NCBI GenBank assembly: GCA_964652235.1
Contig: CAZZDK010000002.1
Span: 38,675-102,674, forward strand
DNA from: an uncultured Rhodospirillaceae bacterium
GTDB taxonomy: Bacteria; Pseudomonadota; Alphaproteobacteria; UBA9219
Reading direction: 5' to 3'
DNA length: 64,000 nt
This document shows, piece by piece, positions 1 through 64,000 of this stretch (positions are counted from its first letter, which is position 1; each line of letters begins with the position of its first letter). The notes beneath the pieces are model-generated. The model was not told the DNA's origin. It searched no databases and saw nothing but the letters and a program-made list of their open reading frames with translations. Made by a program: the position numbers and the translations under genes.

Positions 1-100
1 TAAAACACTCACTAACTCCCCCACACTCACTAACGTCCGAAAACACAAAAGATTTTCGAGGTGAGTGTGCAGGTGAGTGTCAAACCCAACACTCATGCGC
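1..100. promoter_or_regulatory. Operator-like repeat cluster: two direct CACTCACTAAC copies and two inverted GGTGAGTGT copies upstream of the first phage ORF
   Basis: Motif ACACTCAC occurs four times (2 direct, 2 inverted) within the first 100 bp, upstream of the rightward early operon starting at 220. Confidence 0.35.
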
Positions 101-219
101 CGCCGCCATGCCCGCATGGCTTGAAGGCATGGGCGATCAATTCTCGCCCGCCATGGCCGAGGCCATAGCCGCGCAAACCGCGCCCCAACCATCCCCACCA
201 AACGAAGGAGGAATGAACG

Positions 220-537
220 ATGAGGACTGATCCGATCAAAGCCCGTGATGCCAACATCTACTGGCGCTATTCCCACACAGGCCGCGTCTATGACGTGCGC
301 GTGCGTGATCGCTACGATCTGGGCGAAAGCCGCGTCACGTCAAGCGGCGCGTTCTGGACGGGCTGGAAACATGCCCGCGCCACAAGCCCCGAAGCCTTGT
401 TCGGTGAAATGCTCTTCCGCTTTGGCTTCACCACGCTTGAAGAAACGCGGATCGCTCTTTTGCAATTCGCCAAGATCGACAATTGCCAATGGGCACGCGA
501 CATGCTGGAGGCCCGCACCTACGGGAGGGTCGCATGA
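220..537 (+). CDS. Hypothetical phage early protein
   Basis: 105-aa ORF with AAGGAGGA ribosome-binding site (SD) upstream (199-209); stop overlaps next ATG (ATGA at 534-537). Confidence 0.4.
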   Translation: MRTDPIKARDANIYWRYSHTGRVYDVRVRDRYDLGESRVTSSGAFWTGWKHARATSPEALFGEMLFRFGFTTLEETRIALLQFAKIDNCQWARDMLEARTYGRVA

Positions 538-965
538 GCAAAGGCAAGAACCTCACCCTCAAAGACGTCTCTGACCGCATCGATCAAGCGGCGCACACCA
601 TGCGCAAGCTGCCCAAGGTCGCCGTGAAGGGGTATTTTAACGTGTGGCCCGCTATCGTCCGCGAAGCGATGGAAGCGTATGGATGGGACGAGATGCATGT
701 CCAACCCGGCCCGCCTTCCGCCCGCCAGATCACGGAGATGGATGAAGTCATGCTTTGGCTCATGTGGTTGGAGCGCGACGAGGTGCGTATCGTTTGGCTT
801 CGCGCCAACGGCATTCGCTGGAAGCGCATCGGGCTTGAGACGGGCTGGTCGGTGCGAAAACTGCAGTACGATTGGCGAATCGCTCTCATGAAACTCGTGC
901 ATCGCTTGAACAATCCGAACGAGAAAATCACGCTTCCTTACAAGCGGCGTATCCAAGGCGGATAA
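534..965 (+). CDS. Hypothetical phage protein (HTH-like, conserved in alphaproteobacterial prophages)
   Basis: ORF 483..965; internal ATG at 534 translationally coupled to upstream ORF; no motif recognised with certainty. Confidence 0.35.
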   Translation: MSKGKNLTLKDVSDRIDQAAHTMRKLPKVAVKGYFNVWPAIVREAMEAYGWDEMHVQPGPPSARQITEMDEVMLWLMWLERDEVRIVWLRANGIRWKRIGLETGWSVRKLQYDWRIALMKLVHRLNNPNEKITLPYKRRIQGG

Positions 966-1114
966 ACAAAAATGCGCAATCGATCTTTAAGCGATTTATT
1001 TGATTGGCAAACCCCATGCGCGTTTTAGTTCTGCGTGTTTTGCGCATTTTCTGGCATGGTTTTGATTATGGTCAGGAGAGTTGCGGACGGGCCAAGCGGC
1101 TTCAACGGCCCAAA

Positions 1115-1400
1115 ACACCGTCCGATACCATCGGACACCCTCCAACACCTTCGCACAGAGGCCGACACCTTCGGGACATGGTCGAACATCATCCGACATC
1201 ATGCGGATAGGATCGCCACTTTGAGCAATCTTAGGACGTTCCCGGCATGGAAACGCATCAAAGATTGCCAGATCAGCGGGACACTATCTGACACCCTTCA
1301 ACACTATCGAACACCATCCGACATCGTTCGACATTGTCGGGACACCTTCGACACTATCGGACATCATCGAACAGTATCGCACATGATGTGACATGATTGG
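1115..1400. repeat. Iteron-like array: about 20 degenerate copies of a 9-10 bp unit (A/T)TCG(G/A)ACA(C/T)C spaced about 10 bp apart, in two clusters (1115-1200 and 1275-1395)
   Basis: Read directly: CCGATACC, ATCGGACACC, GCCGACACC, TTCGGGACAT, GTCGAACATC, ATCCGACATC ... ATCGAACACC, ATCCGACATC, GTTCGACATT, GTCGGGACACC, TTCGACACT, ATCGGACATC, ATCGAACAG; the ORFs predicted across it (1004..1210, 1035..1391) are repeat artefacts. Confidence 0.6.
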
Positions 1401-1628
1401 CCACGCCAAAGCCGCAACGGATACGGCTGCACCGCCCATCCCTTTGAATACAAAAGGTACTTCCCGCCGCATACCCTATGCGGGCGGGCGAGGCCCGATA
1501 GAACCCTACATATAGGGATAAAAAACGGGAAGCCATCCACATGTTGTGGTTTGAAAGGCTCCCCGATAAACACCAAGAAAACAAAAACTTAGCTGCCGCC
1601 TTGAGCGGCTTCCTTTGCATGGATTCTT

Positions 1629-2825
1629 TTGAAGCAGGAATCCGGCCTCCTTAACGCGAGGTTTTCTTTGAATGGTCTGGCTCTATCTGCCGCCGGAGGC
1701 GATCACGCATGCCCAAAAGGGCGCGCGCTGTTCGGCCTCTCGCTCTGCGCGGGTGCGGGCGGGCTTGACCTCGGCCTCCACCTTGCGCTGCCAGACTATC
1801 GAACTGTTTGTTACGTTGAGCGGGAAAGCTACGCCGCATCCTCTCTCGTGGCGCGGATGGAAGACGAGGCCTTGGATCGCGCGCCTGTCTGGGACGATGT
1901 TAAAACCTTCCGAGGCAAAGCGTGGCGCGGCGCGGTGGATATCATCCATGGCGGTTATCCATGCCAGCCATTCTCGATTGCAGGCCGTCAACTTGGCGAC
2001 AAAGACCCGCGCCATCTCTGGCCGGATATCGCGCGGATCGTCCGCGAGATTAAACCGCCCATCTGCTTCTTTGAAAATGTCGGCGGACATTTACGACTGG
2101 GGTTCGAGCAAGTCCACGATGACCTTTGCCGCATGGGTTATCGCGTTAAGGCAGGGTTGTTTACGGCGGAGGAAGTCGGCGCGCCTCATAAACGTGAACG
2201 GTTGTTCATCTTGGCCTACCGTGAGGGTGTCTTCGGCGAACGGGGCCTCACGCAAAGAGATCTCGGCTGGGAACCCGAAGGGGCGGTTGGAAGTGAGCGC
2301 GCAGCTTTGGCTAACCCCGCGCGCGCAGGAGACGACCGAGAAGCAGGAGAGCTTCATAAGGCGCAACGGCGACCGGACGGATCGGTGCTTCGGGTCATTA
2401 ACGGCGCAGACGACGCGATGGCCGACGCCGCGCGCACAGGAGCCCGGAAGCACAAGCGTGGATCACGGCCTCAGCCTAACCGAGGCCAGCAAGGCATGGC
2501 CGACACCCCAATCGACGGATTACAGGGATCGGGGCAATCTCTCGAACCCATGCATCCAGCGGCGGATGGCCATGGGGAAGCAGGTCAACCTGTCCATGAT
2601 GGCGCATCCGATGGCGTACCAGTCTGGCCGCCAGCCCCAGCCAATCACAACGGATGGGAAGGAGTCCCAGCCAGTCTTAAACCCGCTGTTTGTCGAATGG
2701 CTGATGGGCTGGCCTATCGGGTGGACAGACTCCGTCTTTGCGGCAACGGCGTGGTGCCGTTGGTCGCGGCTTATGCGTTTTGCACTCTGGCAACTGAAGC
2801 CATCACAGAAAACGAAACAGAATGA
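1629..2825 (+). CDS. DNA (cytosine-5)-methyltransferase (Dcm family)
   Basis: Motif I LFGLSLCAGAGGLDLGL, catalytic PCQ motif GGYPCQPFSIAG, motif VI-like ENV (CFFENVGG); start codon uncertain (TTG at 1629 in ORF track). Confidence 0.8.
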   Translation: MKQESGLLNARFSLNGLALSAAGGDHACPKGRALFGLSLCAGAGGLDLGLHLALPDYRTVCYVERESYAASSLVARMEDEALDRAPVWDDVKTFRGKAWRGAVDIIHGGYPCQPFSIAGRQLGDKDPRHLWPDIARIVREIKPPICFFENVGGHLRLGFEQVHDDLCRMGYRVKAGLFTAEEVGAPHKRERLFILAYREGVFGERGLTQRDLGWEPEGAVGSERAALANPARAGDDREAGELHKAQRRPDGSVLRVINGADDAMADAARTGARKHKRGSRPQPNRGQQGMADTPIDGLQGSGQSLEPMHPAADGHGEAGQPVHDGASDGVPVWPPAPANHNGWEGVPASLKPAVCRMADGLAYRVDRLRLCGNGVVPLVAAYAFCTLATEAITENETE

Positions 2826-4051
2826 ACTCTTCAACGACGCATAGTCTTGCCAGCAAGATTGAGCTTTGGGATGTGGAAAGGCTTGTGCCTTATGCGAACA
2901 ATCCACGCACGCATTCGGAAACGCAGATTGCAAAGGTCGCGGCCAGCATCGCACGCTTCGGTTTTGTGAATCCCATCTTGGTGGACGCATCAGCCAATGT
3001 CATTGCAGGCCATGGGCGATTACAAGCGGCCAAGCAACTGGCTCTAAAGGAAGTGCCCGTCATTATCCTCGATCATTTGAACGAGGATGAGAAACGGGCT
3101 TACGTCATCGCCGACAATCAGTTGGCCCTTGAGGCCGGATGGGACGACGATCTGCTAAAAGCGGAACTGGGCGCGCTTGCGGAGGTAGATTTCGATTTAT
3201 CCGTCATCGGTTTTTCGGATAAAGAATTGGCAGAGCTTCTGGAAGGTCTGGAAGGCACAGAAGGCAACACGGACGATGATGCCGTGCCGGAAACGCCCAA
3301 CGATCCGAAAACAAAGCCCGGCGATATTTATGTCCTCGGCAATCACCGCTTGCTTTGCGGCGACAGCACGATTCTTGAAAACGTCGAGCGCGTCCTTGAC
3401 GGCGCGCTGGCCGATATGGTGTTCACGGATCCGCCCTACAACGTCGATTACGGCAATACTGCCAAGGACAAAATGCGCGGCAACAACCGCACGATTATGA
3501 ACGACAATCTTGGTGAAGGGTTTGAGGCGTTCCTTTACGATGCATGCGTCAATATGATCGCGGTCTGTAAAGGCGCGATCTATGTTTGCATGTCGTCCAG
3601 CGAATTGCACACGCTTCAAAAAGCCTTCATCGCAGCGGGCGGCAAATGGTCGACCTTCGTGATCTGGGCAAAGAACACTTTCACGTTGGGACGATCCGAC
3701 TACCAGCGTCAGTATGAGCCGATCCTCTACGGCTGGAAGCAAGGCACGGATCATTTCTGGTGCGGCGCGCGCGATCAAGGCGACGTGTGGTTCGTCAACA
3801 AGCCGACGAAGAACGATTTGCATCCGACCATGAAGCCCGTTGAACTTGTCGAACGCGCCGTCCGTAACAGCAGCAAGAGCCGTGACATCGTTCTGGATTG
3901 CTTCGGCGGCTCCGGCAGCACACTCATCGCTTGCGAGAAAACTGGCCGTCAAGCAAGGCTAATCGAATTGGATCCCAAATATTGCGACGTGATCGTTCAG
4001 CGATGGGAAGAGTTTACGGGCAAGAAGGCCGAGTTGGTCTCAGCGGATTAA
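2822..4051 (+). CDS. ParB-like nuclease domain fused to DNA N6-adenine/N4-cytosine methyltransferase (DPPY class)
   Basis: N-terminal ParB/Srx-like region (NPILVD...GHGR), catalytic DPPYNVDY motif, C-terminal FGGSGST motif; ATGA overlap with upstream MTase. Confidence 0.8.
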   Translation: MNSSTTHSLASKIELWDVERLVPYANNPRTHSETQIAKVAASIARFGFVNPILVDASANVIAGHGRLQAAKQLALKEVPVIILDHLNEDEKRAYVIADNQLALEAGWDDDLLKAELGALAEVDFDLSVIGFSDKELAELLEGLEGTEGNTDDDAVPETPNDPKTKPGDIYVLGNHRLLCGDSTILENVERVLDGALADMVFTDPPYNVDYGNTAKDKMRGNNRTIMNDNLGEGFEAFLYDACVNMIAVCKGAIYVCMSSSELHTLQKAFIAAGGKWSTFVIWAKNTFTLGRSDYQRQYEPILYGWKQGTDHFWCGARDQGDVWFVNKPTKNDLHPTMKPVELVERAVRNSSKSRDIVLDCFGGSGSTLIACEKTGRQARLIELDPKYCDVIVQRWEEFTGKKAELVSAD

Positions 4052-4557
4052 ACACAGTCAAACCAGCGCATGCAAGTTTGAAGCATGTGATCGTAATCGC
4101 CGCTTCTTGCTTCGGTCATAAACGCCTTGATCTCATCTTCTGGCAGGTAAGCCCTCCGCGCTTCGCGTTGACAGCGTCCAAGGATCGCAAAGGAGTTGCC
4201 GTCCCGACCAGACAAATAGATCCGCACTTCGGGATAGCGGCAGCTGGGGGTCGGTACGCGCAGACCGACATAGCGGCCATAGGCTGAGCCAGAGGGGTCG
4301 ACATAGAGTGTTTGCCGCTCCGGCGCGGTAACCTCGACGACTTGGCGCTTCAGGTTGAGATATCCGCCTTTGCCCGCAAGCCATGCACGGTCACGAAGCG
4401 GCGCGTGGGTAAAGGCATCGTACTCATCTGCGGTAAGCTCTATGGTTTCCGCAATCACAACACGGCTGCCGAGATCGTCTGTGTTTCTGGCTGCTGAAAT
4501 GACCTCGTCAAAACGATAGGGTTTGCGGGCAAGACGGACGAAGATTTCTTCGGACAT
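4048..4557 (-). CDS. Hypothetical phage protein
   Basis: ORF 4048..4641; likely start MSEEIF at 4557 preceded by AAGGAGG SD. Confidence 0.45.
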   Translation of the reverse strand: MSEEIFVRLARKPYRFDEVISAARNTDDLGSRVVIAETIELTADEYDAFTHAPLRDRAWLAGKGGYLNLKRQVVEVTAPERQTLYVDPSGSAYGRYVGLRVPTPSCRYPEVRIYLSGRDGNSFAILGRCQREARRAYLPEDEIKAFMTEARSGDYDHMLQTCMRWFDCV

Positions 4558-4568
4558 AGGGGGCCTCC

Positions 4569-5036
4569 TTATTTGGTTTCTTGGCCAAGCATGCCGCGCA
4601 CCCATTCGATGGCATCGGACTGGGTTCCGTCGACGCTCCACTCGCCCACATCTTGAATGCGCGGGTTGGCCTTGTCGTAGGAGCGGCTGTTTTTGTAGTT
4701 GTAAATCTGAACCGAAATCTCAGGCGTTAGATCAACGGCCCAAACCGCTTCGGTCTTGTAGCCGTCGCCTTCCATCGGCTTGCCGAAAGCGGCAACCAGC
4801 TCGTCGTAGCTGGCGTTAATGGCCCCAAGAAGAGCCATCGCAGGAACGCCGCGCGTGGGGCGTGCGACTGCTTTCCGACTGGCTTTCTTTCCGGCATCGT
4901 AAGCGGCCTGCAGCGCTTTCTTGATGCCTCTGACATTGCAGGCTGGAAAATCGAGACTGTCACGATTGCGCGGCTCCAGCGTTCCGACGCAAAGATATTC
5001 TTTGGCAATCTTTTCAAAAAGGGCATCGGTGTTCAT
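4569..5036 (-). CDS. Hypothetical phage protein
   Basis: ORF 4569..5186; internal ATG (MNTDALFEK) at 5036 preceded by GGAGGA SD. Confidence 0.45.
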   Translation of the reverse strand: MNTDALFEKIAKEYLCVGTLEPRNRDSLDFPACNVRGIKKALQAAYDAGKKASRKAVARPTRGVPAMALLGAINASYDELVAAFGKPMEGDGYKTEAVWAVDLTPEISVQIYNYKNSRSYDKANPRIQDVGEWSVDGTQSDAIEWVRGMLGQETK

Positions 5037-5046
5037 GTCATCCTCC

Positions 5047-5262
5047 TTATCGGCTGCCTTGGTGCAAGGCCATCGCTGCGGCAAAAAGAGCCTGCGTTTC
5101 GGGCAAGCGTTTTTCAAAATCAAGCACCGTGCCGATGGCGAGATTTTGATTACCTTCTTCCATCGCCTTATGGGCTTCTTTGGCAAGTTCCGCCGCCTCG
5201 GTCAGGCGCTGCGATAACGCAGCGAGGTTGGCGGCGATGGCAGTTTGAATAGCGTTGGTCAT
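5047..5262 (-). CDS. Small hypothetical protein (71 aa)
   Basis: ATG at 5262 with GGAAGGA SD; alanine-rich helical. Confidence 0.4.
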   Translation of the reverse strand: MTNAIQTAIAANLAALSQRLTEAAELAKEAHKAMEEGNQNLAIGTVLDFEKRLPETQALFAAAMALHQGSR

Positions 5263-5408
5263 TTTTTGTCCTTCCGTTTAATGCGTTTCTCATTACATGG
5301 TGATGATCGCTCTTCGTCGCAAGATTATCCACTCAATTAGGGATCATATGATTGCGAAGAACAGCGCGGGTTGATTGTTTGATAATCAGCCCACGCCGTT
5401 CGATCCTT

Positions 5409-5837
5409 TCATTGCTTGGTTCCCACGATTTTGTAGCTGCGCGTCCCGCCTTTCGGCTTTTCGGAAACGATTTGGTAACCACGTTTCTTGCCGAGCGCGT
5501 GCGAGATCGCGGCGCGCGCGGTGTGTTTTTGCCAGCCCGTGACTTCAAGGATTTCATCAAGGGTTGCGCCTTCAGGCCGTTTCATCAATTCGCTTATGCG
5601 AACCAGCTTGGTGAGCTTGCCTTCAGGTTTTTGCTTTTGCTCGTCAGACTCCATGGCCTCGACGGCGGCAAGACCAGCCTGCATCGGCGCAGAGAGTTTG
5701 CTTTCATCGATGGGGCTGCGCGCCTTACCGATGCCTTTAGGCTTGGGTAGGTCGTTGGTTTTTGCCTTGGGTTTAATCGCTGCCTTGACGATGGTTTTCG
5801 GCTTCAGTTTGCTAACTTTGCTTGGTTTTTTGGACAT
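5409..5837 (-). CDS. DUF3489-like protein
   Basis: Lys/Pro-rich N-terminus and C-terminal EGATLDEILEVTGWQKHTARAAIS...KKRGY signature typical of DUF3489; start MSKKPSK at 5837 with GGAGG SD. Confidence 0.45.
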   Translation of the reverse strand: MSKKPSKVSKLKPKTIVKAAIKPKAKTNDLPKPKGIGKARSPIDESKLSAPMQAGLAAVEAMESDEQKQKPEGKLTKLVRISELMKRPEGATLDEILEVTGWQKHTARAAISHALGKKRGYQIVSEKPKGGTRSYKIVGTKQ

Positions 5838-5983
5838 GGTTTGTGTCCTCCTTTCATGCGCCATGAACGCTTCATTCGCGGCGTTTATCCACTCAATTAT
5901 GAGCAATCAGATGGCTTTCTTCGGCTTATTCCGATCATTTGATGATCGCAGCGCGGGGACGCTGGGGCGCAGGAAAATGACAT

Positions 5984-6520
5984 ATGGGAGTCAGTCAACG
6001 AGAATTCGCGGCGCTGTGGGGCAAAAGTCGCGGCGCGGTGCAAAAAGCCATCGCATCGGGCCGTATTTCGCCTGAAGCCGATGGGACAATCGATCCCGAC
6101 AAAGCTCTTGCTGCATTGCGCGTCAACACAGATCCTTCGCAGGTGCGCGGCAAGAAGCGCGTCCCGAAGGCGGCCATCCAATCGGTACAGGAAACGTTGC
6201 AGGAAGCGGGTCATGCCGTCAGCGGCGGGAACAATTTTGTTCAGGCGCGAACGGCAAACGAGGTTCTTAAGGCCCAAGAGCGCAAGCTGCGCGTTCAAAA
6301 GCTCAAAGGCGAATTAATTGATCGCTCTTTGGCGACGGCTCTTGTTTATCAGCTTGCGCGGCAAGAACGCGATGCTTGGCAGATGTGGCCAACCCGCGTG
6401 GCGGCGGCACTTGCCGCAGAAATCGGCGCGGACACGCACTGCGTGCAAACCGCCCTTGAGAAATTTGTGCGCGAGCATTTGGCGCAGCTTGCCGACATCC
6501 AGATCGATTTACGCGCATGA
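5984..6520 (+). CDS. Terminase small subunit (HTH)
   Basis: N-terminal HTH (REFAALWGKSRGAVQKAI), position immediately upstream of and overlapping large terminase. Confidence 0.5.
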   Translation: MGVSQREFAALWGKSRGAVQKAIASGRISPEADGTIDPDKALAALRVNTDPSQVRGKKRVPKAAIQSVQETLQEAGHAVSGGNNFVQARTANEVLKAQERKLRVQKLKGELIDRSLATALVYQLARQERDAWQMWPTRVAAALAAEIGADTHCVQTALEKFVREHLAQLADIQIDLRA

Positions 6521-8451
6521 TCGCCATTAATGAAACACTCGCCTCGTTCGACGGTGCGGACGAGCTTCTGCGCTTCTGGGCAAACGGCCTCACGCCCGAT
6601 CCCGATCACACGGTTTCGAGCTGGGCCGATGAAAACCGCATTCTCTCGCCGCGCGGCGCGAACGAAGCTGGGCCGTGGCGCACCGAGCGAACGCCTTACT
6701 TGCGCGAGATCATGGATTCATGGTCGCCATCTTCGCCTTATCAGCGCATCGTATTGATGAAAGGGGCGCAGCTTGGCGGCTCGGAATGCGGCAACAATTT
6801 CATCGGCTACGTTATTCATCACGCACCGGGGCCGATGCTGGCCGTGCAGCCGACCGTCGAACTTGCCCGGCGTTTTAGTCAGCAACGCATCGATCCTTTG
6901 ATCGAGGAAAGCGCCGTGCTGCGTGAACGCGTGGCACCTTCGCGGGCGCGGGACAGCGGCAACACGATTTTATCGAAGGAGTTTCCCGGCGGCATTCTGG
7001 TCATGACAGGCGCGAACAGCGCGGTCGGCCTGCGCTCGATGCCCGCACGGTATTTATTTCTGGACGAGATCGACGCCTATCCCGCAAGTGCAGGCGAAGA
7101 AGGCGATCCCGTCACGTTGGCCGAGGCGAGAACGCGTACCTTTTCATGGCGGCGTAAAGTGTTCTTGTGCTCCACGCCGACGATCAAAGGTATCTCGCGC
7201 ATCGAGCGGGAATATGAAGCCAGCGACAGGCGCAGATATTTCGTGCCGTGCCCCTTTTGCGGCCACAAACAAATCCTGCTGTTCGAGCGGCTGCGTTGGG
7301 AAAAAGGAAAGGCGGGAACCGTTGCCTATTATTGCGATGACTGCGAAGCGCGGATTGAGGAGCACCACAAGACGCGGATGCTGGCTGATGGAGAATGGCG
7401 GGCCGAGCGGGCGAGCGATGATCCTTTAACGGTCGGCTTTCATATCTCAAGCCTTTACTCGCCCTATGGCTGGCTGAGTTGGGAGCGGATCGCCCGCGAT
7501 TGGGACTCCTCGCAAGGAAAAGACGAAGCCATGAAAAGCTTCAAAAACAGCGTGCTTGGCGAGACATGGGCCGAGAGCGGCGAAGCGCCGGATTGGCAGG
7601 TTCTCTCGGATCGGTGCGAGGCTTACCGGATCGGAACGGTTCCCGCAAAAGGCTTGTTTCTTACAGCGGGCGCGGACGTTCAAAAAGACCGCATCGAGGT
7701 TGATATCTGGGCATGGGGGCGCGGCCTCGAAAGCTGGCTTGTCGAGCATATCGTCATTCACGGCGGGCCGGACGATCAATCGGCATGGCGGGCGATGACC
7801 GATCTGCTGGTACGGACATGGTCGCATGAAAACGGCCCCCGGCTCTCTATCGCCAAACTGGCTATCGACTCCGGCTTCGAGGCCCCTGCTGTCTACGCAT
7901 GGACACGGCGCATGGGCGCGGGCCAAGTGATCGCCGTCAAAGGCATGGAAAGCTTCAATCGCGCAAGCCCTGTCTCCGGTCCGACTTATGTTGATGCAAC
8001 AGAAGGCGGACGCAAGATCAAGCGCGGCGCGAAACTCTGGATCGTCGCGGGATCGACTTTCAAAACGGAGACCTATCGTTTCTTGCGCCTTGCACGTCCT
8101 ACCAGAGAAGAACTTCAGGAAGGCGCGGCCTTCCTTCCCGGCAGCGTCCATCTGCCGGACGGCATTGATACCGAATGGATCAAGCAGCTCACGGCGGAGC
8201 AGCTTGTGACCGTCAAAACCAAGCGAGGCTTCACGCGGCTTGAATGGCAGAAGCTGCGTGAACGTAACGAAGCGCTCGATTGCCGCGTTTACGCCCGCGC
8301 CGCTGCTTGGCTTCTTGGCATTGACCGATTTTCGGAAGGCAGATGGGCAAGTCTTGAGGCAAGCGTCCAGAGGGTGGCGGATCACGATGAAGAGACGCAG
8401 GTCAAGAAACCCCTTCCTGCCAGACGCGTTATTCGGAGCAGCTATCTATGA
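6517..8451 (+). CDS. Terminase large subunit (lambda gpA family)
   Basis: 644 aa, Walker A-like KGAQLGGSECG, size and synteny (small terminase - large terminase - gpW - portal). Confidence 0.8.
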   Translation: MIAINETLASFDGADELLRFWANGLTPDPDHTVSSWADENRILSPRGANEAGPWRTERTPYLREIMDSWSPSSPYQRIVLMKGAQLGGSECGNNFIGYVIHHAPGPMLAVQPTVELARRFSQQRIDPLIEESAVLRERVAPSRARDSGNTILSKEFPGGILVMTGANSAVGLRSMPARYLFLDEIDAYPASAGEEGDPVTLAEARTRTFSWRRKVFLCSTPTIKGISRIEREYEASDRRRYFVPCPFCGHKQILLFERLRWEKGKAGTVAYYCDDCEARIEEHHKTRMLADGEWRAERASDDPLTVGFHISSLYSPYGWLSWERIARDWDSSQGKDEAMKSFKNSVLGETWAESGEAPDWQVLSDRCEAYRIGTVPAKGLFLTAGADVQKDRIEVDIWAWGRGLESWLVEHIVIHGGPDDQSAWRAMTDLLVRTWSHENGPRLSIAKLAIDSGFEAPAVYAWTRRMGAGQVIAVKGMESFNRASPVSGPTYVDATEGGRKIKRGAKLWIVAGSTFKTETYRFLRLARPTREELQEGAAFLPGSVHLPDGIDTEWIKQLTAEQLVTVKTKRGFTRLEWQKLRERNEALDCRVYARAAAWLLGIDRFSEGRWASLEASVQRVADHDEETQVKKPLPARRVIRSSYL

Positions 8452-8654
8452 CCTACACGACCACGCAACGCGACGCTTTGCGCGCCGCGATTGCAAGCGG
8501 CGTCCTGCGCCTTTCCTATGACGGCAAGAGCGTCGAATACCGCTCTTTGGCCGATCTGAAGGCGGCCTTGGCGGAAGTGGAGCAAGGACTCGCCAAAGAC
8601 AGCGGCCAGCCGCAAACGCGACGGATCAAGATTTACGCCGACAAAGACCTTTAA
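8448..8654 (+). CDS. Head-tail joining protein (gpW-like)
   Basis: 68 aa, same size and position as lambda W between terminase and portal. Confidence 0.55.
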   Translation: MTYTTTQRDALRAAIASGVLRLSYDGKSVEYRSLADLKAALAEVEQGLAKDSGQPQTRRIKIYADKDL

Positions 8655-8666
8655 GAAGGGTTTCTC

Positions 8667-10211
8667 ATGAATCTGTTTTCCCGCCTCGGTGCGGCGTTGA
8701 AATACGCCGCCACCGGACGCTTAAGTATGTCCGCGCTCACGGGCGGATTTGAAGGCGCGATGCAAAAACGCAGGCTTCTGGCTTGGCAAGCGACGCAGGC
8801 CAACATCAACACCCTCGTTGCAAGCGGCGGCGATCTTTTGCGCGCGCGGGCGCGGCAGATCGTGCGCTCCAATCCTTACGCGAACAACGCCGCGAACAGT
8901 TTTGTCGCCAATGCCGTGGGCGACGGCATCCGTCCTTCCAGCCTGATCGAGGACACGGAGCTGAAGCAGGAAGTTGCCCAACTCTGGAAAGACTGGACGC
9001 TTGAGGCCGATGCGGACGGGCTCACGGATTTTTACGGCATGCAGGGCCTTGTGGCGAACGCGCTCTTCGAGGCGGGCGAATGTTTCGTGCGGTTTCGCCC
9101 ACGCCGCCTCTCCGATGGGTTGACGGTTCCTTTGCAGCTGCAGCTTCTCGAAAGCGAAATGCTTCCGCTCTCCAAGATCGAGCTGGGGCCAACGGGCAAC
9201 CCCGTGCGCTGCGGGATCGAGTTCAACGGCATCGGTCAGCGCGTGGCCTATCATTTTTATCGCAAGCACCCCGGCGACAGCACAGAAAACGGCAACAAGG
9301 GAGAGCTTGTTCGCGTTCCGGCCTCAGAAATCCTTCATATCTATCGTCCGCAACGCCCCGGTCAGATCCGTGGCGTGCCGTGGATCGCGCCCGCGCTCGT
9401 GAAGCTCTATCTGCTCGATCAATATGACGATGCCGAGCTTGATCGCAAGAAAGTCGCGGCCCTGTTTGCGGGTTTTATTACCAAAGACAATCCGGACGAC
9501 AATCTGTTGGGCGAAAGCACTGCCGATGAAATGGGCTCCTCCATTGCGGGGTTATCTCCCGGCACAATGCAGGTTCTTTTGCCTGGCGAAAACGTGACTT
9601 TTTCGAACCCCGCCGATGTCGGCGGCTCCTACGAGCCTTTTCAGTACCGCAACATTCTGGCGGCCTGCGCGGCGATGGGCATGCCCTACACGAACGTTAC
9701 GGGCGATCTGAAGGCCGCCAATTATTCCAGCATTCGGGCGGGCACGGTGGAGTTTCGCCGCCGTCTGAACCAGTTTCAGGAGGCGACGTTAATTTTTCAG
9801 CTCTGTCGCCCGATCTGGCAGCGGTGGCTGGAAGCCGCCGTCCTGTCCGGCGCACTGCGCTTGCCGAACTTTGTCCAAAACCCGCGTCCCTACAATCGCG
9901 TCAAATGGATCAAGCCGAAATGGGAATGGGTCGATCCTCTGAAGGATCGACAGGCCGAGCAAATCGCGCAGCAAATGAACTGGAAGGCCCCTTCCGACAT
10001 CATCGAGGCTGAAGGCAACAATGTAGACGAGACGATGCAACGCATCGCCGAAGACCAAGCCCGCATGAAGACGCTTGGCATTCAAACCTCGACGGGCAGC
10101 GCGACAGCCCAAATACAAGCGGGCGGCTCTTCCGCAGAGGAACCCGCGCAAGACCAGACTGGCCAAGACACCCCCTCGACCGATCCAACGAAGAAAGAAC
10201 AAAACGCATGA
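8667..10211 (+). CDS. Portal protein (lambda gpB family)
   Basis: 514 aa, synteny W-B-C; acidic C-terminus. Confidence 0.75.
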   Translation: MNLFSRLGAALKYAATGRLSMSALTGGFEGAMQKRRLLAWQATQANINTLVASGGDLLRARARQIVRSNPYANNAANSFVANAVGDGIRPSSLIEDTELKQEVAQLWKDWTLEADADGLTDFYGMQGLVANALFEAGECFVRFRPRRLSDGLTVPLQLQLLESEMLPLSKIELGPTGNPVRCGIEFNGIGQRVAYHFYRKHPGDSTENGNKGELVRVPASEILHIYRPQRPGQIRGVPWIAPALVKLYLLDQYDDAELDRKKVAALFAGFITKDNPDDNLLGESTADEMGSSIAGLSPGTMQVLLPGENVTFSNPADVGGSYEPFQYRNILAACAAMGMPYTNVTGDLKAANYSSIRAGTVEFRRRLNQFQEATLIFQLCRPIWQRWLEAAVLSGALRLPNFVQNPRPYNRVKWIKPKWEWVDPLKDRQAEQIAQQMNWKAPSDIIEAEGNNVDETMQRIAEDQARMKTLGIQTSTGSATAQIQAGGSSAEEPAQDQTGQDTPSTDPTKKEQNA

Positions 10212-11434
10212 ACCTGTTGCCCCATATCGCGGAGCGCGTCTTTGCAACGCCCCTTATGATCGCGCGCGCCAAGCTGGACGTGATCCTCGGCGTACTTGCG
10301 CCGCGCTTGCAAGGCGCGGCCTTAGAGCCAAGAGAAGCCGTCGCGCCGCGATCCCTTTTTGAGGTCACGGCAGACGGCATCGCCATCATCCCGATCTTCG
10401 GAACGCTTGTGCGCCGGACAACGGGCCTTGAAGCGCAAAGCGGCCTGAGCAGCTATGCCTCTCTTTCCGAACAAATCGCCGAAGCTGCGTCCGACACGTC
10501 CATCCGCGCTATTCTTCTCGATATCGACAGCCCCGGCGGCGAAGCCGGAGGGGCGTTCGACCTTGCCGACCAGATTTTTGAAGCACGGAAGGCCAAGCCC
10601 GTCTGGGCCGTCGCCAACGAAAGCGCCTTTTCGGCGGCTTATGCGCTCGCCGCGTCCGCCGAGCGGCTTTATGTCACACGCACGGGCGGCGTTGGATCCA
10701 TTGGCGTGATCGCCGTTCACCTTGATCAAAGCCAAGCGGACGAACAAGACGGCTTCAAATACACGTCCGTTTTCGCGGGCGAACATAAGAACGATTACTC
10801 GCCCCACGAACCCTTGGCCGATCCCGCGCGCGCCGCTTTGCAAAAAGAGGTGGATCGCGTTTACGGCCTGTTTGTCGCTTGTGTCGCGCGGGGCCGCACT
10901 CTGTCCGCCGAGGCCGTCCGCGCAACCGAAGCGGGTTTGTTCTTCGGCGCAGACGGCGTGGCCGCAGGGCTTGCCGACAGGCTCGGCACGTTCGAGGACG
11001 CGCTCGGCGATCTCGGCGCCTCTCTTTTATCTCAACCCCAAACCTTCACTCTCAACCCAAGCAGAAAGGCGATCAAAATGACAACCCCAGAAAACCAACC
11101 CCAGATCGAGGCCAAGGAGGATTTGCCCGATCTTGAAGCCTTGAAGGCGGACTTCATCGAAAAGGCCCGCGCCGAAGCTAAAGCCGAAGCGATGGCCTAT
11201 GTCGCCGAGGTGCATGATCTCTGCGCTTTGGCAGGCGCGGCGCACATGGCAACGGATTTCATCGTCAAGGGCATGACCGTTGACGCTGTCCGTCATGAGC
11301 TTTTGGAGGCCAAGGCAAAAGCCTCCGAAACCACAACGCTGACCGGACACATCCCGGTCTCGCAGGCGCAAGCCGAAGCCAAGATCGACACGGCAGCCAT
11401 CTACGCCAAGCGCAACAACAAACAAGGAGACTAA
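10208..11434 (+). CDS. Prohead protease/scaffold, S49 (ClpP/SppA-like) family
   Basis: DIDSPGGEAGG and GSIGV motifs of the S49/ClpP fold; C-terminal coiled scaffold-like region. Confidence 0.75.
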   Translation: MNLLPHIAERVFATPLMIARAKLDVILGVLAPRLQGAALEPREAVAPRSLFEVTADGIAIIPIFGTLVRRTTGLEAQSGLSSYASLSEQIAEAASDTSIRAILLDIDSPGGEAGGAFDLADQIFEARKAKPVWAVANESAFSAAYALAASAERLYVTRTGGVGSIGVIAVHLDQSQADEQDGFKYTSVFAGEHKNDYSPHEPLADPARAALQKEVDRVYGLFVACVARGRTLSAEAVRATEAGLFFGADGVAAGLADRLGTFEDALGDLGASLLSQPQTFTLNPSRKAIKMTTPENQPQIEAKEDLPDLEALKADFIEKARAEAKAEAMAYVAEVHDLCALAGAAHMATDFIVKGMTVDAVRHELLEAKAKASETTTLTGHIPVSQAQAEAKIDTAAIYAKRNNKQGD

Positions 11435-11437
11435 CCC

Positions 11438-12088
11438 ATGACCGAAGTCAAAGAAGGCCAACATAAGGCCGAGTTTATCGTTACAGAAACCGAAGGCACG
11501 ATCTCGCGGGAAACGGTTACGCTCCTAGCGGGGCAAAACCTGAAAGCGGGACATGTCCTCGGCAAGGTTTCTGTGGGCTCGGCGAGTGCGCAAGCCTCAA
11601 GCGGCAACACAGGCAACGGCACGATCTCCGCCGTCACAGTCGGCGTGGGCGCGAAGGCAGGGATTTACACGGTCACTTGCGTTGAGCCTACGGCCAATGC
11701 CGGAACCTTCCTTGTCGAAGACCCCGATGGGGTTACCGTTGGGACGGCACATGTCGGCGTAGCCTTTACGGGGCCGATCAACTTCACTTTGGCGGATGGA
11801 TCGACGGATTTCGTGTCCGGCGACCGCTTCCTTGTCACGGTGGCAGCGGGGTCAGGCAAGTATAAAGAATACAATCCCGCCAACACGGACGGCTCTCAGA
11901 CGGCTGTTGCCCTTTTGCTCGATAATGTCGATGCGACGGCAGCCGATACGGAAGTCGTGATCGTTGCGCGACATGCCGAAGTGAACGGGGCCGAGCTTGT
12001 CTGGTTCACGGGCGCGACGGATCTGCAAAAGGCAACCGCCATTGCTCAGCTTAAGGAACAAGTGATCCTCGTGCGTTCCGCCCTCTAA
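11438..12088 (+). CDS. Head decoration/scaffold-like protein
   Basis: Position between protease and major capsid as lambda D; Gly/Thr/Val-rich beta-type sequence. Confidence 0.4.
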   Translation: MTEVKEGQHKAEFIVTETEGTISRETVTLLAGQNLKAGHVLGKVSVGSASAQASSGNTGNGTISAVTVGVGAKAGIYTVTCVEPTANAGTFLVEDPDGVTVGTAHVGVAFTGPINFTLADGSTDFVSGDRFLVTVAAGSGKYKEYNPANTDGSQTAVALLLDNVDATAADTEVVIVARHAEVNGAELVWFTGATDLQKATAIAQLKEQVILVRSAL

Positions 12089-12169
12089 CTCTTCCTCCCA
12101 ACCTGACGAAACCCCTGCCTTCCTTTGCGGGATGCGGGGTTTTTGTCGTTCAACAAAAGGAAAAACCTT

Positions 12170-13177
12170 ATGCCTATGCTTGATATCTTCTCGAATGACG
12201 CGTTCTCGGTCACATCGCTGACCGACGCGATCAACAAAATGCCGTACAGCCCCGGTCAGGCTGGCCAGCTCGGCCTTTTCAAGGAAAGCGGCGTTTCGAC
12301 AATCTCGATTACGATTGAGGAACGCGAAGGCTCTCTTGAGCTTATCCCGACCAGCCCGCGCGGCGCGCCCGCAACACAAAACAGGCACAACAAACGCAAG
12401 GCCCGTTCGCTCCTGACCACGCACCTGACGCTTGAAGACACCCTCATGGCCGATGAAGTCCAAGGCGTGCGGGAGTTCGGCAGCGAGTCTTCCGTGCAAA
12501 GCGTTCAAACCATCGTCAATGAACGTCTCGGTGATATGGCGGCTAAGCATGATCTCACCTTGGAGAACTTGCGTCTCGGCGCGATCAAAGGCGAGGTCAT
12601 CGACTCCGATGGCGTCAGCGTTCTTTACAATCTCTTCGACACCTTCAACGTCACGGCCAACAGCAACGTGGATTTTGATCTCGACGCGGCCTCGCCAGCA
12701 AGCGGCGCGATCAAAAAAATCTGCCATCAGATCAAACGCACCATCGAAGCGGAATTAGGCGCGGTTCCTTATGATCATATCCACGCCTTTTGCTCAGCCA
12801 GCTTCTTTGACGCCTTGGTCACGCATCCGGAGGTCACGAAAGCCTATGACCGTTTTCAGGAAGGCATCTTCCTGCGAACGGGACAGGCGCGCGGCCAGTT
12901 CGATTATGCGGGCATCGTCTTTGAAGAATACAGAGGCGGCAGCGGCTGCGCCATCGAAGACGGCACGGCGCGTTTCTTCCCTGTGGGCGTTCAAGGGTTG
13001 TTCCGCCAATATAACGCGCCCGCCGATTTTGTCGAAACCGTCAACACCATCGGCCTGCCGCGTTACGCCAAACAAGCCATCGACCAAGAGTTCGGTCGCT
13101 GGGTCAAACTGCACACGCAAGCCAACCCGCTTCCGATCTGCACGCGCCCCAGAGTGTTGCTCAAAGGCGCGGCCTAA
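12170..13177 (+). CDS. Major capsid protein (lambda gpE family)
   Basis: N-terminus MLDIFSNDAFSVTSLTDAINKMPY typical of gpE-like capsid proteins; AAGGA SD; ORF track start 12125. Confidence 0.7.
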   Translation: MPMLDIFSNDAFSVTSLTDAINKMPYSPGQAGQLGLFKESGVSTISITIEEREGSLELIPTSPRGAPATQNRHNKRKARSLLTTHLTLEDTLMADEVQGVREFGSESSVQSVQTIVNERLGDMAAKHDLTLENLRLGAIKGEVIDSDGVSVLYNLFDTFNVTANSNVDFDLDAASPASGAIKKICHQIKRTIEAELGAVPYDHIHAFCSASFFDALVTHPEVTKAYDRFQEGIFLRTGQARGQFDYAGIVFEEYRGGSGCAIEDGTARFFPVGVQGLFRQYNAPADFVETVNTIGLPRYAKQAIDQEFGRWVKLHTQANPLPICTRPRVLLKGAA

Positions 13178-13488
13178 TGGCTTTTGCCGTGGCCATCGCG
13201 GCCTTGTTTGCCGATCCGGTGCTGGCCAAACCCGCCGAGTATCTCCCCAAAGGAGGTCTCGGCGGCAAGGCCGTGCGGGTTATCACCAAACAGCCCGATA
13301 CGATCACGAGCTTTGGCGAAGCGCGTCTTCTTAGCACGACAACGCTGTTCGACGTTCATGTCGCTGAAGTGCCAAATCCCCAAATCGGCGACCAGCTTAC
13401 GGTGGAAGGTGTGACCTACACCATCCAATCCGAGCCTGTGGCCGACCGCGAACGCCTCATCTGGACGCTGGACGTTGTGCCGCTATGA
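13177..13488 (+). CDS. Head-tail connector/adaptor-like protein (hypothetical)
   Basis: Small ORF in head-completion position, overlapping stop/start with neighbours. Confidence 0.35.
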   Translation: MAFAVAIAALFADPVLAKPAEYLPKGGLGGKAVRVITKQPDTITSFGEARLLSTTTLFDVHVAEVPNPQIGDQLTVEGVTYTIQSEPVADRERLIWTLDVVPL

Positions 13489-14138
13489 GCCTGCGTCTTG
13501 TCGCCGCCCTGCAAGGCAGTCTCACAAAGATTGTCGCGCAGGAAACTAAAGCAGCGGAACATGCCGTCTCGCTTGGCGTAAGACAGGCGACCGATGGTCT
13601 TAAACAGGATTTGCGCGATCAAGTGACGGGCGCAGGCCTTGGACAACGGCTTGCCAAGACATGGCAAGGCAAAGTGTTTCCCAAAGGCGAAAGCCTAAAC
13701 GCGGCGGGGTTTGTGTTCAGCAAAGCGCCGGAGGTGATTGACAGCTACGCCCACGGCGCGGTGATCCGCGCCCATAAAAGCACCTATCTCGCCGTTCCCT
13801 TGCCAGCAGCCGGAAAGCTGGCGGGGCACAAGAAGCTTACCCCTGAGACATGGGAGCAAGTCCACGGGCAAAAGCTGGTGTTCGTTCCGCGACGCAGCGG
13901 CCTCGCCCTTCTTGTGGCCGAGAATATGCGCGCGCGCAAGGGCAAGCGCGGCGGGTTCACAGGAGCCAGCGCAAAGATGCTTCGCTCTGGGCGCGGCCTG
14001 ACGACCGTCCCGATATTCGTTTTAATTCCCCAAGTCACTATTCAAAAACGCTTCGACATCGAAAGCGTCGGCAAGAAATGGGTCGACCGCCTGCCGAGCA
14101 TGGTGATTGAGAACTGGCAGGAAGGCGATAAGCAATGA
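13485..14138 (+). CDS. Phage structural protein (hypothetical)
   Basis: Synteny only. Confidence 0.35.
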   Translation: MSLRLVAALQGSLTKIVAQETKAAEHAVSLGVRQATDGLKQDLRDQVTGAGLGQRLAKTWQGKVFPKGESLNAAGFVFSKAPEVIDSYAHGAVIRAHKSTYLAVPLPAAGKLAGHKKLTPETWEQVHGQKLVFVPRRSGLALLVAENMRARKGKRGGFTGASAKMLRSGRGLTTVPIFVLIPQVTIQKRFDIESVGKKWVDRLPSMVIENWQEGDKQ

Positions 14139-14563
14139 CGACGCGCGAAACCGTCCTGCAGGCTTTGTTCACGCTTTTGCAAACGATCTCCGGCCCCAAG
14201 GTCACGCGCAACGACGTCTTGCCGGAAAAGATACCGCCCGAAGGGTTGCTGATCTTGCGCGACGGGGATCCCGGTGAGCCGGAAACGCTTCTTTCGCCGC
14301 TTTCTTACTATTGGCAGCACATGGCCTCGCTGGAAGTTTTTGCTCAAAGTCCCGATGCGGATCAGCGCAACACGATCATGGACGGGTTGTTTCAAAGCAT
14401 CGCAGCTGCCCTGTCTACCGACCCCACGCTGGGCGGCCTTTGCGATCAAGCAACGCCCCAAGCACCCGACACCAATTCTATCGCCATCGAAGGCGCGGCC
14501 AACATCCGTGCCGCCATCGTGCCGATTCAACTGATTTACACGACCGCCAGCCAACTCGGCTGA
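14135..14563 (+). CDS. Tail completion-like protein (hypothetical)
   Basis: Synteny (upstream of major tail protein). Confidence 0.35.
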   Translation: MTTRETVLQALFTLLQTISGPKVTRNDVLPEKIPPEGLLILRDGDPGEPETLLSPLSYYWQHMASLEVFAQSPDADQRNTIMDGLFQSIAAALSTDPTLGGLCDQATPQAPDTNSIAIEGAANIRAAIVPIQLIYTTASQLG

Positions 14564-14592
14564 CCCCTTTTACCACAAAACCGGAGGATATC

Positions 14593-15531
14593 ATGGCCCG
14601 TGCCTATGGCGCGAACGCGCAGCTATTGGGTTCTTTTGAAACCATCTACGGAACCCCGCCCGCGAACGGCTTTATCAAATTTCCTTTTGTTTCCTCGCAG
14701 CTTGGTTCCGAGCAAGGGCTGATCGCCTCGGATTTGCTCGGCACAGGCCGCGATCCCGCGCAGCCCATGCGCGATGTGATTAATGTCGAGGGCGATGTCG
14801 TCGCGCCCGTCGATCTGCGTAACTTCGGCCATTGGCTCAAAGCCTTGCTTGGCACGCCGACGAGCAGCGGGACAGGCCCTCACGTCCACACCTATCATTC
14901 AGGCGTGACAAACCTGCCCAGCCTATCGCTTGAAATCGGCATGCCGGAAGCTGCCGCTTTCTTCATGAATATGGGTGTGCGCGTCAATTCTATGCAATTG
15001 ACCTTTGCCCGCTCCGGCGGTGCAAACGCGACGTTGAACTGTATCGCCCAAGGCGAAAGCCGTGCGGCAGCAAGCGCAGGCGGAACGCCGAGCGAGGCCA
15101 TCATCACGCGGTTCAATCAGTTTCAAGGCAGCGTGAAGAAGGATGGCGCGCAGCTCGGCAACGTCACGGGCGCGCAGCTGACCTACACCAACAACCTCGA
15201 AAAGATCGAAACGATCCGTTCGGACGGCAAGATCGATGGCGCGGATCCCACGATTGCCGCGCTGACAGGAACCATCGATGTGCGCTTTGCGGACACGGCG
15301 CTCATCGATGCTGCGACGAACAACACGCCTGTGGCGCTTGAGTTTGGCTACGTCATCGACGCCAGCCGTTCGCTTCTGTTCACGGCGCACCAAGTCTATC
15401 TGCCCAAACCCAAGCTCGCCATCTCCGGCCCCGGCGGCGTGCAGGCCAGCTTCAACTGGCAGGCCGCAAAGCCCGACGCAGGCCAGATGCTGACCGTCAC
15501 CCTGACTAATGATGTGGAGGATTACGCTTAA
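14593..15531 (+). CDS. Major tail (tube) protein
   Basis: ATG at 14593 with GGAGGA SD; 313 aa; immediately upstream of tail chaperone; ORF-track N-terminal extension from 14311 overlaps previous gene and is rejected. Confidence 0.5.
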   Translation: MARAYGANAQLLGSFETIYGTPPANGFIKFPFVSSQLGSEQGLIASDLLGTGRDPAQPMRDVINVEGDVVAPVDLRNFGHWLKALLGTPTSSGTGPHVHTYHSGVTNLPSLSLEIGMPEAAAFFMNMGVRVNSMQLTFARSGGANATLNCIAQGESRAAASAGGTPSEAIITRFNQFQGSVKKDGAQLGNVTGAQLTYTNNLEKIETIRSDGKIDGADPTIAALTGTIDVRFADTALIDAATNNTPVALEFGYVIDASRSLLFTAHQVYLPKPKLAISGPGGVQASFNWQAAKPDAGQMLTVTLTNDVEDYA

Positions 15532-15881
15532 TGATTAAACTCAATCTGAAACGCGAGGACTACTGGCTCGATCTCGGCTTTGGCGTGAGGGTCAATGTTG
15601 CGCCCTTAAGCACAGCGCTTGTCATGGCCGCCCGTTCGGCGGCTGCGGCGAAGATCCAGTCTACCGATGAGGCGGTCGGCGCGCGTGCGGCAGGGTTTCT
15701 GACCGAGCTGGCGCAAATAGCCTTTATCGCGTGGGAAGGCATTTGTGACGAGAACGGCGAACAGGCCGCCTTCACAGACGAAAATGTTCAGGCGCTTATG
15801 CAGCTCTGGCCCATCGCGGACGCTTTCGAGCGGCTCTATCTCACGCCATCGCTTCTTTTGGAGCAGGAAAAAAACGGTTAG
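15531..15881 (+). CDS. Tail assembly chaperone (gpG-like)
   Basis: 116 aa acidic protein between major tail and tape measure; ends with slippery A_AAA_AAC (15869-15875) followed by stop. Confidence 0.55.
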   Translation: MIKLNLKREDYWLDLGFGVRVNVAPLSTALVMAARSAAAAKIQSTDEAVGARAAGFLTELAQIAFIAWEGICDENGEQAAFTDENVQALMQLWPIADAFERLYLTPSLLLEQEKNG

Positions 15882-16230
15882 AGGCTCGCTGCAAATGGCA
15901 CTTTGGCGGCGGGCCTGATTATTGCGCTTCCTGCGCGGAGGCCAATCTTCCATGCAGCAAGGGGCTCCCCAACAAGGACGGGGAGCTATGCCCCTATTGC
16001 GCGAACGAGCCAAAAACAAACGAAGGATGGCAGGCATGGGACATCGCTCTGCGGTGCGCGGGGCAGCTTCGCATGACCAAGTTTGTCGTCATCGGCCTTG
16101 ACATGGGAGCGGCACTCAAGATCGGCGAAGCTCTTGGCTATGACCGAACGGGCTTAGCCGAGTTTCTTCCTTCCTGCGAGTCTGGCATGGTGTCAGCAAT
16201 CAACGCGAAAGTTAATGAGGGCTTAAAATG
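15531..16230 (+). CDS. Predicted -1 frameshift fusion product of the tail chaperone (gpGT-like), extension 15876-16230
   Basis: The -1 frame is open from the slippery heptamer to 16230 (about 116 extra codons) with no independent start; extension contains CxxC/CxxC pairs (DYCASC, LCPYC). Confidence 0.45.
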
Positions 16231-16251
16231 ATCCCTCACATCTTGGGATCA

Positions 16252-16995
16252 TCAGGCAATGTCAAGAATGAGGGCGCTATGATCCGAGAGGCCCGTTTCT
16301 CTTGGCGTGTGATCATAAGTGCATTTTGTCTCTTGAAACTTGTCCAAGAATTGCTTGTTTGCAAAAGCATGATCGATGCGAAAGCCGCTTTTTGATGAAC
16401 GCCAAGACCATTCCCGCGCGGTATCGCCATGTTCGTTGCGCCAAAGATCTGTGAGACGGCTCTTTCGGGTCAGATCCAAGAAAAGATCTTCGCAGGGAAA
16501 CTTTGTCGTCCCGTGCTCCTTATCCGTTGAACAGCAACCCGTATTCAAGTCGCCAAGGAGCAGGAAAGGTTTTCCTTGATGCTCTTTGGCCAGCTTGGCG
16601 CAGGCATGAAAAAACGGAACCTTTTTCTGGCCCAATGGAAAATAACAGGCGCACAGAGAAAAATGCGGAAAGTGGATAAAGCCCAGTTCCTTGGAACCAA
16701 AATCTGGCGATTGCACAGGATTGGCGCGGTGTTGATTGTTCTTTGAAGCAAAAAACACGCTGCTGGTTTTGCCTTTATCAAAGGCACAGAAGGGATGGAC
16801 GCAATATCCCAACCTTAAGAGGGCTACGATAAAATAGAATCCTGCTTCGCTGTATTTCCATTCCGACAGCACAATATGATCCGGCTCTTGTCTGCATAGC
16901 CATTCGACAATTTGGGGGGCTCTTTTGCCCCCACCCTGACAGACATTAAGCGAAACGATCCGTTCCACGAAATCACCACACATTCCAGAAGCCAC
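16252..16995 (-). CDS. Endonuclease/exonuclease/phosphatase (EEP) family protein, moron
   Basis: C-terminal LSDHSALILDI (EEP SDH motif), N-terminal SLNVCQGG; AT-rich relative to flanking tail genes; opposite strand. Confidence 0.55.
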   Translation of the reverse strand: MASGMCGDFVERIVSLNVCQGGGKRAPQIVEWLCRQEPDHIVLSEWKYSEAGFYFIVALLRLGYCVHPFCAFDKGKTSSVFFASKNNQHRANPVQSPDFGSKELGFIHFPHFSLCACYFPLGQKKVPFFHACAKLAKEHQGKPFLLLGDLNTGCCSTDKEHGTTKFPCEDLFLDLTRKSRLTDLWRNEHGDTAREWSWRSSKSGFRIDHAFANKQFLDKFQETKCTYDHTPRETGLSDHSALILDIA

Positions 16996-17030
16996 AAGGC
17001 TTCTTCCTTCTTGTTCGCAAGGAACTATAT

Positions 17031-19328
17031 ATGGTTGAGCGCAATCTTGCTATCCGCTTGTCCGTCATGGATGGCGGCAAGGTCAAGGCCGAACTCAAGG
17101 AAATTGGCGAGTCTGGCGAGAAATCGCTCAAAAAGATCGAGTTAGCCGGACAGCCCGCCTCCAAAGCCCTAAACGCCTTGAACGCCGTCGCCAATGACGT
17201 GAAAGGTGCGGCAGTCGGTCTTTCAAGCGGGATCGGGCCTCTCGGCTCCGCGTTGATGTCCATCGGCCCCGCTGGCCTTGCGGCGGCGGCAGGGATCGCG
17301 GCCATTGTGGGCATTGTGTCGGCGGGCACGCAGGCTCTTTTGGAAGAAGAAAAGGCAGCTAAGCGGCTTAATGCCGTGTTACAGGCCACGGGATACACGT
17401 CCGGTCTGACAGGCAATCAGATTGGTGATTTTGCCGAGGGTTTGGCAAAAGCAACAGGCGTTCAGGACGAAGCGATTACTTCTGCGGCGGCAACGCTGGC
17501 GGCCTATCGCTCTGTGTCAGGGGATGTCTTTACCGAAACCCTGAGACAAGCCGCCAATCTCAGCGCCGTGTTCGGCGGTGATCTAGACAGCAACGTGCAG
17601 GCTCTCGGCAAGGCGATGGAGATGCTGGCGGGCGGGCAAGCCGAAGGGTTGCGCAAGGCCTTCAAAGCCCTCAGCGGCCCGCAGGAAGATTTGATCAAAC
17701 GGCTGGCGGAGTCTGGGCGAGGCCTTGAAGCCCAGCAGGCGCTTCTTAAGGCTTTGGATAGTTCCTTGCACGATACCGCCGCCAATCTCGCCACGACTTC
17801 ATCCAAGATCGGCGTGGCTTGGGACGATTTGCTCAAGCATTTCGGGAATACAGGTCCGATCAACTGGGCCAAGAAGGAATTGTTAAGCCTTCTCGAAGGC
17901 ATGAACGATGCCCTGAAACCGGAAGATATTTCGGTCAAGCTCGCCGCGATGGTCAAGCAGCGCAATGCCATCCTCGCTTATGAGGAAAAGAACAAAGGAC
18001 GGTACGATTTTAACAGCGAGTTTCGCCGTCAGCAGCTTGAGAAGCTCAGCGCGGAAATCCCGATCCTTGAAAAAAAGGTCAGACTTGAAGACGAACTGCG
18101 CCAGAAGGCCACAGCCGCCGCCGCGCAGCAAGGGCGCGACGACGAGCTTCAACATGAGATCGCAAGCGAAGACAAACTGGTCGAACAGGCAAAGAAAGAG
18201 GAAGAAGCCAATCAAAAAATTGTCGATGATCTGAAACGCCAGTTACTCGGTCTTCGCAATGAACGACAGGCTTTTATCGAGCAAGCCCTTTCGCGCCTTT
18301 CCGACAACGCGGACGAAAGCAAAATCAGCCAGACCCGCGACATCGCCGGAAGGCTGTTCGATCAAAAGGCTTTTGCGGATGCGAAAAAGGTTCTTGATGA
18401 CCTTGCGCGCCAGATTGAAAAAACGACCGACAAGAAACAAGCCTTTGTCGATGAATATCTCGCAAAGCTTCCCAAGGGCATTTCCAAGGAGGTCATTGAC
18501 CGCACCAAGGAATGGGCCGCCGTCGCTTACGACCAGATCCAAGCGCGGGAAAAACTCGACAAGCTCAAAGAGGAAGGCAAACAGCTTACCGAGAGCGACA
18601 AAACAGCCACCGAAGGCTACGCCGATCAAGTCGCCAAGCTCAACGAGCTTCTGAACGCCGGAGCCATCAGCCAAAACATTTACAACCGCGCCAAAAGCAA
18701 AGCCGCCGAGCAGCTTTTGGCGGGGCGCACAGATCCACAGGCTGGAGCACTTCGGGCTTTTGCCTCCTATCAAAAGGAAGCCGAAAACACAGCGGGCGCG
18801 GTTGAAAAGGCTTTTGGCGAGGCCATGAAGGCAACCGAGGACGCGATTGTGAACATGGTCACGTCCGGCAAAATCAGCCTAAGCAGCTTAGGAGACTTTG
18901 CCGACAGCATTGTCGCCGACATCACGCGCATGTTTGTGCAGAAATCGATCACGGGGCCGCTCTTCAAAGCCCTGAGTGGCAGCATGGAAAGCGGCGGCTT
19001 CTTGGACAGCATCATGAGCGCCCTTTCTTTCCACGAGGGTGGCACGGTTGGCGAAACCTCGGCGCGGTTGATGGTTCCCTCTTATGTATTCGCAGGCGCG
19101 CCCCGTTACCACGGCGGCGGCATTGCGGGTCTGAAGCCCGACGAGGTTCCGGCTATCCTGCAACGCGGCGAGGAAGTCATTTCGAGAAAAGACAGAAAAA
19201 GCCGTTCCGCAGGCGTTAGTGTCGTCATGCACATCACAACCCCAGATGCGAACAGTTTTCGGGCCAGCCAAAGCCAGATCTCGGCGGAAGCGGCTCGTGG
19301 AATCAACAGGGCAAAGCGCAATTTATAG
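17031..19328 (+). CDS. Tail tape measure protein
   Basis: 765 aa, Ala/Gly-rich N-terminal TM-like region, long coiled-coil Glu/Lys/Gln-rich centre, position after G/GT. Confidence 0.7.
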   Translation: MVERNLAIRLSVMDGGKVKAELKEIGESGEKSLKKIELAGQPASKALNALNAVANDVKGAAVGLSSGIGPLGSALMSIGPAGLAAAAGIAAIVGIVSAGTQALLEEEKAAKRLNAVLQATGYTSGLTGNQIGDFAEGLAKATGVQDEAITSAAATLAAYRSVSGDVFTETLRQAANLSAVFGGDLDSNVQALGKAMEMLAGGQAEGLRKAFKALSGPQEDLIKRLAESGRGLEAQQALLKALDSSLHDTAANLATTSSKIGVAWDDLLKHFGNTGPINWAKKELLSLLEGMNDALKPEDISVKLAAMVKQRNAILAYEEKNKGRYDFNSEFRRQQLEKLSAEIPILEKKVRLEDELRQKATAAAAQQGRDDELQHEIASEDKLVEQAKKEEEANQKIVDDLKRQLLGLRNERQAFIEQALSRLSDNADESKISQTRDIAGRLFDQKAFADAKKVLDDLARQIEKTTDKKQAFVDEYLAKLPKGISKEVIDRTKEWAAVAYDQIQAREKLDKLKEEGKQLTESDKTATEGYADQVAKLNELLNAGAISQNIYNRAKSKAAEQLLAGRTDPQAGALRAFASYQKEAENTAGAVEKAFGEAMKATEDAIVNMVTSGKISLSSLGDFADSIVADITRMFVQKSITGPLFKALSGSMESGGFLDSIMSALSFHEGGTVGETSARLMVPSYVFAGAPRYHGGGIAGLKPDEVPAILQRGEEVISRKDRKSRSAGVSVVMHITTPDANSFRASQSQISAEAARGINRAKRNL

Positions 19329-19639
19329 GCCTGAACCCCGCACAAAAGCTTGTTTTCTGTTGACCAAAGAAGGGCTTACGTCCATTCTGTCCTTGCGGGC
19401 GGACGAAAGTCTATCCGCTGGGGTGTAGTTACCTCACGATGAACGGTATTTGCGTCACGTTACGGCGCTGCCAATCGGTCGTCTTCGTATGGCCGGGGGG
19501 CGGCGGCGGATTTTTGCGCAAGCAAAAGTCTGGATGTCCAAGCTTAGGCTAAAGGCCGTCGCAATCGTTTCATCGCGATTAACTAACCCCCGTGCCGCCC
19601 GATTTTCGGGCGGCGCCCACTCAAACAACGGGGAAACCG

Positions 19640-19804
19640 ATGAACAACATTAGCACCTTGCAACTCTGCGCTGACTTTTTGAAAGCCTATTTTGGCAATC
19701 CCACTATTCTGACACTTTTTGCTGTTCTCATTTTAGGTGTGGGCGTGAGCCTGCGCCTTAAGAAAATCGAGAAGACCATCCCGTCTATTCACAGAATTCG
19801 ATAA
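19640..19804 (+). CDS. Small membrane peptide (54 aa), moron
   Basis: ATG at 19640; one hydrophobic helix ILTLFAVLILGVGV; AT-rich. Confidence 0.3.
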   Translation: MNNISTLQLCADFLKAYFGNPTILTLFAVLILGVGVSLRLKKIEKTIPSIHRIR

Positions 19805-19827
19805 CCCAAATCGAGGCTAAGAAATTC

Positions 19828-20043
19828 ATGCGCATCAATCTGTTAGATCCAGCGTTTTCTGACTCTTATCAACGCCTGTCATTAGCACTTGCGGACACTA
19901 TACGAGCAAAAGGCTCATGCTGCCGTGAAGACATGGCGAACAACGGGTTCTCTGGCGATGAGATTCGCTCTTGCTGGAACATTGCATACGGGCTTGCTCA
20001 CGTCGAATTGATGGACAGCCGGAACGATGTCGTTCTGCATTGA
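19828..20043 (+). CDS. Small hypothetical protein (71 aa), moron
   Basis: ORF only. Confidence 0.25.
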   Translation: MRINLLDPAFSDSYQRLSLALADTIRAKGSCCREDMANNGFSGDEIRSCWNIAYGLAHVELMDSRNDVVLH

Positions 20044-20176
20044 ATTTCATGGATAAAAGAAGGTCTAACGACGATCTTGCCTTCATGGCTTAGCATGCGG
20101 TTAAATGGCGTAACGATAACAAAAAGGGCGGGCCGCCCCTTCGCGGCCATGCTTTCCTTTTACGAGAGAGTTCGAT

Positions 20177-20587
20177 ATGTCCTTGATCCATTGGAACAGC
20201 GAAATGAGTGTTGGGATTCCGTCTATCGACGCCCAGCATCAAAAACTTGTAGAGATGCTCAACAAGCTTCACGGCGCGACCTATCAGGGCAAAGGGCATG
20301 AAGTTGTCGGCGATACGTTGACGGGCTTAATGAACTACACGATTGAGCATTTTGCTTATGAAGAAAAACTCTTTCAGGAAACAAGCTATCCGGACGCTGA
20401 GGCTCATGCAGCTGAACATGCCACCTTAACCCGCAAAGTGATGGACATCCACGAAAAGTTCAAAAGCGGCGTGACAACAGCCTTGACGCAGGAAGTCCTT
20501 CTCTTCCTTGTCAACTGGGTCATGGATCACACGATGGACAGCGACAAAAAATACAGCGCGCATTTGATCGCTGCTGGGGTTCGATAA
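20177..20587 (+). CDS. Bacteriohemerythrin (HHE cation-binding domain)
   Basis: N-terminus IHWNSEMSVGIPSIDAQHQKL and H-x(n)-H-E / H...D iron ligands typical of hemerythrin. Confidence 0.7.
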   Translation: MSLIHWNSEMSVGIPSIDAQHQKLVEMLNKLHGATYQGKGHEVVGDTLTGLMNYTIEHFAYEEKLFQETSYPDAEAHAAEHATLTRKVMDIHEKFKSGVTTALTQEVLLFLVNWVMDHTMDSDKKYSAHLIAAGVR

Positions 20588-20609
20588 CCCCCAAGCCCAA
20601 GGATAAAAT

Positions 20610-21209
20610 ATGACCTTTCACGAAATCCGCTTCCCGGATGACATTGCCTATGGGGCAACGGGCGGGCCGGAATATCTGACCTCTGTCGTCTCGATGGCAT
20701 CCGGTTATGAACAACGCAATGCCAACTGGTCGGCGGCGCGCGGCAAGTGGAACGTGGCGTCCGGCTTGAAGCATCAAGCCCAACTTAACACGCTGATTGC
20801 CTTCTTTCGCGCACGCAAAGGAAAGGCTTACGGTTTCAGGTTCAAAGATTGGACGGATTACAAGGCAACTGCCCAAGCCCTCGGCGCAGGGGATGGGACG
20901 ACAAAGACCTTCCAATTCGTCAAAAGCTACACCTCCGGCGCGGACAGCGAAACACGCACAATCACAAAACCCGTCTTGGGAACCGTTGTTCCTTATCTCG
21001 GCGGCGTTAAACAAACGTCCGGTTGGTCGGTTAATACGGCAACGGGTTTGCTCTCCTTTGCGCTTGCTCCGGCGCAGGGTGTGGCGGTTACAGCAGATTT
21101 TGAGTTTGACGTGCCCGTGCGTTTTGATACCGACAGCATGGCTGTCAGCATTGAACAATTCGACCTTCACCAATGGTCGGACATCCCCGTTATAGAAATC
21201 CGCGTATAG
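20610..21209 (+). CDS. Distal tail protein, DUF2460 (GTA g12-like)
   Basis: Size and synteny with DUF2163 - NlpC/P60 - host specificity protein as in GTA-like tails. Confidence 0.5.
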   Translation: MTFHEIRFPDDIAYGATGGPEYLTSVVSMASGYEQRNANWSAARGKWNVASGLKHQAQLNTLIAFFRARKGKAYGFRFKDWTDYKATAQALGAGDGTTKTFQFVKSYTSGADSETRTITKPVLGTVVPYLGGVKQTSGWSVNTATGLLSFALAPAQGVAVTADFEFDVPVRFDTDSMAVSIEQFDLHQWSDIPVIEIRV

Positions 21210-21266
21210 AGTAGATCGTGATTGGTTCTTCACCAATCGCGTGAATCTGCTCGGAGATATAAATCC

Positions 21267-22109
21267 ATGAAAACAGCATCAACTCAACTCGCCACGCACA
21301 TCGCTGGCGAGACCACCACACTTGCGACCTGTTGGAAGGTCACGCGCAAGGACGGTGCTGTATTTGGGTTCACAGATTTCGACCGTGACCTGACCATTGA
21401 CGGTATCGTTTATAAGGCGCGAACGGGTTATACGCGTTCTGCCGTCCATACGATTGCCGACCTGTCCGTGGACAATCTCGACATTGAAAGCGCATTTGAC
21501 AGCGAAGCTATTACACCAGCCGATTTACGCTCCGGCTTTTGGGACAATGCCGAAGTTCTGATCTTTCTGGTCAATTGGGCTGCACTTTCGCAAGGCAAGA
21601 TCATTCTCAAGCGAGGAACTATCGGCCAAGTCGAACTTAAAGACACGATTTTCAAGGCCGAGCTACGCGGCCTGACGCAAGCGCTCTCGCAACAGATTGG
21701 CGAACTTTACACCCCCAATTGTCGTGCCGATCTTGGGGATGCGCGCTGCAAAATTGATCTTGCCGCGCTGACAACCTCCGGCACGGTCACGGCAGTTTCG
21801 GACAAGTATGGTTTCACAGACACCGCCCGCATCGAGGCAACCGACTATTGGAGCGGCGGCCTTCTGACATGGACAAGCGGCGCGAATGCAAGCCGCAAGA
21901 TGGAAGTCCGTTCTTTTGCCTCAGGTGTTTTTACGCTTTTCCTTCCTATGCCGTCCGAAATCAATGTCGGCGATGCCTATGCGGTGCAACCTGGCTGCGA
22001 CAAATCGTTTTCAATGTGCTGCGGGCGTTTCAAGAACGCCGTGAACTTTCGAGGCGAACCGCACGTTCCCGGCACGGATGCCGTTTTGAGTTACCCCGAT
22101 GGAAAATAG
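21267..22109 (+). CDS. Phage conserved protein, DUF2163 (BR0599 family, GTA g13-like)
   Basis: About 280 aa, C-terminal Cys-rich FSMCCGRFKN tail typical of this family; ORF-track start 21222. Confidence 0.5.
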   Translation: MKTASTQLATHIAGETTTLATCWKVTRKDGAVFGFTDFDRDLTIDGIVYKARTGYTRSAVHTIADLSVDNLDIESAFDSEAITPADLRSGFWDNAEVLIFLVNWAALSQGKIILKRGTIGQVELKDTIFKAELRGLTQALSQQIGELYTPNCRADLGDARCKIDLAALTTSGTVTAVSDKYGFTDTARIEATDYWSGGLLTWTSGANASRKMEVRSFASGVFTLFLPMPSEINVGDAYAVQPGCDKSFSMCCGRFKNAVNFRGEPHVPGTDAVLSYPDGK

Positions 22110-22551
22110 CCCCTCCCGCATGGACGCGGTGCTTGAAGCCCGCGCATGGCTAGACACGCCGTTTCATCATCAAGCCTCGGTCAAAGGGGCTGGTTGCGAT
22201 TGCATCGGCCTGATTAAGGGTGTTGGCGTTGCGCTGGGGCTGGTCGATTACGATCCGGCCTCACCGCAAGCGCAGGCCTTCGCCAATTACTCCATGCTGC
22301 CTAACAGCCGCCGTATGCGCGAAGGTTTGGCCACATGGTTGGTCGAAATCCCCGTGGCCGATGCGACGCTGGCGGACATCTACTTCATGGCGTGGGGACG
22401 CGAACCTCAGCATGTCGCGCTGATCACCGACAAAGGCATCATTCATAGCTATTCCGGCGTGGGCAAAGTTGTTGAACATGCACTCGATAATGATTGGAAG
22501 CGCCGCATTGTCGCGGCGTACCGTTACCCCGTTTTTTCTGAAAGCGAATAA
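22099..22551 (+). CDS. NlpC/P60 family phage cell-wall peptidase
   Basis: Catalytic Cys in GAGCDCIGLIKG and His downstream; 150 aa; position as GTA g14. Confidence 0.65.
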   Translation: MENSPSRMDAVLEARAWLDTPFHHQASVKGAGCDCIGLIKGVGVALGLVDYDPASPQAQAFANYSMLPNSRRMREGLATWLVEIPVADATLADIYFMAWGREPQHVALITDKGIIHSYSGVGKVVEHALDNDWKRRIVAAYRYPVFSESE

Positions 22552-25500
22552 ATGGCCGTTCTTGCTCTGGGTCTCGTTGGCGCTGGGTTGACATCTGCCA
22601 TCGGGATCGGCGCGTCCATCGGCTGGATGGGCGGAGTCGTTCTCGGCAATCTTTTGTTTGGCGGCAGCAAAGGACAAAACGTCGAAGGCTCGCGTCTTAG
22701 CGATCTATCCGTTCAGTCCTCCACCTATGGAGGCACGATTCAACTTGTCTATGGCACGATGCGCGTGTCCGGCAACATTATCTGGTCTACGCCTCTGAAA
22801 GAAACCCGCCATGTCTCACGCCAACGCGGTGGCAAAGGAGGTGGCGGGGGAAGCTCAACCCAGACGACCTACACTTATTCGGTCTCGTTCGCGGTCGGGC
22901 TTTGCGCTGGGCCTGTTTCAACCGTTCGGCGCGTGTGGGCGGACACGAAGCTCATTTACGACGCAACGGCCAGCAACACGCAAGCAACTGAAAAATATCC
23001 CGGCGTTGTCCTCATTCACACGGGGAGCGAAGACCAACAGCCTGACAGCACAATGGAAATGCATCTCGGCACGGGGAACGCCCCCGCCTATCGCGGGCTT
23101 TGTTTTCTGACCTTTACGGATTTGCAGTTGGCTGACTTCGCCAACCGTATCCCGAACATTAGCGCCGAGGTCGTGGCATCGGGCGCGATGGATTGCGATG
23201 CCGTTATCTTTCCAAAGATCCCCAGCATGTACCGCGAGGGTGGCGTGATTGACTCTGCACGCGGCGTCTTGCTCTGCGTCAATTCGACGCGCGCCTTCAA
23301 ATACGATCTTGTCAACAACACGCTGGCACTCAACGTGCCGCTTGTGAATGACGTGTATGGCGATTTGCGAGGGCTTGATAGCGAAGGATACCTCTATCAT
23401 GCTACGGACGCTTATGGTGTCGGGATGCATCTGTGCAAGCGCAACCCCGACACGATGGCTGTGGTTGCTAAAACAACAAAGAGGATTGATTTTAGCGTTA
23501 GCGGGTTCGTGCTGGGCGACAAAATCTTCGTGCATCGGTCGCGCAAGGTTTATGATCTTGACTTCGGCCTCGTCGCCGATCTTTCGGTATGGCTCCCCAG
23601 CGCGAACGAAGCCCCCATGTGCGCGGATGCCGATGGGCGTTACTGGCAGGCCGCTGCCGACAAAATCCGGCGCGTGGAAGTCGATATTCTCGGCAACGGT
23701 AACGTGGTCGAATGGGATATTTCGGCTTGGACGAGCGGCCAGCGTCCCAACATTATCTTCTGGGACGACACGACCGGACATTTGTATTTCAAAGTCAATA
23801 TGTTGCATCGGATTGTCAAATGGCATCCCGATAACGGTTTTGTTGCCTATGTCGATGGTGTTGCGCTGGCGGTTGGATACACGTTGCAAGATGATTATGC
23901 CTTCCCGCAGAAAGGACGGCTCTGGGCCACAAATGACGTTACGGCCACGCTAGTTGATCTTGTTTCGATGCGCATTGAGAAGACGATCAATCTCCTGCCA
24001 TATATCCCCACGAATGCCACGCATTTTTGCGGCTGTTACGAGAAGTTCACGCATAGCGCGATCATCATGACCGATGCCGGAGAGGTCAAATATCCTCTCG
24101 AACGCTACGGTTCCGACAATGTTTCATTGGCAGGCATCCTGACGGATTTGTGCAAACGGGCGGGGTTGAAACAAACCGACATTTTGACAAATCAAGTCAG
24201 CCAATCCGTGCATGGCTATGTCATGAGCCGCCGCGCTGCGGCCCGTAATGCCATTGAACCCTTGCTTGGCGCATACTTCATTGACGCGGCGGAGACAGAC
24301 GGCGTGCTGCGCTTTATCCCGCGTGGGCAGAACTTGGCGGCAACAATCCCCTACGACGACCTTGGCGCGGTAGAGGGTTCGGTAAACAATAATCCCCTGC
24401 GCATAACAGAAACCCGCACGCAGGAACTGGAACTGCCGCAACGGATCGACTTGACCCATTACGACCCTGACCGTGACTATCAGAGCAACACGCAAAATGC
24501 CGCGCGCGCTGGTAATGCCGTCACGACCAAAGACCAACAAACGGTTGAACTATCTATCGCTCTGTTAGCAGATGAAGCGGCCCAGATCGCGGACAAGACG
24601 CTCACCAGCGCGTGGATTGGGCGGAACCAGTTCGAATTCAATCTGCCGCCCAAATGGCTGCGGCTTGATCCCACGGATGTGATCGACGTCCTATTGCCGG
24701 ACGCGACTTTGGCCTTGCGCCTGACGCAGGTGGATTTTGGCGGCAACAACATCGTGGCCTGCAAGGCGGTAGCCGAAGATGAGATTGCCTATACGTCCAA
24801 TGCCAAGGGCGCTGGCGTGCCGATTGCGTCCAACCCGATCCCCATTTCCACGCCGATCTCGGCCTTGGTCATGGATCTGCCCATGCTTCGCGCCGAGGAC
24901 GACGGTCTGGGGCTTTATTACGCACTGGCGCTCAAAAATAACGGGACAGCCAGCCTTTACAAATCGCCGGATGCGCTGACGTGGAGCATCACCGGAACGG
25001 GCGAAGCGGCTCCGGCCTATGGATGGGCTTCGAGCGTTTTGGCCGCATCTTTTAGCCCGTGGTCGTGGGACGAGAAGAATACCGTTCAAATCGCACTTTC
25101 TCACGGCACGCTGGACAGTAAGACAGCGCTGGAAGTTCTCAATTGGAACAATGTCGGCATTTTGGGTGATGAGCTGATCCAATGGAAAAACGCCACGCTT
25201 CTGGCCGAGAACCTTTACCAGCTATCCGGCCTCCTGCGCGGGCGACGCGGCACGGAGTGGGCCACGGGCACACACAAGATCGGCGACCGCTTCGTCGTTC
25301 TGGCAACGGACGGTTTTTACCGCATGGCGATGGCCGCGACCGAGATCGGGCAGATTTCTTATTACAAGGCCATCCCCACAGGCGGGGATTGGGACGACGC
25401 AGCGCAGACCAGCCTCAAATACAACGCGGCCAGCCTGCGTTGTTTCTCGCCCGTTCACGTTAAAGGAACCCGCGACGGCTCTGGCAATCTGACCATTTCT

Positions 25501-25761
25501 TGGGTCATGCGCGCGCGGTGGAGCGGCGAATGGCTCGACAGCATCGATATCTCGAACTACGAGGGCACGGAAGCCTATGAGATCGACATTTTGAACGGCG
25601 ACACGGTCACGCGGACAATCAGGGCCAGCACAACAAACACCATCTACAGCGCTGCCGACCAGACAGCTGACTTCGGCTCGGCGCAGAGCGTCCTATCCGT
25701 TGCCATCTATCAAATCAACAGCACTATCGGGCGTGGTTACGCCGGAAAGGCAATTGTGTAA
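22552..25761 (+). CDS. Host specificity/tail tip protein (GTA g15-like, 1069 aa)
   Basis: Very large ORF with Gly-rich N-terminus following the NlpC/P60 gene, as in RcGTA-like clusters. Confidence 0.65.
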   Translation: MAVLALGLVGAGLTSAIGIGASIGWMGGVVLGNLLFGGSKGQNVEGSRLSDLSVQSSTYGGTIQLVYGTMRVSGNIIWSTPLKETRHVSRQRGGKGGGGGSSTQTTYTYSVSFAVGLCAGPVSTVRRVWADTKLIYDATASNTQATEKYPGVVLIHTGSEDQQPDSTMEMHLGTGNAPAYRGLCFLTFTDLQLADFANRIPNISAEVVASGAMDCDAVIFPKIPSMYREGGVIDSARGVLLCVNSTRAFKYDLVNNTLALNVPLVNDVYGDLRGLDSEGYLYHATDAYGVGMHLCKRNPDTMAVVAKTTKRIDFSVSGFVLGDKIFVHRSRKVYDLDFGLVADLSVWLPSANEAPMCADADGRYWQAAADKIRRVEVDILGNGNVVEWDISAWTSGQRPNIIFWDDTTGHLYFKVNMLHRIVKWHPDNGFVAYVDGVALAVGYTLQDDYAFPQKGRLWATNDVTATLVDLVSMRIEKTINLLPYIPTNATHFCGCYEKFTHSAIIMTDAGEVKYPLERYGSDNVSLAGILTDLCKRAGLKQTDILTNQVSQSVHGYVMSRRAAARNAIEPLLGAYFIDAAETDGVLRFIPRGQNLAATIPYDDLGAVEGSVNNNPLRITETRTQELELPQRIDLTHYDPDRDYQSNTQNAARAGNAVTTKDQQTVELSIALLADEAAQIADKTLTSAWIGRNQFEFNLPPKWLRLDPTDVIDVLLPDATLALRLTQVDFGGNNIVACKAVAEDEIAYTSNAKGAGVPIASNPIPISTPISALVMDLPMLRAEDDGLGLYYALALKNNGTASLYKSPDALTWSITGTGEAAPAYGWASSVLAASFSPWSWDEKNTVQIALSHGTLDSKTALEVLNWNNVGILGDELIQWKNATLLAENLYQLSGLLRGRRGTEWATGTHKIGDRFVVLATDGFYRMAMAATEIGQISYYKAIPTGGDWDDAAQTSLKYNAASLRCFSPVHVKGTRDGSGNLTISWVMRARWSGEWLDSIDISNYEGTEAYEIDILNGDTVTRTIRASTTNTIYSAADQTADFGSAQSVLSVAIYQINSTIGRGYAGKAIV

Positions 25762-26483
25762 TGACGACCACACCCAATCTTCTCATCGATCACATTGCTG
25801 CCAGTCAAGCCCAGAAGGAAGTCACGGCCAACACGGCCTTCGACATTCTGGACAAGGCTTTATGCCAGTTTGCGAGTATTGCGCTGGCCGACGCCAATCT
25901 GGCCCTGACCGACGCGCAGATGATCGGCAACATGGCCCTGAAGTTCACAGGGGCCTTAACGGCGGTACGGACGATTACCATTCCGGCTCATGCTAAGTTC
26001 ATCTATATCGAGAACGGTACGACAGGCGGCTATGCGCTCTCTGTGAAAACACCGTCCGGTACGGCCATTTCCGTTGGAAACGGCGAGAGGAAGCTTCTTT
26101 ATTGCAATGGCAGCGACTTCACAATTGCTGCCGAAGCCGGGGCCACACCTTATGACATCGGCGGTTCCTTTGTTGGCAAACCCAGCGCGGGGATCGTCCT
26201 CATGCGCTTTCCTGTGCCTCGCGCCGTGCGCTTCCTGTCCGGGATGGCTCTCAGCAGAGGCGTGGCTGCGACCGCCGCAACAGCCGCTGTTTCGTTCTCA
26301 ATCCGCAAGAACGGGATCGAGTTTGCCACCATGAATTTCACGGCATCCGGCACAAGCGCGACTTTTACCTGTTCCACAACGACCGACTTCGCGGCGGGCG
26401 ACGTTCTGGCGCTGGTTGCTCCCGCTTCCCCAGACGACACGCTATCCGACATCGGCTTTGCTCTTGCAGGCCTTCGCATTTAA
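25761..26483 (+). CDS. Tail-associated hypothetical protein
   Basis: ATGA overlap with upstream gene; Ala/Thr/Gly-rich. Confidence 0.35.
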   Translation: MTTTPNLLIDHIAASQAQKEVTANTAFDILDKALCQFASIALADANLALTDAQMIGNMALKFTGALTAVRTITIPAHAKFIYIENGTTGGYALSVKTPSGTAISVGNGERKLLYCNGSDFTIAAEAGATPYDIGGSFVGKPSAGIVLMRFPVPRAVRFLSGMALSRGVAATAATAAVSFSIRKNGIEFATMNFTASGTSATFTCSTTTDFAAGDVLALVAPASPDDTLSDIGFALAGLRI

Positions 26484-26494
26484 AGGAGAAACCC

Positions 26495-27523
26495 ATGGCC
26501 TTACGGTTTATCGATGGATTTGATCATTACACGACAACAGCAGCCTTTGCTTACAAATACAATGCCTACACAGTCTCTGCCGTCCCTGGCGCGGGGCGAC
26601 GCAGCGGGAGCAACGCGGCACGTTTTGCAAACTATGGCAGCGATTATCTTATGAAAACGCTGGACGATCAGGCGACATGGATTGTCGGTTTTGCCTATAA
26701 GCGCGATTACGCATCAAATGATGAAAAGCCCATCCTGCAACTGCGCGACAACACGGGCGCGGTGCAAATTGTTCTTTGTATGCACGGGATCGATGGTTTG
26801 CTGCGCTTGTGGCGCGGCGATCAAACAACGCTTCTGGCAACCTCCTCAGTAGCTCTTTCGACGGGTTCTTGGAACTATATCGAACTCAAGACCACGATCC
26901 ACGACACAACAGGCTCAATGGAGTTGCGCGTCAACGGCTTGACGGTAGCGACCTATACGGGCGACACAAAATATTCATCTACCATCGGGACGGCCCGATC
27001 CATTCGCCTCAGCGGCGGCGTATATCACTCAACTCTATATGGCTGGATTGACGATCTCTATATCTGCGACGGCACGGGGACGGCCAATAACGACTTTCTC
27101 GGCGATTGTCGTGTGGATACGCTTTATCCGAACGGCGTTGGCAACGCCGCGCAATTCACGCCGACAGGTAGTGCGACCAACTGGGAAAATGTGGATGATG
27201 TACCGTCTGATGAGGATACCAGCTATAACGCCAGCGACACGGTGGGCTCCATCGATAGTTTCGCCTTTACGGATATGGCCGTATTGAATGCTTCCGTTTT
27301 CGGCGTTCAGGCGAACATTCTAGCCCGCAAGGACGATGCGGGATCACGGATCCTACGGGCCATCACGCGCGTCAATGGCGCAAACTACGAAGGCAGCGAT
27401 TTGTCCCTTGGCGATGCCTATACCAACCAGCAGCAAATCTGGCCGACCAACCCCGCAACGGCGGCGGCTTGGGCAGAAACCGCCATTAACGCCGCTGAGT
27501 TTGGCTACAAGGTGCTAGCGTAA
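26495..27523 (+). CDS. Putative tail fibre/receptor-binding protein
   Basis: 342 aa, Gly/Thr/Asn-rich beta-rich composition; position at end of tail module. Confidence 0.35.
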   Translation: MALRFIDGFDHYTTTAAFAYKYNAYTVSAVPGAGRRSGSNAARFANYGSDYLMKTLDDQATWIVGFAYKRDYASNDEKPILQLRDNTGAVQIVLCMHGIDGLLRLWRGDQTTLLATSSVALSTGSWNYIELKTTIHDTTGSMELRVNGLTVATYTGDTKYSSTIGTARSIRLSGGVYHSTLYGWIDDLYICDGTGTANNDFLGDCRVDTLYPNGVGNAAQFTPTGSATNWENVDDVPSDEDTSYNASDTVGSIDSFAFTDMAVLNASVFGVQANILARKDDAGSRILRAITRVNGANYEGSDLSLGDAYTNQQQIWPTNPATAAAWAETAINAAEFGYKVLA

Positions 27524-27732
27524 TGTTGCGCGTAACGCAAAACGCCGTCGAAGTCGTTCGCAAACCGACAACAGCCAATCTGCGCGTTTCATCCTACGCG
27601 GCGGAGATTCTACGCCGCCCGTCTGCGCCTCACGCCTGTGCAAGCCAGATTGCTTTGGAGGTTTTACGCGCCAACGCCGCTCCGCCATCAAACGGTACGC
27701 AGCAACCCATCGTCATCATCGTCGCAGGATAA
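27523..27732 (+). CDS. Small hypothetical protein
   Basis: ORF only, overlaps stop of upstream gene. Confidence 0.2.
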   Translation: MLRVTQNAVEVVRKPTTANLRVSSYAAEILRRPSAPHACASQIALEVLRANAAPPSNGTQQPIVIIVAG

Positions 27733-27735
27733 ACC

Positions 27736-28038
27736 ATGCCTCAAACCCAAACCAAACTCGCTTTAGAAGAGCGGGAACAGGAGAACACGTCCATGAGTCC
27801 GAACGAACAACTTGAATACTTCCGCTCCATAGGTCGGCTGGAGGCCCAGGTCGCGGCGCTTGTTAGCGCGGTTGCCGAGGTCAAAACCAAGATGGATTGC
27901 ATCGACCGGCGCCTTGACGCGCTCGACCGTCTAGCGAACCGATGGAAAGGCGGCTTTGCCGTGATCCTGACCCTCGGCGCGATGAGCGGTTTTGTTCTCG
28001 ACAACCTTATTCGCTGGTGGACGAGCAAAGGGCCGTAA
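27736..28038 (+). CDS. Putative holin (single C-terminal TM)
   Basis: 100 aa, coiled region then one hydrophobic helix GGFAVILTLGAMSGFVL; located immediately upstream of endolysin-like gene. Confidence 0.3.
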   Translation: MPQTQTKLALEEREQENTSMSPNEQLEYFRSIGRLEAQVAALVSAVAEVKTKMDCIDRRLDALDRLANRWKGGFAVILTLGAMSGFVLDNLIRWWTSKGP

Positions 28039-28109
28039 ATCTTCATCACACATTCCCACCGACGCCGCTTTTAAGCGGCTTTTTTTGTGCCTGAAAGGAA
28101 GGAAAAGTC

Positions 28110-28772
28110 ATGACAAAACCAGAACCATCACGTGGCATTCGTAACAACAACCCCGGCAATATCCGGCTCACAGATACCAAATGGCAGGGATTGTCGACGG
28201 AGCAAAAGGACGGAGAATTCTTCGTCTTTCAAAGCCCGATTTATGGGATCCGCGCTCTGGCCCGCGTTTTGATTTCTTATCAGGTCAAGCATGGGCTTCG
28301 AACGATACGTCAAATCATAAGCCGTTGGGCTCCGGCCTCGGAGAACGACACCGAAGCCTATATTAAGCATGTTTGTGAATTGACAACACAAACTGATAGC
28401 GAAGTTCTGGATATGCACAAATACGCCGATCTGAAATCGCTTGTCGTCGCAATTATCGATCATGAGAACGGATGTCAGCCCTATGCGGAGGCTCAAATCG
28501 ACAAGGCTTTGGTTCTTGCTGGCGTTGAGCCTCCGGCCAAGAGTCTGCAACAAACGCGCACAGTCAAGGGCGGACAGGCCGCTACGGCGGCAACGGTAGG
28601 CCTTGGCGCGCTGCAGGCCGTTCAGGACGGACTGGCTCCCGCGAGGGACACGCTCCAAACTCTCGTTCCATATCTCGACATCGCCAAATGGCTACTTCTG
28701 GCCATTACGCTCATCGGTCTCGGCGTAATGATCTGGGCGCGGGTAGACGATCAGAGGAAAGGTCTACGCTAA
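28110..28772 (+). CDS. Putative endolysin/cell-wall hydrolase with C-terminal membrane anchor
   Basis: Position between putative holin and spanins; conserved GIRNNNPGNIR motif of a phage hydrolase-like family (not assigned with certainty); C-terminal TM IAKWLLLAITLIGLGVMIWA. Confidence 0.4.
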   Translation: MTKPEPSRGIRNNNPGNIRLTDTKWQGLSTEQKDGEFFVFQSPIYGIRALARVLISYQVKHGLRTIRQIISRWAPASENDTEAYIKHVCELTTQTDSEVLDMHKYADLKSLVVAIIDHENGCQPYAEAQIDKALVLAGVEPPAKSLQQTRTVKGGQAATAATVGLGALQAVQDGLAPARDTLQTLVPYLDIAKWLLLAITLIGLGVMIWARVDDQRKGLR

Positions 28773-29011
28773 TGTGGACGATCATCACAGGCTGGTTTTC
28801 CAGCAATGCGCTCCGGCTTATCGGCTGGGGCGCAATAGCCGCATCCGTCCTTGCCATCCTGCTGGGGGCGCGACAATCAGGCAAGAATGCTGAACGCTAT
28901 GACCAACTCAAGAAAATCACGGAGATCAAAGATGCCCAGCTTCGCGCCGCGATGGATGCCCCTCGGACTCGTGCTGATCTTGTTAAGCGCCTGCGGGACG
29001 GCAAGTTCTAA
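28773..29011 (+). CDS. i-spanin (Rz-like)
   Basis: N-terminal TM (LIGWGAIAASVLAILLG) followed by charged coiled region; contains the o-spanin start in another frame. Confidence 0.5.
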
Positions 29012-29171
29012 CCCCGCCTGCGTTTGTCCTCCGATCATGGTGTACAGTCGGGAGTTTCAGGAGAAGCTAGCAAAAGAAATTGATACAGCCCCATCGGAAT
29101 CTGCATATCCGATCGCCGTATTAGATTATGCAGCTCTAAGAGATCTGGCAGCAGTCTGTCAGACAAGGTAA
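28932..29171 (+). CDS. o-spanin (Rz1-like outer membrane lipoprotein), overlapped architecture
   Basis: Signal peptide with lipobox LLSAC, Pro/Cys-rich mature part (NPACVCPP); starts inside the i-spanin gene in a different frame and extends beyond it. Confidence 0.55.
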   Translation: MPSFAPRWMPLGLVLILLSACGTASSNPACVCPPIMVYSREFQEKLAKEIDTAPSESAYPIAVLDYAALRDLAAVCQTR

Positions 29172-29182
29172 CCCATAACAGG

Positions 29183-29986
29183 CTATAATGATGCCAATTC
29201 AACAGAGAACTCCTTTGAAGCGCTACAGAAACGCCCCATAAGGCTTCTAAATCTTTCCAAACCATCCGTTGCATAAAAGGTGCTCTGACCCGCGTCTTTA
29301 GAAGTACTAATTAGCTTTTTATCAAGAAGCGCTTTTCTTGCGGTAATGGCAGTCATTTGCGCACTATCGACAAGGGAAACACCTATCGGCATTCTTTTCT
29401 GAATGTTTTTCGATAAAATTGGAAAGTGAGTGCATCCTAAAACCAACGTGTCATAGTCCTCTGTTTTAATTGAATTCAGGTATCGTTGTATTGCCGCGTC
29501 AGCAGCTTCTGTTTCATCCCACCCTTCTTCCGCTAGAGAAACGAGGACATTGCACCCCATGCCCTCGACATGCGCCGTCGGGAGAATTTCTTTAAGTGCA
29601 ACTTCATAGGCTTTGGAACGAATGGTGCCTTCTGTCGCCCAGACAACGATGCGCTTATTTCGGCTTTTCGCCGCTGCCGCCTGCGCACCCGGAGAAATGA
29701 CGCCGACACAAGGTAGGTCAGGCCAATAACGACGTATCGCTTTGAGGCCATGCGCAGTTGCAGTATTACAGGCCACCACAAGCATCTTAACATTTTTTTG
29801 CACGAGCATGTCTGCAATTTCTAGGCAGTACCGCTCAACGGTTTGGGGGGGCTTAGTGCCATACGGAACACGCGCCGTATCACCGACGTATATATAATTT
29901 TCACAAGGCATTAGATCGCGCATAGCGCTATAAACTGTCAAACCGCCAACACCAGAGTCAAAAACACCGATAGCTGCTTGTCCCAT
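29183..29986 (-). CDS. murI: Glutamate racemase
   Basis: N-terminal IGVFDSGVGGLTVY signature and CNTA catalytic Cys region; AT-rich gene. Confidence 0.75.
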   Translation of the reverse strand: MGQAAIGVFDSGVGGLTVYSAMRDLMPCENYIYVGDTARVPYGTKPPQTVERYCLEIADMLVQKNVKMLVVACNTATAHGLKAIRRYWPDLPCVGVISPGAQAAAAKSRNKRIVVWATEGTIRSKAYEVALKEILPTAHVEGMGCNVLVSLAEEGWDETEAADAAIQRYLNSIKTEDYDTLVLGCTHFPILSKNIQKRMPIGVSLVDSAQMTAITARKALLDKKLISTSKDAGQSTFYATDGLERFRSLMGRFCSASKEFSVELASL

Positions 29987-30049
29987 GTTATAGTTTCCTT
30001 GTGTAAAACCTTTGTTTTCAAAAGCCTATGTTTTTTGCTCTTAGCATCT

Positions 30050-30853
30050 TTATTGTATCGGAGATAAAGCATATCCATACTTTGCTTGGCTTGTTCTTCC
30101 GTTGTTTTTCATCCTACTTAGAGTGTATTCATGGAGCTGGTTTCCGATGTCAAAATGCCAAAACTCATTCCGATAATTTGTAAACCCAACTGCGGTCATT
30201 ACACTGTGTAATGTGCGACGGTTTACAAGGCGTGGATCATGAATACAAATCTCACGCGCAGCAAGTCGCTCCTCGAAGAATGCCGTGTGGCTAACAACTG
30301 ACATCTCATCAAAATGCGCGCCCATATTTAGTAAACGAGATGTTTTTTTATCTCTCAGAAGAACATCAACCGATCCACCTGTAATATGTGTCGGCCACGT
30401 GGCCGGATTTTCTGGGCTAAAAGAGTCCGGGTCCGATACATACTGGACGACTTCACGATACACTTGTTCGTTCCGAGCAAAAGGATTCTCTTGCCGTACC
30501 CTAGCCCAGAAAAAATCCCAAATCCCTTTCTGACACGTCAATGGCCTGTATCCATCGACAACAAACAATTCGATTCCGATTGAGGCCAAAACATAATCAA
30601 CCACGGCTAACCGCTCCGCAGCCTCTTTTCTAACCCATACGGAGGGCAGCGCTCCAGATATTGGCTTAAAGTACGGGGCATTTTCTCCATCTGTTCGGGC
30701 ATAGTAATTTTCGCTGGCAATGCCATAGGCCCCAACATCTACTAATGACTCAGAGAATTGCGGGTGGTTCAAATCTACAGACACCGTTCTATAATTTCCT
30801 GTGTCTTCACTATTTTCATAAATTGGAACCGCGCTTGAAATAAAGCCGTTCAT
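30050..30853 (-). CDS. D-alanyl-D-alanine dipeptidase, VanX/DdpX-like (peptidase M15D)
   Basis: VVDGYRPLTCQKGIWDFFW, zinc-ligand-like H/D segment THITGGSVDVLL, and EFWHFDIG resembling the VanX EWWH catalytic Glu/His motif. Confidence 0.6.
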   Translation of the reverse strand: MNGFISSAVPIYENSEDTGNYRTVSVDLNHPQFSESLVDVGAYGIASENYYARTDGENAPYFKPISGALPSVWVRKEAAERLAVVDYVLASIGIELFVVDGYRPLTCQKGIWDFFWARVRQENPFARNEQVYREVVQYVSDPDSFSPENPATWPTHITGGSVDVLLRDKKTSRLLNMGAHFDEMSVVSHTAFFEERLAAREICIHDPRLVNRRTLHSVMTAVGFTNYRNEFWHFDIGNQLHEYTLSRMKNNGRTSQAKYGYALSPIQ

Positions 30854-30873
30854 GTTATTCCTTTCTTGGATCG

Positions 30874-31542
30874 TTACAAATCTCTTCTAAAAACTTGCCT
30901 AATTTTATCCGTCAGATCTCTCATCGGGGCATGATTTTTAGAAAGGCTTGACCAGTTAATTTCAATCAAATTCCCAGAGAAAGAACGATCCACTTCATCA
31001 ATCGATGCCCAGTGATTTTCCCAATTCCAAGATAAGTGGCTGCTCGGATGATGACAGCGGAGACTCTTGATCTTGCCGTCCTGATAGCGAACCCCATTAA
31101 ATAGAATTAAGTGCCCCCCTTTCCCAATTGTCCTGCCGTCCTCATCCTTCTCTCCACCACGCAAGCCGACAGCGACAGAAACAATGCAAACGTTTCCATG
31201 ACTTATAATTTTAGCAATTGTATCTGCGCCAACATTCCGATGGCATTGGCCAGAAACGCCATATTTTGACAAGAGACGAAGCAACCCAGCGTGTATCCAG
31301 CCCTTATCGCAATAAGCCTTCTCTGCAAGACCTTCATTGAGAAGCTCCCACGTTGTTTTTCCGAAACTCTCTTGTTGCAGTTCCTTCACGCCGGACACAA
31401 GCATCTTTACACAAGCAATGCCGCAGGCACGGGGGGACCAATGTCTTGCTTCCTCTTCTGTTGGGCCGCGCTCTGAATCAACCTCAATGATCTGAGAGAA
31501 GAACGGAATCCCCTCAACTACATCTTCTTTACTATTCTGCAT
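30874..31542 (-). CDS. Papain-like/C39-like cysteine peptidase-fold protein
   Basis: Candidate catalytic Cys in SPRACGIACVKML and His in GGHLILFNG as in Peptidase_C39_2/BtrH-like folds; assignment tentative. Confidence 0.35.
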   Translation of the reverse strand: MQNSKEDVVEGIPFFSQIIEVDSERGPTEEEARHWSPRACGIACVKMLVSGVKELQQESFGKTTWELLNEGLAEKAYCDKGWIHAGLLRLLSKYGVSGQCHRNVGADTIAKIISHGNVCIVSVAVGLRGGEKDEDGRTIGKGGHLILFNGVRYQDGKIKSLRCHHPSSHLSWNWENHWASIDEVDRSFSGNLIEINWSSLSKNHAPMRDLTDKIRQVFRRDL

Positions 31543-32499
31543 TTATCCCCCGAGTTTTGCTGTGTGTAAGAGCCAATTAACAACGTGACTTTGTTCATAA
31601 CCGATGCTTTTGGCAGAAGGAACGGAAATGCCATAGTTCCTTCCAAGGCTCGGATATGAGTTAGCCTCAAGAAAATATAAGCCCTTCTCCGTTTGAAGAA
31701 AATCCACTCTTAAAAGCCCATTAAATCGAAGCATTTCGTATGCGGCTCGTGAAAAAGCCTCCAATGCGGTTTGTTCTTTGGGCGAAACGTTTGCTGGTAC
31801 CTCCATCTCAACAGAATGGGACGTTCTTTTTGCTTCTTCATCAAAAATCGCAAACCCATTCTGGAGTGTAATTGAAACTGGAGGCAGAACCGTTACCGCA
31901 ACGCCATCATTCTGCCGAATAATTGGAACGGAGATTTCAACGCCTTTAAGATATGGTTCAACCATAAAAGAACCGTATGTTTTTATAAGTTTGCTTGCCG
32001 ATGCTTCGGCTTCGGCCTCCTCACGAACAAACACAACATCCTGGCCGCCGCCGCCATTCGTTGGTTTGATGATATATCCGTCCTTGTGCTTTCGGCGCAT
32101 AAACGTCCACAAATCAGCAACGCTAGAACAAAGCGTATCAGGTATTGTCAAAATGCCCGATCCGGTCAGCATTTTCTTTGTCAGCATTTTATTTGCGGTC
32201 ATATATGATGAGAACTTACGCGGCCCTGAATAAGGAACGCCAAGCGTTTCAAGAGAATCTCGTAAATCAAACTCTCTGTCTGTTCCCCTGTAATAGGGAT
32301 CTAACAAAAGGGCTTTCCCAGCGTTATGCCGCAGGCGCCCCCAGTTATGGGGAGGAATTGCATATGCCGGAATAATCTCATTCGGTTGATTTTGTATTGT
32401 GAGACATTCAGAAACTTGTTGCGAGACCTCTTCAAGATCTTCTCTCTCAGTTTCTGATCCTGCGTAAATTATATATACTTTGCTCATAATTTTCCTCAC
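31543..32499 (-). CDS. D-alanine--D-alanine ligase family ATP-grasp enzyme (paralog 2)
   Basis: ATP-grasp motifs YIIKPTNGGGGQDVVFV, EPYLKGVEISVPII, RVDFLQTEKGLYFLEANSYP; Ddl-like N-terminus IIYAGSETERE. Confidence 0.6.
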   Translation of the reverse strand: MRKIMSKVYIIYAGSETEREDLEEVSQQVSECLTIQNQPNEIIPAYAIPPHNWGRLRHNAGKALLLDPYYRGTDREFDLRDSLETLGVPYSGPRKFSSYMTANKMLTKKMLTGSGILTIPDTLCSSVADLWTFMRRKHKDGYIIKPTNGGGGQDVVFVREEAEAEASASKLIKTYGSFMVEPYLKGVEISVPIIRQNDGVAVTVLPPVSITLQNGFAIFDEEAKRTSHSVEMEVPANVSPKEQTALEAFSRAAYEMLRFNGLLRVDFLQTEKGLYFLEANSYPSLGRNYGISVPSAKSIGYEQSHVVNWLLHTAKLGG

Positions 32500-33428
32500 A
32501 TGGGCAAGCGGATTTTCTTTAAAAGAAAGGCAACTAGTTCGTCGTAAGTACGCCCTGAAGCCTTCCAGATAGAGGCTAGGTTCCCTGCCTCAGAAAGACC
32601 GGGAACAGTATTTGCTTCAAGCAAATATGCTTGACCCTGCGCGTCAACAAGATAATCGAATCTAACGACTGCGTCACACCCCATAGCTCCATACATTTTA
32701 GCTGATGCCTCACGGACAGATTTTTCAGAATCAGCTGAAATCTCAGACGGCAGGATGTACCGACGTTTATTTTCATTATGTTTGATTTCGTAATCGTATA
32801 GAGCCCCGTCAAAACGCACCTCTAAGAGAGGAAGCGTTATATCGATCTCGGGTTCGCCCGTTATCGCACAGGTGACAAACGAACCATCGATAAACTCTTC
32901 GACGATATATGGTTCATATTTTCTATCACGACTATCAATTTTGTCTTCCAGTTCCTTCAAACTCGATACAATTTCGACCCCACGGCTTCCGCCTCCATAA
33001 ATAGGTTTAAGAATATACTTTTTGTTTTCTTCTGCAGAAAGGACGGGGAGATTCATGTGCGCCTTCGTTGCTTCGAGACGATTAAGAACCCCCGGCGTTA
33101 GAACATTTAATGAGTGCGCCAAGGCTTTAAAACGCAACTTGTCAAACCCAACAATATGAGCATAAGGACGGGAGAAGTTATAGGGAATACCATTTACTTC
33201 ACAAAATGAAGAAAGGGCACCATCCTCTCCATTTTTTCCATGCATGCTGTTAAAAACGACAGATTGCGGCGACGCCTTCAAATCGTGGTCTTTTAAAGGA
33301 AATTCAATCAATCGATTAGGAACCCCGCGTCTGTCTAGCGAGCGAGCGACTGTTGCTGCGGAAATGATAGACCCCTCACGTTCCCAGCTCTCTCCTCCAA
33401 AAACTACAAGTACTGTGCTATTCATCAT
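32496..33428 (-). CDS. ddl: D-alanine--D-alanine ligase family enzyme (paralog 1)
   Basis: VLVVFGGESWEREGSIISA, HGKNGEDGALSSFCEVNGIPY, RFDYLVDAQGQAYLLEANTVPGLSEAG - classic Ddl signatures; ATGA overlap with paralog 2. Confidence 0.75.
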   Translation of the reverse strand: MMNSTVLVVFGGESWEREGSIISAATVARSLDRRGVPNRLIEFPLKDHDLKASPQSVVFNSMHGKNGEDGALSSFCEVNGIPYNFSRPYAHIVGFDKLRFKALAHSLNVLTPGVLNRLEATKAHMNLPVLSAEENKKYILKPIYGGGSRGVEIVSSLKELEDKIDSRDRKYEPYIVEEFIDGSFVTCAITGEPEIDITLPLLEVRFDGALYDYEIKHNENKRRYILPSEISADSEKSVREASAKMYGAMGCDAVVRFDYLVDAQGQAYLLEANTVPGLSEAGNLASIWKASGRTYDELVAFLLKKIRLPM

Positions 33429-33531
33429 CTGTCTTCTCCTTTTTAGATATAGTTCACCCGTTCACTAATCTCGTGTTTCGAGAAAAGCGTTTTAGAAAAT
33501 TCTTAAATGCCCTATTGCCTTCAGAAGGCTA

Positions 33532-33738
33532 TTAAGGGCTTCGCTGAAGACAAAGCCTATTGTAACCGCCTTTTTTGTTTATTTCTTCAGCCTCCTGCCT
33601 CGTGAGAGGGGCTGGATCTGTGCAACAATAAATGCTCGGCGGGCAAATTGCTCCGCAGGCGATGCAATCCCCTTCAACCACAGCAACAATGTTTTGTACT
33701 GAACGCTTGATGTCTTCATTTTTATCTATTTTCGTCAT
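33532..33738 (-). CDS. Cys-rich small protein (68 aa)
   Basis: Motif EGDCIACGAICPPSIYCC (CxxCxxxCP...CC); between MurF-like and Ddl genes in the operon. Confidence 0.3.
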   Translation of the reverse strand: MTKIDKNEDIKRSVQNIVAVVEGDCIACGAICPPSIYCCTDPAPLTRQEAEEINKKGGYNRLCLQRSP

Positions 33739-33753
33739 TTTTCCTCCTTAAAA

Positions 33754-35226
33754 TTATAAACTCGGACACGTGGAACAATGAATGTATTTGCTGCAACTTA
33801 CTTTGTCGCAGGCACTTTTCTTTCCCTCCATAAACAAGGCAACGCGCTCAAGATGCGAAAAACGTGAGCCTTTAATGAAGATGCAGGTGTTAGCCGGAAT
33901 CTCCTTTCCGGCTAGAATCTGGACAGCTTCGCCCCACTTTTCTACAATCGATATTTTATCAAGAGAAAACTGCGACATCTTGGCCGCTTCTCGCCATGTT
34001 TCCCCTGTTTCTCCTACACAAATTATTGCCCCATCAATCTCGCGTGTGGCCTTCAATATTTGAACATATGAGTCCAAAATAAAGTCGCCTACCTCTCTCA
34101 AATCGCCGAGGACCAGAATTGCGTTTTCTCCCGTCTCTCGAATGAGATTGATCCCGTTCAAAACGGAAGCGACGCTTGCGTTATAGGTATCATCTATAAC
34201 CCGCCCAGAAGGGAACGAAGATATGCGCAGGCGGCTTTCAGCTTTCCCGTTTGTAAGGGCGCTTGCTATTGTTTTCGGGTCTATCCCAGCGGCGATTCCA
34301 ACAGACACAGAAGCAAGGCAAGCGTACATTGTACCTTGGTCGCTAGGTTCAACTGATATATTGACCTCGCCCTTGGGGGTTTGGATTGAGAGGTTCTGAC
34401 TGTTTGAAATGATCTCTTTCTTTTGCATCCTGACATCGGCAAGCTCACCTGTGCCGAACCACAAAACTTTCCGGTCCGCCCCTTCCAAAGCCCCCTTTAG
34501 CGAGGCCAAGCTCTGATCATCGGCATTAAGTACAGCAATCCCATTCGGACGCAACTTGTCCAATAGCTTGGCTTTTTCCTTTAGGATAACCTCTATAGAC
34601 CCAAATCTTCCAACATGGGCAAGGCCGATATTCGTTATCACGGCAATATCAGGCAAAATTGTTCCAGCAAGCCATTCCATTTCACCGGGCGTGTTGATGC
34701 CAACCTCAATGCAAGCAAACTTTGTATCTTCGTTGATATTCACCAAAGTCAGGGGAATACCGAATTCGTTGTTGAAACTCTTTTTGCTGAACACCGTCGG
34801 AGCGATTTCGGAAAAAGAGCTACCTATATGGTTCTTGGTTGTTGTTTTGCCGACACTTCCCGTTACGGCAACCGTTAACGGATTATAGTGCTCACGGATT
34901 GTGCGTGCGAGTGCATGTAAGCAAAGCAACGAATCTTGAACATGCATAATTCTAGGGTCTTCAAGTTCCAAGAAATCTTCATTAACTACAGCAAGCGCTG
35001 CTCCAGCATTAAGCGCCGCCGCAACATAGGCATGGCCGTCAAGATTCTTTCCTTTGACGGCAAAAAATACTTCACCTTCTCTTATAGAGCGTGAATCGAT
35101 GCTTACACCCAAGAAGTCTTGATCAAGCACAGCGCCAAAACTTTCAGTTTGCAGCTTTCCTAGGTAATCAGAAAACAGATTTTTCAATGTTAACATCGTC
35201 GTTCCTTGCTTTGTTTGTGTGGTCAT
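33754..35226 (-). CDS. Mur ligase, MurF-like (UDP-N-acetylmuramoyl-tripeptide--D-alanyl-D-alanine ligase family)
   Basis: N-terminal MurF signature DSRSIREGEVFFAVKGKNLDGHAYVAAALNAGAALAVV, P-loop TGSVGKTTTK; unusual Cys-rich C-terminal tail ACDKVSCSKYIHCSTCP. Confidence 0.7.
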   Translation of the reverse strand: MTTQTKQGTTMLTLKNLFSDYLGKLQTESFGAVLDQDFLGVSIDSRSIREGEVFFAVKGKNLDGHAYVAAALNAGAALAVVNEDFLELEDPRIMHVQDSLLCLHALARTIREHYNPLTVAVTGSVGKTTTKNHIGSSFSEIAPTVFSKKSFNNEFGIPLTLVNINEDTKFACIEVGINTPGEMEWLAGTILPDIAVITNIGLAHVGRFGSIEVILKEKAKLLDKLRPNGIAVLNADDQSLASLKGALEGADRKVLWFGTGELADVRMQKKEIISNSQNLSIQTPKGEVNISVEPSDQGTMYACLASVSVGIAAGIDPKTIASALTNGKAESRLRISSFPSGRVIDDTYNASVASVLNGINLIRETGENAILVLGDLREVGDFILDSYVQILKATREIDGAIICVGETGETWREAAKMSQFSLDKISIVEKWGEAVQILAGKEIPANTCIFIKGSRFSHLERVALFMEGKKSACDKVSCSKYIHCSTCPSL

Positions 35227-35323
35227 AGTCTTTTGTTGTAGACTCTATAACCTTAGTCCTATATTTGCCCATACCCTTCTTTAAGGCATAATGGCGGCTT
35301 TTTCTTGTTGCCGCAGCTGGCCT

Positions 35324-35878
35324 CTAATGTATTGAGTAAAGCCTATATTTTTCCTTTCCATATTGCGTTTCTTCATTGTGCTCTTCTTTAATTTCTTCTG
35401 ACATTAACGCCCTCTTCGCAGCTCGAATTATGCGAGCATAAAGCGACTGAGGCGGCCCGTTCTTTCCAAGAAAGCTCTTCATACTAACAAAACAAGGCGG
35501 GGCCTCTGGATGCAATGCGCTTGCTTGCTTTTCTGCAACCCGTCCAACATAAACTATTGTTTGTGCCGATATAAACGGACCTCCCTCTTGTGTGAGGATC
35601 GTGACTGGGGCCATCGGGCCGATACAAACTTTTGTTGTCTCCAAGACCTCGCGCCGCGCTGCGGCTTCTGCATCGTCGTCGCCCCACTCAACACGTCCGC
35701 CCGGCAGAGCAAAACGGTCTGCATTCTTAATCATCAGCACACGGTCCTGATCATCAAAAACTACGACCTTGACGTACTTTGGTTCGCTTTTGGACAACTT
35801 TCCGATCTGCGTCTTTCCGAACAGGGCATCAGCTGCCGTCTGTTGTTTAGCTTTAGGCATAACGCGCCCCCCGTTCAT
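35324..35878 (-). CDS. NUDIX hydrolase
   Basis: Nudix box GGRVEWGDDDAEAAARREVLETTKV. Confidence 0.6.
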   Translation of the reverse strand: MNGGRVMPKAKQQTAADALFGKTQIGKLSKSEPKYVKVVVFDDQDRVLMIKNADRFALPGGRVEWGDDDAEAAARREVLETTKVCIGPMAPVTILTQEGGPFISAQTIVYVGRVAEKQASALHPEAPPCFVSMKSFLGKNGPPQSLYARIIRAAKRALMSEEIKEEHNEETQYGKEKYRLYSIH

Positions 35879-36125
35879 GAGGATAACCCGTATCAGTTGT
35901 ACGACGATTAATCTCTAAAGCAGCCAAAGCATTAGCGAAGTGCCAGAGAGAAGCTATGTCCTGATGGGTAAAGCCTTTTGCGATCAGGTCTTGTTGTGAG
36001 CAGTCTCCCAACGCTAATGTCGTTTCGACAATTGCATCTGCCATGTGTGCGACTGGCTCAAACCTTTTATCTGTTTTGGTCGTGATCTGATCTACAATAA
36101 GACGATGGCGAACGGCCTTAGTCAT
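35853..36125 (-). CDS. Hypothetical protein
   Basis: ORF only; overlaps neighbours in operon. Confidence 0.3.
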   Translation of the reverse strand: MTKAVRHRLIVDQITTKTDKRFEPVAHMADAIVETTLALGDCSQQDLIAKGFTHQDIASLWHFANALAALEINRRTTDTGYPHERGARYA

Positions 36126-36501
36126 TATTTGCCTCCTTGGTTTCGGAGACAGAGACAGTCATGCGGGAAATCCAAGCATGAGAAAATACTAGGGTGCTTT
36201 CCGCTTGGCCGCTTTCGGCAGGAATAGAAACCATGGACTCCTGCTGGACAAACTGGATGCCATGTCGTTCAAAAGTTTTGACAAGCGTTTTGATCGTGTC
36301 TTCCTTGGGCGAATAAATTCCATGTTCGATATTTTTGATTGTTTCCGCCGATAACTTGGCTTCCTTGGCGAGATCGCTGCGCGACCAGTCAAGCATGCTG
36401 CGCGCTGCGCGCAATTGCGACGGGCCAATCGGGCAATCCTTGATTTGCGGCTGAAAAGTTTCATTTTTGAATATGGCTGCTTCCACTCGTGAGAGGCTCA
36501 T
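36118..36501 (-). CDS. XRE-family HTH transcriptional regulator
   Basis: HTH QLRAARSMLDWSRSDLAKEAKLSAETIKNIEHG; N-terminal region paralogous to 37477..38145 and 39013..39663. Confidence 0.5.
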   Translation of the reverse strand: MSLSRVEAAIFKNETFQPQIKDCPIGPSQLRAARSMLDWSRSDLAKEAKLSAETIKNIEHGIYSPKEDTIKTLVKTFERHGIQFVQQESMVSIPAESGQAESTLVFSHAWISRMTVSVSETKEANND

Positions 36502-36959
36502 TGGTAGCCTCCCGCTTTTCTGTCCTCGATTTCCTCATCAAGGTATTTCAGCACCAGATCAGCCAGCTGCTCGTTCGAAGCCTCCGCATAGAACAACCAT
36601 TGCTTCCGGCGCGTCTTACGCTGCTGGAGGCGATCATAAAATTGAATCAGAGTTTCCCGATCTTCGGGCAGCTGCGTTTCTTCGCGCTTTTGTAGTTCCT
36701 CAATGTGCATGTTGAGTGCTGCGTCAACCTTCGTTGCCCACTTGTCTTCGGCAAGGGCGAGGTCCTGTGCAGGAAATGTCTGTTTCAGGTGCAGATTGCA
36801 AAACTCGTCCATGAGTTTCGCAAGGGCGACAATTTTCTGAGTGGCTTCTTTCGATTTGGCGTTCTCGCCCTGTGAAATCATGCTCTGAAACGCCAGCATA
36901 AGGCAAAGGCGCGCGGGAAGATTATCATGCGTCATGGTTGCGTCCCCGCTTGTTATCAT
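36498..36959 (-). CDS. Hypothetical protein
   Basis: ORF only. Confidence 0.3.
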   Translation of the reverse strand: MITSGDATMTHDNLPARLCLMLAFQSMISQGENAKSKEATQKIVALAKLMDEFCNLHLKQTFPAQDLALAEDKWATKVDAALNMHIEELQKREETQLPEDRETLIQFYDRLQQRKTRRKQWLFYAEASNEQLADLVLKYLDEEIEDRKAGGYQ

Positions 36960-37254
36960 TCGACCACAGCCCGATTAGCACCTTGGCCAACCGTCCAAGG
37001 AGGTTCAGGTCTTCTTCGGATGGATCTGGCAGAGGCGTGTTGGCACAGCGAAGGAATGTTATGCCGTGGCTTGTTATCGTCTGCATAAACTCCGTGCGGG
37101 CTTCGTCGGAAGAAAAGTTATCCTGAATCACGACGCCAACGGTGGGATCTGGATACGCGGATGAGAGCGTTTCGACATTCTGTGTATCGTTCATGAGCAG
37201 AGCCGATGTCTTCATTGTGCGCTTCATAAGAACCCCGTTGATTGCGTCCAACAC
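36925..37254 (-). CDS. Hypothetical protein (first gene of long leftward operon)
   Basis: ORF only. Confidence 0.3.
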   Translation of the reverse strand: MLDAINGVLMKRTMKTSALLMNDTQNVETLSSAYPDPTVGVVIQDNFSSDEARTEFMQTITSHGITFLRCANTPLPDPSEEDLNLLGRLAKVLIGLWSNDNKRGRNHDA

Positions 37255-37417
37255 ATGAGTTCAAATGCCGTAATTCCGCGCACAGAAACCACAGCTATTT
37301 TTTCCGCTTTTCTCCCTATAACGGGGAGTTTTTAGGCAAATTCAGATGGGTTCCCGTTTTTCTGCCAGTTGCAGGGAGTTTTCCATCCAAGCCTCCCTTG
37401 ATAGGGGAGGCTTTTGA

Positions 37418-37449
37418 CAAAAAAATACGCGCCAATTTGCGATTGGCGC
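37418..37449 (-). terminator. Rho-independent terminator for gene 37477..38145
   Basis: Minus-strand hairpin GCGCCAAT-CGCAA-ATTGGCGC followed by TATTTTTTT; an adjacent second hairpin GCCTCCC-TTGATAG-GGGAGGC + TTTT (37391-37415) reads as a plus-strand terminator. Confidence 0.5.
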
Positions 37450-37476
37450 GTTAGGTCTTCGGGGGAAGAAATTGAT

Positions 37477-38145
37477 TTAAGTTCGTTCTTTGCTTTCAAT
37501 AGTTAGAGGCAAAGCATTGTCCCACATTTCCGAAAAATGGGCTCTCTCGTTAAGCGAAATGTCAGTAGAGGTTATAACATAATACCAAAATTCATTACTG
37601 CTTGTCATAAAAATGAAGGCATGTTTGTTTCCACATTGCAGGGTCGACCAAATGCCGACAGTCGGCATAGCGGTCGCTCTCATCTGAATACTCGGCACAA
37701 CGAGTGAAGAATTGCGCGCATCCGTCAAAAGACATCTGACGTCGGCATATTTGCTCAGGTTCGTCAACCGTTCAAGATTGGCGTGATTAGCGACGCCAAG
37801 CGAAGCGGCCATCTGCTCAGCTGTTTTATATATGGCAAGCATTTCCCCGCCGTGTTCTTTGGCGGCGACGAGCATGTCTTCATAGAATTGCTCTGTTCCT
37901 TCGGGGCCGCTGTATTTCTTGGCTTCGTGGTTATTGAGAACAACGCCGCGTGTGCCAACGAACTCCACACCTTTCTTTTCAAGGCTTCTACGGATTTCGA
38001 CTAGCCGCGCCAACGAAATCTTTTCACCTTTCTCGAATTTGGCGACTGTTTTAGGCGAGACACATGAGGCCAAGGCCAAATCGTCTCGCGTCCAGTCCAG
38101 CAAACTGCGCGCCGCTTTAATTTGCCCGGGGCTAATTGCGTACAT
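37477..38145 (-). CDS. HTH regulator with C-terminal domain of unknown function (paralog of 39013..39663)
   Basis: N-terminal HTH QIKAARSLLDWTRDDLALASCVSPKTVAKFEKG; shared GGEML motif with paralog. Confidence 0.5.
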   Translation of the reverse strand: MYAISPGQIKAARSLLDWTRDDLALASCVSPKTVAKFEKGEKISLARLVEIRRSLEKKGVEFVGTRGVVLNNHEAKKYSGPEGTEQFYEDMLVAAKEHGGEMLAIYKTAEQMAASLGVANHANLERLTNLSKYADVRCLLTDARNSSLVVPSIQMRATAMPTVGIWSTLQCGNKHAFIFMTSSNEFWYYVITSTDISLNERAHFSEMWDNALPLTIESKERT

Positions 38146-38167
38146 TTCTTGCCTCTGTCCTTCAAAA

Positions 38168-38599
38168 TCAGTTCACTAATTTTTTCATTTCTAAATCGAC
38201 TAAGAATTCGATGGCGTTCTGGTAAAGCCGCGATGGCAGAGCTTTAACTTCACTTACATCGAAATGTGCTGTTAGAATCTCACAGACAGTCGTCTCATCA
38301 ACTTTTTGGTTGTAGGCTACATAAGTGATCATGCTGCAGATTGCTTGCATCTCTATGTCGTTCAATGGCTTTTCATGCGCCTTGCGTAGCGCGGCAAGAC
38401 CGGAGGTCAAGAGGCTCAGGTCCCTGACGGAAAGGTCTCTACATTCCGTAGCCTCGTTTGTGGTTTCGTTGGCGACGTTCATGGGGTGGGGCTTGTTGCT
38501 CATCGGTTGCTCCTTAAACAGTAGCCGTAGGAGCTGGGGCGGGATGGCAATTGACAAAATCATTGGTGGCGGAAATAAAATGTTCCCAGCGTTCTTCAA
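38168..38599 (-). CDS. Hypothetical protein, member of 3-copy paralog family
   Basis: C-terminal motif VCEILTAHFDVSEVKALPSRLYQNAIEFLVDL shared with 41211..41492 and 41571..41900. Confidence 0.35.
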   Translation of the reverse strand: MKNAGNILFPPPMILSIAIPPQLLRLLFKEQPMSNKPHPMNVANETTNEATECRDLSVRDLSLLTSGLAALRKAHEKPLNDIEMQAICSMITYVAYNQKVDETTVCEILTAHFDVSEVKALPSRLYQNAIEFLVDLEMKKLVN

Positions 38600-38708
38600 G
38601 CATCATTGGGCGTTCATGACGGACATTGTTGTCGCGTTCCCACATCTCGACAATATACTGGATCAGGCTCTCACTATGCTTCTTTGTAATCGTGTCGAAA
38701 TCGAGCAT

Positions 38709-39012
38709 TTTAATCTCCCCAATATGTCCTTATGATTGAAAGGCGCCCCACGCTTCTCGATTTCAAGCCGTCAAATGCAATTTCCTGAAACCGTATATGC
38801 AATGTAATTTGTTTCTAACCCGAAAGCAATACATTTCTCACCTAGTAAAGGTGGAAAATGCACTATATCATACCTAAAATAGGTTGATTCCTACCAAAAA
38901 AAGGTAGAGTCATCAAGAAAGCAATAAAATTACGAAAGCATTTTGCACCTTTTAATGGTGGAGAAAGTATTGTATGGTACGCTCATGATAGTCGATAAAG
39001 GATAAATTAACC
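38709..39012. promoter_or_regulatory. AT-rich divergent promoter/operator region
   Basis: Between leftward 38168..38708 genes and rightward 39013 HTH gene; contains adjacent hairpin-type sites TACCTAAAATAGGT and TACCAAAAAAAGGTA and three GCAATnnAnTT direct repeats. Confidence 0.4.
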
Positions 39013-39663
39013 ATGAAGCTAACTGGTCTCCAAATCGCCGCCGCCATTACACTATCAGGGCTAACAAGAGAAGCCTTGGCAAACGAGGCGGGCGTTGGCC
39101 GCAACACGATAGATAGAATTATCAACGAAACCGCTGCGTGCCGCGAAGATACAATACGCAAAATCACAGACATTCTTGAAGTACGCGGCATTGAGTTTTT
39201 GCCAGGCGAAGGCGTTCGCAAAAAAGAGCAAACTGTTACAACGCTTACTGGAGACGACTGCCTTCAAGAGCTTCTGTTGGATGTATACCGGACTCTGCAA
39301 GATAGGGGCGGCGAAATGCTTATCGCGCATTTGGACGAAGGAAGCGCAGCAAGAAGCTTAAAAAAAGAATTCTTGGATGAACAAATTCGCAAACGCAAGG
39401 TGGCAAATATAACTTGCCGCTTGCTCGTTCGAGCAGATGATCCGAATCTTATTCCCCCTTATGACACCTATCGGGCAATACCTGACGAGTCATTCTCTCC
39501 ATATCCGTTTTACATTTATGGATCGAAGTTAGCCCTTTTGTCTTGGAAGCCGGAGCCGCGCGTAATCATAATTGACGATCAGCGTTTTGCCCATAGTGCT
39601 GCAAAGCTATTTGATATTGCATGGAACACAGGTAAAGAAATCATTCGAAACGAGAAGAAATGA
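39013..39663 (+). CDS. HTH regulator (paralog of 37477..38145)
   Basis: N-terminal HTH LTREALANEAGVGRNTIDRIINE; stop overlaps downstream start (ATGA). Confidence 0.5.
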   Translation: MKLTGLQIAAAITLSGLTREALANEAGVGRNTIDRIINETAACREDTIRKITDILEVRGIEFLPGEGVRKKEQTVTTLTGDDCLQELLLDVYRTLQDRGGEMLIAHLDEGSAARSLKKEFLDEQIRKRKVANITCRLLVRADDPNLIPPYDTYRAIPDESFSPYPFYIYGSKLALLSWKPEPRVIIIDDQRFAHSAAKLFDIAWNTGKEIIRNEKK

Positions 39664-40700
39664 CAATGTTTTCAGCTTATATGCATGAACTTGATTTTGA
39701 AGAATGGCTCGAACAAAGCCAATATGTCGAGCGCATTAATGATGCCAATATTTCTCGCCTTACAAGACTTTTAGCCTCGGAGATAGACGTCGACAGTTAT
39801 GCGGTTTCTCCCGCATATTATGCCTATACAGGAAGACGGGGGCTGTGGCTTTATCATTATGACGGAACCTTTCTTCCGATGTGCTGGCATCCCAACGTCG
39901 AGGGGCAGATGTTAGTTTTCCCGCCGCGTGGGCAGAAGAATTACGCTGCAGTCACAGCGTTACTAAACGAAGCTCCCTCACCGCCGCGAGGATTTCTTCT
40001 AGCGAGATTTAAACCTCAAGAGATAGGCCAGCTTAAAACGCTTTATGCCTTTGTTAGCCGCGTATCTTTCGAGCCCATTGAGGAAGAGGTTCTCGATTGG
40101 CGTTATCCAGCGAGGATTTTATCCACACTTAATACCACTCAAATGCTTGGGCATGAATATATGCTTATCCGAAACCGCGTCCGCCAAACGAAGAAATATA
40201 CGGTGGATACAGAACGCCTTTCGCTCAAACATATTCCAGAGATTGAGCGTCTCGCTTTGCGCTGGGCCAACAAGCAAGCCGAGAACCCTGAAGAACTTAT
40301 CGATCTAGTTACCCCCTATAAAGAAACTTTGCGTCTCTACAAACAGAGAGAACTTGGGCTTGATGGCTTGGTGTTTATTGTCGACGGCCAGATTCAGGCG
40401 ACAACAATATGGGACATCTCAAACCCTGAACACAAGATAGCCAATCTGTATATGAACCTGTGTAATGTTTCCTATCGAGGGTTGTCTGAATTTTCAATCA
40501 AAGCAACGGCAGCAATATTGTGTGAAAAGGGCGTTCCGCTTCTCAATCTTGGAGGATCTGAAACGGCCAGCCTAGATCATTATAAAAATAAATTTTCGCC
40601 AGCCATAAGCGTTCATCTTTGCTCACTAGAGGCTGGTGTAGCTATGATGCCGAATATTGCTGGCACACTCCCTGTTGAAAAGGAGCTTAGAGTAGCTTAA
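39660..40700 (+). CDS. Enzyme-like protein of unknown function (possible GNAT/Fem-like or DUF2156-like fold)
   Basis: 346 aa translationally coupled to HTH gene; weak resemblance to acyl/aminoacyl-transferase folds; not confirmed. Confidence 0.25.
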   Translation: MTMFSAYMHELDFEEWLEQSQYVERINDANISRLTRLLASEIDVDSYAVSPAYYAYTGRRGLWLYHYDGTFLPMCWHPNVEGQMLVFPPRGQKNYAAVTALLNEAPSPPRGFLLARFKPQEIGQLKTLYAFVSRVSFEPIEEEVLDWRYPARILSTLNTTQMLGHEYMLIRNRVRQTKKYTVDTERLSLKHIPEIERLALRWANKQAENPEELIDLVTPYKETLRLYKQRELGLDGLVFIVDGQIQATTIWDISNPEHKIANLYMNLCNVSYRGLSEFSIKATAAILCEKGVPLLNLGGSETASLDHYKNKFSPAISVHLCSLEAGVAMMPNIAGTLPVEKELRVA

Positions 40701-41149
40701 TGCCAAAATTAAAACGATCCCAGCTCAAAGTCGGCAACACTATCGAGCCGGACGGGTTTCCTCCGGGCCGGATAGTAACGATTGAGAAATGCACACTTGA
40801 GAGCTTCATCGATGGAAAGCGGAAAAAGCGGTGGCCTTGTTGGACGGTTCGCACCGACGCTCCGCGACCTCTGCACAAATACCTTATTTGCGATCTCGGC
40901 AAAATAGACGGCCTCATTCTCTGGAGAAAGTCAGAGATAAAGTTTGCGCCTAAAGACGCAAAATTATGGGTTGAACGCAGCGGACTTGAGGAAATGGAGA
41001 ATATTACCGGCAATGGGCCAGATAGTTTTATCTATTCAATGCTTGTTTACATTCTTGATCACAAGAGCAAACAGCCTAGCAAATTCTATCTTATAGAAAG
41101 AATGCGTGATGCCAGAATCTTCCGGTACGAAGGATTTCGTGTTGGATAA
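40700..41149 (+). CDS. Hypothetical protein
   Basis: ORF only; start overlaps upstream stop. Confidence 0.3.
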   Translation: MPKLKRSQLKVGNTIEPDGFPPGRIVTIEKCTLESFIDGKRKKRWPCWTVRTDAPRPLHKYLICDLGKIDGLILWRKSEIKFAPKDAKLWVERSGLEEMENITGNGPDSFIYSMLVYILDHKSKQPSKFYLIERMRDARIFRYEGFRVG

Positions 41150-41210
41150 ATTCGCGGCCACATCGAAATGTTGCCTTCTTTGTTTGACGCGCATTATCGC
41201 GGCTCTAGCC

Positions 41211-41492
41211 TCAACTTTTTGCTGCAGCGCTTGACTTAACAATGCCCTCAAGAAACTTTGTCACAGCCCCAAGATCCTTTGCGGGGATATGGCTTAAATC
41301 GCCAACACCGAAAACCCGCTGGGTAATTTCAAAGATTTCCGCTTCCTCGCTTTTCATTTCGCCAGAAACCTGACGGATGAGCATGGAAAGCGTGTGCGCT
41401 TCCTTGGGAGTAAGCGTTCTGGTAAGCCCGCTACTTTGATTAGAATCTTTCGCCTTAAAGGGAAGAATATTTGATGTCGTATTTTCTTCCAT
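41211..41492 (-). CDS. Hypothetical protein, paralog family member
   Basis: C-terminal IFEITQRVFGVGDLSHIPAKDLGAVTKFLEGIV. Confidence 0.35.
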   Translation of the reverse strand: MEENTTSNILPFKAKDSNQSSGLTRTLTPKEAHTLSMLIRQVSGEMKSEEAEIFEITQRVFGVGDLSHIPAKDLGAVTKFLEGIVKSSAAAKS

Positions 41493-41570
41493 GCCATACC
41501 CTCTTTACAAAACGCCCCAATGCAACATCCCTATTGCACCGTTAATGCGGCCCGAATTCATTGTAAAGGC

Positions 41571-41900
41571 TCAGTTCTTTGTGTCGCTTGAGCCCGTAAA
41601 GTCAACAAGAAAGCCAATCAGGTCATTGAAGGCCGCCAAGGGTATGTCCTCAATTTTTGAGGCACCGAACGTCTTACATGTCATCTGAATAATTTCGGCC
41701 CCTTCGATTTTCAGATTGTAGGATAGATATGAGATCAATGCATAAGCGGCTTTGATTTCTTTCTCCCCTAGCTTTCTCGCAGGATCGCTGGCAAAGGTTG
41801 ATGCAGGGGTTCTTATCTCGCCCGGAATAGCGTCTGCAGAAAATTCTTTGCTCATTGCTGTATATCCTTTGCTGAAAAAGATTTTAACCAGCTGCCGCAT
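41571..41900 (-). CDS. Hypothetical protein, paralog family member
   Basis: C-terminal IIQMTCKTFGASKIEDIPLAAFNDLIGFLVDF. Confidence 0.35.
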   Translation of the reverse strand: MRQLVKIFFSKGYTAMSKEFSADAIPGEIRTPASTFASDPARKLGEKEIKAAYALISYLSYNLKIEGAEIIQMTCKTFGASKIEDIPLAAFNDLIGFLVDFTGSSDTKN

Positions 41901-42185
41901 TGTACCAGAAATGGGTGCCTTTCTTCAAAACTTGCATGGCCCACGGTCGTCCTAACATGAGTGCAGCATGAGAGCACTTTGGGAGCAAAGTATGGGTGCA
42001 AACCGATAACGATTTGAAAGTGAACGCAGAAAACCGAAGGGAAATGGAAAAAGCCTATACGGTTTTGCAAGGAAATGGCTAAAAATGGCGCGTTTGTGTC
42101 AGATAAAAACGAAAGTGGTTGCCATTGTCTGGGAATGCGCGTAAAAGGAGATTATCGTTCTAAATCAATGGGGTAATGCTTTTCC

Positions 42186-42230
42186 TTGGTAAGGACGGGG
42201 TCGTAGGTTCAATTCCTATCGGCAGCACCA
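42186..42230 (+). other. 3'-terminal fragment of a tRNA gene (T-arm GGTTCAATTCC + acceptor 3' strand + CCA); probable att-site remnant
   Basis: GTAGG-TTCAATT-CCTAT T-arm followed by CGGCAGC-A-CCA; no complementary 5' acceptor strand or D-arm upstream, so not an intact tRNA. Confidence 0.5.
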
Positions 42231-42402
42231 GTTTTACAATAAAATCAGTAAGCTTTCCCGAATGTTCCGATCACCTCATCGGCGCAAATATGCAGAACTT
42301 TGCAAGAACGTCGGCCAAAAGTGGGGGAAAAGTGGGGGAAGATAAAGAGATCCGAAAAAAGGCGGTACCCTTGCAGATACCGCCCCTTCCATACAAAAAC
42401 GT

Positions 42403-42681
42403 CTATCGGCTTGTTACTGCCCAAACAAGAGGTCCATCGCCTTTAGCCGCGTTGTTTTGCCAGTGCAGTGGTTGAAGGTTACTAATATGATCAGAACCGC
42501 CCAAATTTACAGGCCTTATATGATCAATTTCCCAACCAAACTCGCTTTCACGGTTTCCGTAGTCCGTCCTTTTAATCCATGCCCCGCAAATATCCTTGCG
42601 TAATCCTTGGATTTCCTTGTCCGGACCGACATAAGCCGCTTTCGCCCAAACTTGATTTACTTGTTCTTGAGTAAAGGCCAT
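42403..42681 (-). CDS. HNH endonuclease (92 aa)
   Basis: EIDHIRPVNLGGSDHISNLQPLHWQNN - HNH motif. Confidence 0.6.
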   Translation of the reverse strand: MAFTQEQVNQVWAKAAYVGPDKEIQGLRKDICGAWIKRTDYGNRESEFGWEIDHIRPVNLGGSDHISNLQPLHWQNNAAKGDGPLVWAVTSR

Positions 42682-42866
42682 GTTTTTTCTCCTTTCGTTG
42701 TAAGCGTCAAGAACAGCCGAAAAATCGGGAAGCCTTGTTCTTGACTGGACAAAAACAAAAGGAGGGACTAAACTATGCCTACCGCTAGGTTGGTGAAGCC
42801 CCTCCTTATTGAGGCTTCGTCAATAACGTAAAGCCGCGCATCCCTTATGGGGCGCGGCTTTATTTG

Positions 42867-43316
42867 TTAAGGAGACGAAGAATTTTTTTGTTTTTTCTTC
42901 CTTTCTTCTCCATCTGTTAAATCAATGATAATCCAGTTTTCCATGTGTCCTTCTTTTGCAGGATACATGGTGGTGTCTTTAGGCTTAATGTTGTAATATG
43001 ACAAAAAGCTCTTTCCAGCTATGTCGGCTCCAAACTTCCTTAAACGCAAATTAATCCCTCCTTCGGCATTCTTATCTTTTGAAAATTCAAAACCAATTCT
43101 TCCTTCTTCTTTATCATAGTACAGCGTACAAACCGCGTATTTTTCTAATGAAAAACGCCGCCTTGTGCCTTGATTAAATCCTATTAATCCGTTGCGACTA
43201 ATAGATATTTTTGGGGTAAAAGACCGTCCCCCGCCTGTAAATTTTTCAAAGCCCATGAGATTCTCCATTTCTGATATTGAAAGAATATTCATGATCGGAG
43301 AGTTTGTCAATAACAT
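42867..43316 (-). CDS. Hypothetical protein (AT-rich)
   Basis: ORF only; Lys-rich C-terminus. Confidence 0.3.
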   Translation of the reverse strand: MLLTNSPIMNILSISEMENLMGFEKFTGGGRSFTPKISISRNGLIGFNQGTRRRFSLEKYAVCTLYYDKEEGRIGFEFSKDKNAEGGINLRLRKFGADIAGKSFLSYYNIKPKDTTMYPAKEGHMENWIIIDLTDGEERKKKQKNSSSP

Positions 43317-43761
43317 TGTTGTATACTAAACCCAGTTATGGTTAAAAAACATTAACAAACTTATTGTGCGAACCATTTTCTATCTTACTTGTCATCACTC
43401 ACCAAGCCTCGGCAACCGTTTCCCCGCCTCCCTTACGACCTCAATATCCCTGACGTTCTCCCCATCTTCGGGGCAATTTGATTTAGAGTCTTTGGGATAA
43501 AATAGCCATGTCTGGGGCTAAGGGCAAACGGCAGGCTGCTCGACCGCAAGAGTCGAGAGCAGACTGGCGCGATAGGGACCTTATATCACTGGTCTAATTT
43601 TTGGGGGCAGCTCACTAACTCAATTTCTGAGCCCAGCACCTAATATTTTCTTAAAATTAAGGGCTAAGCGTGTTTTTTTGCCGGTTATACGGGCCAATTA
43701 TATATATTATGTTAATCTTGCCCTTGTACTTTCCAGAGAGAACTTTAGACAAAATCGGTCC

Positions 43762-45487
43762 TATGTCTCCACCCCCACCCCCTTTTTCGCCGGAAGACCT
43801 GATCGCCGCGTCGGGTCACGTGGGTTATCAATGGGATCTTAAGACGGACAGGATCGTCTGGGCCGGGGATTGGCGGCTGCTTTTCGGGGCCGCGCGCGCC
43901 GCTCCCCCCGGAAACGGTGAAGAACTGGCAGCGGTGCTTCTTCCCAGCGATTTGCACCTTATCTTCAACGATTTCTTGCCCTCTTTTGATCGCGAATACC
44001 GTTTCCGTTCCCCGGACGGCAAGCTTGTCTGGGTGCGTGAACACGGAACGACCGATTTTGAAGGCGGAAGGGCCGTCCGCCAGCAAGGCCTATTAAGGCC
44101 TATCGAATCCTCGGCCCAGCAACCGGTTCCCGCCTCTAGCCCAGACAGAGACCCCTTGACGGGCAGGCCCAATCGCGCCTGTATGCTCGATCTGATCGAC
44201 AAAATTCTTAAAGGCCCTCGCGACGTTCGCAACAAAAGCGCCTATCTCGTGGTCGGGATCGACAGCTTGGGCTTCGTCAACGAAGCGATGGGGACCAAGG
44301 CGGGCGACCGGCTAATCTGCGCCGTGGCCGACCGGCTTAACGAATTGTGTCCGACCCGCGCGCTTTTGGGACGCGTCGCGGGCGACTTTTTCGGCATTCT
44401 TCTGCCGGGGATGGGAACGGATGTGGACGCGCTGGCGCGATCCATTATCCTTTCCTTCCGAGACCGCGCCATTTCCACCCAGGAAGCCAGTCTTCATCTG
44501 TCCGTTTGCGTCGGCAGCCTTTCGCTCGCGCAGACCGTTACCGATGCCGCCGAAGCCATGATCCACGCCGAGCAGGCCCTTCTCGACGCGACGGCCAGGG
44601 GCCGCGGCCAGCACGTCGCCTATATCGAATCCGAACAAAGGGGCGAGCAAAATCGCGCCATCCTGAAAATCGGCGAGGCCGTCAAGCTCGCCCTTAAGGA
44701 CCACGGTCTGCGGCTCGCCTTTCAGCCCGTCGTCAACGCGCAAACGAACCATGTGGAGTTTTATGAGGTTTTGGCGCGGCTTTTCGACCGCGATGGCCAT
44801 TTGATGGTCGCGGCGGACTTTATACCGATCGTAGAGCAACTCGGTCTCGCCCCGGAATTCGATCGCCACGTTCTCGATATGTCCGTTCAGGAACTCGCCG
44901 CCTGCGACACGCTGAAGCTGGCCGTGAACATTTCGGGCCTGACCGCCGCTCTGCCCGATTGGCCGTGCTACGTCCAGAGCAAACTGGAGTCGCGGCCCGA
45001 CGTCGCCCGGCGCCTCATCATCGAGATTACCGAAAACGCCGCCGTTCTGGACATCGCGAAAATTGAATGCCTCGTGGATTCCCTGCGTCAACTGGGCAGC
45101 CAGGTTGCGTTGGACGATTTCGGCGCGGGATCGACATCCATCAAGCATTTAAGAAATTTGTCCCTGGCCATCATGAAGATTGACCGCGATCTTCTCTCAA
45201 ACATTTTGACAAGCCCGGAGCAGCAACACCTCGTTCGCATGATCACCAGCATGGCCCATGGGCTGGGCCTGCGCACCGTAGCGGAGGGCGTGGAAACAGA
45301 GGAAGTCGCGAAATGGCTGCGCGACGAGAAGGTAGATATGCTGCAAGGTTATCATCTGGGGCGGCCTTCGCTTGAACGCCCCTGGCGCGACGGGCCCGCG
45401 CTGAAAACCGCGACGGAGCCGAAGGAAAAAGAAAAGGCTTTCTCCCTCCAGGTTTCGTCGTCCGAAGGCAGTTCAGCCTGTTTTTGA
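43762..45487 (+). CDS. PAS-GGDEF-EAL signalling protein with degenerate GGDEF (AGDFF) and EAL (EVL) signature motifs
   Basis: GGDEF-domain region ...RVAGDFFGILLPG; EAL-domain motifs EVLARL, DDFGAGSTSI, conserved QPVV.., KIDRDL; start taken at ATG 43762 where GC content rises (ORF track 43670). Confidence 0.65.
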
Positions 45488-45596
45488 CAAAAACTTCTCT
45501 TCCGTTTTAGAATCCTTTTGCCGGGGTATCCCTTTTTGGGATTGAGAACAGACCCGTTGAACCTGATCTGGCTCATACCAGCGAAGGGAGCTTTTC

Positions 45597-46364
45597 ATGC
45601 AAACGCATCCGCGTTTTTTCTGCGCGCCGCCCGCGCCGCGCCGCATCGTCGCCGGGTTTTCCTACTTGCAGCGTATCGGCAAAGGCGCGCAAACGCGCGT
45701 CTGGTTTCCGCCGTCTTTGCAGGAGGACGCGATCGAATGGGCCGCCGTGCGGCAATTCGAGCTTTTTCAGGAAGCGGACAATCTTGTCATCGACGCGCTG
45801 GAGGTCTCGGAAATCAAACGTTCGTTCCAGGCCTGGGCGAAAATGCGTTCAGGCGGCTATCGCGTGACGATTCTGACGCTGGGCGCCTACGCGCCGCGCG
45901 CGGCAGAGGACGATCTTTATATCCTCGACCTTAAAATGCAGGAGGAAATCACGCGGCTGATTCATTTCCTTTATCTGAGCGAGCAGAGCGGTGCCGCCTC
46001 TTCTTTCCAGGAAGCCGCGCTTGAAAAAAATGATTGGCAGATGGAATCGGCCCTGCCCCACGTGGCTGAAGCGCTTGCGGTTCGCTCGCTTTTCAAGCCG
46101 GAAAAACAGCGGCTCGCGGAAAAGACTTTTTTTGAGATTCTGAAACGTCTTCCGCAGGACCGGATTTTGCATGAAATCGCCTTCGGCCTTTCCTTGCCGG
46201 ACGCCTCGAAGGAGAAAAATTGGGTTTACGTCGCCGGGGAAGAGCATCGCGCGGCCTCGTTCTTCGGTTCCTTGGGCGAAGTCATGGGCGAGCGTATTCA
46301 CGCGCATATGCGCGGCCATTATGATCGCTCCCGCCATTCTTTCGCGGCGTTAAAAGCGGCCTAG
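45597..46364 (+). CDS. Hypothetical protein
   Basis: 255-aa ORF, host-like GC. Confidence 0.4.
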   Translation: MQTHPRFFCAPPAPRRIVAGFSYLQRIGKGAQTRVWFPPSLQEDAIEWAAVRQFELFQEADNLVIDALEVSEIKRSFQAWAKMRSGGYRVTILTLGAYAPRAAEDDLYILDLKMQEEITRLIHFLYLSEQSGAASSFQEAALEKNDWQMESALPHVAEALAVRSLFKPEKQRLAEKTFFEILKRLPQDRILHEIAFGLSLPDASKEKNWVYVAGEEHRAASFFGSLGEVMGERIHAHMRGHYDRSRHSFAALKAA

Positions 46365-46903
46365 TTTTTTTTGTCGGCCTCGACCGCCGTGACCTTCACG
46401 CCCGCTTCGAGAAGTTTGCCAAGCCCGATCTCGACGCTTTTGCGCCATTTGGGCTTCAGGCGCGGATAGGCCGTCACGGCATGGGCGGGAAGAATGACCT
46501 GCTTGATCCCGCACTCCACAAGCAATCCCGCGCAGACAGCGCAAGGCTCAAGGGTTATATAAAGCCGCGCGTTTTTAACTTCGGCCTTTTCCCGCAAGGC
46601 CTGGGCGATCACCATTTGCTCGGCGCAATTGAACCACATGGAGCGCGAGCCGTCTTCGTACCGTTCCGGTTTTTTCCAATCGAGGCCGTGCGCGAAACGA
46701 TTGGCGCCGCGCGCGATTTCTTTCCCGTCCGCGCCGACGAGAACCGCGCCGACCTTGACGGTCGGATGGGGGCTGCCGCCCTGGGCGGGGTCTTTGTGCG
46801 CCATTGCTTGCGCCCGGGCCAGCCATTTGCGATGCTCCCTTTCGTCCTGGGAGCCTTTCGCGCAAACGTCAAAAAAAGAGGAAAGATCGAATAACTTAAA
46901 CAT
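46361..46903 (-). CDS. Cytidine/deoxycytidylate deaminase family protein
   Basis: Zinc-binding CAE ... PCAVCAG motifs. Confidence 0.6.
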   Translation of the reverse strand: MFKLFDLSSFFDVCAKGSQDEREHRKWLARAQAMAHKDPAQGGSPHPTVKVGAVLVGADGKEIARGANRFAHGLDWKKPERYEDGSRSMWFNCAEQMVIAQALREKAEVKNARLYITLEPCAVCAGLLVECGIKQVILPAHAVTAYPRLKPKWRKSVEIGLGKLLEAGVKVTAVEADKKN

Positions 46904-47044
46904 GGGGCTCCCATCGCGGGGACGTCATTGTAAAAAAGCTTTTTTACCAATTGGTTAACAACGCGCTAGTCGATAGGCTCTGGACACCTTCCACCGCTTT
47001 CGTTAGTACGAGAGGGCCTTTCTCCAACCTTTTGGGATTCTTTC

Positions 47045-47965
47045 ATGAAACTGCGCCCGATCAACTTCATCCCTGTCGACACAAACATCGATTTCGTCGC
47101 CAAGCGCTGGGTCGCTTTCGGATGGACGTTGTTTTTGGTGCTTGTGACCGTCGTTTCGCTTGCCGTGAACGGGCTCAATCTCGGCATTGATTTCAAGGGA
47201 GGGATTTTGATCGAGGCCGAGGCCCCGAGCGCCGTGGACGTAGGCGCGTTGCGTAAGGACCTCGAAACCCTGAAGCTGGGAGAGATATCTCTGCAGGAGT
47301 TCGGCTCGCCCAAAGACGTTCTGATCCGCGTCCAAAGGCAGGAAGGCGGGGAGGAGGCGCAACAAGCGGCCATCAAGGCCGTGCGCGAAAAGATGGGCGG
47401 CGGCTACGACTACCGCCGGGTCGAAGTCGTCGGTCCCACCATAGGCGACGAGCTTTTCCGCGCAGGTCTTTGGGCCACGTTTTTCGCGGTTCTGGCCATC
47501 GCGGCCTATGTGGCCGTCCGCTTCGAATGGCAGTTCGGCGTCGCCGCCTTTATCGCGACTTTGCACGATGTTTTCGTGACGGTGGGGCTTTTTTCCGTTC
47601 TTCAGCTCGATTTCAACCTGACGGCCATCGCCGCGCTTTTGACGCTGGCAGGTTATTCCGTCAACGATACCGTCGTCGTCTTCGACCGTATGCGCGAGAC
47701 CTTGCGACGGCAGAAAATGCCCGATCTCCGAACGCTCATTAACGTTTCCGTCAATCAAACGCTCTCCCGTACCATCTTGACGGGGGGGACGACCCTTCTT
47801 GCCCTCGTTCCGCTTATTTTGATCGGCGGACCCGTCCTTATCAATTTTTCGTTGGCCTTGGCCTGGGGAATCCTGATCGGCACCTATTCGTCGATCTATG
47901 TGGCGGCCTCGATGATGCTTTATATGCCGCCTTTGAAGCGGCTGGAGAACGCTACAAAACGCTGA
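47045..47965 (+). CDS. secF: Protein translocase subunit SecF
   Basis: 306 aa, N-terminal TM then periplasmic domain, six C-terminal TMs; FKGGILIEA, RVEVVGPTIG signatures. Confidence 0.8.
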   Translation: MKLRPINFIPVDTNIDFVAKRWVAFGWTLFLVLVTVVSLAVNGLNLGIDFKGGILIEAEAPSAVDVGALRKDLETLKLGEISLQEFGSPKDVLIRVQRQEGGEEAQQAAIKAVREKMGGGYDYRRVEVVGPTIGDELFRAGLWATFFAVLAIAAYVAVRFEWQFGVAAFIATLHDVFVTVGLFSVLQLDFNLTAIAALLTLAGYSVNDTVVVFDRMRETLRRQKMPDLRTLINVSVNQTLSRTILTGGTTLLALVPLILIGGPVLINFSLALAWGILIGTYSSIYVAASMMLYMPPLKRLENATKR

Positions 47966-48488
47966 GAAGGTGCTTGCCGTAAAGCTTTGCTAAAAGGCCT
48001 ATCAACAAGAACGGCGCGAAATGAAGATAGCCGGACGGCCGCGCGTCGCGCCAAAGCAAGCCGACAAGCCAACGAAGCCCCATCCAGACAAGCCCCAGCC
48101 AGGCGCCGAAGATCCAGGCCCAGAAAACAGCCGGAAGACCGAACGCCGCCGCCGCGACCGAAGTCCATTTGGCGTCGCCCATGCCTAAAGCGTCGCGGCG
48201 CGTCAGGGATAAATAAAGCGCATTCGCGCTTTTCAATATCCAAAATGCCGCCGCGCCTAAAAGAAATCGTCCGCCCGCCGAGGGCCACCCCTCATAGGCC
48301 GCCGAAGGAAAGAGAGTTGCTGCCAGAGCAAGAAGGATTAAAACGTTTGGCACGCGTCCTATAAAGGCGTCCACCAGGGCGGCGAGGCCCAGGAGCGTCA
48401 GAAGGACAAACGGCAAAAACCAAAGCTCAGGCGGAAAAACCGGGGTCAGATAGGCGGCAAGGGCGGCGAGATCGTGCATATTTTTCAC
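47952..48488 (-). CDS. Prepilin peptidase, A24 family (CpaA-like)
   Basis: Polytopic membrane protein with DAFIGRVPN and GMGDAKW motifs. Confidence 0.6.
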   Translation of the reverse strand: MKNMHDLAALAAYLTPVFPPELWFLPFVLLTLLGLAALVDAFIGRVPNVLILLALAATLFPSAAYEGWPSAGGRFLLGAAAFWILKSANALYLSLTRRDALGMGDAKWTSVAAAAFGLPAVFWAWIFGAWLGLVWMGLRWLVGLLWRDARPSGYLHFAPFLLIGLLAKLYGKHLLSVL

Positions 48489-48982
48489 TTAGCCGCGCGA
48501 CGTCCGGCGGCTTTCGTTTTCTTGACTTCCGGCACGCCTTCCTGAACGGGCGGCTTTTCCTCTGGGACGACCTGGGACAGGGCCGCTTCGGCGCGGGCGA
48601 TCTGGCCTATATCCCAGAGCTTTTCCGCCGTTTCGCGCGCGATGGTTTTCCATCGTGAAGTTTCGGCCTGTTGAAGGGTAAGCGACTGTTCAAGTTCGCG
48701 CGCTCGCGCGCGCCAGAATTCCATCTGCGTGGAAAGGCTCTGGTTCTGTTCGACGTGCGCGTCCAGATCGTCTTGAAGCTGTTCGATTTTGGATTCAAGC
48801 TGCGCCTGAGTCGGGGAAAAGAAAGAAGACCGCAGGGAAAAACCGCCGCCAGCCGAACAGGCGAGATCTTTGAAGCTAAGCCCGTTTTTGGCGAGAATCC
48901 GCCGCGCCATCCGCAAAGCGCCCAGCGCTTCGCCCTCATGGCTGGAATCCACCAGCGCCAAAACCTTTTCGAGTTGTTCCAT
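48485..48982 (-). CDS. Hypothetical coiled-coil protein
   Basis: ORF overlapping stop/start with prepilin peptidase. Confidence 0.35.
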   Translation of the reverse strand: MEQLEKVLALVDSSHEGEALGALRMARRILAKNGLSFKDLACSAGGGFSLRSSFFSPTQAQLESKIEQLQDDLDAHVEQNQSLSTQMEFWRARARELEQSLTLQQAETSRWKTIARETAEKLWDIGQIARAEAALSQVVPEEKPPVQEGVPEVKKTKAAGRRAAK

Positions 48983-49119
48983 TGAGAACCGAGTCGTTTT
49001 TCAGCAAAAACCGCCCTTGTACCTACCATAAAAACCGAAACCTTTCCAAGGCCGTTTACTTTGCGTTTCTTTTGGGATTAAGCTGACGATCCTTCCTTCC
49101 TCTCACCCACGAGGATTCC

Positions 49120-49686
49120 ATGGCTAAAATCGCTATCGTCTATCATTCGGGTTACGGGCATACCGCCGTCCTGGCCGAAGCCGTGCGCGAAGGCGCTTTG
49201 CGCGTACCTGGCTCGGTCGTTTCCTTGGTCAAGGTCGAAGAGGCGGAAAAGAATTGGGAAACGTTAAACAAAGCCGACGCCTTGATTTTCGGGGCGCCGA
49301 CCTATATGGGCAGCGCGGCCGCGCCTTTTGCGGCGTTCATGGACGCCTCGTCCAAGATTTGGGCGCAACAATTATGGAAGGACAAGGTTGCGGCGGGTTT
49401 TACGAATTCAGGCAGCCAAAGCGGCGACAAACTGAACACGTTGGTACAGATGATGCTCTTTGCCATGCAGCACGGCATGATCTGGGTGGGCCTTGGCCTT
49501 TTGCCAGGAAACAACACCAGCAAAGGCTCGCCAAGCGACATCAACCGTCTGGGCAGTTTTGCAGGCGCGATGGCGCAATCGAACAACGACCAGGGACCCG
49601 ATGTCGCGCCGCCGGAAGCCGACAGGAAAACCGCCGCCCTTTTGGGCGAACGCGTGGCCAAATTGGCCAGCAGGCAGAAGGATTAA
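49120..49686 (+). CDS. Flavodoxin-like NAD(P)H dehydrogenase (quinone), WrbA-like
   Basis: KIAIVYHSGYGHT and LIFGAPTYMGS motifs. Confidence 0.6.
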   Translation: MAKIAIVYHSGYGHTAVLAEAVREGALRVPGSVVSLVKVEEAEKNWETLNKADALIFGAPTYMGSAAAPFAAFMDASSKIWAQQLWKDKVAAGFTNSGSQSGDKLNTLVQMMLFAMQHGMIWVGLGLLPGNNTSKGSPSDINRLGSFAGAMAQSNNDQGPDVAPPEADRKTAALLGERVAKLASRQKD

Positions 49687-49763
49687 GCTGTTTTTAGGCC
49701 CCCTTTACAGCGCCTGAAACGGTCGTTAGGCTGTCTTTAACCTTTTTCCTTCCCGGTGATCCC

Positions 49764-50414
49764 ATGAAGAAACGACTTGCCCTGGCTTTGGCTCTTTTCC
49801 TTGCAGCCTGCTCCAACCCGCCGCCGCCGCAGCCTTTGACGCTCGATTACTCTTCTCTGGGCAAGATTTACCTCGACGCGCAGGACGTGAGGATCATCGA
49901 CCACTCTAAAGTCCCGCCCCATTGGACGCCCTATGTCGGCCATCTGTTCAAGCCGACTTTGGCCGAGGCCGTGAACAAAATGGCCGCCGACCGCCTTCAG
50001 GCCGCCGGACGGATGGGCCACGCGACACTCATCATCAAGGAAGCCACCGTCACCGAGCAGCCCCTCACGACCTCTTCGGACACCTTCTCGACCCTGTTCG
50101 AGCGGCAGCAGGCCTCGCGCTACATAGGCCGGGTCGAGGTTTCTCTTGAGGCCCAATCGCCTGACGGTTCCATGGGCGTCGCCAACGCCTACGCCACGCA
50201 CAGCGCGACATTGCCGGAAAACCCGACGAACGACGAAAAATACGAGGCCTACAAGCTTCTCGTCACGGAAATGATGGCCCGTCTCAACAAGAATCTCGAC
50301 GATGCGATAAGGCAGCATATGTCGAGCTTCCTTTTGACGGGGCCCTCGTCCGAAGCCGCCGGGCCGTCGCCCACGCGCGATTCTCTGATGCCCCCTCTGA
50401 TGGACAGGCGGTAA
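49764..50414 (+). CDS. Lipoprotein (hypothetical)
   Basis: Signal peptide with lipobox LAACS. Confidence 0.5.
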   Translation: MKKRLALALALFLAACSNPPPPQPLTLDYSSLGKIYLDAQDVRIIDHSKVPPHWTPYVGHLFKPTLAEAVNKMAADRLQAAGRMGHATLIIKEATVTEQPLTTSSDTFSTLFERQQASRYIGRVEVSLEAQSPDGSMGVANAYATHSATLPENPTNDEKYEAYKLLVTEMMARLNKNLDDAIRQHMSSFLLTGPSSEAAGPSPTRDSLMPPLMDRR

Positions 50415-50423
50415 TCGTCCTTC

Positions 50424-52061
50424 ATGACCGCGCGTGCGACCTTTCTTCCCTCCAAAGGCCATAAGAAGGCGCGGCGGGCGGCTTTTTTCATCCTTTCTCT
50501 GGCTCCTTTTCTGTTCGGCGCGCTGGCTCTTTACCTGGGGCAGGACGCTAATTGGGATCTGCGGAATTACCATTGGTATAATGCCTACGCTTTTCTGAAC
50601 GGGCGGTTCGGATTCGACCTCCTTCCCTCGCAGGTCCCCTCTTTTTACAATCCGGCGTTGGACGTTCCCTTCTTCCTTTTGGGAAGCCACGTTTCGGCAA
50701 AAATGACGGCCTTCGTTCTGGGAACCGTCCAGGGCTTGAATTTCGTCCTTCTTTTCATGCTCGCGCACGCGGCGTTGATCGTGCCCAATGCGAGACAGAA
50801 AGTTTGGGTCTGTGCCGGACTGGCGGCCTTGGGGATGCTCGGCGGTGGCGGTATCGCGCAGCTCGGCGCGACTTTTTACGATAACGTCACAAGCCTCGGC
50901 CTCTTCGCCTCAGCGCTGATGGTTCTGCGCTTCTGGCCGCTTTTTTTGAAAGAGGCGCCCGCCCGCGCGCTGGGGCTGGCCTTCCTGTCAGGGGTGCCCG
51001 CCGGATTGATGATGGGCCTTAAACTGCCTTCGGCCCTTTTCTGCGTCGGACTTTGCGGCGCGATTCTTTTCGTGACGGGGCCGTGGCGACGGCGCGTCTG
51101 GATATCCTTCGGGTTCGGTCTCGGCGTTTTGGCTGCCGCTGTCGTTTCGCTCGGCCCTTGGGCGTTTTTCCTTTATTCGGAATACGGCAATCCGTTCTTC
51201 CCCTATTTCGACAAACTCTTTCCCTCCGCTTTTTCGCCGCCGGGCAGTATCCGGGACATCAAGTTCATTCCCCAAACCTGGCATGATCGGCTTCTTTTCC
51301 CCTTCATCTTCGCCGAGTTTCCGCAGCGCGTCGGCGAGATTCCCTGGCGCGATCTGCGACTGCCCCTTCTTTATGTCCTCTTGCCCGCCGCCGCTTTTTT
51401 GCGCCTTGTTTACGGACGCAACAAACGCGCAGCGGATCGTTTCGCCGATTTCTCGACGACCCGTTATCTGCTTTGGTTCGCGGTCCTGTCTTACGTCGTT
51501 TGGCTCTTCGCCTTCGCGATCTATCGCTATGTCCTGCCGCTCGAAATGCTGGCGCCGCTTTTGATCGTTTTGACGATCGGCCTTTTGCCTTTGCGCGCAG
51601 GGCCGAGGGCGATGCTCGCAGGCTTCGCGCTTCTCGCCGTGGCTCTGACGGTTCAGCCCGGGGATTGGGGCCGTAGGGAAACGTGGCTCGACAGAACCGT
51701 CGAAGTCTCGGTCCCGGACCTTAAGGACCCGCAGAGTCTCATGATCCTCATGGCGGGGTATGAGCCTTATTCCCACGTCGTGCCCTCTTTTCCGCCGGAG
51801 ATCCCTTTTGTCCGCATTCAAAGCAACTTTATCAATCCGGAGGTTCCTTGCGGGTTCAACGATCTGATCCGCAGGCGCGTGGCCGAACATCGGGGCGCTT
51901 ACAAAATTTTAATCCCTCGCTATCAATTTGAGCTCGCCCAAAAGGCGCTTCGCCTCTTCGATCTCGCTTTTCTGCCGCAAAAATGCCAAATCGTTGAGGA
52001 TCATCTTTACCCCTCCAATCTCGCCTTGTGCGACGTCAAAAGAACGAAGGATAAACCATGA
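50424..52061 (+). CDS. Polytopic membrane glycosyltransferase-like protein (GT-C/DUF2029-like)
   Basis: 545 aa, >10 hydrophobic helices; operon with GT2 and GtrA genes. Confidence 0.4.
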   Translation: MTARATFLPSKGHKKARRAAFFILSLAPFLFGALALYLGQDANWDLRNYHWYNAYAFLNGRFGFDLLPSQVPSFYNPALDVPFFLLGSHVSAKMTAFVLGTVQGLNFVLLFMLAHAALIVPNARQKVWVCAGLAALGMLGGGGIAQLGATFYDNVTSLGLFASALMVLRFWPLFLKEAPARALGLAFLSGVPAGLMMGLKLPSALFCVGLCGAILFVTGPWRRRVWISFGFGLGVLAAAVVSLGPWAFFLYSEYGNPFFPYFDKLFPSAFSPPGSIRDIKFIPQTWHDRLLFPFIFAEFPQRVGEIPWRDLRLPLLYVLLPAAAFLRLVYGRNKRAADRFADFSTTRYLLWFAVLSYVVWLFAFAIYRYVLPLEMLAPLLIVLTIGLLPLRAGPRAMLAGFALLAVALTVQPGDWGRRETWLDRTVEVSVPDLKDPQSLMILMAGYEPYSHVVPSFPPEIPFVRIQSNFINPEVPCGFNDLIRRRVAEHRGAYKILIPRYQFELAQKALRLFDLAFLPQKCQIVEDHLYPSNLALCDVKRTKDKP

Positions 52062-52990
52062 TAAGCCCCTCTTTAAGAGTCGCGGTTCTCGTTCCCTGCT
52101 ATAACGAAGAAGCCGCCATCGCCGAGGTCGTGAAGGGATTCCGTCGCACTCTGCCGGGCGCGACGATCTACGTCTATGACAACAATTCCAAAGACAAGAC
52201 GATGGAGGTCGCCCGCGCGGCGGGCGCCATCGTGCGGAAAGAAACGCTGCAGGGCAAAGGCAATGTCGTGCGCCGAATGTTCGCGGACGTAGAGGCGGAC
52301 GTTTACGTTCTTGTGGACGGGGACGCGACCTACGACCCGGCTTCGGCCCCCGTCATGATCCAGAAATTGATCGACGATCAGCTTGACATGGTCAACGGCG
52401 CGCGCGTCACGGCCAGCGAAAAGGCCTACAGGCCCGGCCATCGCTTTGGCAATTGGCTTTTAACGAGCATGGTGGCCTGGATATTCGGCAATCGATTTAA
52501 GGATATGCTTTCCGGCTATCGCGTGTTTTCCCGCCGCTACGTCAAGAGTTTTCCGGCCCTATCCGCCGGTTTTGAAACTGAGACCGAGCTGACGGTCCAC
52601 GCGCTTGAGCTAAGGATGCCGACGGACGAAATCTCTACGCCTTACAAGGACCGCCCGGCCGGCTCGACTAGCAAGCTCAGCACGTTCAAAGACGGCTTTC
52701 GCATTTTGTGGATGATCCTCGTTCTGATAAAAGAAGAAAAACCGATGGCGTTTTTTTCGATCATCTCTGTCTTTCTCGGGATCGTCTCGATCATTCTCAT
52801 CTCGCCGATTTTGGTGGAATATTTCGAAACGGGCTTGGTGCCCCGCCTGCCGACCGCCGTTTTGTCGATGGGCCTGATGATCCTGTCCTCGCTTAGCTTC
52901 GCCTGCGGCCTTATCCTCGAAACCGTCACGCGCGGACGGTGCGAGATGAAACGGATGCGCTACCTCAACATCCCAGCGACGCAGAAGTGA
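52058..52990 (+). CDS. Family 2 glycosyltransferase (polyprenyl-phosphate sugar synthase-like) with C-terminal TM anchor
   Basis: VLVPCYNEE...YVYDNNSKD...DGDATYDP motifs; two C-terminal TMs. Confidence 0.7.
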   Translation: MISPSLRVAVLVPCYNEEAAIAEVVKGFRRTLPGATIYVYDNNSKDKTMEVARAAGAIVRKETLQGKGNVVRRMFADVEADVYVLVDGDATYDPASAPVMIQKLIDDQLDMVNGARVTASEKAYRPGHRFGNWLLTSMVAWIFGNRFKDMLSGYRVFSRRYVKSFPALSAGFETETELTVHALELRMPTDEISTPYKDRPAGSTSKLSTFKDGFRILWMILVLIKEEKPMAFFSIISVFLGIVSIILISPILVEYFETGLVPRLPTAVLSMGLMILSSLSFACGLILETVTRGRCEMKRMRYLNIPATQK

Positions 52991-53010
52991 AAAGCCGGAA
53001 TGACGCTCGA

Positions 53011-53403
53011 ATGAGGCAAACCTTTCTCCAATTCCTGAAGTTCGGGATCGTGGGCGTTATCGGGTTCGTCGTCGATACGGCGTTTTTATATCTGGGAATC
53101 AGCGCTCTGGGCTTAAGCCGTATCGCGGCAGGCTTCTTTGCCTTTCCCTTCGCCGTCACGACGACCTGGATCGGCAACCGCCTTTACACCTTCAAGGACG
53201 CGCCGCGCGAACCGCCCGCCAAGCAATGGGCCAAGTTCGCCGCCGTCTGCGCCGTGGGGATCGTGTTCAATCGCGGCACTTATAGTTTAATGGTGAGCCT
53301 CATCCCGTTCGTTTACGATTATCCCGTTTTCGGCCTTCTCGGCGGCACAGCGGCGGGAATGTTTTTTAACTTTTTCGCGTCAAAAAAGCTCGTTTTTCGT
53401 TAA
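53011..53403 (+). CDS. GtrA-family membrane protein
   Basis: About 130 aa, 4 TM, FLKFGIVGVIGFVVD N-terminus; ORF-track start 52939 overlaps GT2 gene. Confidence 0.55.
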   Translation: MRQTFLQFLKFGIVGVIGFVVDTAFLYLGISALGLSRIAAGFFAFPFAVTTTWIGNRLYTFKDAPREPPAKQWAKFAAVCAVGIVFNRGTYSLMVSLIPFVYDYPVFGLLGGTAAGMFFNFFASKKLVFR

Positions 53404-53482
53404 AATCCGCCTTCCGGTTTTACTTTCATGGCCTTCTTTCGAATATACTGAGCCTTCGTTTTCAACCTCGCGGATCGGCTTC

Positions 53483-54031
53483 ATGTATTTCCTGAAACCC
53501 TTCGTTCCTCTTGCAGACCCCACCCCCCTGACCCCCGAAGAGCGGTTTTCGCTTGCCGATGCCCTTGACCGCAGGGAAAGAACCGCTAACAGGGGTCGCT
53601 ATATCTGTGTTTTTGGGGGATTGCTTGGCTCTGCGGTTGGGGCAAGCTACACCGCTTGGACCAACCTGCCTTTTCCCGCTTTGGTCTGGCCGGTTTTGAC
53701 GCCTTTTGCTCTGGCTTCTTTGCCGTTCTTGTGCTTACGCGTAATCGTTAACCGTTTCCGAAAGGCGCGGGACGTTCTCTTAAAAGGAGGATCGCCTCTG
53801 TTGCCGGAAAAAATGTGGAAACCCATTCGCCAGAGGAGAGCCGAGGAAGCCCTGCTTGCTCAAATTAACCTTCGGGCCGCAACCGCCCGGCGCGCGCATG
53901 GATTGTCGATGGGGCCCGATTTGATGACAGCACTTACCGGAAACGGCCCGTTTGAAAACACCGAAAGCTCCCATCCTTACAACGCGCCGCCCCCTGCCGG
54001 AACGAAAGTCCGCCACCTGAGCGTTTGTTAA
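53483..54031 (+). CDS. Hypothetical membrane protein
   Basis: ORF with two hydrophobic helices. Confidence 0.3.
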   Translation: MYFLKPFVPLADPTPLTPEERFSLADALDRRERTANRGRYICVFGGLLGSAVGASYTAWTNLPFPALVWPVLTPFALASLPFLCLRVIVNRFRKARDVLLKGGSPLLPEKMWKPIRQRRAEEALLAQINLRAATARRAHGLSMGPDLMTALTGNGPFENTESSHPYNAPPPAGTKVRHLSVC

Positions 54032-54081
54032 CCCTCTTGTAATTCCCTCAAGGCGTCCTAGATTCCCCTAAGGGGGAAACC

Positions 54082-56667
54082 ATGGATTTTTCAAACTATT
54101 CCGAACGGGCGCAGGGATTCCTGCAAAACGCGCAAATGCTGGCCTTAAAGCTTCAGCATCAGCGTCTCGTGCCCGAACATCTCTTAAAAACCCTTCTTGA
54201 GGACAAAGAGGGCCTGGCCCCCGGCCTTATCAAAGCTGCGGGCGGGGATCCCGCCAAGGCCCTAAGGGAAACGGACGCGGCGCTTGAGAAGATGCCGAGA
54301 GTTTACGCTTCGGGCCAGGCGGACCAGCTTCTTTTAACTCCCGATTTCGGGCGACTTTTGGGCCAGGCGGAAGATCTGGCCCAAAAAGCGGGCGACAGCT
54401 TCGTGACGACCGAACGGCTTTTGCAGGCTTTTTCGCTGGCCGCCGGAACGAATGCGCAAAAGATTCTGGCGAGCGCCAACGTCGTGCCGGAAAAACTGAA
54501 CCAAGCGATCAATGAACTGCGCCAGGGCCGCACCGCCGACAGCGCGGGCGCGGAGAGCCAGTACGAGGCGCTCAAAAAATACGCCCGAGACCTGACGCAA
54601 GCCGCCCGCGAAGGCAAGCTCGATCCCGTCATAGGCCGCGACGAGGAAATTCGCCGCACGATCCAGGTCCTCGCCCGCCGCACGAAAAACAACCCCGTTT
54701 TGATCGGCGAGCCGGGCGTCGGAAAGACCGCCATCATCGAGGGCCTGGCCCAGCGGATCGCGCGGGGCGATGTGCCCGAAAGCCTCAAGAACAAGCGCGT
54801 TTTGGCGCTCGATCTCGGCTCGCTCGTCGCGGGCGCGAAATATCGCGGCGAGTTCGAGGAACGTCTTAAGGCCGTTTTGCAGGAAATTGGCGCGGCGGCA
54901 GGAGAGATCGTCATCTTTATCGACGAGCTTCATCTTCTCGTCGGCGCGGGCAAGACCGAAGGGGCGATGGACGCCTCGAATATGCTCAAGCCCGCCCTGG
55001 CGCGCGGCGAGCTGCATTGCGTGGGCGCGACGACGCTCGACGAATACCGCCAATATATCGAAAAAGACGCGGCGCTGGCGCGGCGTTTTCAGTCCGTCTT
55101 CGTCAGTCAGCCGAGCGTCGAGGATACCATCTCGATCCTGCGCGGCCTTAAGGAAAAATACGAGCTTCATCACGGGGTGCGCATTACCGATGGCGCGATC
55201 GTCGCGGCGGCTACGCTTTCGAACCGCTATATCACGGATCGCTTCCTGCCGGATAAAGCCATCGACCTGATCGACGAAGCGGCGGCCCGCCTGCGCATGG
55301 AGGTGGACAGCAAGCCGGAAGAAATCGACGAAATCGACCGCCGGATCGTGCAGCTCAAAATCGAACGCGCCGCGCTGCAAAAAGAAAACGACGCGGCTTC
55401 GCGCAATCGCCTCAGCAAGCTTGAGGAAGAGCTTTCGAGCCTGGAAGCCTCTTCCCGCGCGTTGACCGAACGCTGGATGAACGAAAAGAGCCAGCTTTCC
55501 AGCGCCCAGAAACTCAAAGAACAAATCGAGCAGGCCCGTAAGGAACTTGAAGAAGCGCAGCGCGCGGGCCAGTACACAAGGGCGGGCGAGTTGACCTACA
55601 GCGTCATTCCGGATTTGGAGAAAAAACTCGCCCAGGTCGAAAAGCAGGGCGAAAACGCGATGATCGACGAGGTGGTGAAAGACAGCGACATCGCCGCCAT
55701 CGTGAGCCGCTGGACCGGCGTGCCCGTGGACAAAATGATGGAAGCCGAGCGCGAGAAGCTTCTCAAGATGGAGGATTTTCTGCGCAAGCGCGTTATCGGA
55801 CAGGACGAAGCCGTCGTGGCCGTTTCCAACGCCGTGCGCCGCGCCCGCGCGGGGCTTCAGGACCCCGGCAGACCGACGGGATCGTTCCTTTTCCTCGGTC
55901 CGACGGGCGTCGGCAAAACGGAACTGACGAAGGCGCTGGCCGCTTTTCTTTTCGACGACGAGCAGGCCCTGCTGCGCGTCGATATGTCGGAATATATGGA
56001 AAAGCACGCCGTCGCACGGCTTATCGGCGCGCCTCCCGGCTATGTGGGATACGACGAGGGCGGCGCCTTGACCGAAGCGGTGCGTCGTAGGCCGTATCAG
56101 GTCATTTTGTTTGACGAGGTGGAAAAAGCGCATCCGGACGTATTCAACGTCTTGCTTCAGGTCCTCGACGATGGGCGGCTTACCGATGGACAGGGCCGCG
56201 TGGTGGACTTCAAAAACACGCTGATTGTTCTGACGTCCAACCTCGGGTCGGATATCCTGGCGGGAGAGGAGGGCGAGACTCTCTCGCCTCATGCGCGGCA
56301 GGCCGTGATGGACGCGGTGCGTAACCATTTTCGTCCTGAATTCCTCAATCGGCTTGACGAGATTCTTCTTTTCCGCCGCCTGAGCCGCGCGGACATGAAA
56401 GGGATCGTGGACGTCCAGCTGGAGCGTTTCGAGAAACTCTTGAAAAACCATGAGTTAACGCTCGACGTCGAGGAAAGCGCCCGCCGCTACTTGGCCGAGG
56501 CGGGATACGATCCTGCCTATGGCGCAAGGCCGCTTAAGCGCGTCATTCAGTCGAAGTTGCAAAACCCCCTGGCACAGGAAATTTTGGCGGGCAAAATGCT
56601 TCCCGGTTCGCGGATCAAGGTCCGCGCAGGCAAGGATGGGCTGGTTTTTGGGGTTGAGGCGCTCTAA
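54082..56667 (+). CDS. clpB: ATP-dependent chaperone ClpB
   Basis: 861 aa; two AAA+ modules ([16 protein letters not shown] Walker A), ClpB N-domain and M-domain coiled coil. Confidence 0.9.
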
Positions 56668-56676
56668 TCTAGCCGG

Positions 56677-57924
56677 ATGGAATGGAACCCCACTGCGCAC
56701 GCCGCCAATTCCACGGACGAATACGTCTTTCACCAATTGATCCCTTACATCGGGAACAAACGCAAGCTGCTCGGCTTGATCGGCGACGCCGTTTTCGCCT
56801 CCCGCGCGCGACCTGAGACGCATCTTTTCGTGGATCTCTTCGCGGGAACGGGCGTTGTCGGGCGTTATGCGCGCCGCCTCGGCTTTGGCGTTTTAGCGAA
56901 CGATTGGGAGCCTTACGCGGAAGAATTGAACCGTTGTTACCTGGAAATTTCCCAAGCGCCCGTCTTCTTCGGCTCGCGTCCTTATTCGTCCGTTTTAAGC
57001 GAGCTTAACGCCCTGCCCCCTTTAAGCGGCTGGGTTACGGAGCATCTGTGTCCGCGCGACGACGAACATTTTGACGTTTCGCAAGACCGCCTTTTTTATA
57101 TGCGAAAAAACGGCCAAAGAATCGACGCCATCCGCGAACAAATCGCCGCGTGGGAGAAGGAGGGAAGACTCGATCCGGGACAAAGAGCCGCTCTTTTGGC
57201 CCCTTTGCTTTATCAATGCTGCTACAACGCCAACACAAGCGGGGTCTTCAAGGGTTTCCACAACGGCTGGGGAGGGCGGACAGGAACGGCCCTCTACCGC
57301 ATCAAGGGCGATCTCGTTTTACGACCCGCCTGCTTTCTGGACAATGGCCGACAAAGTCGCGTTCTGCGCGAAGACGCGCAGGCGCTTGCCGAGAGGTTGA
57401 GGAAAGAAACGGCGGGCGCGCCAACCTTCGTCTATCTCGATCCGCCTTACAACCAGCATCCCTACGGCTCGAACTATCATGTCCTGAACAGCGTCGCGCT
57501 ATGGGACAAGCCGCCGCTTTCGCCTCGAATTTCGGGCTACGGCGACAAGGCCGCCATTCGGACCGACTGGCGCGAAAGCCGCCGTAGCGCCTATAACGAA
57601 CGGGCCAGAGCCTCCAAAGCCTACGAAAAACTGCTTGAGACGCTCGCCGGACAGACTAAGATTATCGCCACAAGCTACAGCTCGGACGGCATGATCCCGC
57701 TTCGCGCCTTGATCGAGGCTAACGCGGCCCTGGGCGCGGTTATTCTTTTCACAAGACCCTATAAACGCTACAGGGTCAGCAGCCAGCGCCGCTCCTTGAA
57801 GCCCATGAACGTCGAGTTCGTTCTTTTGACGGAAGTGGGCCGCGAACCCTTTCTTTCTGTTGACGAAATAGAGGAAAGCATCCAAAACCAAGATAAGGAT
57901 TTTTCGTCAGGAGATTGCTTTTAA
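56677..57924 (+). CDS. DNA N6-adenine methyltransferase, D12 (Dam-like) class, orphan
   Basis: IPYIGNKRKLL, motif I DLFAGTGVVG, catalytic DPPYNQ; no nuclease gene adjacent. Confidence 0.55.
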   Translation: MEWNPTAHAANSTDEYVFHQLIPYIGNKRKLLGLIGDAVFASRARPETHLFVDLFAGTGVVGRYARRLGFGVLANDWEPYAEELNRCYLEISQAPVFFGSRPYSSVLSELNALPPLSGWVTEHLCPRDDEHFDVSQDRLFYMRKNGQRIDAIREQIAAWEKEGRLDPGQRAALLAPLLYQCCYNANTSGVFKGFHNGWGGRTGTALYRIKGDLVLRPACFLDNGRQSRVLREDAQALAERLRKETAGAPTFVYLDPPYNQHPYGSNYHVLNSVALWDKPPLSPRISGYGDKAAIRTDWRESRRSAYNERARASKAYEKLLETLAGQTKIIATSYSSDGMIPLRALIEANAALGAVILFTRPYKRYRVSSQRRSLKPMNVEFVLLTEVGREPFLSVDEIEESIQNQDKDFSSGDCF

Positions 57925-57925
57925 T

Positions 57926-58735
57926 ATGCGCACCGCTATCGTCATTCCCTCCCGCTACGAATCCACCCGTTTTCCCGGCAAACCGCTTGCCATGATCGCG
58001 GGGCAGACGATGCTTCAGCGCGTCGTGCGCGTCGCGCAGGCCGCCGCCAAAAACGATCCGGAAACAAAGGTCGTTGTGGCCACGGACGACGAACGGATCG
58101 CGCGGCACGTGGCAGACATCGGCGCGGATTGCGTTATGACCTCTGCGGCCTGCCAGACGGGAACGGACCGTGTGGCCGAGGCCGTACGCAAAATGGAAAC
58201 ACAGCCCGATTTCGTCTTGAACTTTCAAGGCGACGCCCCTCTCACGCCGCCGGATTTTCTGACGGCGCTCATCGAATCCTGGCGCGCCGCTCCTTGCGAC
58301 GTCGTAACCGCCGTCTCGCACCAAACGTGGGAAAAGCTTGATCGGCTTCGCGAAGATAAAAAGACGACGCCCTTTTCGGGAACCACCGTCGTCTTCGACG
58401 AAAAAACGGGCCTTGCCCATTGGTTCTCGAAGAACATCCTGCCGTCGATCCGCAAAGAAGCGGATTTGAGGAAAAAGAGCGACTTCTCTCCGGTTTGGGG
58501 GCATATCGGCCTTTACGGCTACAGCCGCGAAATGCTCGAGACTTTCGTCAAACTGCCAGAGGGCCGTTACGAAGTCCTCGAAGGACTCGAACAATTGCGC
58601 GTCCTTGAGAACGGCTACAAGATTCGCTGCGTGCCCGTCACGTTCGATGGTCGCGCGGATATGTCGGGCGTGGACAGCCCCGAAGACGTCGCGCGCTACG
58701 AAGCGCTTATCGCGAAACACGGCGAGCTTCTTTAA
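57926..58735 (+). CDS. kdsB: 3-deoxy-manno-octulosonate cytidylyltransferase
   Basis: N-terminus AIVIPSRYESTRFPGKPL typical of KdsB. Confidence 0.8.
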   Translation: MRTAIVIPSRYESTRFPGKPLAMIAGQTMLQRVVRVAQAAAKNDPETKVVVATDDERIARHVADIGADCVMTSAACQTGTDRVAEAVRKMETQPDFVLNFQGDAPLTPPDFLTALIESWRAAPCDVVTAVSHQTWEKLDRLREDKKTTPFSGTTVVFDEKTGLAHWFSKNILPSIRKEADLRKKSDFSPVWGHIGLYGYSREMLETFVKLPEGRYEVLEGLEQLRVLENGYKIRCVPVTFDGRADMSGVDSPEDVARYEALIAKHGELL

Positions 58736-59354
58736 GATGGCTTTCCTTATCCTCGCTCGCCACGGCAACACGTTCGAAAAGGGAACGACAGCCCGGTGGG
58801 TCGGCGCACGAACGGATATGGAATTGACGGCGGAAGGCGAGGCGCAAGGCCGCGCCCTGGCCGAGAGGATCGCGGCGCGTTACGCCCCCTTGGGCGGCCT
58901 TATGACGGGGCCGCTTGTCCGCACCCGACGTTTTGCCGAGATGATCGCGGCGCGGACGGACGTTTCTTTTACGATCGACCCGCGGCTTATCGAAATCGAT
59001 TACGGTCTTTGGGAAAACAAGTCGAGCGAAGAGATTCGCCTTCTTTACGGGGAAAACGAAATCACCGCCTGGGAAAAAGAAGGACAATGGCCGAAAAAGG
59101 CCGGCTTCGTCCCCGAACGCGAGAAGCTGATGCGGAACATCGAGACTTTCTTGGATGAACAGCGCGAAAAGCTTCTTGAGAAAGGCTCCTTGAACCGCGT
59201 CGCCATCACCAGCAACGGCGTTTTGCGCTTTGTCCATTTTCTTCTCACAGGCCGCGCGGCGGGAGAGGAAGCCAAGGTCAAAACGGGCTGCTACGGCGTC
59301 CTCGCACCGAACGCGACCGGCTGGTCCATCGAAAAATGGAACGAAAAGCCGTAA
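58736..59354 (+). CDS. Histidine phosphatase family protein (phosphoglycerate mutase-like)
   Basis: LILARHGNT (RHG catalytic motif); ORF-track start 58605 overlaps kdsB. Confidence 0.55.
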
Positions 59355-59366
59355 TAATAGGCCCGT

Positions 59367-60638
59367 TTATTTGTGATCCGCGCCGACGGCCTCGGCAATC
59401 GAGGCAAAGCCTTCCCGACGAAGAATAGTGGCCAGTTCGCGCTTGATCTTCTGAACAACGAGAGGTCCCTCGAAAACAAGCGCCGTATAGACTTGGACCA
59501 GCGAAGCTCCCGCCCGTATTTTCGCATAAGCTTCCTGGCCTGTCGCCACGCCTCCCGAACCGATGAGGGGCACCTTGCCTTCCGTCAGGCGATAAATGTT
59601 GGAGAGAATGCGGGTGGACAAATCGAACAAAGGTTGCCCGGAAAGGCCGCCCGCCTCTTTTCCGACCGCATCGGGAACGACGCTGGGCCGTGAGATGGTC
59701 GTGTTGCTGACGATGGCCGCCTGGATCTTGCTTTCCAAAAGAACGGCGGCGATGTCGGCCTGCTGTTCGCGCGACAAATCCGGCGCGATCTTGACGAATA
59801 CCGGAAGCTTGGGACAAAGCGCGTCGCGCCGGTCCGTCACGCTTTTCAAAAGAGAGGCCATACGTTCGCGCGTTTGCAGCTCGCGAAGGCCCGGCGTGTT
59901 GGGCGAGGAAATGTTCACGACAATGAAGTCGGCATAAGGGGCAACCTTGTCGAAACAGGCCAGATAATCTTTCGCATCGTCGGTCGTATCCTTATTTTTG
60001 CCGATATTCACGCCGACGGGATTGCGCGTGCGATCTTCTTTCGCGCGCCACTCCTTAAGCCTTTGCGCAAAAACGTCCGCGCCGACGCTGTTGAACCCGA
60101 AACGGTTGATCAAGGCTTTGGCCCGCGCGGCGCGGAACATACGCGGCTTGGGGTTGCCCTCCTGCGGCAGGGGCGTCACCGTGCCGATTTCCACGAAACC
60201 GAAACCGAAACCCATGAAGGCGTCCATGGCGGTCGCCTGCTTGTCCAGACCGGCGGCCAGGCCGACAGCGTTCGGGAATTCGATCCCGGCCAGAGTCGTT
60301 TTCAGGATTTCGTCGTCCGGCCCGTAAAAACGGGGCCCCAGATCGAGCGCCAACATTTCAAGCGTTCGCTCGTGGGCAACCTCCGGGTCCATCAGAAAAA
60401 GGATAGGGCGAACAAGCGGATAGGGATCAAAAAAACGGTCGCACCATTTCCATATGTCCACTTTTTTAATGAAACGGTTGACCTCTGGTTTTTCCAGAAA
60501 GGCCTTAAGATCCGGCTTTTTCCAGTATTTCTCTTTCAGACGCGCGAGGTCCGGCTTGCTCAAAGGGCTTTTCATGGCCGCTCCCAAAACTAACGAAAAG
60601 ACGCCAGGGCAGCATACGTTGCGCGCCGCAAAAGGCAA
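59367..60638 (-). CDS. pyrD: Dihydroorotate dehydrogenase (quinone), class 2
   Basis: LMDPEVAHERTL N-terminal helix, GFGFVEIGTVTP, NIGKNKDT, class-2 PyrD motifs; true start probably downstream of ORF-track start. Confidence 0.8.
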   Translation of the reverse strand: MPFAARNVCCPGVFSLVLGAAMKSPLSKPDLARLKEKYWKKPDLKAFLEKPEVNRFIKKVDIWKWCDRFFDPYPLVRPILFLMDPEVAHERTLEMLALDLGPRFYGPDDEILKTTLAGIEFPNAVGLAAGLDKQATAMDAFMGFGFGFVEIGTVTPLPQEGNPKPRMFRAARAKALINRFGFNSVGADVFAQRLKEWRAKEDRTRNPVGVNIGKNKDTTDDAKDYLACFDKVAPYADFIVVNISSPNTPGLRELQTRERMASLLKSVTDRRDALCPKLPVFVKIAPDLSREQQADIAAVLLESKIQAAIVSNTTISRPSVVPDAVGKEAGGLSGQPLFDLSTRILSNIYRLTEGKVPLIGSGGVATGQEAYAKIRAGASLVQVYTALVFEGPLVVQKIKRELATILRREGFASIAEAVGADHK

Positions 60639-60965
60639 GAGACCTAAACCCTTCTTTATTACTTAAGAAATTCATGCCTTCGTGTGTTAACGAATTTGTT
60701 TTTGCAACTATTTGTGTTCTTGTAAAATTCTATTTAGTATCGGCTCTATCCTTTTTTCCATTTTTACTGAATTTATTGAGAGAGAAAATGACAAAAGAAA
60801 AAGAAAAAACACAGGGATTCAAGGAAAAAACCGCTTCTTCACTCCTGACCTTCCCCTGTCCCGCCCGCCTAAAAAAGGAAAGGCTGAGTAGTCCGCTCAA
60901 GGCCGCCCTCAAGGCCGTCGAGCGTATGGGAGAAAAGAAGGAACATTAGGCCTATACAGCCCCTA

Positions 60966-60985
60966 AGGAATAAGATATTATTCCT
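60966..60985. promoter_or_regulatory. Perfect palindrome AGGAATAA-GATA-TTATTCCT immediately upstream of regulator gene
   Basis: 8-bp inverted arms, 4-bp spacer, 3 bp from ATG 60988. Confidence 0.4.
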
Positions 60986-60987
60986 AT

Positions 60988-61611
60988 ATGCTTCATCACG
61001 CCGACATTTGGCGCGCTATCGACCGTTTGGCCGAACGCCACCATCTTTCGCCCTCAGGCCTCGCGCGCAAAGCGGGGCTGAGCGCCACAAGTTTCAATCC
61101 CAGCAAGCGTTCGAACGGTTCGCGCAAAAGATGGCCTTCGACCGAAAGCATCGCGGCCATTCTTAAGGCCACGGGCAGCTCGCTTGATGACTTTGTCGCC
61201 CTGGCCTCCGCGCAGGCGCCGCAACGCCACAGAATCCCTCTCCTTGATTGCGCGATGGCCAAAAAAGAAGGTTCGTTCGACGAAACCGGACGCCCTACAG
61301 GTCCTGCGTGGGATTCCGCGCCGTGGCCGGGGTCGGACGATCCCGACGCCTTTATCCTGGAGCTTTCCGAACGAACCGCTCACCAGGCCTTTCCGGAAGG
61401 GACGCGGCTCCTTTTTTCGCCCGCCGAAAAGCCGAGGCGTGGCGATCTCGTCGGTCTGCGTACGGTCCAGGGAGAGATTCTCATCAAGAAACTGGGCCGC
61501 GAAGGCGCGCAGAAAATCGAGCTTCACGCGTCAAGCGGGGACGAACCCCCGTTAACCCTGCCGCGCCACGATGTCGATTGGCTTTATCGCATCGCCTGGG
61601 TGGGCCGGTAA
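60988..61611 (+). CDS. Transcriptional regulator, HTH + LexA/S24-like C-terminal domain (tentative)
   Basis: N-terminal HTH-like LSPSGLARKAGLSATSF; C-terminal beta-rich domain GDLVGLRTVQGEILIKKL resembling S24 fold but without a clear Ser-Met catalytic motif. Confidence 0.35.
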   Translation: MLHHADIWRAIDRLAERHHLSPSGLARKAGLSATSFNPSKRSNGSRKRWPSTESIAAILKATGSSLDDFVALASAQAPQRHRIPLLDCAMAKKEGSFDETGRPTGPAWDSAPWPGSDDPDAFILELSERTAHQAFPEGTRLLFSPAEKPRRGDLVGLRTVQGEILIKKLGREGAQKIELHASSGDEPPLTLPRHDVDWLYRIAWVGR

Positions 61612-61656
61612 ATCCTCTTTCTTCCTTAAAAGCTAAATGCTAAAGGCTGAAAGTCT

Positions 61657-63168
61657 TTGCACAACTTGGACCTTAAAATGACCGATTCTACCCCTATCGC
61701 CGCCGAAGACGAAATCGCCCGCCGCGCCGCCCGCCTTGAAAAAATAACCGCGCTTTACGGCAATCCCTTTCATGTCACCCGATATGGAAAAACGCACAGC
61801 GCCGCGCAGGTCAAGCAGGCGTTCGCGCACCTGGCGAACGGCGAAAAGACGGAAACCGAAGTCGCCGTCGCGGGCCGCATCATGTCCATTCGCAACGACG
61901 GGATGTTCATCGACATTTTGGACGACAGCGATCGGCTTCAGATTTTTCATAATATCAAGGAAGCTTCGCCGGAGAAAAAGGAGCTTCTCAGCCTTCTAGA
62001 CCTCGGCGACATTATCGGCGTGAAGGGCCTTGTCCGCCGGACGCCGCGCGGCGAGATCACGGTGGACGGCGTGGACGTAAAGATCCTCTCCAAAGCCCTG
62101 GAGCCGCCGCCGGAAAAATATCACGGCCTTAAAGACACGGACACGCGGTTTCGCCACAGAGAGCAGGATCTCGTCGCCACGCCCAAGACGCGCGAGACGT
62201 TGCGCGCGCGCTATAGGATGATCGCGGCGATCCGCCGGTTTCTGGAAGAAAAAGGCTTTCTTGAGGTCGAAACGCCCATGCTGCACGTCATCGCGGGCGG
62301 CGCCATCGCCAAACCTTTCGTCACGCACCACAACGCGCTGAACATTCCGCTCTTCCTGCGGATCGCGCCGGAACTTCACCTCAAGCGGCTGGCCATCGGC
62401 GGCCTTTCGGAAAAGATTTTCGAGATTAACCGCAATTTTCGCAACGAAGGCCTAAGCCCCCGGCACAATCCTGAGTTCACGATGATGGAGGTTTATCAAG
62501 CCTACGTCGATTTCACCGCGATGATCGAACTGACCGAAGCGATTGTCGAACACGTCGCCAAAACGCTGCACGGCTCGACGAAGGTCAAATACGGCGAGAA
62601 AGAAATCGACTTCACCGCCCCCTGGCCGCGCAAGGGCATGGTCGATCTTATCAAGGAACATACGGGGATCGACTTTTACGCGCTGCCCGATCCGAAAGAC
62701 GCGTATGATGCCGCTGCCGCTGCTGGCCTTAAGCTGGAGCCGGGGTTGGGCTGGGGACAAATCGTCGAGGCGGTTTTCGGCGAGCGGGTCGAGGACCAAT
62801 TGATCCAGCCGGTTCACGTCGTGGACCTGCCCAAGGAAATTTCGCCGCTTTCGAAGGCCTGGCCCGACCGTCCGCACGTCGCGCAGCGCTTCGAGACATA
62901 TATCAACGCCTGGGAAATCGCGAACGCCTTCAGCGAGCTGAACGATCCGAACGAACAGCGCGCGCGCTTTCTTGAACAGGCCGAACAAAAGCGGGGCCCC
63001 GACGAGCCGCCGCATCCGATCGACGAGGATTTCATCAAGGCGCTCGCCTTCGGTATGCCGCCGATGGGCGGCATGGGTCTTGGGATCGACCGCCTGGCCA
63101 TGCTGATGACGGACAGCGCTTCGATTCGCGAAGTCATCGCTTTCCCGACCATGCGGCCCGTCGAATAA
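61657..63168 (+). CDS. lysS: Lysine--tRNA ligase (class II)
   Basis: 503 aa; OB-fold N-domain, class II motifs (FRNEG, GMGLGIDRL). Confidence 0.9.
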   Translation: MHNLDLKMTDSTPIAAEDEIARRAARLEKITALYGNPFHVTRYGKTHSAAQVKQAFAHLANGEKTETEVAVAGRIMSIRNDGMFIDILDDSDRLQIFHNIKEASPEKKELLSLLDLGDIIGVKGLVRRTPRGEITVDGVDVKILSKALEPPPEKYHGLKDTDTRFRHREQDLVATPKTRETLRARYRMIAAIRRFLEEKGFLEVETPMLHVIAGGAIAKPFVTHHNALNIPLFLRIAPELHLKRLAIGGLSEKIFEINRNFRNEGLSPRHNPEFTMMEVYQAYVDFTAMIELTEAIVEHVAKTLHGSTKVKYGEKEIDFTAPWPRKGMVDLIKEHTGIDFYALPDPKDAYDAAAAAGLKLEPGLGWGQIVEAVFGERVEDQLIQPVHVVDLPKEISPLSKAWPDRPHVAQRFETYINAWEIANAFSELNDPNEQRARFLEQAEQKRGPDEPPHPIDEDFIKALAFGMPPMGGMGLGIDRLAMLMTDSASIREVIAFPTMRPVE

Positions 63169-63170
63169 CT

Positions 63171-63683
63171 TTATTCCACGCCTTTGTGCTGGCGCACCAC
63201 TTCGAGCGGCAGGGCGTTCGTCACGTCCGGCCCCCAGATGTTTTCGAGCTCTTTGATCGCCTCGCGCAGGGTTTTAAGCCGCGATTCCTGCTTCATAACG
63301 ACCATGGACCCCACGATGACGGGGATCGTGTAGAGCATCAGCTGCCCCACGCCCGCCGCGCCGAGCATAACGACCCAGCTGAACGGATCGCGCACGATGG
63401 CCCAGGCGGCCTCCATCGTCTGTCCTTTTTGCCAAAGTTCGATGAGAAAGGGCAAAACGCCCGCAAGATTGAGATACCCGATCGTCGCAAGACCCGATTT
63501 GTTTTCGTCGGTGTCGGTCACCAGCGCGATGAGGGTCGGCAAAAGGCCGAGGCAAACAAGGAGCGTCGGCACGCCGAACGGCACGACGCAGCCGATGAGA
63601 ATCATAAAGAAAATCAGCTTTCCGCCGCCCTTTTTCTTTTTGTCGCCCTTTTTCGGAGCCTCTTCTTTTTTCTCTTCCGCCAT
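63171..63683 (-). CDS. Hypothetical membrane protein
   Basis: Lys-rich N-terminus then 4 hydrophobic helices. Confidence 0.4.
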   Translation of the reverse strand: MAEEKKEEAPKKGDKKKKGGGKLIFFMILIGCVVPFGVPTLLVCLGLLPTLIALVTDTDENKSGLATIGYLNLAGVLPFLIELWQKGQTMEAAWAIVRDPFSWVVMLGAAGVGQLMLYTIPVIVGSMVVMKQESRLKTLREAIKELENIWGPDVTNALPLEVVRQHKGVE

Positions 63684-64000
63684 CGAGCCCTCACATCAAC
63701 AGGCTGCGCAAAAGGGCGCGGCCCAACGTGATCGCAATGAACACAAGGCCAACAAAACTCGCGATCGCGGCCGCGACGGGCCGACCGATCTCGCGGGCGA
63801 TGTTTTCCTTGTTCTTGAGGCTTTCTTCCAGGAACGTCATTTCCTTCTTGATGTTTTGATACATCAAGCGCGCGTTTAGAAAATCCTGTTCGTCGCCGTG
63901 CACGCGGGCAGGATCGTCGATGCGCTTCAAAAGAAGGGAGAGATCGCCTTTCGCGACGGCTTCCTTTGCCTGTTTGCGGACCTTTTCCTGGAAAGGCTTG

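Follow-up and report, generated by a model that had tools for sequence, protein, structure and literature searches.

The c4 RNA of phages P1 and P7, the CI RNA of P4, and the CA RNA of N15 are leader-encoded antisense immunity RNAs, each of which is part of the leader of the operon under its control and exposes a loop that can pair with an upstream site of its own transcript and also with the ribosome-binding region of the gene that follows. Phage morons of the lambda/HK97 type, which lie between conserved late genes, are single promoter-gene-terminator units that are dispensable and missing from close relatives. Hemerythrins have several known roles. A further point of reference is the Rfam family sRNA-Xcc1 (RF02221), which was mapped in Xanthomonas as an 88-nt stand-alone transcript (PMC2996969) and which carries the label "trans-acting" in a paper title (Chen et al. 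2011, cited in PMC12189769). Its downstream genes include symE, a toxin gene, in integron cassettes (bioRxiv 10.1101/2025.06.18.660453) and an ORF6N gene in APSE phages (bioRxiv 10.1101/2020.03.17.996009). Here, we describe a prophage locus that we compared with each of these systems.

A low-GC cassette inside a prophage tail module

The window analyzed comprises 64,000 nucleotides from an uncultured Rhodospirillaceae bacterium, and the locus of interest is the 1.28-kb stretch (19329-20609) between its tape-measure gene (TMP) and its DUF2460 distal-tail gene. Downstream of TMP, about 310 nt without a conserved ORF are followed by o54, o71, a hemerythrin gene, and the DUF2460 gene, with 22 nt and an SD alone between the hemerythrin stop and the DUF2460 start. 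The features are as follows:

17031-19328, plus strand: tape-measure gene (Pfam Tape_meas_lam_C, E=9e-21), left border of the cargo slot
19360-19388, plus strand: promoter-like element, TTGACC (19360-19365), 17-nt spacer, CATTCT (19383-19388)
~19394-19614, plus strand: structured RNA of ~220 nt, supported by covariation, covariance model, and folding energy
19640-19804, plus strand: o54, 54-aa single-pass membrane peptide with a basic C-terminus
19828-20043, plus strand: o71, 71-aa three-helix orphan protein (AF2 pLDDT 76)
20077-20160, plus strand: o71-hemerythrin spacer, conserved in five phage copies
20177-20587, plus strand: bacteriohemerythrin, 136 aa (PF01814, E=5e-13)
20610-21209, plus strand: DUF2460 distal-tail gene (PF09343, E=2e-79), right border of the cargo slot

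The first-pass annotation had placed an AT-richer segment with two small ORFs, one of them a membrane peptide, in the tail module of a prophage, and each part of this description is borne out. The host element is a prophage with a lambda-type terminase, portal, S49 protease, capsid E, and phiJL001/GTA-like tail genes; a GTA reading was ruled out by the full lambda-type terminase, portal, protease, and capsid, the 765-aa tape measure, and the endolysin-type lysis gene, within ~29 kb. No attachment-site tRNA was found within the window, and GenBank phages and plasmids gave no match to the tail region (megablast) or to the RNA (blastn). The GC content of the cassette is 0.500 (0.478 in its coding part), compared with a mean of 0.564 (sd 0.025) in the prophage part (1-29000), where it marks the minimum among 1.28-kb windows, 0.7% of which are equally low. 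GC3 is likewise lower, at 0.53-0.59 versus 0.61-0.71 in most structural genes. The compositional break is real and modest, at about 2.5 sd.

Both small ORFs are real genes: o54 (dN/dS 0.10-0.25), o71 (0.13-0.34), and the hemerythrin (0.05-0.15, with 0.03-0.12 in the distal-tail gene) are all under purifying selection, with pS values of 0.54-0.68 for o54 and o71, where synonymous sites are at or near saturation. The single hydrophobic segment of o54 spans residues ~21-38 (hydropathy peak 2.48 at residues 22-38), and the peptide gave no match among Pfam families, PHROG families, or known toxins. For o71, there was no match in Pfam, PHROG, or PDB folds; its remote family comprises ~95 cluster representatives, and none of the 10 that we scanned had a Pfam match. 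Between o71 and the hemerythrin, the conserved spacer contains a weak promoter-like TTGCCT-N18-TTAAAT (20077-20106), an A-run, a GC hairpin (20126-20138) that the scan tool called a minus-strand terminator, and a U-rich tail; the chromosomal homologue lacks this spacer region. A protein-coding reading of the 310-nt stretch was ruled out, as lineages differ there by indels of 1, 2, 5, 7, and 22 nt and no frame is kept.

Upstream of the RNA, the TTGACC and CATTCT hexamers are invariant and their spacer is variable among copies that have diverged to, or nearly to, synonymous saturation. This site scores 8/12, below the threshold of the consensus scan, and canonical sRNA-Xcc1 copies in GenBank phages have TTGACA-type sites at the same position; from these sequence features, we infer that TTGACC-N17-CATTCT is a candidate promoter. 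No plus-strand intrinsic terminator was found in the cassette, and no T-run follows the last stem of the RNA. Because the cassette is co-oriented with the tail operon and lacks such a terminator, late transcription can read through it, and it may simply belong to the late transcript.

A multi-cargo slot between the tape-measure and distal-tail genes

In many close relatives (DUF2460 identity 70-90%), including L014, L018, L019, L025, L029, and L032-L040, only 3-7 nt separate the TMP stop from the DUF2460 start. Other relatives have a gap of 470-1835 nt filled with unrelated low-GC genes, among which Pfam matches identify AIPR, an SDH/ClpP-like protease, GIY-YIG, DUF134, and an XRE regulator, while GNAT-, HAD-, and CDF+MerR-like ORFs were assigned by reading translations, without an HMM. 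The cassette itself is absent from most of the closest relatives, whose tail genes are otherwise collinear. It behaves as dispensable, exchangeable cargo, and the comparison with related prophages supports the moron block of the first-pass annotation. Since the slot is empty in many relatives, nothing in it is required for lytic growth. At synonymous sites, the cassette has diverged as far as the flanking tail gene has, indicating that it is an old resident and not a fresh acquisition. Homology extends over the spacer between the hemerythrin and DUF2460 in every relative with a hemerythrin, a chemoreceptor-bearing variant (below) included.

Like lambda/HK97-type morons, the cassette is dispensable, missing from close relatives, lower in GC, and flanked by two conserved structural genes, and it has a candidate promoter. 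Unlike a typical moron, it consists of three genes and a long structured RNA leader, has no bounding plus-strand terminator, and is old, co-diverging with the phage; its insertion site also differs from a typical moron site in being a multi-cargo hot spot.

A DcrH-type hemerythrin as phage cargo

The hemerythrin with an HHE ligand pattern reported by the first-pass annotation is confirmed by profile, ligands, and fold. The PF01814 match reaches 50.1 bits against a cut-off of 25.3 and covers residues 13-126. All seven diiron ligands (H21, H58, E62, H77, H81, H118, and D123, in the pattern H...HxxxE...HxxxH...HxxxxD) are present, are invariant or nearly so in 16 homologues, and align to those of DcrH-Hr, the hemerythrin domain of the chemoreceptor DcrH and the best PDB sequence match (E=4e-22). 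The AF2 model (pLDDT 92.9) is an up-down four-helix bundle (helices 15-36, 40-69, 74-96, and 103-122), for which Foldseek gave TM 0.89-0.91 and rmsd 1.5-2.0 A to DcrH-Hr and TM 0.84-0.87 to McHr. With DcrH-Hr of Desulfovibrio vulgaris (PDB 2avk, 2awc) and McHr of Methylococcus capsulatus (PDB 4xpx), the window protein has in common the HHE domain, the seven ligands, and the four-helix bundle, at an identity of 32-34%. Sequence and modeled fold together provide strong evidence for a DcrH/McHr-type diiron protein that is predicted to bind O2.

As with DcrH-Hr, relatives of the window protein are linked to methyl-accepting chemoreceptors (MCPs). Three phage loci (L004-L006) encode an MCP with HAMP, MCPsignal, and Hemerythrin domains, followed by a hemerythrin with 74% identity to the window protein; in L004, DUF2460 comes next, at the same junction as in the window. 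The 716-718-aa protein upstream of the hemerythrin in these loci was suspected to be a tape measure with spurious coiled-coil matches and proved to be a true chemoreceptor. A further homologue, P0010 (49% identity), also sits directly after an MCP, and the closest cellular homologues are found in ordinary chromosomal contexts. The window protein, unlike DcrH-Hr and McHr, stands alone inside a prophage tail module, without a chemoreceptor gene and adjoining an orphan 71-aa protein. From the known roles of the family and the chemoreceptor linkage, it may, as the first-pass annotation proposed, confer O2, NO, or iron sensing or protection on the lysogen.

Hemerythrins are rare among phages: only 2 of 50,697 GenBank phage records have a detectable homologue, IMG/VR yielded eight hemerythrin loci, and no PHROG family matched. 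Sensing, O2 buffering, oxidative-stress protection, and iron handling all fit the data on the hemerythrin alike.

A covarying RNA of about 220 nt upstream of o54

The stretch between TMP and o54 is occupied largely by the structured RNA, which consists of the following elements:

19395-19404 / 19409-19418, plus strand: helix P0
19420-19423 / 19432-19435, plus strand: helix P1
19426-19431 / 19580-19585, plus strand: P1-loop long-range pairing, UAGUUA with UAACUA
19437-19443 / 19569-19575, plus strand: long-range P2, CGAUGAA with UUCAUCG
19452-19456 / 19464-19468, plus strand: helix P3
19476-19480 / 19491-19495, plus strand: helix P4
19494-19499 / 19587-19592, plus strand: outer helix (93% paired)
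19500-19507 / 19555-19562, plus strand: helix P5 (99% paired)
19509-19530, plus strand: lineage-specific inserted hairpin
19534-19540, plus strand: invariant AUGUCCA loop
19541-19543 / 19548-19550, plus strand: helix P6 (92% paired)
19564-19566 / 19577-19579, plus strand: hairpin B (94% paired)
19594-19614, plus strand: P7, terminal hairpin with an 8-bp stem, an AUUUU loop, and no U-tract
19638-19644, plus strand: CGAUGAA across the o54 start codon, downstream of the RNA, an exact copy of the P2 5' strand (19437-19443)

The full model has 47 pairs, is 92.2% paired (slid controls, 37-46%), and shows 35 compensatory pairs; RNAalifold found compensatory pairs at 16 of 51. A covariance model (R1), built on a core of 150 positions, scored the window copy at 48.8 bits (E=2.5e-11), and three helices outside this model (the outer helix, hairpin B, and the pairing of the P1 loop) covary as well. 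The RNA has a minimum folding energy of -116 kcal/mol (z=-6.8), and it is assigned to the plus strand because G-U pairs occur on that strand alone. A competing long hairpin in the same region covaries too, and the fold may switch. Two other candidate pairings were discarded: a "mini-hairpin" GGUUnnnAACC was replaced by the better-supported P1-loop pairing, and P2b (CGG/CCG), tested against hairpin B, fit fewer sequences.

The first-pass annotation had described a strong hairpin at 19598-19618. The hairpin is real, precedes o54, and has a conserved stem, but it lies 4 nt away from that position and is not free-standing: it is P7, the last stem of the RNA, formed by GCCGCCCG (19594-19601), the loop ATTTT, and CGGGCGGC (19607-19614), and it is kept with compensatory changes, e.g., CCAGCGG/CCGCTGG, in relatives. 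In family members outside the phage group (L123, L145, L124, and L105), a U-run follows this stem. Among 80 related prophage loci, the RNA is present only where o54 follows. The pattern ATGTCCAANC...AGGNTAAAG occurred in 16 viral loci, two of which (L089 and L090) were confirmed as the RNA by nhmmer and the covariance model; L147 and L148 were not confirmed. Across the wider family, many members precede ordinary secreted proteins, lipoproteins, or regulators.

Relation to sRNA-Xcc1

The 3' half of the RNA is a divergent, sub-threshold relative of sRNA-Xcc1. Six homologues (L003, L117, L123, L129, L145, and L115) gave co-located RF02221 matches of 29.6-38.9 bits; the window copy itself had no RF02221 match at E<=5, and a permissive Rfam scan of it returned a chance wrong-strand match to sau-13 alone. 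The gathering threshold of 53 bits was reached by neither. Both RNAs have the same 3'-domain architecture, in which an outer helix encloses two hairpins, one long with a GNRA-type inner stem and one short, and in our family every sRNA-Xcc1-like consensus helix shows compensatory changes. The genomic setting is comparable as well: sRNA-Xcc1 resides on mobile DNA (integrons, transposons, plasmids, and phages), immediately 5' of a gene that runs in the same direction, and the window RNA, in its prophage cargo slot, ends 25 nt short of o54. In Aaphi23, Stx phages, Mcat16, and a Bordetella phage, 40-60 nt separate the canonical copy from the antirepressor gene that follows on the same strand. These canonical phage copies carry the same 5' extension as the window RNA, whereas the Rfam model lacks the 5' domain (P0, P1, P3, and P4) and the two long-range pairings, all of which the canonical phage copies have. 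The window copy differs from sRNA-Xcc1 in bearing an inserted hairpin of 24 nt and in its downstream gene, which encodes the small membrane peptide o54 instead of an antirepressor or SymE.

A copy of the P2 strand at the o54 start codon

The CGAUGAA at 19638-19644 is an exact copy of the P2 5' strand and, like that strand, the complement of the hairpin-B loop UUCAUCG (19569-19575). In the window, L022, P13374, Stx2 F039, Mcat16, and Aaphi23, the heptamer or octamer that pairs with this loop is present again at the SD/AUG of the following gene, and the last four, like the window, have the upstream copy too. We estimate that a 40-nt initiation window would contain such a repeat by chance with a probability of ~0.002 per lineage. 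The complementarity is perfect only in the window-type RNA; L003 has 6 bp with one G-U, L031 is weak, and the family members L115, L117, L124, and L129 lack it. Unrestricted RNAduplex predictions between the RNA and the o54 start gave energies no better than those of shuffles (z near 0). The RNA contains two seeds, of which only one matches the o54 start.

That the hairpin-B loop can pair with both the 5' extension and the o54 start region suggests an antisense gating similar to that by c4. Like c4, CI, and CA, the RNA belongs to the leader of the operon under its presumed control, its loop is complementary to an upstream site of the same transcript as well as to the ribosome-binding region of the next gene, and the gene after the RNA is an antirepressor in the known phages examined. 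Unlike in these systems, only one of the two seeds matches the downstream start, and at permissive thresholds, neither the window nor seven homologous loci gave a sequence or covariance-model match to C4 (RF01695).

Proposed function and alternative explanations

We consider it fairly probable that the cassette is a moron in a recombination-prone TMP/distal-tail slot of a temperate siphovirus and that it combines two functional units, RNA-o54 and o71-hemerythrin. The first unit would consist of the promoter-like site, the structured RNA, and o54. In this unit, the hairpin-B loop UUCAUCG and the adjacent single strand pair with the 5' domain of the same transcript, which would serve as a built-in target mimic, and the RNA would gate o54 translation in the manner of P1 c4, P4 CI, and N15 CA; o54 might be a dosage-sensitive membrane effector, either exclusion or toxin-like. 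In the second unit, o71 and the hemerythrin, the latter would bind O2 in the lysogen or the infected cell. Since chemoreceptors repeatedly accompany its relatives, in cells as well as in phages, its most likely role would be that of an O2 sensor or buffer, with an input into aerotaxis or a protective effect on respiration. The cassette's own promoter-like sites would permit expression in lysogeny. More speculatively, and with considerable doubt, sRNA-Xcc1 could be the 3' domain of a ~170-220-nt leader RNA that is widespread in temperate phages and mobile elements, whose two seeds would be held by a covarying 5' target mimic and, once released, would cover the ribosome-binding site of the neighboring gene, which encodes an antirepressor in Stx, Aaphi23, and Moraxella phages and a membrane peptide in the window. 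This would amount to an immunity switch that resembles c4 in its logic but not in its sequence and that would have been co-opted in this prophage lineage to head a cassette whose hemerythrin would reprogramme O2 sensing or aerotaxis of the lysogen; one sister phage carries the matching hemerythrin-domain chemoreceptor.

Several observations could also be read as indicating a late-expressed auxiliary gene set, transcribed with the tail operon only, in which the hemerythrin sustains or protects host respiration during lytic growth and the RNA is a structured spacer. The cassette is oriented as the tail genes are and has no plus-strand hairpin with a U-tract behind it, P7 has lost the U-run present in family members outside the phage group, the hemerythrin is followed after 22 nt, with an SD alone between, by DUF2460, and the synonymous divergence equals that of the tail gene. 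We regard this explanation as rather improbable, however, given the invariant TTGACC-N17-CATTCT hexamers directly upstream of the RNA, the TTGACA-type promoters of canonical relatives at the same position, the 35 covarying pairs, which would not persist in a mere spacer, and a slot that is empty in many relatives and hence unneeded for lytic growth. A more intimate role in the tail, with the products acting in assembly or in the virion (e.g., as small tail chaperones and a metal-binding tail protein), would be in line with the position inside the tail module and with purifying selection that constrains the hemerythrin (dN/dS 0.05-0.15) no less than the distal-tail gene (0.03-0.12), o54 and o71 being looser. 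Yet most of the closest relatives lack the cassette and have collinear tail genes, and the fold and nearest homologues of the hemerythrin are those of cytoplasmic O2-binding proteins, the closest cellular ones in ordinary chromosomal contexts, which makes such a role highly implausible.

The two remaining alternatives concern the RNA. It might form, together with o54, a toxin-antitoxin-like or abortive-infection module for prophage stabilization or phage exclusion, with the hemerythrin and o71 as unrelated passengers. L031 has the RNA-o54 pair by itself and L026 has it next to an XRE regulator, both lacking the hemerythrin, and the identity between the window and L022 falls right after P7, separating the modules. 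With 54 aa and one TM segment, o54 resembles type I toxins (<60 aa) in size and hydrophobicity, the symE gene that follows sRNA-Xcc1 in integrons encodes a toxin (bioRxiv 10.1101/2025.06.18.660453), and relatives carry defense-type cargo (AIPR, SDH protease) in the same slot. The RNA, however, is on the same strand as o54 and upstream of it, not antisense or overlapping as type I antitoxins are, o54 has no detectable family, and many members of the RNA family precede ordinary secreted proteins, lipoproteins, and regulators, so that we see this module as a possibility but would not expect it. An independent sRNA acting in trans on host mRNAs, as sRNA-Xcc1 was originally described, with an incidental adjacency to o54, is unlikely: in every annotated phage examined, the RNA lies 40-60 nt upstream of a co-oriented gene, seed-complementary sequence recurs at the SD/AUG of that gene, and the terminal stem in the window has no U-tract. 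These points have to be set against the 88-nt stand-alone transcript in Xanthomonas (PMC2996969), the word "trans-acting" in the title of Chen et al. 2011 (cited in PMC12189769), and the true intrinsic terminator that ends several family members.

Implications for temperate phages and their hosts

The TMP/distal-tail junction emerges as a well-sampled cargo hot spot that is useful for mining accessory functions, its contents ranging from defense-type proteins and transporter- or regulator-like ORFs to oxygen-binding proteins. The conserved 5' extension suggests that the Rfam model RF02221 is truncated, and since Stx-converting phages and others of medical relevance have sRNA-Xcc1 annotations, the 5' extension, the two covarying long-range pairings, and the seed copy at the ribosome-binding site offer a testable model for the gating of antirepressor-type genes. 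Hemerythrin, for its part, is almost unrecorded as phage cargo, and a prophage lineage that keeps it under strong purifying selection, with one member carrying a hemerythrin chemoreceptor, provides a concrete lead. It suggests that phages can alter how their hosts sense or handle oxygen.

Layout of the prophage and its cargo cassette

The first 29 kb of the window are a temperate siphovirus with lambda-type head genes (large terminase gpA, lambda-family portal, S49 protease and capsid E) and a tail tube gene followed by a phiJL001/GTA-type tail tip (DUF2460, Gp84_N+BR0599 hub, Phage-tail_3/Rcc01698_C). Ordinary cellular genes lie downstream, among them ClpB, whose best named relatives come from uncultured Alphaproteobacteria MAGs, some labelled Bdellovibrionales. 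The main features are as follows.

19329-20609: cassette block, between the tape-measure stop (19328) and the DUF2460 start (20610)
~310 nt in the 5′ part of this block: leader stretch without a conserved reading frame
19640-19804: o54, a 54-aa ORF
19828-20043: o71, a 71-aa ORF
133 nt: spacer between o71 and the hemerythrin gene
20177-20587: hemerythrin gene
near 28.1-28.8 kb: endolysin-like gene

Other features of the window include a 409-aa fusion of a ParB N-terminal domain with an N6/N4 DNA methylase domain in the early prophage region (2822-4051, plus strand) and, in the host part, a TPP riboswitch (45512-45606, plus strand; RF00059, 70.3 bits, above the gathering score) immediately 5′ of an ORF beginning near 45597. 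Between the tail-chaperone region and the tape-measure gene, within a low-GC stretch (16100-17000), lies a 247-aa minus-strand ORF (16252-16995; GC 0.484, GC3 0.50) with a weak Endonuclease/Exonuclease/phosphatase match (E=7e-6) and a PHROG “endonuclease” match (E=9e-9); it is probably what the first-pass annotation called the first moron block.

The block occupies a cargo hot spot

The segment between the tape-measure and DUF2460 genes had been described as AT-richer and read as a moron block. The compositional break is real but moderate, since the block (GC 0.50) is the lowest 1.28-kb window of the prophage (0.564 ± 0.025) and its GC3 lies below that of most structural genes. We compared the junction across 80 related loci, retrieved with the DUF2460 protein as query, onto which the tape-measure C-terminus and the cassette genes were mapped. 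A gap of 3-7 nt separates the two tail genes in many of the closest relatives, while in others it measures 470-1835 nt and holds different genes, nearly always of lower GC than the flanks.

Cargo in the tape-measure/DUF2460 junction of related loci
L020: AIPR abortive-infection protein (Pfam-supported)
L028: SDH/ClpP-like protease (Pfam-supported)
L015: GIY-YIG protein (Pfam-supported)
L009, L010: DUF134 regulator (Pfam-supported)
L026: XRE regulator (Pfam-supported)
L027: CDF transporter and MerR-like regulator (from reading translations only)
L011, L013: HAD- and GNAT-like ORFs (from reading translations only)
L023: GNAT-like ORF (from reading translations only)
L009-L031 also: several orphans

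This variability among relatives marks the junction as a hot spot and the block as dispensable cargo, and this comparative evidence supports the moron reading. The three-gene hemerythrin cassette itself recurs in loci L001, L002, L003 and L022 and in the IMG/VR contigs of L089, L090 and L106. At synonymous sites it has diverged as far as the adjacent tail gene, which makes it an old resident, and no plus-strand transcription terminator was found within it, so that late transcription can pass through. Two MAGs carry several separate tail-module copies, each with different slot cargo: six in STD2_238 (L011, L012, L013, L019, L025, L030) and three in STD2_72 (L009, L016, L017), reflecting either many related prophages per genome or strain-mixed bins.

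A conserved hemerythrin and two small genes

The gene at 20177-20587 had been called a clear hemerythrin with the HHE-domain ligand pattern, and each line of evidence bears this out. It matches PF01814 in Pfam (50 bits, E=5e-13), all seven diiron ligands (H21, H58, E62, H77, H81, H118, D123) are in place, with conservation across 16 homologues, and among solved structures the best sequence matches are DcrH-Hr (E=4e-22) and McHr (E=5e-17). Its AlphaFold model is a four-helix bundle (pLDDT 92.9) that superposes on DcrH-Hr with a TM of 0.89-0.91, and its dN/dS of 0.05-0.15 indicates constraint at least equal to that on the distal-tail gene. The hemerythrin is thus real, and we infer that it might serve the lysogen in O2/NO/iron sensing or protection, as had been proposed.

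The nearest homologues of cellular origin, at 70% and 60% identity, reside in ordinary chromosomal neighbourhoods, and one at 49% identity lies directly 3′ of a soluble chemoreceptor gene. In loci L004-L006, a 74%-identical hemerythrin directly follows a methyl-accepting chemoreceptor (L004 2-2152, L005 180-2336, L006 1-747) with 4HB_MCP, HAMP, MCPsignal and C-terminal hemerythrin domains. In L004, DUF2460 comes directly after the hemerythrin, with the same junction as in the window, which points to a sister phage carrying both genes in the same slot; this looks like a phage-borne hemerythrin chemoreceptor, the adjacency to the tail gene coming from one 3-kb contig. Hemerythrins are rare in phage collections: homologues occur in 2 of 50,697 GenBank phage records and at eight IMG/VR loci (two of them this phage lineage), PHROG gave no match, and in a full-text literature search for hemerythrin with prophage, phage-borne hemerythrin was not the topic of any listed title or abstract.

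The two small ORFs noted earlier are both genuine genes, judging from dN/dS values of 0.10-0.25 (o54) and 0.13-0.34 (o71) against copies 68-79% identical whose synonymous sites are saturated or nearly so. The o54 product has one transmembrane segment and a basic tail. The o71 product has a three-helix predicted structure (pLDDT 76) that matched no PDB fold; a profile search returned about 95 remote relatives, stand-alone or as a C-terminal domain, and none of the ten scanned against Pfam had a credible match. Together with proteins P0035-P0127, o71 delineates an uncharacterised ~50-aa domain, found alone or C-terminally in 115-235-aa proteins, with the approximate pattern F-x-P-C-Q-R-M-A...K-G-x-C...G-F-S-x-E-E-I...W-x-M-A-Y-x-L-A-x-V-E-L. 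The o71-hemerythrin spacer, absent from the chromosomal hemerythrin homologue, is conserved across phage copies and contains a weak promoter-like site and a GC hairpin between A- and U-runs.

The leader is a structured RNA

A strong hairpin had been placed at 19598-19618; it exists, at 19594-19614, as an 8-bp stem with a 5-nt loop and no T-run after it. This hairpin (P7) is the last stem of a much larger fold. We initially aligned the stretch from hemerythrin-bearing phages with L026 and L031, which carry o54 only, with or without an XRE gene. The alignment shows invariant blocks separated by frame-breaking indels, clearly compensatory changes in the helices, and an invariant promoter-like TTGACC-N17-CATTCT (19360-19388) with a variable spacer. 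Scanning viral and metagenome contigs for DNA patterns, and then running nhmmer, added diverged copies.

The resulting covariance model (150 positions) found 19 copies and scores the window copy at 48.8 bits (E=2.5e-11). In its alignment, 91.7% of cells pair, compared with 36-48% in slid controls, and 31 of 37 pairs changed on both sides. Three further helices covary, namely an outer helix (GCCGGRGG/CCYCCGGC), a short hairpin B, and a pairing of the P1 loop with the strand 3′ of hairpin B; since these are absent from the model, the alignment was not fitted to them. The P1-loop pairing reads UAGUUA/UAACUA in the window and UUCAAAA/UUUUGAA, UAGAAA/UUUCUA, UGACAA/UUGUCA or UAAGAA/UUCUUA elsewhere. 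With these included, 47 pairs are 92.2% paired, 35 of them compensatory. The window copy folds at -116 kcal/mol (z=-6.8), and G-U pairs assign the RNA to the plus strand. On this covariation, the 310-nt non-coding stretch is a structured RNA, whose core may switch between folds, as a competing long hairpin also covaries. P7 homologues outside this phage group have a U-run after the stem and are true terminators, whereas the tail-module copies lack it.

In none of the 80 related prophages is the RNA found without o54. The window and L022 are near-identical through the tape-measure 3′ end (C-terminus 96%) and the RNA, and identity then drops to 79% in o54, 72% in o71, 86% in the hemerythrin and 82% in DUF2460. 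Taken together, these patterns argue for RNA plus o54 as one module and o71 plus hemerythrin as another. The divergence sets in abruptly right after P7 (window 19594-19620, L022 4982-5010), which suggests a recombination breakpoint at the RNA 3′ end.

An extended relative of sRNA-Xcc1

The window copy, which carries a 24-nt inserted hairpin, has no match in Rfam. Six other copies coincide with sub-threshold matches to RF02221, sRNA-Xcc1 (29.6-38.9 bits, gathering score 53), and L003, searched by itself, gives E=1.2e-5; the sRNA-Xcc1 architecture corresponds to the 3′ domain of the window-type RNA. sRNA-Xcc1 was mapped as an 88-nt RNA in Xanthomonas (PMC2996969) and precedes symE, a toxin gene, in integron cassettes (bioRxiv 10.1101/2025.06.18.660453) and an ORF6N gene in APSE phages (bioRxiv 10.1101/2020.03.17.996009). 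Two tandem copies on contig L105 (6412-6556 and 6574-6733, ~160 nt apart, the first ending in a terminator) recall the five tandem sRNA-Xcc1 homologues of a Xylella genomic island (PMC12189769).

The Rfam consensus has matches in 137 GenBank phage records, most of them from Stx-converting phages. Five annotated phage regions were inspected. In four of them the element precedes, by 40-60 nt and in the same orientation, an antirepressor gene or an unannotated counterpart of one: Aaphi23, Stx2 phage F039 (whose annotation names it “sRNA-Xcc1”), Moraxella Mcat16 and a Bordetella phage. In the fifth, P13374, a small “antB” ORF is annotated across the element, and the following gene carries the label “antitermination”. 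These canonical phage copies share a 5′ extension with the window-type RNA. It includes a TTGACA-type promoter, a hairpin resembling P1 with a loop that matches the strand 3′ of hairpin B, and a further strand able to pair with the loop of hairpin B. It thus seems that a larger conserved RNA exists, of which the Rfam model describes just a part. In Aaphi23 (L159 2340-2380), a hairpin and T-run overlap a promoter-like TTGACA-N17-TTAGTA just 3′ of the Q antiterminator gene, between Q and the element, so that the sRNA-Xcc1-type leader occupies the place of the lambda PR′/6S-tR′ region. Further copies of the extended family adjoin ArdA, an integrase-like gene, type I R-M genes and an IS1595 transposase, all mobile-element or defence-type contexts. 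About 2 kb 5′ of the copy on L145, beside an integrase-like gene, is a sub-threshold group I intron match (1294-1478, plus strand; RF00028, 39.9 bits against 50, E=6e-7).

A possible gate on the next gene

The hairpin-B loop pairs with a 5′ strand (the seed), and a second copy of this strand stands at the translation start of the next gene.

Seed sequences recurring at the next gene's start
Window and L022: CGAUGAA, at 19437-19443 and 19638-19644 (window coordinates), the latter spanning the o54 AUG
P13374: CAAGUAG
Stx2 F039: CUUCAAAG
Mcat16: CAGAAAA
Aaphi23: CAAACAG

In the last four, the second copy overlaps the downstream gene's Shine-Dalgarno sequence. The recurrence is seen in 5 of ~10 independent lineages, with a chance, by our estimate, of ~0.002 per lineage for a given heptamer to recur in a 40-nt start window. 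L003-type copies match imperfectly (6 bp, one of them G-U), the match is weak in L031 and absent from several non-phage family members, and unrestricted duplex energies were not significant. P1 c4, P4 CI and N15 CA are leader-encoded antisense RNAs that follow the same logic, with no homology detected to Rfam C4. By analogy, the leader RNA would gate translation of the gene behind it.

The leader RNA is the most useful addition of this follow-up: strongly supported by covariation, it represents a new and extended form of a known family of mobile-element RNAs, and it offers a testable model in which the RNA would gate the next gene.

What the first reader, a model, noticed from the sequence alone, without database searches (positions are those of the whole stretch)
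29172..43400. About 14-kb AT-rich cargo island appended to the prophage after the lysis genes, largely one leftward operon, with a paralogous HTH regulator set
The composition shifts abruptly at about 29180 and returns at about 43400-43760.

Genes from 37254 down to 29183 are all on the minus strand with minimal gaps. A rho-independent terminator at 37418-37449 closes the upstream regulator gene.

Three XRE-type HTH proteins share N-terminal sequence. Two of them also share a C-terminal GGEML-containing domain. One is translationally coupled to a 346-aa enzyme-like ORF.

This layout suggests a regulated accessory module acquired by the phage, rather than core phage or host DNA.
Basis: partly seen in the sequence, partly recalled or inferred. 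Interest (0 to 1): 0.6.

Follow-up and report, generated by a model that had tools for sequence, protein, structure and literature searches.

The report
Phage-borne cell-wall-precursor peptide-ligase cassette
A prophage carries a 13-kb foreign island whose main operon is a very rare, mobile set of altered cell-wall-precursor enzymes plus an orphan cysteine-rich mini-protein, which most likely makes a non-standard peptidoglycan precursor and so may let a virus rewrite its host's cell-wall chemistry.

Summary
GC drops from 0.56 to 0.46 at 29172. There are twelve tightly packed minus-strand genes, a strong terminator at 37427-37451, three paralogous XRE regulators and an ATGA-coupled 346-aa gene. 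The island lies inside the prophage, between the spanin genes and a 45-nt tRNA-derived att core (42186-42230). The low-GC DNA from 42231 to about 43400 is a separate remnant.

The operon encodes Nudix, a MurF-clade ligase, a 68-aa five-Cys protein, two Ddl-family ligases, a C39-type Cys peptidase, a VanX-like dipeptidase and a Glu racemase. Catalytic residues are intact. Substrate-pocket residues are systematically changed (Ddl1 Tyr216His/Ser281Gly; MurF His387Tyr/Gly391Leu plus a Cys4 tail). This MurF clade has about 9 members among 5.8 billion protein clusters. The small protein has about 8 relatives among 1.84 billion representatives. The same cassette rides other mobile elements.

Best reading (about 0.4): a Van-like module that builds a non-canonical D-amino-acid peptide, loads it on UDP-MurNAc-tripeptide and destroys D-Ala-D-Ala. 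Main rival (about 0.3): a hybrid peptide natural product. That reading is supported by the invariant Gly-Gly in the small protein, the double-glycine-peptidase fold, and a relative in which a PGM1-like ligase and an exporter replace MurF. I rate it a new variant of a known kind.

The parts
28110..29171 (+). Phage lysis genes that form the left border: endolysin (28110-28772) and overlapping i-spanin/o-spanin-like ORFs (28688-29011 and 28851-29171; the latter has the lipobox LSAC).
   Evidence: phrog_873 endolysin, E 5.8e-63. Translations. The spanin assignment is my reading of the sequence.
29183..29986 (-). Glutamate racemase (MurI-type), 267 aa; last gene of the operon.
   Evidence: TIGR00067 scores 245.8 bits against a cutoff of 146.65. 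Pfam Asp_Glu_race. Both catalytic Cys motifs (ACNTA, GCTHFP) are present. A relative, P0009, fuses MurI to the MurF-like protein.
30050..30853 (-). VanX-like M15 D,D-dipeptidase, 267 aa.
   Evidence: Pfam Peptidase_M15 scores 76.1 bits against a cutoff of 27. Alignment to VanX 1R44 keeps Arg71 (GYRP), His116, Asp123, Glu181 and His184. It scores far below the VanX and DdpX equivalog cutoffs. Orthologues occur in L003 (54%) and L093.
30874..31542 (-). C39-type papain-fold cysteine peptidase, 222 aa, cytoplasmic (no signal peptide).
31543..32499 (-). Ddl2: divergent Ddl-family ATP-grasp ligase, 318 aa (probably 314 aa from the internal ATG).
   Evidence: Pfam Dala_Dala_lig_C, E 2e-18. It scores 111.8 bits against the Ddl subfamily cutoff of 243. 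Lys215, Arg255, Asp257, Glu270 and Asn272 are kept. His63 is Tyr, Ser150/151 are Gly, Tyr216 is Arg (Asp in orthologues) and Ser281 is Gly.
32496..33428 (-). Ddl1: Ddl-family ligase with an altered second-substrate pocket, 310 aa.
   Evidence: Pfam Ddl N and C domains. It scores 199 bits against a cutoff of 243. Compared with E. coli DdlB, Glu15, His63, Lys215, Arg255, Asp257, Glu270 and Asn272 are kept. Ser150Gly, Glu187Phe, Tyr216His, Ser281Gly and Leu282Asn are found in all four orthologues.
33532..33738 (-). Orphan 68-aa five-Cys mini-protein. The conserved core is EGDCIxCGxxCxPSIYCCTDPxPLTxxxAExINKKGGY, followed by a variable Cys-containing tail.
   Evidence: It is conserved directly after the MurF-like gene in L003, L004, L005 and L006, and upstream of Ddl1 in L089. 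An exhaustive phmmer search of 1.84e9 representatives finds only ~8 small relatives. It has no Pfam, PHROG or PDB similarity.
33754..35226 (-). MurF-clade Mur ligase with a clade-specific C-terminal Cys4 tail, 490 aa (480 aa from the second ATG).
   Evidence: TIGR01143 scores 314.6 bits against a cutoff of 288.6. It aligns full-length to MurF structures. The clade has 9 members, and the next hits are ordinary MurFs at ~35% identity. It keeps the UDP-domain, P-loop and catalytic invariants. It replaces His387Tyr, Gly391Leu, Met376Leu/Ile, Pro352Val/Ala, Leu450Phe and others. The tail CxxxxCSKYIxCxxC is absent from ordinary MurFs.
35324..35878 (-). Nudix-domain protein, 184 aa, with a degenerate Nudix box.
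   Evidence: Pfam NUDIX scores 45.1 bits against a cutoff of 21.1. Weak homologues lie upstream of the MurF-like gene in L003 and L004. The box degeneracy is my reading of the sequence.
35853..37254 (-). Operon-proximal genes: 109-aa ORF (36925-37254), 153-aa ORF (36498-36959), XRE HTH of 127 aa (36118-36501) and 90-aa ORF (35853-36125).
   Evidence: HTH_3 and HTH_19 hits for the 127-aa protein. The 90-aa and 153-aa products match the 156-aa ORF upstream of the L003 cassette. There are no other family hits.
37301..37382 (.). Tandem 32-nt repeat with 50-bp spacing, lying between the operon start and the upstream terminator. Candidate operator/promoter region.
   Evidence: the repeat finder family D1, 75% identity. 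Any function is inferred only.
37427..37451 (-). Intrinsic terminator closing the 222-aa HTH gene.
   Evidence: Top-ranked terminator-like site, with a 10-bp stem and a T-run.
37477..38145 (-). XRE HTH regulator of 222 aa with a C-terminal GGEML domain.
   Evidence: HTH_3 hit. It is a paralogue of HTH127 and HTH216. A 45-aa fragment 93% identical to it sits beside the cassette in L004.
38168..38599 (-). 143-aa ORF (probably 111 aa). It belongs to a three-member small paralogue family with 41211-41492 and 41571-41900.
   Evidence: Local blastp: 109b~143 at E 1.6e-8 and 109b~93 at E 1.7e-6.
39013..41149 (+). Rightward three-gene unit: XRE HTH of 216 aa (39013-39663), 346-aa LPG_synthase_C/DUF2156-like protein (39660-40700) and a 149-aa unknown (40700-41149).
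   Evidence: Pfam LPG_synthase_C scores 33.2 bits against a cutoff of 27.5. ATGA and TAATG overlaps confirmed. The unit is absent from the other cassette loci. The AF2 single-sequence model is unusable.
41211..41900 (-). Two small paralogous ORFs (93 aa and 109 aa).
   Evidence: No family hits.
42186..42230 (+). 45-nt att core identical to a tRNA 3' end (T-arm, acceptor strand, CCA). This is the right end of the prophage.
   Evidence: It is unique in the window. The identical 45 nt occurs in IMGVR_UViG_3300010885_020387 with unrelated flanks and no tRNA. ARAGORN and Rfam find no complete tRNA.

Best explanation
SHOWN. The island is cargo inside an alphaproteobacterial-type prophage. Its main leftward operon is a conserved, mobile cassette of cytoplasmic enzymes drawn from the last steps of peptidoglycan-precursor synthesis. 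All are catalytically intact, but their substrate-pocket residues are changed.

INFERRED MECHANISM (Van-like precursor rewriting).
- MurI supplies D-Glu.
- The two Ddl-family ATP-grasp ligases (Ddl1 with His at the Tyr216 position and Gly-Asn at Ser281-Leu282; Ddl2 more divergent) make a non-canonical D-amino-acid dipeptide, or extend it stepwise to a tripeptide.
- The dedicated MurF-clade ligase keeps its UDP-MurNAc-tripeptide and ATP side but has a remodelled C-terminal domain. It loads that peptide in place of D-Ala-D-Ala.
- The VanX-like M15 dipeptidase destroys the competing D-Ala-D-Ala.
- The Nudix protein and the C39-type peptidase trim or edit precursors, or process the co-encoded 68-aa Cys-rich protein at its invariant Gly-Gly.
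- That small protein, together with the Cys4 tail of the MurF-like enzyme, acts as a metal-binding accessory.
- XRE-type regulators keep the operon under its own control, separate from phage late transcription.

The net effect would be lysogenic conversion of the host cell-wall stem-peptide terminus. That could give resistance to agents or enzymes that recognise D-Ala-D-Ala-ended precursors.
For: Enzyme identities and intact catalytic residues:
- MurF TIGR01143 scores 314.6 against a cutoff of 288.6, and MurI TIGR00067 scores 245.8 against 146.65.
- The MurF-like protein aligns full-length to MurF structures.
- The M15 protein keeps all five VanX catalytic residues.
- Both Ddl paralogues keep the catalytic and Mg/ATP residues.

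Altered specificity positions are conserved across orthologues. Ddl1 has Tyr216His, Ser281Gly, Leu282Asn and Ser150Gly in 4 of 4 orthologues. The single Ddl in L006 has Tyr216Phe. The MurF clade keeps the UDP, P-loop and catalytic invariants but changes otherwise 90-100% invariant residues, including several in the C-terminal part.

Functional linkage: there is a MurI::MurF fusion in P0009. The gene order is conserved in L003. M15 recurs in L003, the P0005 contigs and L093.

Precedent: the vanI cluster is vanX-murF-vanK-vanW-vanI-vanRS, with a dedicated MurF, a Fem-type aminoacyl-tRNA transferase and no vanH (PMC4229326). Actinobacterial van-like genes are often co-located with murF and GNAT genes (PMC8698665). 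The island also carries an aminoacyl-tRNA-transferase-fold protein (LPG_synthase_C).

None of the proteins has a signal peptide.
Against: - A Van-like scheme needs neither two ligases, nor a C39-type peptidase, nor a conserved Cys-rich mini-protein.
- There is no VanH or VanT equivalent and no VanRS.
- Position 216 in Ddl2 is not conserved (Arg or Asp).
- Ddl1, Ddl2 and the C39-like gene also occur without any MurF. In L092 they sit beside a PGM1-like peptide ligase, a PLP decarboxylase and an ABC exporter, which looks like a secreted-peptide gene cluster.
- The MurF-like gene also occurs alone (L001, P0006).
- The selective benefit in a diderm host is unclear.
- No substrate was tested.
Confidence: 0.4

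Rival explanations
1. Hybrid peptide natural-product (RiPP-like or carrier-protein) pathway. The 68-aa protein is a precursor or carrier. The C39-type peptidase cuts it after the invariant Gly-Gly. The Ddl paralogues (with D-Glu from MurI) build a short D-amino-acid peptide. The MurF-like ligase joins the pieces, or joins them to a nucleotide-linked acid, to give a toxin, signal or antimetabolite. M15 serves for self-protection or proofreading.
For: - The small protein has a conserved region ending in an invariant NKKGG, followed by a variable 8-23-aa Cys-containing tail.
- The C39-like protein has the CGxACxxM and GGH motifs.
- The small ORF and the C39-like gene co-occur in the window, L003, L006 and L089.
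- In L092, Ddl2, Ddl1 and C39 sit with a PGM1-like ATP-grasp peptide ligase, a decarboxylase and an ABC-2 exporter.
- Two ATP-grasp ligases building a tripeptide stepwise has precedent, and a tRNA deacylase is a marker of non-canonical amino-acid clusters (PMC13149037). The P0005-type cassette begins with a tRNA_edit gene.
Against: - More distant relatives of the small protein keep the five-Cys core but lack the Gly-Gly.
- A leader with five invariant Cys would be unusual.
- The window, L003 and L006 have no exporter or immunity gene.
- The MurF-like enzyme keeps every UDP-domain invariant of true MurFs.
- L092 and L093 contain no homologue of the small protein.
Confidence: 0.3
2. Plain auxiliary metabolic genes. 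The phage carries spare copies of murF, ddl, murI and a dipeptidase that carry out the ordinary reactions, to boost or stabilise peptidoglycan-precursor supply in the lysogen or during infection.
For: Automated annotation calls members of the clade MurF. MurF and MurI pass their curated family cutoffs.
Against: - Both Ddl paralogues fall below the curated Ddl cutoffs and carry conserved pocket substitutions.
- A dipeptidase that destroys D-Ala-D-Ala works against a simple supply boost.
- The MurF clade is sharply separated from ordinary MurFs (421 bits or more, against 242). It has clade-specific replacements at otherwise invariant positions and a Cys4 tail.
- The orphan small protein and the C39-type peptidase are conserved alongside.
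- The operon converges on the late genes and has its own regulators, so it is not part of the lytic programme.
Confidence: 0.1
3. The island is not phage cargo. It is an independent genomic island (or a decayed integrative element) that merely sits next to the prophage at the same tRNA site, or host-adjacent DNA picked up by aberrant excision.
For: - The island has no integrase of its own in the window.
- At ~13 kb it is about four times the size of the post-lysis accessory region of RcKemmy. It would push a ~41-kb genome type to over 50 kb.
- More low-GC DNA lies beyond the att core.
- In L089 the Ddl1, Ddl2 and C39 genes abut core genes.
Against: - Only 11 bp separate the last spanin ORF from murI, and no att copy lies between them.
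- The only att core in the window lies to the right of the island.
- A second sample shows the identical junction (L088).
Confidence: 0.15

Closest known systems
vanI-type glycopeptide-resistance cluster of Desulfitobacterium hafniense (vanX-murF-vanK-vanW-vanI-vanRS) and actinobacterial van-like clusters co-located with murF and GNAT genes
   Same: It combines a Ddl-family ligase of altered specificity, a VanX-type M15 dipeptidase and a dedicated MurF. A Fem/GNAT-fold aminoacyl-tRNA transferase lies nearby. It has no vanH (PMC4229326; PMC8698665).
   Different: - There are two ligases instead of one, and neither reaches any Van ligase model cutoff.
- It uses XRE regulators instead of VanRS.
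- It adds MurI, Nudix, a C39-type peptidase and an orphan Cys-rich protein.
- The host is proteobacterial and the carriers are a prophage and other mobile elements.
- The MurF belongs to a separate tiny clade with a Cys4 tail.
Housekeeping Ddl-MurF-MurI steps of peptidoglycan precursor synthesis
   Same: Same folds, same catalytic residues and the same reaction types.
   Different: Pocket residues are substituted. The proteins are only ~35% identical to ordinary MurFs. The genes have foreign GC3, sit on mobile elements, and are accompanied by a D-Ala-D-Ala-destroying dipeptidase.
Pheganomycin-type pathways (PGM1 ATP-grasp ligase joining a non-proteinogenic acid to ribosomal peptides)
   Same: A relative of the Ddl1-Ddl2-C39 trio sits beside a PGM1-like ligase (PGM1_C domain) and an exporter in L092. 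The idea shared with the window is a ribosomal peptide freed by a peptidase and then ligated. What PGM1 does is recalled from my own knowledge of the family, not tested or read here.
   Different: The window has a MurF-type ligase instead of PGM1 and has no exporter. No ribosomal core peptide has been demonstrated.
Double-glycine leader peptidases (C39: LahT150, ComA, PCAT1)
   Different: It is a stand-alone cytoplasmic protein, not fused to an ABC transporter. There is a long insertion between the Gln and the Cys. The Pfam C39_2 score of the window protein is below cutoff (20.4 against 24). Cleavage is untested.
Amino-group carrier protein systems (LysW with the ATP-grasp ligase LysX and a releasing peptidase)
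   Same: A small Cys-rich metal-binding-type protein with a flexible tail is encoded beside ATP-grasp ligases and peptidases. This resemblance is recalled from my own knowledge and is a lead only.
   Different: There is no sequence similarity to any Pfam family. The tail is variable and basic rather than a conserved acidic EDWGE-type tail.

Membership tests
Van-type glycopeptide-resistance cluster | Ligase that belongs to a D-Ala-D-Lac or D-Ala-D-Ser ligase family (VanA/B/C/G...) | tested here: not met
   The best Van-model scores are 129 bits (VanG) for Ddl1 and 58 bits for Ddl2, against cutoffs of 495-775. Ddl1 does have His at the Tyr216 position, as I recall for VanA, but that is a lead, not a membership criterion.
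Van-type glycopeptide-resistance cluster | VanX-type Zn D,D-dipeptidase | tested here: inconclusive
   Pfam Peptidase_M15 is above cutoff and all five catalytic residues are kept. The VanX equivalog scores 57 against 320 and DdpX scores 68 against 176.
Van-type glycopeptide-resistance cluster | Supplier of the alternative residue (VanH dehydrogenase or VanT serine racemase) | tested here: not met
   No such gene lies in 29172-42230. The only supplier-type enzyme is a glutamate racemase.
Van-type glycopeptide-resistance cluster | VanRS two-component control | tested here: not met
   Only XRE-type HTH proteins are present.
MurF (UDP-MurNAc-tripeptide--D-Ala-D-Ala ligase) | Three-domain Mur ligase matching the MurF family model, with P-loop and catalytic invariants | tested here: met
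   TIGR01143 scores 314.6 against 288.6. It aligns full-length to MurF structures. The invariants are kept.
MurF (UDP-MurNAc-tripeptide--D-Ala-D-Ala ligase) | Uses D-Ala-D-Ala as the incoming substrate (equivalog level) | tested here: inconclusive
   Equivalog models are far below cutoff (223 against 544; 213 against 551). Otherwise invariant residues, including several in the C-terminal part, are replaced across the clade. Substrate use is not testable here.
D-Ala--D-Ala ligase (Ddl) | Matches the Ddl family model above cutoff and keeps the Glu15-Ser150-Tyr216 triad and Ser281 | tested here: not met
   Scores are 199 and 112 bits against a cutoff of 243. Ser150Gly, Tyr216His (Ddl1) or Arg/Asp (Ddl2), and Ser281Gly. 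The fold and catalytic residues are those of Ddl.
Glutamate racemase | Family model above cutoff, with two catalytic Cys | tested here: met
   TIGR00067 scores 245.8 against 146.65. The ACNTA and GCTHFP motifs are present.
C39 double-glycine leader peptidase | Papain fold with Gln/Cys/His catalytic set | tested here: met
C39 double-glycine leader peptidase | Cleaves a substrate after Gly-Gly; usually fused to or partnered with an ABC exporter | not testable with these tools
   A candidate substrate with an invariant GG is encoded nearby. The window has no exporter. An exporter is present only in L092.
RiPP precursor peptide | Conserved leader and hypervariable core, with modification enzymes that act on the core | tested here: inconclusive
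   The pattern is present in the close subfamily. Distant relatives lose the GG and the tail but keep the Cys core.
Prophage cargo (moron/accessory region) | Lies inside the att-delimited prophage, has its own regulation and has foreign composition | tested here: met
   The att core lies to the right of the island. The island has its own terminator and regulators. GC3 is 0.43 against 0.65. The position matches the accessory slot of RcKemmy. attL and the integrase lie outside the window, so the full element was not seen.
Known anti-phage defence systems (PADLOC) | Any component matching a defence-system model | tested here: not met
   There were no hits for ten island proteins at E<=0.01.

The most novel reading that the evidence does not exclude
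The cassette performs a chemistry not yet described. The C39-type peptidase cuts the 68-aa Cys-rich protein at its Gly-Gly. The MurF-clade ligase, docked through its Cys4 tail, then joins a ribosomally made peptide, or its newly exposed terminus, to a UDP-MurNAc-peptide or to the D-amino-acid peptide made by the two Ddl paralogues. The product would be a ribosomal-peptide/peptidoglycan-precursor hybrid: either a cell-wall-anchored peptide or a Trojan-horse inhibitor of cell-wall enzymes. It would be spread by phages and other mobile elements.
Probability: 0.15. Interest if true: 0.9.

Novelty: new variant of a known kind. Interest (0 to 1): 0.66.

Why it matters
Temperate phages are known to change host surfaces. 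A phage-borne, self-regulated module that could rewrite the cytoplasmic peptidoglycan precursor itself did not turn up in the literature I could search.

If the Van-like reading is right, van-type precursor-editing logic circulates on phages and other mobile elements in Proteobacteria. It would do so with new ligase specificities (a His216/Gly281 Ddl class and a Tyr387 MurF class) that enzymologists could test directly.

If the hybrid-peptide reading is right, a Mur ligase has been recruited into peptide natural-product or protein-modification chemistry, together with a new five-Cys protein family.

Either way the cassette is small and well defined. It is found in only a handful of sequences among billions. 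It can be tested by expressing seven genes.

Tried and rejected
- **Genome-collection scan with the MurF-like protein.** It returned only housekeeping MurFs at 29-35% identity, because one search pattern (VIDDTYNA) is a universal Mur motif.
- **Exact look-ups.** Look-ups of the window's MurF, P0001 and the 346-aa protein found nothing. The source organism was therefore never named. 'Alphaproteobacterial' rests on the TerL relatives only.
- **Megablast of the prophage against deposited phages.** No match.
- **tblastn of the MurF-like protein against phages and plasmids.** Only ordinary MurFs below 36% identity.
- **Small-protein alignment against JGI metagenomes and IMG/VR, and C39 alignment against IMG/VR.** Nothing.
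- **PADLOC and PHROGs on island proteins.** Nothing apart from one weak PHROG match of unknown function (E 0.007) for the 143-aa ORF. I rejected a known defence system.
- **AF2 of the 346-aa protein without an alignment.** It failed (pLDDT 34.5), so no fold comparison was attempted. Only the Pfam LPG_synthase_C hit stands.
- **Small-protein profile against PDB and Pfam.** Only EGF-like cysteine-pattern noise at E~0.03.
- **Rfam on the att fragment.** No call. The tRNA-3'-end reading rests on the sequence and on the identical 45-mer in a viral contig.
- **Arg216 of Ddl2 as a D-Glu gamma-carboxylate binder.** I considered and rejected this, because orthologues have Asp at that position.
- **Tandem-element model with an att copy between prophage and island.** I considered and rejected this, because there is no second att within 3 mismatches.

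Full report
**1. The observation**

The composition shift is real and sharp. GC is 0.563 for 1-29171, 0.461 for 29172-42232, 0.414 for 42233-43400 and 0.577 for 43700-64000. Third-position GC separates the gene sets without overlap: 0.65 for phage genes (minimum 0.56), 0.68 for host genes and 0.43 for cassette genes (maximum 0.48).

Twelve minus-strand ORFs run from 37254 down to 29183, with gaps of -35 to 103 nt. The strongest terminator-like site in the region lies on the minus strand at 37451-37427, right after the 222-aa HTH gene.

The three XRE-type proteins are paralogues. The 222-aa and 216-aa proteins also share their C-terminal domain. The 216-aa regulator gene overlaps the 346-aa gene by ATGA, and the 346-aa gene overlaps the next gene by TAATG.

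**2. Where the island sits**

The left half of the window is a prophage. PHROGs identify DNA methyltransferases, TerS, TerL, portal, tape measure, tail protein and endolysin. TerL is 59% identical to the TerL of ~41-kb Rhodobacter capsulatus siphoviruses. RcKemmy has the same gene order. After its lysis genes it has about 3 kb of small accessory ORFs, then the leftward early genes.

In the window the last spanin-like ORF ends at 29171 and murI ends at 29183. No att copy lies between them.

At 42186-42230 there is a 45-nt string that reads as the 3' end of a tRNA: T-arm, acceptor strand and CCA. ARAGORN and Rfam find no complete tRNA in the window. The identical 45 nt, and not one base more on either side, occurs in an unrelated 35.8-kb IMG/VR viral contig that also lacks a tRNA. 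This is what an att core looks like.

The island (29172-42230) is therefore inside the att-delimited prophage, in this phage lineage's post-lysis accessory slot, but about four times larger than in RcKemmy. The low-GC DNA from 42231 to about 43400 (an HNH ORF and a 149-aa ORF with GC 0.36) lies outside the att core and is a separate remnant. attL and the integrase lie beyond the left edge of the window and were not seen. A second public sample carries the same junction (L088).

**3. What the operon encodes**

In transcription order:
- a 109-aa ORF and a 153-aa ORF;
- an XRE HTH protein (127 aa);
- a 90-aa ORF;
- a Nudix protein;
- a MurF-family ligase (TIGR01143 scores 314.6 against a cutoff of 288.6);
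- a 68-aa Cys-rich ORF;
- a Ddl-family ligase, 'Ddl1' (199 bits against a cutoff of 243);
- a more divergent Ddl-family ligase, 'Ddl2' (112 bits);
- a 222-aa protein with a weak Peptidase_C39_2 hit;
- an M15 VanX-like dipeptidase (Pfam above cutoff, VanX equivalog far below);
- a glutamate racemase (TIGR00067 scores 245.8 against 146.65).

None has a signal peptide. None matches a PADLOC defence model.

**4. A rare, conserved, mobile cassette**

The MurF-like protein belongs to a clade of nine clusters among 5.8 billion. There is one identical sequence, seven at 51-63% identity, and one 771-aa MurI::MurF fusion. After these, scores drop from 421 or more to 242 bits, into ordinary MurFs at ~35% identity. 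No deposited phage or plasmid has it.

Contexts:
- L003 has the same order: homologue of the 90-aa ORF, Nudix-like, MurF, 72-aa ORF, Ddl1 (61%), Ddl2 (46%), C39-like (56%), M15 (54%). It sits beside a DUF927 primase-like gene and an integrase.
- The P0005 contigs have tRNA_edit, Ddl, C39-like, MurF, an 87-aa ORF and M15, with an integrase fragment nearby.
- L004 has a Nudix-like gene, MurF and a 72-aa ORF, then IS fragments. It also has a 45-aa piece 93% identical to the window's 222-aa regulator.
- L007 has the MurI::MurF fusion followed by Ddl1.
- L089 has the small ORF, Ddl1, Ddl2 and C39-like next to core genes.
- The MurF-like gene also occurs alone (L001, P0006).
- The C39-like gene also occurs alone (L090, L091).

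**5. Intact catalysis, changed pockets**

Ddl1 was compared with E. coli DdlB. It keeps Glu15, His63, Lys215, Arg255, Asp257, Glu270 and Asn272. All four orthologues have Ser150Gly, Glu187Phe, Tyr216His, Ser281Gly and Leu282Asn. These are the residues that, to my knowledge of DdlB and VanA, shape the second-substrate site. [quoted passage not shown]

Ddl2 keeps the catalytic set but has His63Tyr, Gly at 150/151, Arg or Asp at 216, and Ser281Gly.

The M15 protein keeps VanX Arg71, His116, Asp123, Glu181 and His184.

For the MurF clade I examined 97 alignment columns that are at least 90% conserved in 111 ordinary MurFs. The clade keeps the N-terminal DSR/DGH motifs, the P-loop, NN, Glu174, His204, Lys218, DD, Arg332, DxYNA, GD, Glu378 and KGSR. 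It replaces Asn150Ser, Ile183Met, Glu220Lys, Gly296Asp, His298Gly, Pro352Val/Ala, Met376Leu/Ile, His387Tyr, Gly391Leu and Leu450Phe, among others. It also adds a C-terminal CxxxxCSKYIxCxxC tail that ordinary MurFs lack.

My inference is that the nucleotide-peptide and ATP side is conserved and the incoming-substrate side is altered.

**6. The small protein and the peptidase**

The 68-aa ORF is a real gene. It is conserved directly after the MurF-like gene in loci whose MurFs share ~62% identity. Its core is EGDCIxCGxxCxPSIYCCTDPxPLTxxxAExINKKGGY, followed by a variable Cys-containing tail of 8-23 aa.

An exhaustive phmmer search over 1.84 billion representatives finds about eight small relatives. 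The distant ones keep the five-Cys core (GDC[IV]xCGxLCPxxxYCC[TP]xPxP) but not the Gly-Gly. The family has no Pfam, PHROG or PDB similarity.

A Gly-Gly-specific peptidase next to a protein with an invariant Gly-Gly is a coherent pair. Cleavage is not shown.

**7. A relative that points another way**

In L092, Ddl2-like, Ddl1-like and C39-like genes sit with an ABC ATPase, two ABC-2 permeases, an Orn/DAP/Arg-type PLP decarboxylase and a PGM1-like ATP-grasp peptide ligase (PGM1_C and PreAtp-grasp domains). There is no MurF and no small-protein homologue. L093 has two Ddl-like genes, C39-like and M15.

So the recurrent core is Ddl1, Ddl2 and C39. The third ligase is interchangeable: MurF-like (always with the small Cys protein when the trio is present) or PGM1-like (with an exporter).

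Two ATP-grasp ligases building a tripeptide stepwise, and tRNA deacylases marking clusters for non-canonical amino acids, are documented (PMC13149037).

**8. Mechanism**

I commit to a Van-like precursor-rewriting module as the single most likely reading (about 0.4):
- MurI supplies D-Glu;
- Ddl1 and Ddl2 make a non-canonical D-amino-acid di- or tripeptide;
- the dedicated MurF loads it on UDP-MurNAc-tripeptide;
- M15 purges D-Ala-D-Ala;
- the peptidase, Nudix and the small protein are accessory;
- XRE regulators control expression independently of the convergent late phage genes.

The closest documented architecture is the vanI cluster, vanX-murF-vanK-vanW-vanI-vanRS, which lacks vanH (PMC4229326). 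Actinobacterial van-like clusters are often co-located with murF and GNAT genes (PMC8698665). The island's 346-aa LPG_synthase_C-like protein has, from my knowledge, the same aminoacyl-tRNA-transferase fold class as Fem/VanK enzymes. It is in a separate operon and is absent from the other cassettes.

*Shown:* gene content, conservation, residue patterns, fold and mobility.
*Inferred:* every substrate and the physiological effect.

The main rival (about 0.3) is a hybrid peptide product in which the small protein is a precursor or carrier. It explains the Gly-Gly/C39 pair and L092 better. It explains the fully conserved UDP-side of the MurF and the VanX-like dipeptidase worse.

Plain 'spare housekeeping genes' (about 0.1) is contradicted by the pocket substitutions and by the dipeptidase.

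A separate question is whether the island is truly packaged phage DNA or an adjacent capture (about 0.15 for the latter). The size argument from RcKemmy keeps that question open.

**9. Membership and novelty**

It is not a member of any named Van type. The ligases miss every Van model, and there is no VanH, VanT or VanRS. It works like one only by inference.

The MurF-like and MurI proteins are family members. The two Ddl paralogues are fold members but fall below the curated Ddl cutoffs.

I found no description of this cassette in the searchable literature. I rate it a new variant of a known kind, with a minority chance of new chemistry.

Noticed in passing
window 45512-45606 (+): TPP riboswitch (RF00059, 70.3 bits against a gathering score of 54.3). 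It lies in host DNA just after the GGDEF-EAL gene (43670-45487) and just upstream of a 255-aa ORF (45597-46364).
   Followed up: no
window 42231-43400: Low-GC DNA lying outside the att core: a 92-aa HNH endonuclease ORF (42403-42681, minus strand) and a 149-aa ORF with GC 0.36 (42867-43316, minus strand). Neither has a phage family hit. It is probably the remnant of another element at the same integration site.
   Followed up: partly
window 38168-38599, 41211-41492 and 41571-41900 (all minus strand): Three small paralogous ORFs (143, 93 and 109 aa) share a C-terminal segment. Each sits next to one of the regulator units. They have no clear family match (only a weak PHROG hit, E 0.007, for the 143-aa ORF). 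They could be anti-repressor-like or partner proteins of the XRE regulators.
   Followed up: partly
window 37301-37332 and 37351-37382: A 32-nt tandem repeat (75% identity, 50-bp spacing), each copy containing a short hairpin. It lies between the terminator of the 222-aa HTH gene and the first gene of the big operon. It is a candidate operator.
   Followed up: no
L092 2512-11745 (FWWL01004404.1): A metagenomic cluster containing an ABC ATPase, two ABC-2 permeases, Ddl2-like, Ddl1-like, an Orn/DAP/Arg decarboxylase, a PGM1-like ATP-grasp ligase, a C39-like peptidase and a 339-aa unknown. It looks like an undescribed small-peptide biosynthetic cluster related to the window's cassette.
   Followed up: partly
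L004 5836-5973 (Bdellovibrionales MAG JBFXDW010000090.1): A 45-aa HTH fragment 93% identical to the N-terminus of the window's 222-aa regulator, although the neighbouring MurF-like genes are only ~63% identical. This suggests recent exchange of the regulator between distant carriers. Fic and Sel1 genes lie upstream.
   Followed up: no
window 1672-4051 (+): Two adjacent phage DNA methyltransferase genes. The second is a ParB-like nuclease domain fused to a methyltransferase (phrog_498, E 3.6e-166).
   Followed up: no
L001 10001-11461 (CP064970.1, Alphaproteobacteria MAG, 2.06 Mb chromosome): A MurF of the Cys4-tail clade (51% identical) stands alone beside a GHMP-kinase gene in a small genome. 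None of the other cassette genes lie within 10 kb. It might be that organism's only MurF, which would bear on what the clade can do.
   Followed up: no
window 1-42230: A size problem. Relatives of this phage are ~41 kb. The window already holds 42 kb of prophage without the early genes or the integrase. The element is probably over 50 kb and may not be packageable as a whole.
   Followed up: no

Follow-up and report, generated by a model that had tools for sequence, protein, structure and literature searches.

Why should genes for the last steps of peptidoglycan precursor synthesis lie beside the lysis genes of a prophage, and does such a set repeat the ordinary D-Ala-D-Ala branch or alter it? 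The question is raised by a 64,000-nucleotide stretch of DNA from an uncultured Rhodospirillaceae bacterium (the window), in which positions 29183-35878 of the minus strand hold eight ORFs, each found in an ORF check at the coordinates given below. An earlier note had read eight minus-strand genes with a cell wall gene content here, which the ORFs and profile matches confirm. Most likely, this cassette changes or protects the last dipeptide step rather than simply duplicating it.

Gene content and setting of the locus

The GC content over 29-36 kb is 43-47% compared with 54-60% in the phage and host flanks, so the genes are indeed AT richer than their surroundings, and the low-GC block extends past 35.9 kb to about 43.6 kb. 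The gene junctions, once described as overlapping or abutting, are so only between the two Ddl genes, ddlA and ddlB, and between ddlB and the C39-type peptidase gene; the other gaps measure 15-103 bp. A strong terminator-like hairpin (37427..37451, minus strand; 10-bp stem with six G-C pairs, and a T-run) terminates the upstream HTH gene and likely bounds the transcription unit of the cassette on its upstream side. Because of this hairpin, the operon probably extends to about 37254 and comprises 12 genes. The probable additional members, all on the minus strand, are a 90-aa ORF without a family match that overlaps both neighbors (35853..36125) and is called as a gene in the loci L008/L009, a 127-aa XRE-family HTH regulator (36118..36501; PF01381, 31.9; PF12844, 32.0) that is colinear in L008/L009, and two overlapping ORFs (36498..37254; 153 aa at 36498-36959 and 109 aa at 36925-37254) without a family match that are probably the first genes of the operon.

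The cassette adjoins prophage lysis genes, as had been noted. An endolysin gene (28110-28772; PHROG 873, E 5.8e-63) and two overlapping small lysis-region ORFs occupy 28110..29171 of the plus strand, convergent with the cassette, and a gap of 12 bp separates the end of the last one, at 29171, from the murI stop. That the cassette is phage-borne is likely; the left end of the prophage falls outside the window. A tRNA/tmRNA-like 3' fragment ending in CCA (42110..42230, plus strand) may be the remains of an att site and would then mark where the integrated element ends on the right. It occurs once in the window and matches a tmRNA 3' end weakly (9.6 bits, E 0.1), and a search of the window found no intact tRNA or tmRNA. 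The lysis block and cargo are 99.5-99.8% identical to those of L008 and the tail genes 86.9% identical. Searches found the cassette in no sequenced phage and no IMG/VR contig; its copies elsewhere are in integrase islands or chromosomes.

Recurrence of the cassette

Integrases adjoin the cassette in unrelated hosts, where it keeps its gene order and a GC content of about 45% (44.6-45.7% regardless of host GC). It is very rare: each family has 9-14 clusters out of 5.8 billion. The same gene order occurs in L003, L010, and L008/L009, and the L003 and L010 copies show 46-64% identity. L003 carries the order (Nudix-like)-MurF-small protein-DdlA-DdlB-C39-M15 beside a DUF927 (primase-like) protein and an integrase, while L010 carries part of it adjoining the chromosomal genes bamD/recN/ligA. 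MurI is not part of some versions (L003 and L006). The view that the genes belong together is borne out by this colinear recurrence, which shows a coherent cassette that moves horizontally and did not cluster by chance. Mobile elements spread it in bacteria of the soil type.

The ligases and the small Cys-rich protein

The MurF-type ligase (33754..35226, minus strand; 490 aa, or 480 aa from ATG 35196, the start used in database entry P0001) contains all three Mur ligase domains and scores 314.6 against the TIGR01143 cutoff of 288.6, but 222.8 against an alphaproteobacterial MurF model with a cutoff of 544. Residues 41-462 align with Acinetobacter baumannii MurF (4qdi; E 3.6e-53), and all Mur ligase invariants are kept: the P-loop, the SxDxR motif of the UDP-MurNAc-binding N-domain, and DxYNA. 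Judged by its sequence, the enzyme is genuinely of the MurF type. Its clade has nine members at 44-100% identity, and beyond them, housekeeping MurFs included, identity is at most 37%. The whole clade has an invariant C-terminal CX4CX5CX2C (Cys4) tail, which housekeeping MurFs lack. Four substitutions distinguish the cassette protein from 112 ordinary MurF sequences (H387Y, G391L, G296D, and H298G), the first two at near-invariant C-domain residues. One Cys4-tailed relative (L001) occurs alone, at native GC, beside ispE in a complete alphaproteobacterial metagenome-assembled genome.

The gene immediately 3' of murF in five of the five loci that have both encodes an orphan Cys-rich protein (33532..33738, minus strand; 68 aa), an adjacency that would support a functional linkage. 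The earlier note had seen a Cys-rich peptide; the product is Cys rich, but the homologue alignment reveals a conserved small protein family with 25 invariant positions among six homologues and the core GDCIxCGxLCx4YxC. Only nine clusters match it among 5.8 billion, it has no Pfam or NCBIfam match, and its AF2 model is unreliable (pLDDT 59.6).

Both Ddl-family ligases score below the Ddl family cutoffs. DdlA (32496..33428, minus strand; 310 aa) scores 115.9 with PF07478 (cutoff 24), 55.5 with PF01820, and 199.1 with NF002378 (cutoff 243); the highly divergent ATP-grasp enzyme DdlB (31543..32499, minus strand; 318 aa from GTG, or 314 aa from ATG 32487, as called in L008/L009) scores 67.1 with PF07478 and 111.8 with NF002378. 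Their residues were mapped on E. coli DdlB. DdlA carries S150G, Y216H, S281G, and L282N; DdlB retains K144, K215, R255, D257, E270, N272, and E15 and carries H63Y, S150G, S151G, G153D, Y216R, and S281G. The "classic" Ddl motifs reported earlier are therefore the catalytic ones, which both paralogues keep, and not those for specificity: the active-site alignment that had been suggested as a guide to specificity finds Ser150 and Tyr216 replaced in both. These two residues are reported to be conserved in ligases that make D-Ala-D-Ala only (PMC7691350); their replacement suggests that neither enzyme is restricted to D-Ala-D-Ala. The DdlA signature (G150, H or R216, G281, N282) is common to L003, L010, L007, L016, and Ddls on Streptomyces plasmids. 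The four positions switch jointly: among the nearest 150 cluster representatives, 28 belong to the G/[H,R]/G/N type and about 115 to the S/Y/S/[L,D] type.

The racemase, the peptidases, and the Nudix-fold protein

The terminal operon gene encodes a MurI-type glutamate racemase (29183..29986, minus strand; 267 aa) that scores 245.8 against a TIGR00067 cutoff of 146.65, with both catalytic Cys motifs visible (VVACNTA and LGCTHF). The relative P0009 is a MurI::MurF fusion, which would support a functional linkage of the two. Next to murI lies a VanX/DdpX-type M15D dipeptidase with N- and C-terminal extensions (30050..30853, minus strand; 267 aa), an assignment made earlier and now upheld by PF01427 (76.1; cutoff 27) and by the VanX residues R71, H116, D123, E181, and H184, five of five conserved in alignment with 1r44. 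It stays well short of the cutoff of the VanX equivalog model (57 versus 320). With this catalytic set intact, the enzyme looks active.

The C39-fold cysteine peptidase (30874..31542, minus strand; 222 aa) is cytoplasmic, and its fold closely resembles that of phytochelatin-synthase-like and BtrH-like transferases. Its homologues accompany Ddl in many loci that do not have the small protein, and in Brucella anthropi the neighbors of one homologue are a dipeptidase and an ABC importer for peptides. The Nudix-fold protein (35324..35878, minus strand; 184 aa, or 178 aa in database calls) matches PF00293 (45.1; cutoff 21.1) and has a conserved C-terminal extension; its last 55 aa show homology to a 107-aa ORF that precedes murF in L004. 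The Nudix box is degenerate (...RREVLETTKV here, RREANDQ in the L003 homologue), so that the proposed action on a UDP-linked precursor is doubtful. Sequence prediction finds no signal peptides or transmembrane segments in the cassette proteins; with no product carrying a signal peptide, the system is taken to act on cytoplasmic precursors.

A proposed alternative dipeptide branch

The claim that the cassette duplicates the D-Ala-D-Ala branch is misleading, since its enzymes are deep-branching, specialized paralogues, as the MurF identities and Ddl scores show. On the reading that we favor, with rather less than even confidence, the cassette is a self-contained, mobile counterpart of a van cluster. 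It would produce a noncanonical D-aminoacyl dipeptide, whose last residue may be an acidic D-amino acid, and attach it to UDP-MurNAc-tripeptide, and peptidases would clear away the normal dipeptide. Families and key residues of the enzymes are as assigned above; from them we infer the products and the flow between the enzymes. A dedicated racemase, here MurI, would enlarge the supply of a D-amino acid different from D-Ala. DdlA, with both substrate subsites remodeled, and DdlB would make the dipeptide, whose C-terminal residue is probably polar or acidic (D-Glu is the best guess), a prediction drawn only from the nature of the substituted residues and the racemase partners. The dedicated MurF-type ligase would add the dipeptide to UDP-MurNAc-tripeptide, and its Cys4 tail, together with the Cys-rich protein, may create a metal site with a regulatory or scaffolding role for the enzyme. 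The VanX-type dipeptidase would destroy ordinary D-Ala-D-Ala, the C39-fold peptidase would edit or recycle substrates of the stem-peptide type and might in that way play the part of VanY/VanXY, and the XRE regulator would control the operon. The benefit to a lysogen could be superinfection exclusion, or insensitivity to agents for which the D-Ala-D-Ala terminus is a recognition site or a requirement.

The earlier proposal that the cassette rewrites the pentapeptide terminus gains partial support from its mobility, the changed Ddl residues, the VanX catalytic set, the MurF invariants, and the parallel on Streptomyces plasmids; its product is one that we infer. Several findings count against it. 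Neither Ddl reaches any VanA/C/G model cutoff, MurI is missing from the L003 and L006 versions, glycopeptide-type resistance has no obvious use for a Gram-negative host, lone Cys4-tailed MurFs suggest that the clade may include ordinary MurF activity, and Ddl-C39 pairs without MurF may make or detoxify a free peptide.

Competing explanations

The cassette may instead bypass an inhibited target, with an inhibitor-insensitive Ddl, MurF, and detoxifying peptidases sustaining ordinary D-Ala-D-Ala-pentapeptide synthesis under a natural antimetabolite directed against these steps, for instance a toxic dipeptide analogue or a compound resembling D-cycloserine. Mobile ddl cassettes conferring D-cycloserine resistance are documented in integrons, but those Ddls keep Ser150 and Tyr216 and the cassette Ddls do not (PMC7691350). 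A remodeled pocket could exclude an inhibitor, the spread by mobile elements among soil-type bacteria fits, and in L114/L115 a signature Ddl and C39 pair without MurF lies in a peptide-antibiotic-like cluster with two L-amino-acid-ligase (LAL)-type enzymes and an MFS efflux pump, where the Ddl could be the producer's self-resistance gene. Yet a catalytically intact VanX-type dipeptidase would be counterproductive if the product were still D-Ala-D-Ala, and dedicated nonalanine racemases (MurI, and a PLP enzyme in Streptomyces) would be unneeded, which leaves this explanation rather unlikely. The same L114/L115 pair keeps alive the earlier suggestion of a D-amino-acid peptide metabolite, free or nucleotide-linked (a toxin, signal, or nutrient derivative), with MurF acting on a non-peptidoglycan acceptor or making a UDP-MurNAc-peptide analogue as end product. 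It is joined by a Ddl-C39 pair with an ATP-grasp_4 ligase and an L-Ala-D/L-Glu-epimerase-like (dipeptide-epimerase-like) enzyme (L025), a pair accompanied by a DMT transporter on a plasmid of Rhizobium rhizogenes, the B. anthropi neighborhood, and the transferase-like C39 fold. Such a pathway is unlikely for the window operon, which has no transporter, keeps the UDP-MurNAc-binding motifs and full MurF architecture, and includes a VanX-type enzyme better suited to pool editing than to biosynthesis.

Poisoning or altering wall precursor supply upon superinfection (abortive infection), or a changed wall that defeats phage lysins or competitor toxins, would suit a prophage accessory region that adjoins lysis genes among HTH-regulated cargo, the L003 copy beside an integrase and a DUF927 protein, and a lysis and cargo block almost identical in two phages with 87% identical tail genes. 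None of the eight proteins matches any PADLOC model, however, a sensor or effector typical of defense systems is missing, and the same module resides on large Streptomyces plasmids and also in chromosomes; we consider this quite improbable, and as a statement about benefit it is compatible with the chemistry of the alternative dipeptide branch. That these are relocated or duplicated housekeeping genes making normal precursors, for gene dosage or metabolic support of phage or host, agrees with the MurI, Ddl, MurF, and DdpX-like assignments and with the native-GC MurF relative beside ispE. It is made very unlikely by the deviant GC content, the mobile block, the MurF and Ddl scores, the loss of Ser150 and Tyr216, the low identity to any ordinary MurF, and the coinheritance of a conserved peptidase, dipeptidase, and Cys-rich protein with the ligases. 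In most homologues of the small protein, an invariant KKGG precedes a short, variable tail that contains Cys, an arrangement that recalls a RiPP-like precursor cut after KKGG by the C39-type peptidase and modified by the ligases. Leader peptides of this kind carry a hydrophobic pattern at -4/-7/-12 before GG. The register read from the sequence here misfits that pattern, distant members keep the Cys core but not the GG tail, many Ddl-C39 loci have no such protein, and no ABC exporter is present, so that this explanation is scarcely credible.

Comparison with known systems

An independent parallel to the proposed alternative dipeptide branch is on Streptomyces plasmids, in modules that combine a signature Ddl with a fold-type-II PLP enzyme of the racemase/dehydratase family, a C39 peptidase, a MurF, and a MurC-like ligase; these Ddls have the same active-site switch as DdlA. 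A racemase-type partner drawn from two different enzyme families would argue for the supply of an unusual D-residue. This partner, MurI here and the PLP enzyme in Streptomyces, is likened to VanT in the VanC/G clusters, and the cassette as a whole follows a logic similar to that of the van clusters but is built from different parts.

Gene content of the cassette

Eight minus-strand ORFs are present at positions 29183-35878 beside the prophage lysis genes, and all of them have the identities listed for them in the earlier note. They encode a glutamate racemase, MurI (TIGR00067 245.8 against a cutoff of 146.65), whose translation contains the motifs ACNTA and GCTHF with the two catalytic cysteines; an M15 D-Ala-D-Ala dipeptidase family protein (PF01427 76.1); a MurF with all three Mur-ligase domains (TIGR01143 314.6 against 288.6; PF01225, PF08245 and PF02875); two Ddl-family ATP-grasp paralogues, DdlA and DdlB (PF07478 115.9 and 67.1); a Nudix-fold protein (PF00293 45.1 against 21.1); a 68-aa Cys-rich protein; and a C39-like peptidase that scores 20.4 with PF13529, under the Pfam gathering score of 24. 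A strong terminator-like hairpin (37451-37427) ends the HTH gene upstream of the cassette, and four further overlapping minus-strand ORFs, one of which encodes an XRE regulator, lie between this hairpin and the Nudix gene. Thus, the transcription unit is probably 37254-29183 and comprises 12 genes. No signal peptide or membrane segment was detected in any of the twelve operon proteins; therefore the system works in the cytoplasm, whatever its role. VanH, VanT and VanRS are absent from the 12 operon genes and from the 29-44 kb block, where MurI and an XRE HTH regulator are found instead.

The Ddl paralogues

Both paralogues pass the Pfam Ddl C-domain model and neither reaches the Ddl family model NF002378 (cutoff 243; DdlA 199.1, DdlB 111.8). 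Both paralogues and their homologues in the other cassettes keep the catalytic residues E15, K144, K215, R255, D257, E270 and N272 (numbered as in the E. coli enzyme DdlB). Ser150 and Tyr216 are reported to be conserved among strict D-Ala-D-Ala ligases, and mutating them to give depsipeptide activity (PMC7691350). This pair is missing in both cassette enzymes, being G150/H216 in DdlA and G150/R216 in DdlB. The full set of changes relative to the E. coli enzyme is S150G, Y216H, S281G and L282N in DdlA, and H63Y, S150G, S151G, G153D, Y216R and S281G in DdlB, which has I at position 282. The DdlA changes are invariant among its cassette homologues.

The four positions switch together. Among the 150 proteins ranked nearest in a complete HMMER search of 1.84 billion representatives, 28 were of the G/(H or R)/G/N type and about 115 of the S/Y/S/(L or D) type. 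Ddls with the former combination (G150, H or R216, G281, N282) are referred to here as signature Ddls. Positions 216 and 282 are presumably equivalent to the specificity residues of VanC2 and VanG, and the signature change is not known from the pocket of D-Ser or D-Lac ligases. The Van ligase models are not reached, the best score being 129.2 with VanG (cutoff 495) and the others lower.

The MurF-like ligase, the small protein and the hydrolases

The MurF-like enzyme keeps all Mur-ligase invariants, including the N-domain motif SxDxR, the P-loop GKTT and DxYNA. Its residues 41-462 align to 4qdi, and it can be aligned from end to end with MurFs of known structure. As judged from motif conservation, it may use UDP-MurNAc-tripeptide and D-Ala-D-Ala. 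The proteobacterial MurF equivalogs are missed by a wide distance (NF010693, 222.8 against 544; NF008041, 212.8 against 551), and comparison with 112 ordinary MurFs reveals H387Y, G391L, G296D and H298G at near-invariant positions. At its C terminus the enzyme also bears a CX4CX5CX2C tail, invariant across the MurF-like clade and absent elsewhere.

The 68-aa protein encoded beside the MurF-like gene has an invariant Cys core, GDCIxCGxLCx4YxC. Its AF2 model has a pLDDT of 59.6, too low for a fold search. The possibility that it is a LysW-like carrier or a RiPP precursor was rejected, as the tail at its C terminus varies and not all members of its family have the GG motif (KKGG in this protein).

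The M15 protein keeps all of the VanX residues R71, H116, D123, E181 and H184. It passes the PF01427 family and falls short of the VanX equivalog (57.1 against 320). The C39-like protein has a papain-like C39 fold with a Cys/His catalytic pair, and a Paenibacillus homologue that is 37% identical passes PF13529 (36.2). No ABC exporter is encoded in the low-GC block, and the peptidase is a standalone, cytoplasmic protein. The Nudix box deviates from GX5EX7REUXEEXGU (REVLET, with shifted spacing) and is degenerate further in the homologue from L003, a database locus with a related cassette. Hydrolysis of UDP-linked precursors by the Nudix protein is doubtful because of this degenerate box.

Prophage setting and probable movement with phages

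The region from 6.5 to 29.2 kb is a siphovirus-type prophage module with genes encoding a large terminase, portal, protease, major head protein, tape measure and GTA/phiJL001-like tail proteins, and with an endolysin gene at 28110-28772. The cassette is convergent with the lysis genes across a gap of 12 bp. The GC content is low, at 43-47% over 29-36 kb and no more than 50% up to about 43.6 kb, and that of the phage and host DNA is 54-60%. The remainder of the low-GC block carries more HTH genes. It also contains a second cargo module on the plus strand (39013-41149), in which the starts and stops of an XRE-HTH gene, an LPG_synthase_C/DUF2156-like gene and a 149-aa ORF overlap. The LPG_synthase_C/DUF2156-like protein is soluble (Pfam 33.2 bits) and has an MprF-type aminoacyl-transferase fold.

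The best evidence that the cassette moves with phages comes from L008, a metagenomic contig with the same arrangement as the window. Across 20874-41541 the two form a mosaic: identity is 86.9% in the tail genes and 99.5-99.8% in the lysis genes, cassette and cargo, with the exception of the genes upstream of the Nudix gene (35879-37460; 96.3%). It follows that diverged phages have recently shared the lysis-plus-cargo block. Searches of phage collections yielded no further carriers: the cassette DNA had no match among INPHARED phages, the C39 and MurF-clade profiles found no relative in IMG/VR, and the C39 protein had no match among phages. The MurF search of phages returned only bacterial-type murF at 26-34% identity, from bacterial or very large records and some short unannotated ones.

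A tRNA/tmRNA-like 3' fragment, ending in ...GGTTCAATTCCTATCGGCAGCACCA, lies at 42110-42230 (+). Its 5' half is missing, the window has no second copy of it, and its match to tmRNA is weak; an intact tRNA or tmRNA is likewise absent from the window. The fragment is probably an att remnant, and so the cassette looks to lie within an integrated element whose left end is beyond the window. Direct-repeat and att searches across the window found nothing convincing. Low-GC DNA continues past 42230 to about 43.6 kb and includes an HNH-like ORF (42403-42681), suggesting a tandem or decayed second element. Just beyond the low-GC block, a TPP riboswitch (45512-45606, +; 70.3 bits) precedes a 255-aa host ORF. 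Two phage DNA methyltransferase genes are located at 1672-4051 (+), the second of which encodes a ParB-like/methyltransferase fusion (PHROG 498, E 3.6e-166).

Relatives of the cassette

The system is rare, conserved and carried on phage-linked, island and plasmid elements. Among 5.8 billion clusters there are 14 relatives of the C39-like protein and 9 of the small Cys-rich protein. The MurF-like clade consists of nine clusters that are 44-100% identical, with ordinary MurFs at no more than 37%. A scan of JGI metagenomes with the MurF-clade profile found, among the matches listed, only ordinary MurFs at up to 38% identity. No paper on the cassette, or on modules of C39, Ddl and MurF, was found in the literature.

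The L003 locus keeps the order (Nudix-like)-MurF-small-DdlA-DdlB-C39-M15 at 46-64% identity and adjoins a DUF927 protein and an integrase. At another locus (L010), small-DdlA-DdlB-C39 borders chromosomal bamD/recN/ligA. A variant order, YbaK-like-Ddl-C39-MurF-small-M15, has an integrase nearby. The gene that opens this variant, at 890-1366 of locus L006 and on an ERZ1426615 contig, encodes a YbaK/tRNA_edit-like deacylase that might guard translation against an unusual amino-acid pool. One relative (P0009) is a MurI-MurF fusion. The cassettes have a GC content of 44.6-45.7% and their hosts 54-58%. Two MurF-clade members stand alone. In a complete alphaproteobacterial MAG of 2.06 Mb (CP064970.1; L001, 10001-11461), one of them, Cys4-tailed and of native GC, lies directly downstream of ispE without cassette partners, and may be a pointer to the origin of the mobile MurF.

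Streptomyces plasmids and other Ddl and C39 contexts

Parallel modules were found by tblastn against plasmids. Three Streptomyces plasmids (NZ_CP122459.1, NZ_CP108493.1 and NZ_CP108559.1) carry a signature Ddl, a PLP enzyme, a C39 peptidase and murF. The PLP enzyme is of fold-type II and is annotated 'threonine/serine dehydratase'. A MurC-like ligase is present in two of the three plasmids; near the NZ_CP108493.1 module none is annotated. A phage portal gene is also found on one of the plasmids, and on another there is a zeta toxin close by. The modules are annotated by family only, and no paper on them was found.

Like the window cassette, these modules combine a Ddl, a C39-fold peptidase and a MurF with a racemase-type partner on a mobile element, and their Ddl has G150, R216, G281 and N282. 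However, their proteins are only 26-32% identical to those of the window. The Cys4 tail is missing from the Streptomyces MurF, whose C-domain residues are those of housekeeping enzymes, and the modules lack the M15 dipeptidase, the second Ddl and the small Cys-rich protein and have an extra MurC-like ligase.

In PLSDB, 48 plasmids carry the C39 subfamily, among them 17 of Agrobacterium and 15 of Streptomyces. The peptidase is paired with a canonical-type Ddl on pAt Ach5 and on a R. rhizogenes plasmid. Genes for PBP1A and PBP2 and an AbiEii-family toxin are located on the same plasmid within a few kb of the pAt unit (GntR, C39 peptidase, Ddl family; within 109295-118281 of Agrobacterium tumefaciens Ach5 pAt). 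'Plasmid' MurF matches from Rhizobium and Agrobacterium were set aside; the one examined (Rhizobium leguminosarum pSK03) is an ordinary dcw cluster. In Brucella anthropi a C39 homologue is beside a dipeptidase and a peptide importer, and a Granulosicoccaceae locus has the order Ddl-C39-ATP-grasp_4 with an L-Ala-D/L-Glu-epimerase-like enzyme. On two metagenome contigs of 66% GC (L114 and L115), the signature Ddl P0171 accompanies a C39 homologue, two L-amino-acid-ligase-type ATP-grasp enzymes and an MFS pump. This cluster has no MurF and has the appearance of a small peptide-antibiotic pathway or of the self-resistance genes of such a pathway.

Interpretation

The earlier note had suggested that a phage-borne operon may rewrite the terminus of the host pentapeptide. 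Its observations stand, and its interpretation is retained in part and in a sharper form. The most economical reading of the gene set, tentatively preferred here, is a van-like alternative dipeptide branch. The racemase would provide a D-residue other than alanine, the re-tooled Ddl enzymes would produce a non-canonical dipeptide, the dedicated MurF would attach it to UDP-MurNAc-tripeptide and the VanX-type enzyme would clear D-Ala-D-Ala. The cytoplasmic cysteine peptidase may serve in editing or recycling of stem-peptide substrates. By inference, the D-residue would be acidic or polar, because the second subsite of signature Ddls gains a His or Arg and an Asn, which are basic or polar, and because of the racemase-type partners (glutamate racemase in the window and an enzyme of the hydroxy-aspartate-lyase/Ser-Asp-racemase family in Streptomyces).

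Two rivals are kept alive by contexts in which Ddl and C39 genes occur without MurF. The cassette could confer self-resistance to, or bypass of, an antimetabolite of the D-Ala-D-Ala branch, which is rather unlikely, or it could direct synthesis of a D-peptide metabolite, which has a similarly slender chance. A role in defence or exclusion is improbable, and none of the eight proteins matches a family in the PADLOC-DB 2.0 defence models (E <= 0.01). Such a role is a matter of what the host gains, not of chemistry, and would fit with the alternative dipeptide branch. Plain duplication of the housekeeping branch is more improbable still; the Ser150/Tyr216 pair is lost from both Ddl paralogues. 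That the cassette is a RiPP system is a weak proposal with very little probability.

A broader form of the alternative dipeptide branch, possible but more doubtful, is that these loci represent an unrecognised class of mobile peptidoglycan-precursor editing systems, with a core made up of a signature Ddl plus a cytoplasmic cysteine peptidase of the C39 fold. In different elements, this core would be combined with a dedicated MurF and with a racemase. In the lysogen, the stem peptide of the Gram-negative host would come to terminate in a non-canonical D-residue, probably an acidic one, and the prophage would thereby alter how antibiotics, toxins, lysins or host immunity recognise wall precursors. 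The MurF tail, as a metal-binding element, would together with the mini-protein add a novel level of regulation to a Mur ligase.

If the preferred reading is true, reprogramming of the precursor terminus, known mainly from Gram-positive glycopeptide resistance, would also occur in Proteobacteria and Actinobacteria, carried by phages, islands and plasmids and using a different enzyme set. It would bring new Ddl and MurF specificities, a first function for the cytoplasmic peptidase of C39 fold that accompanies Ddl on 48 PLSDB plasmids, a Mur ligase that is perhaps under metal-dependent control, and a concrete lysogenic-conversion phenotype. If the bypass or the D-peptide rival is true, the four-residue Ddl switch would still be a clean specificity marker. 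Current annotation labels Ddls with this switch plain 'D-alanine--D-alanine ligase'.

Comparison with known systems

The proposed reprogramming of the precursor terminus by a signature Ddl and a C39-fold peptidase is a variant not described before. The cassette resembles the VanC, VanE and VanG operons (D-Ala-D-Ser ligase, VanT and VanXY) in having a Ddl-family ligase that is specialised, a racemase that would be dedicated to the replacement D-residue and an M15-family protein that would remove D-Ala-D-Ala, and in being carried on a mobile element. In addition, van loci sometimes have extra murF/ddl genes and adjoining prophage regions (PMC9689679). However, the racemase of the window is MurI-type rather than VanT, its regulator is XRE with no VanRS, and it has two ligases rather than one. 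Also unlike those operons, the window has a MurF with a Cys4 tail, a mini-protein, a cytoplasmic C39-fold peptidase and a Gram-negative-like host.

The cassette is similar to VanHAX with murF2 of glycopeptide-producing actinomycetes in that a second, dedicated MurF is joined to an alternative Ddl-family ligase and a VanX-like protein, but it has no VanH, its ligase is DdlB-like rather than VanA-like, and it adds the C39 peptidase, MurI and the Cys-rich protein. Integron-borne ddl6 and ddl7 are likewise mobile Ddl genes that alter the D-Ala-D-Ala step. These are single genes that confer D-cycloserine resistance, keep Ser150/Tyr216 and make D-Ala-D-Ala as sole product (PMC7691350), whereas the window carries a multi-enzyme operon in which the specificity residues are changed.
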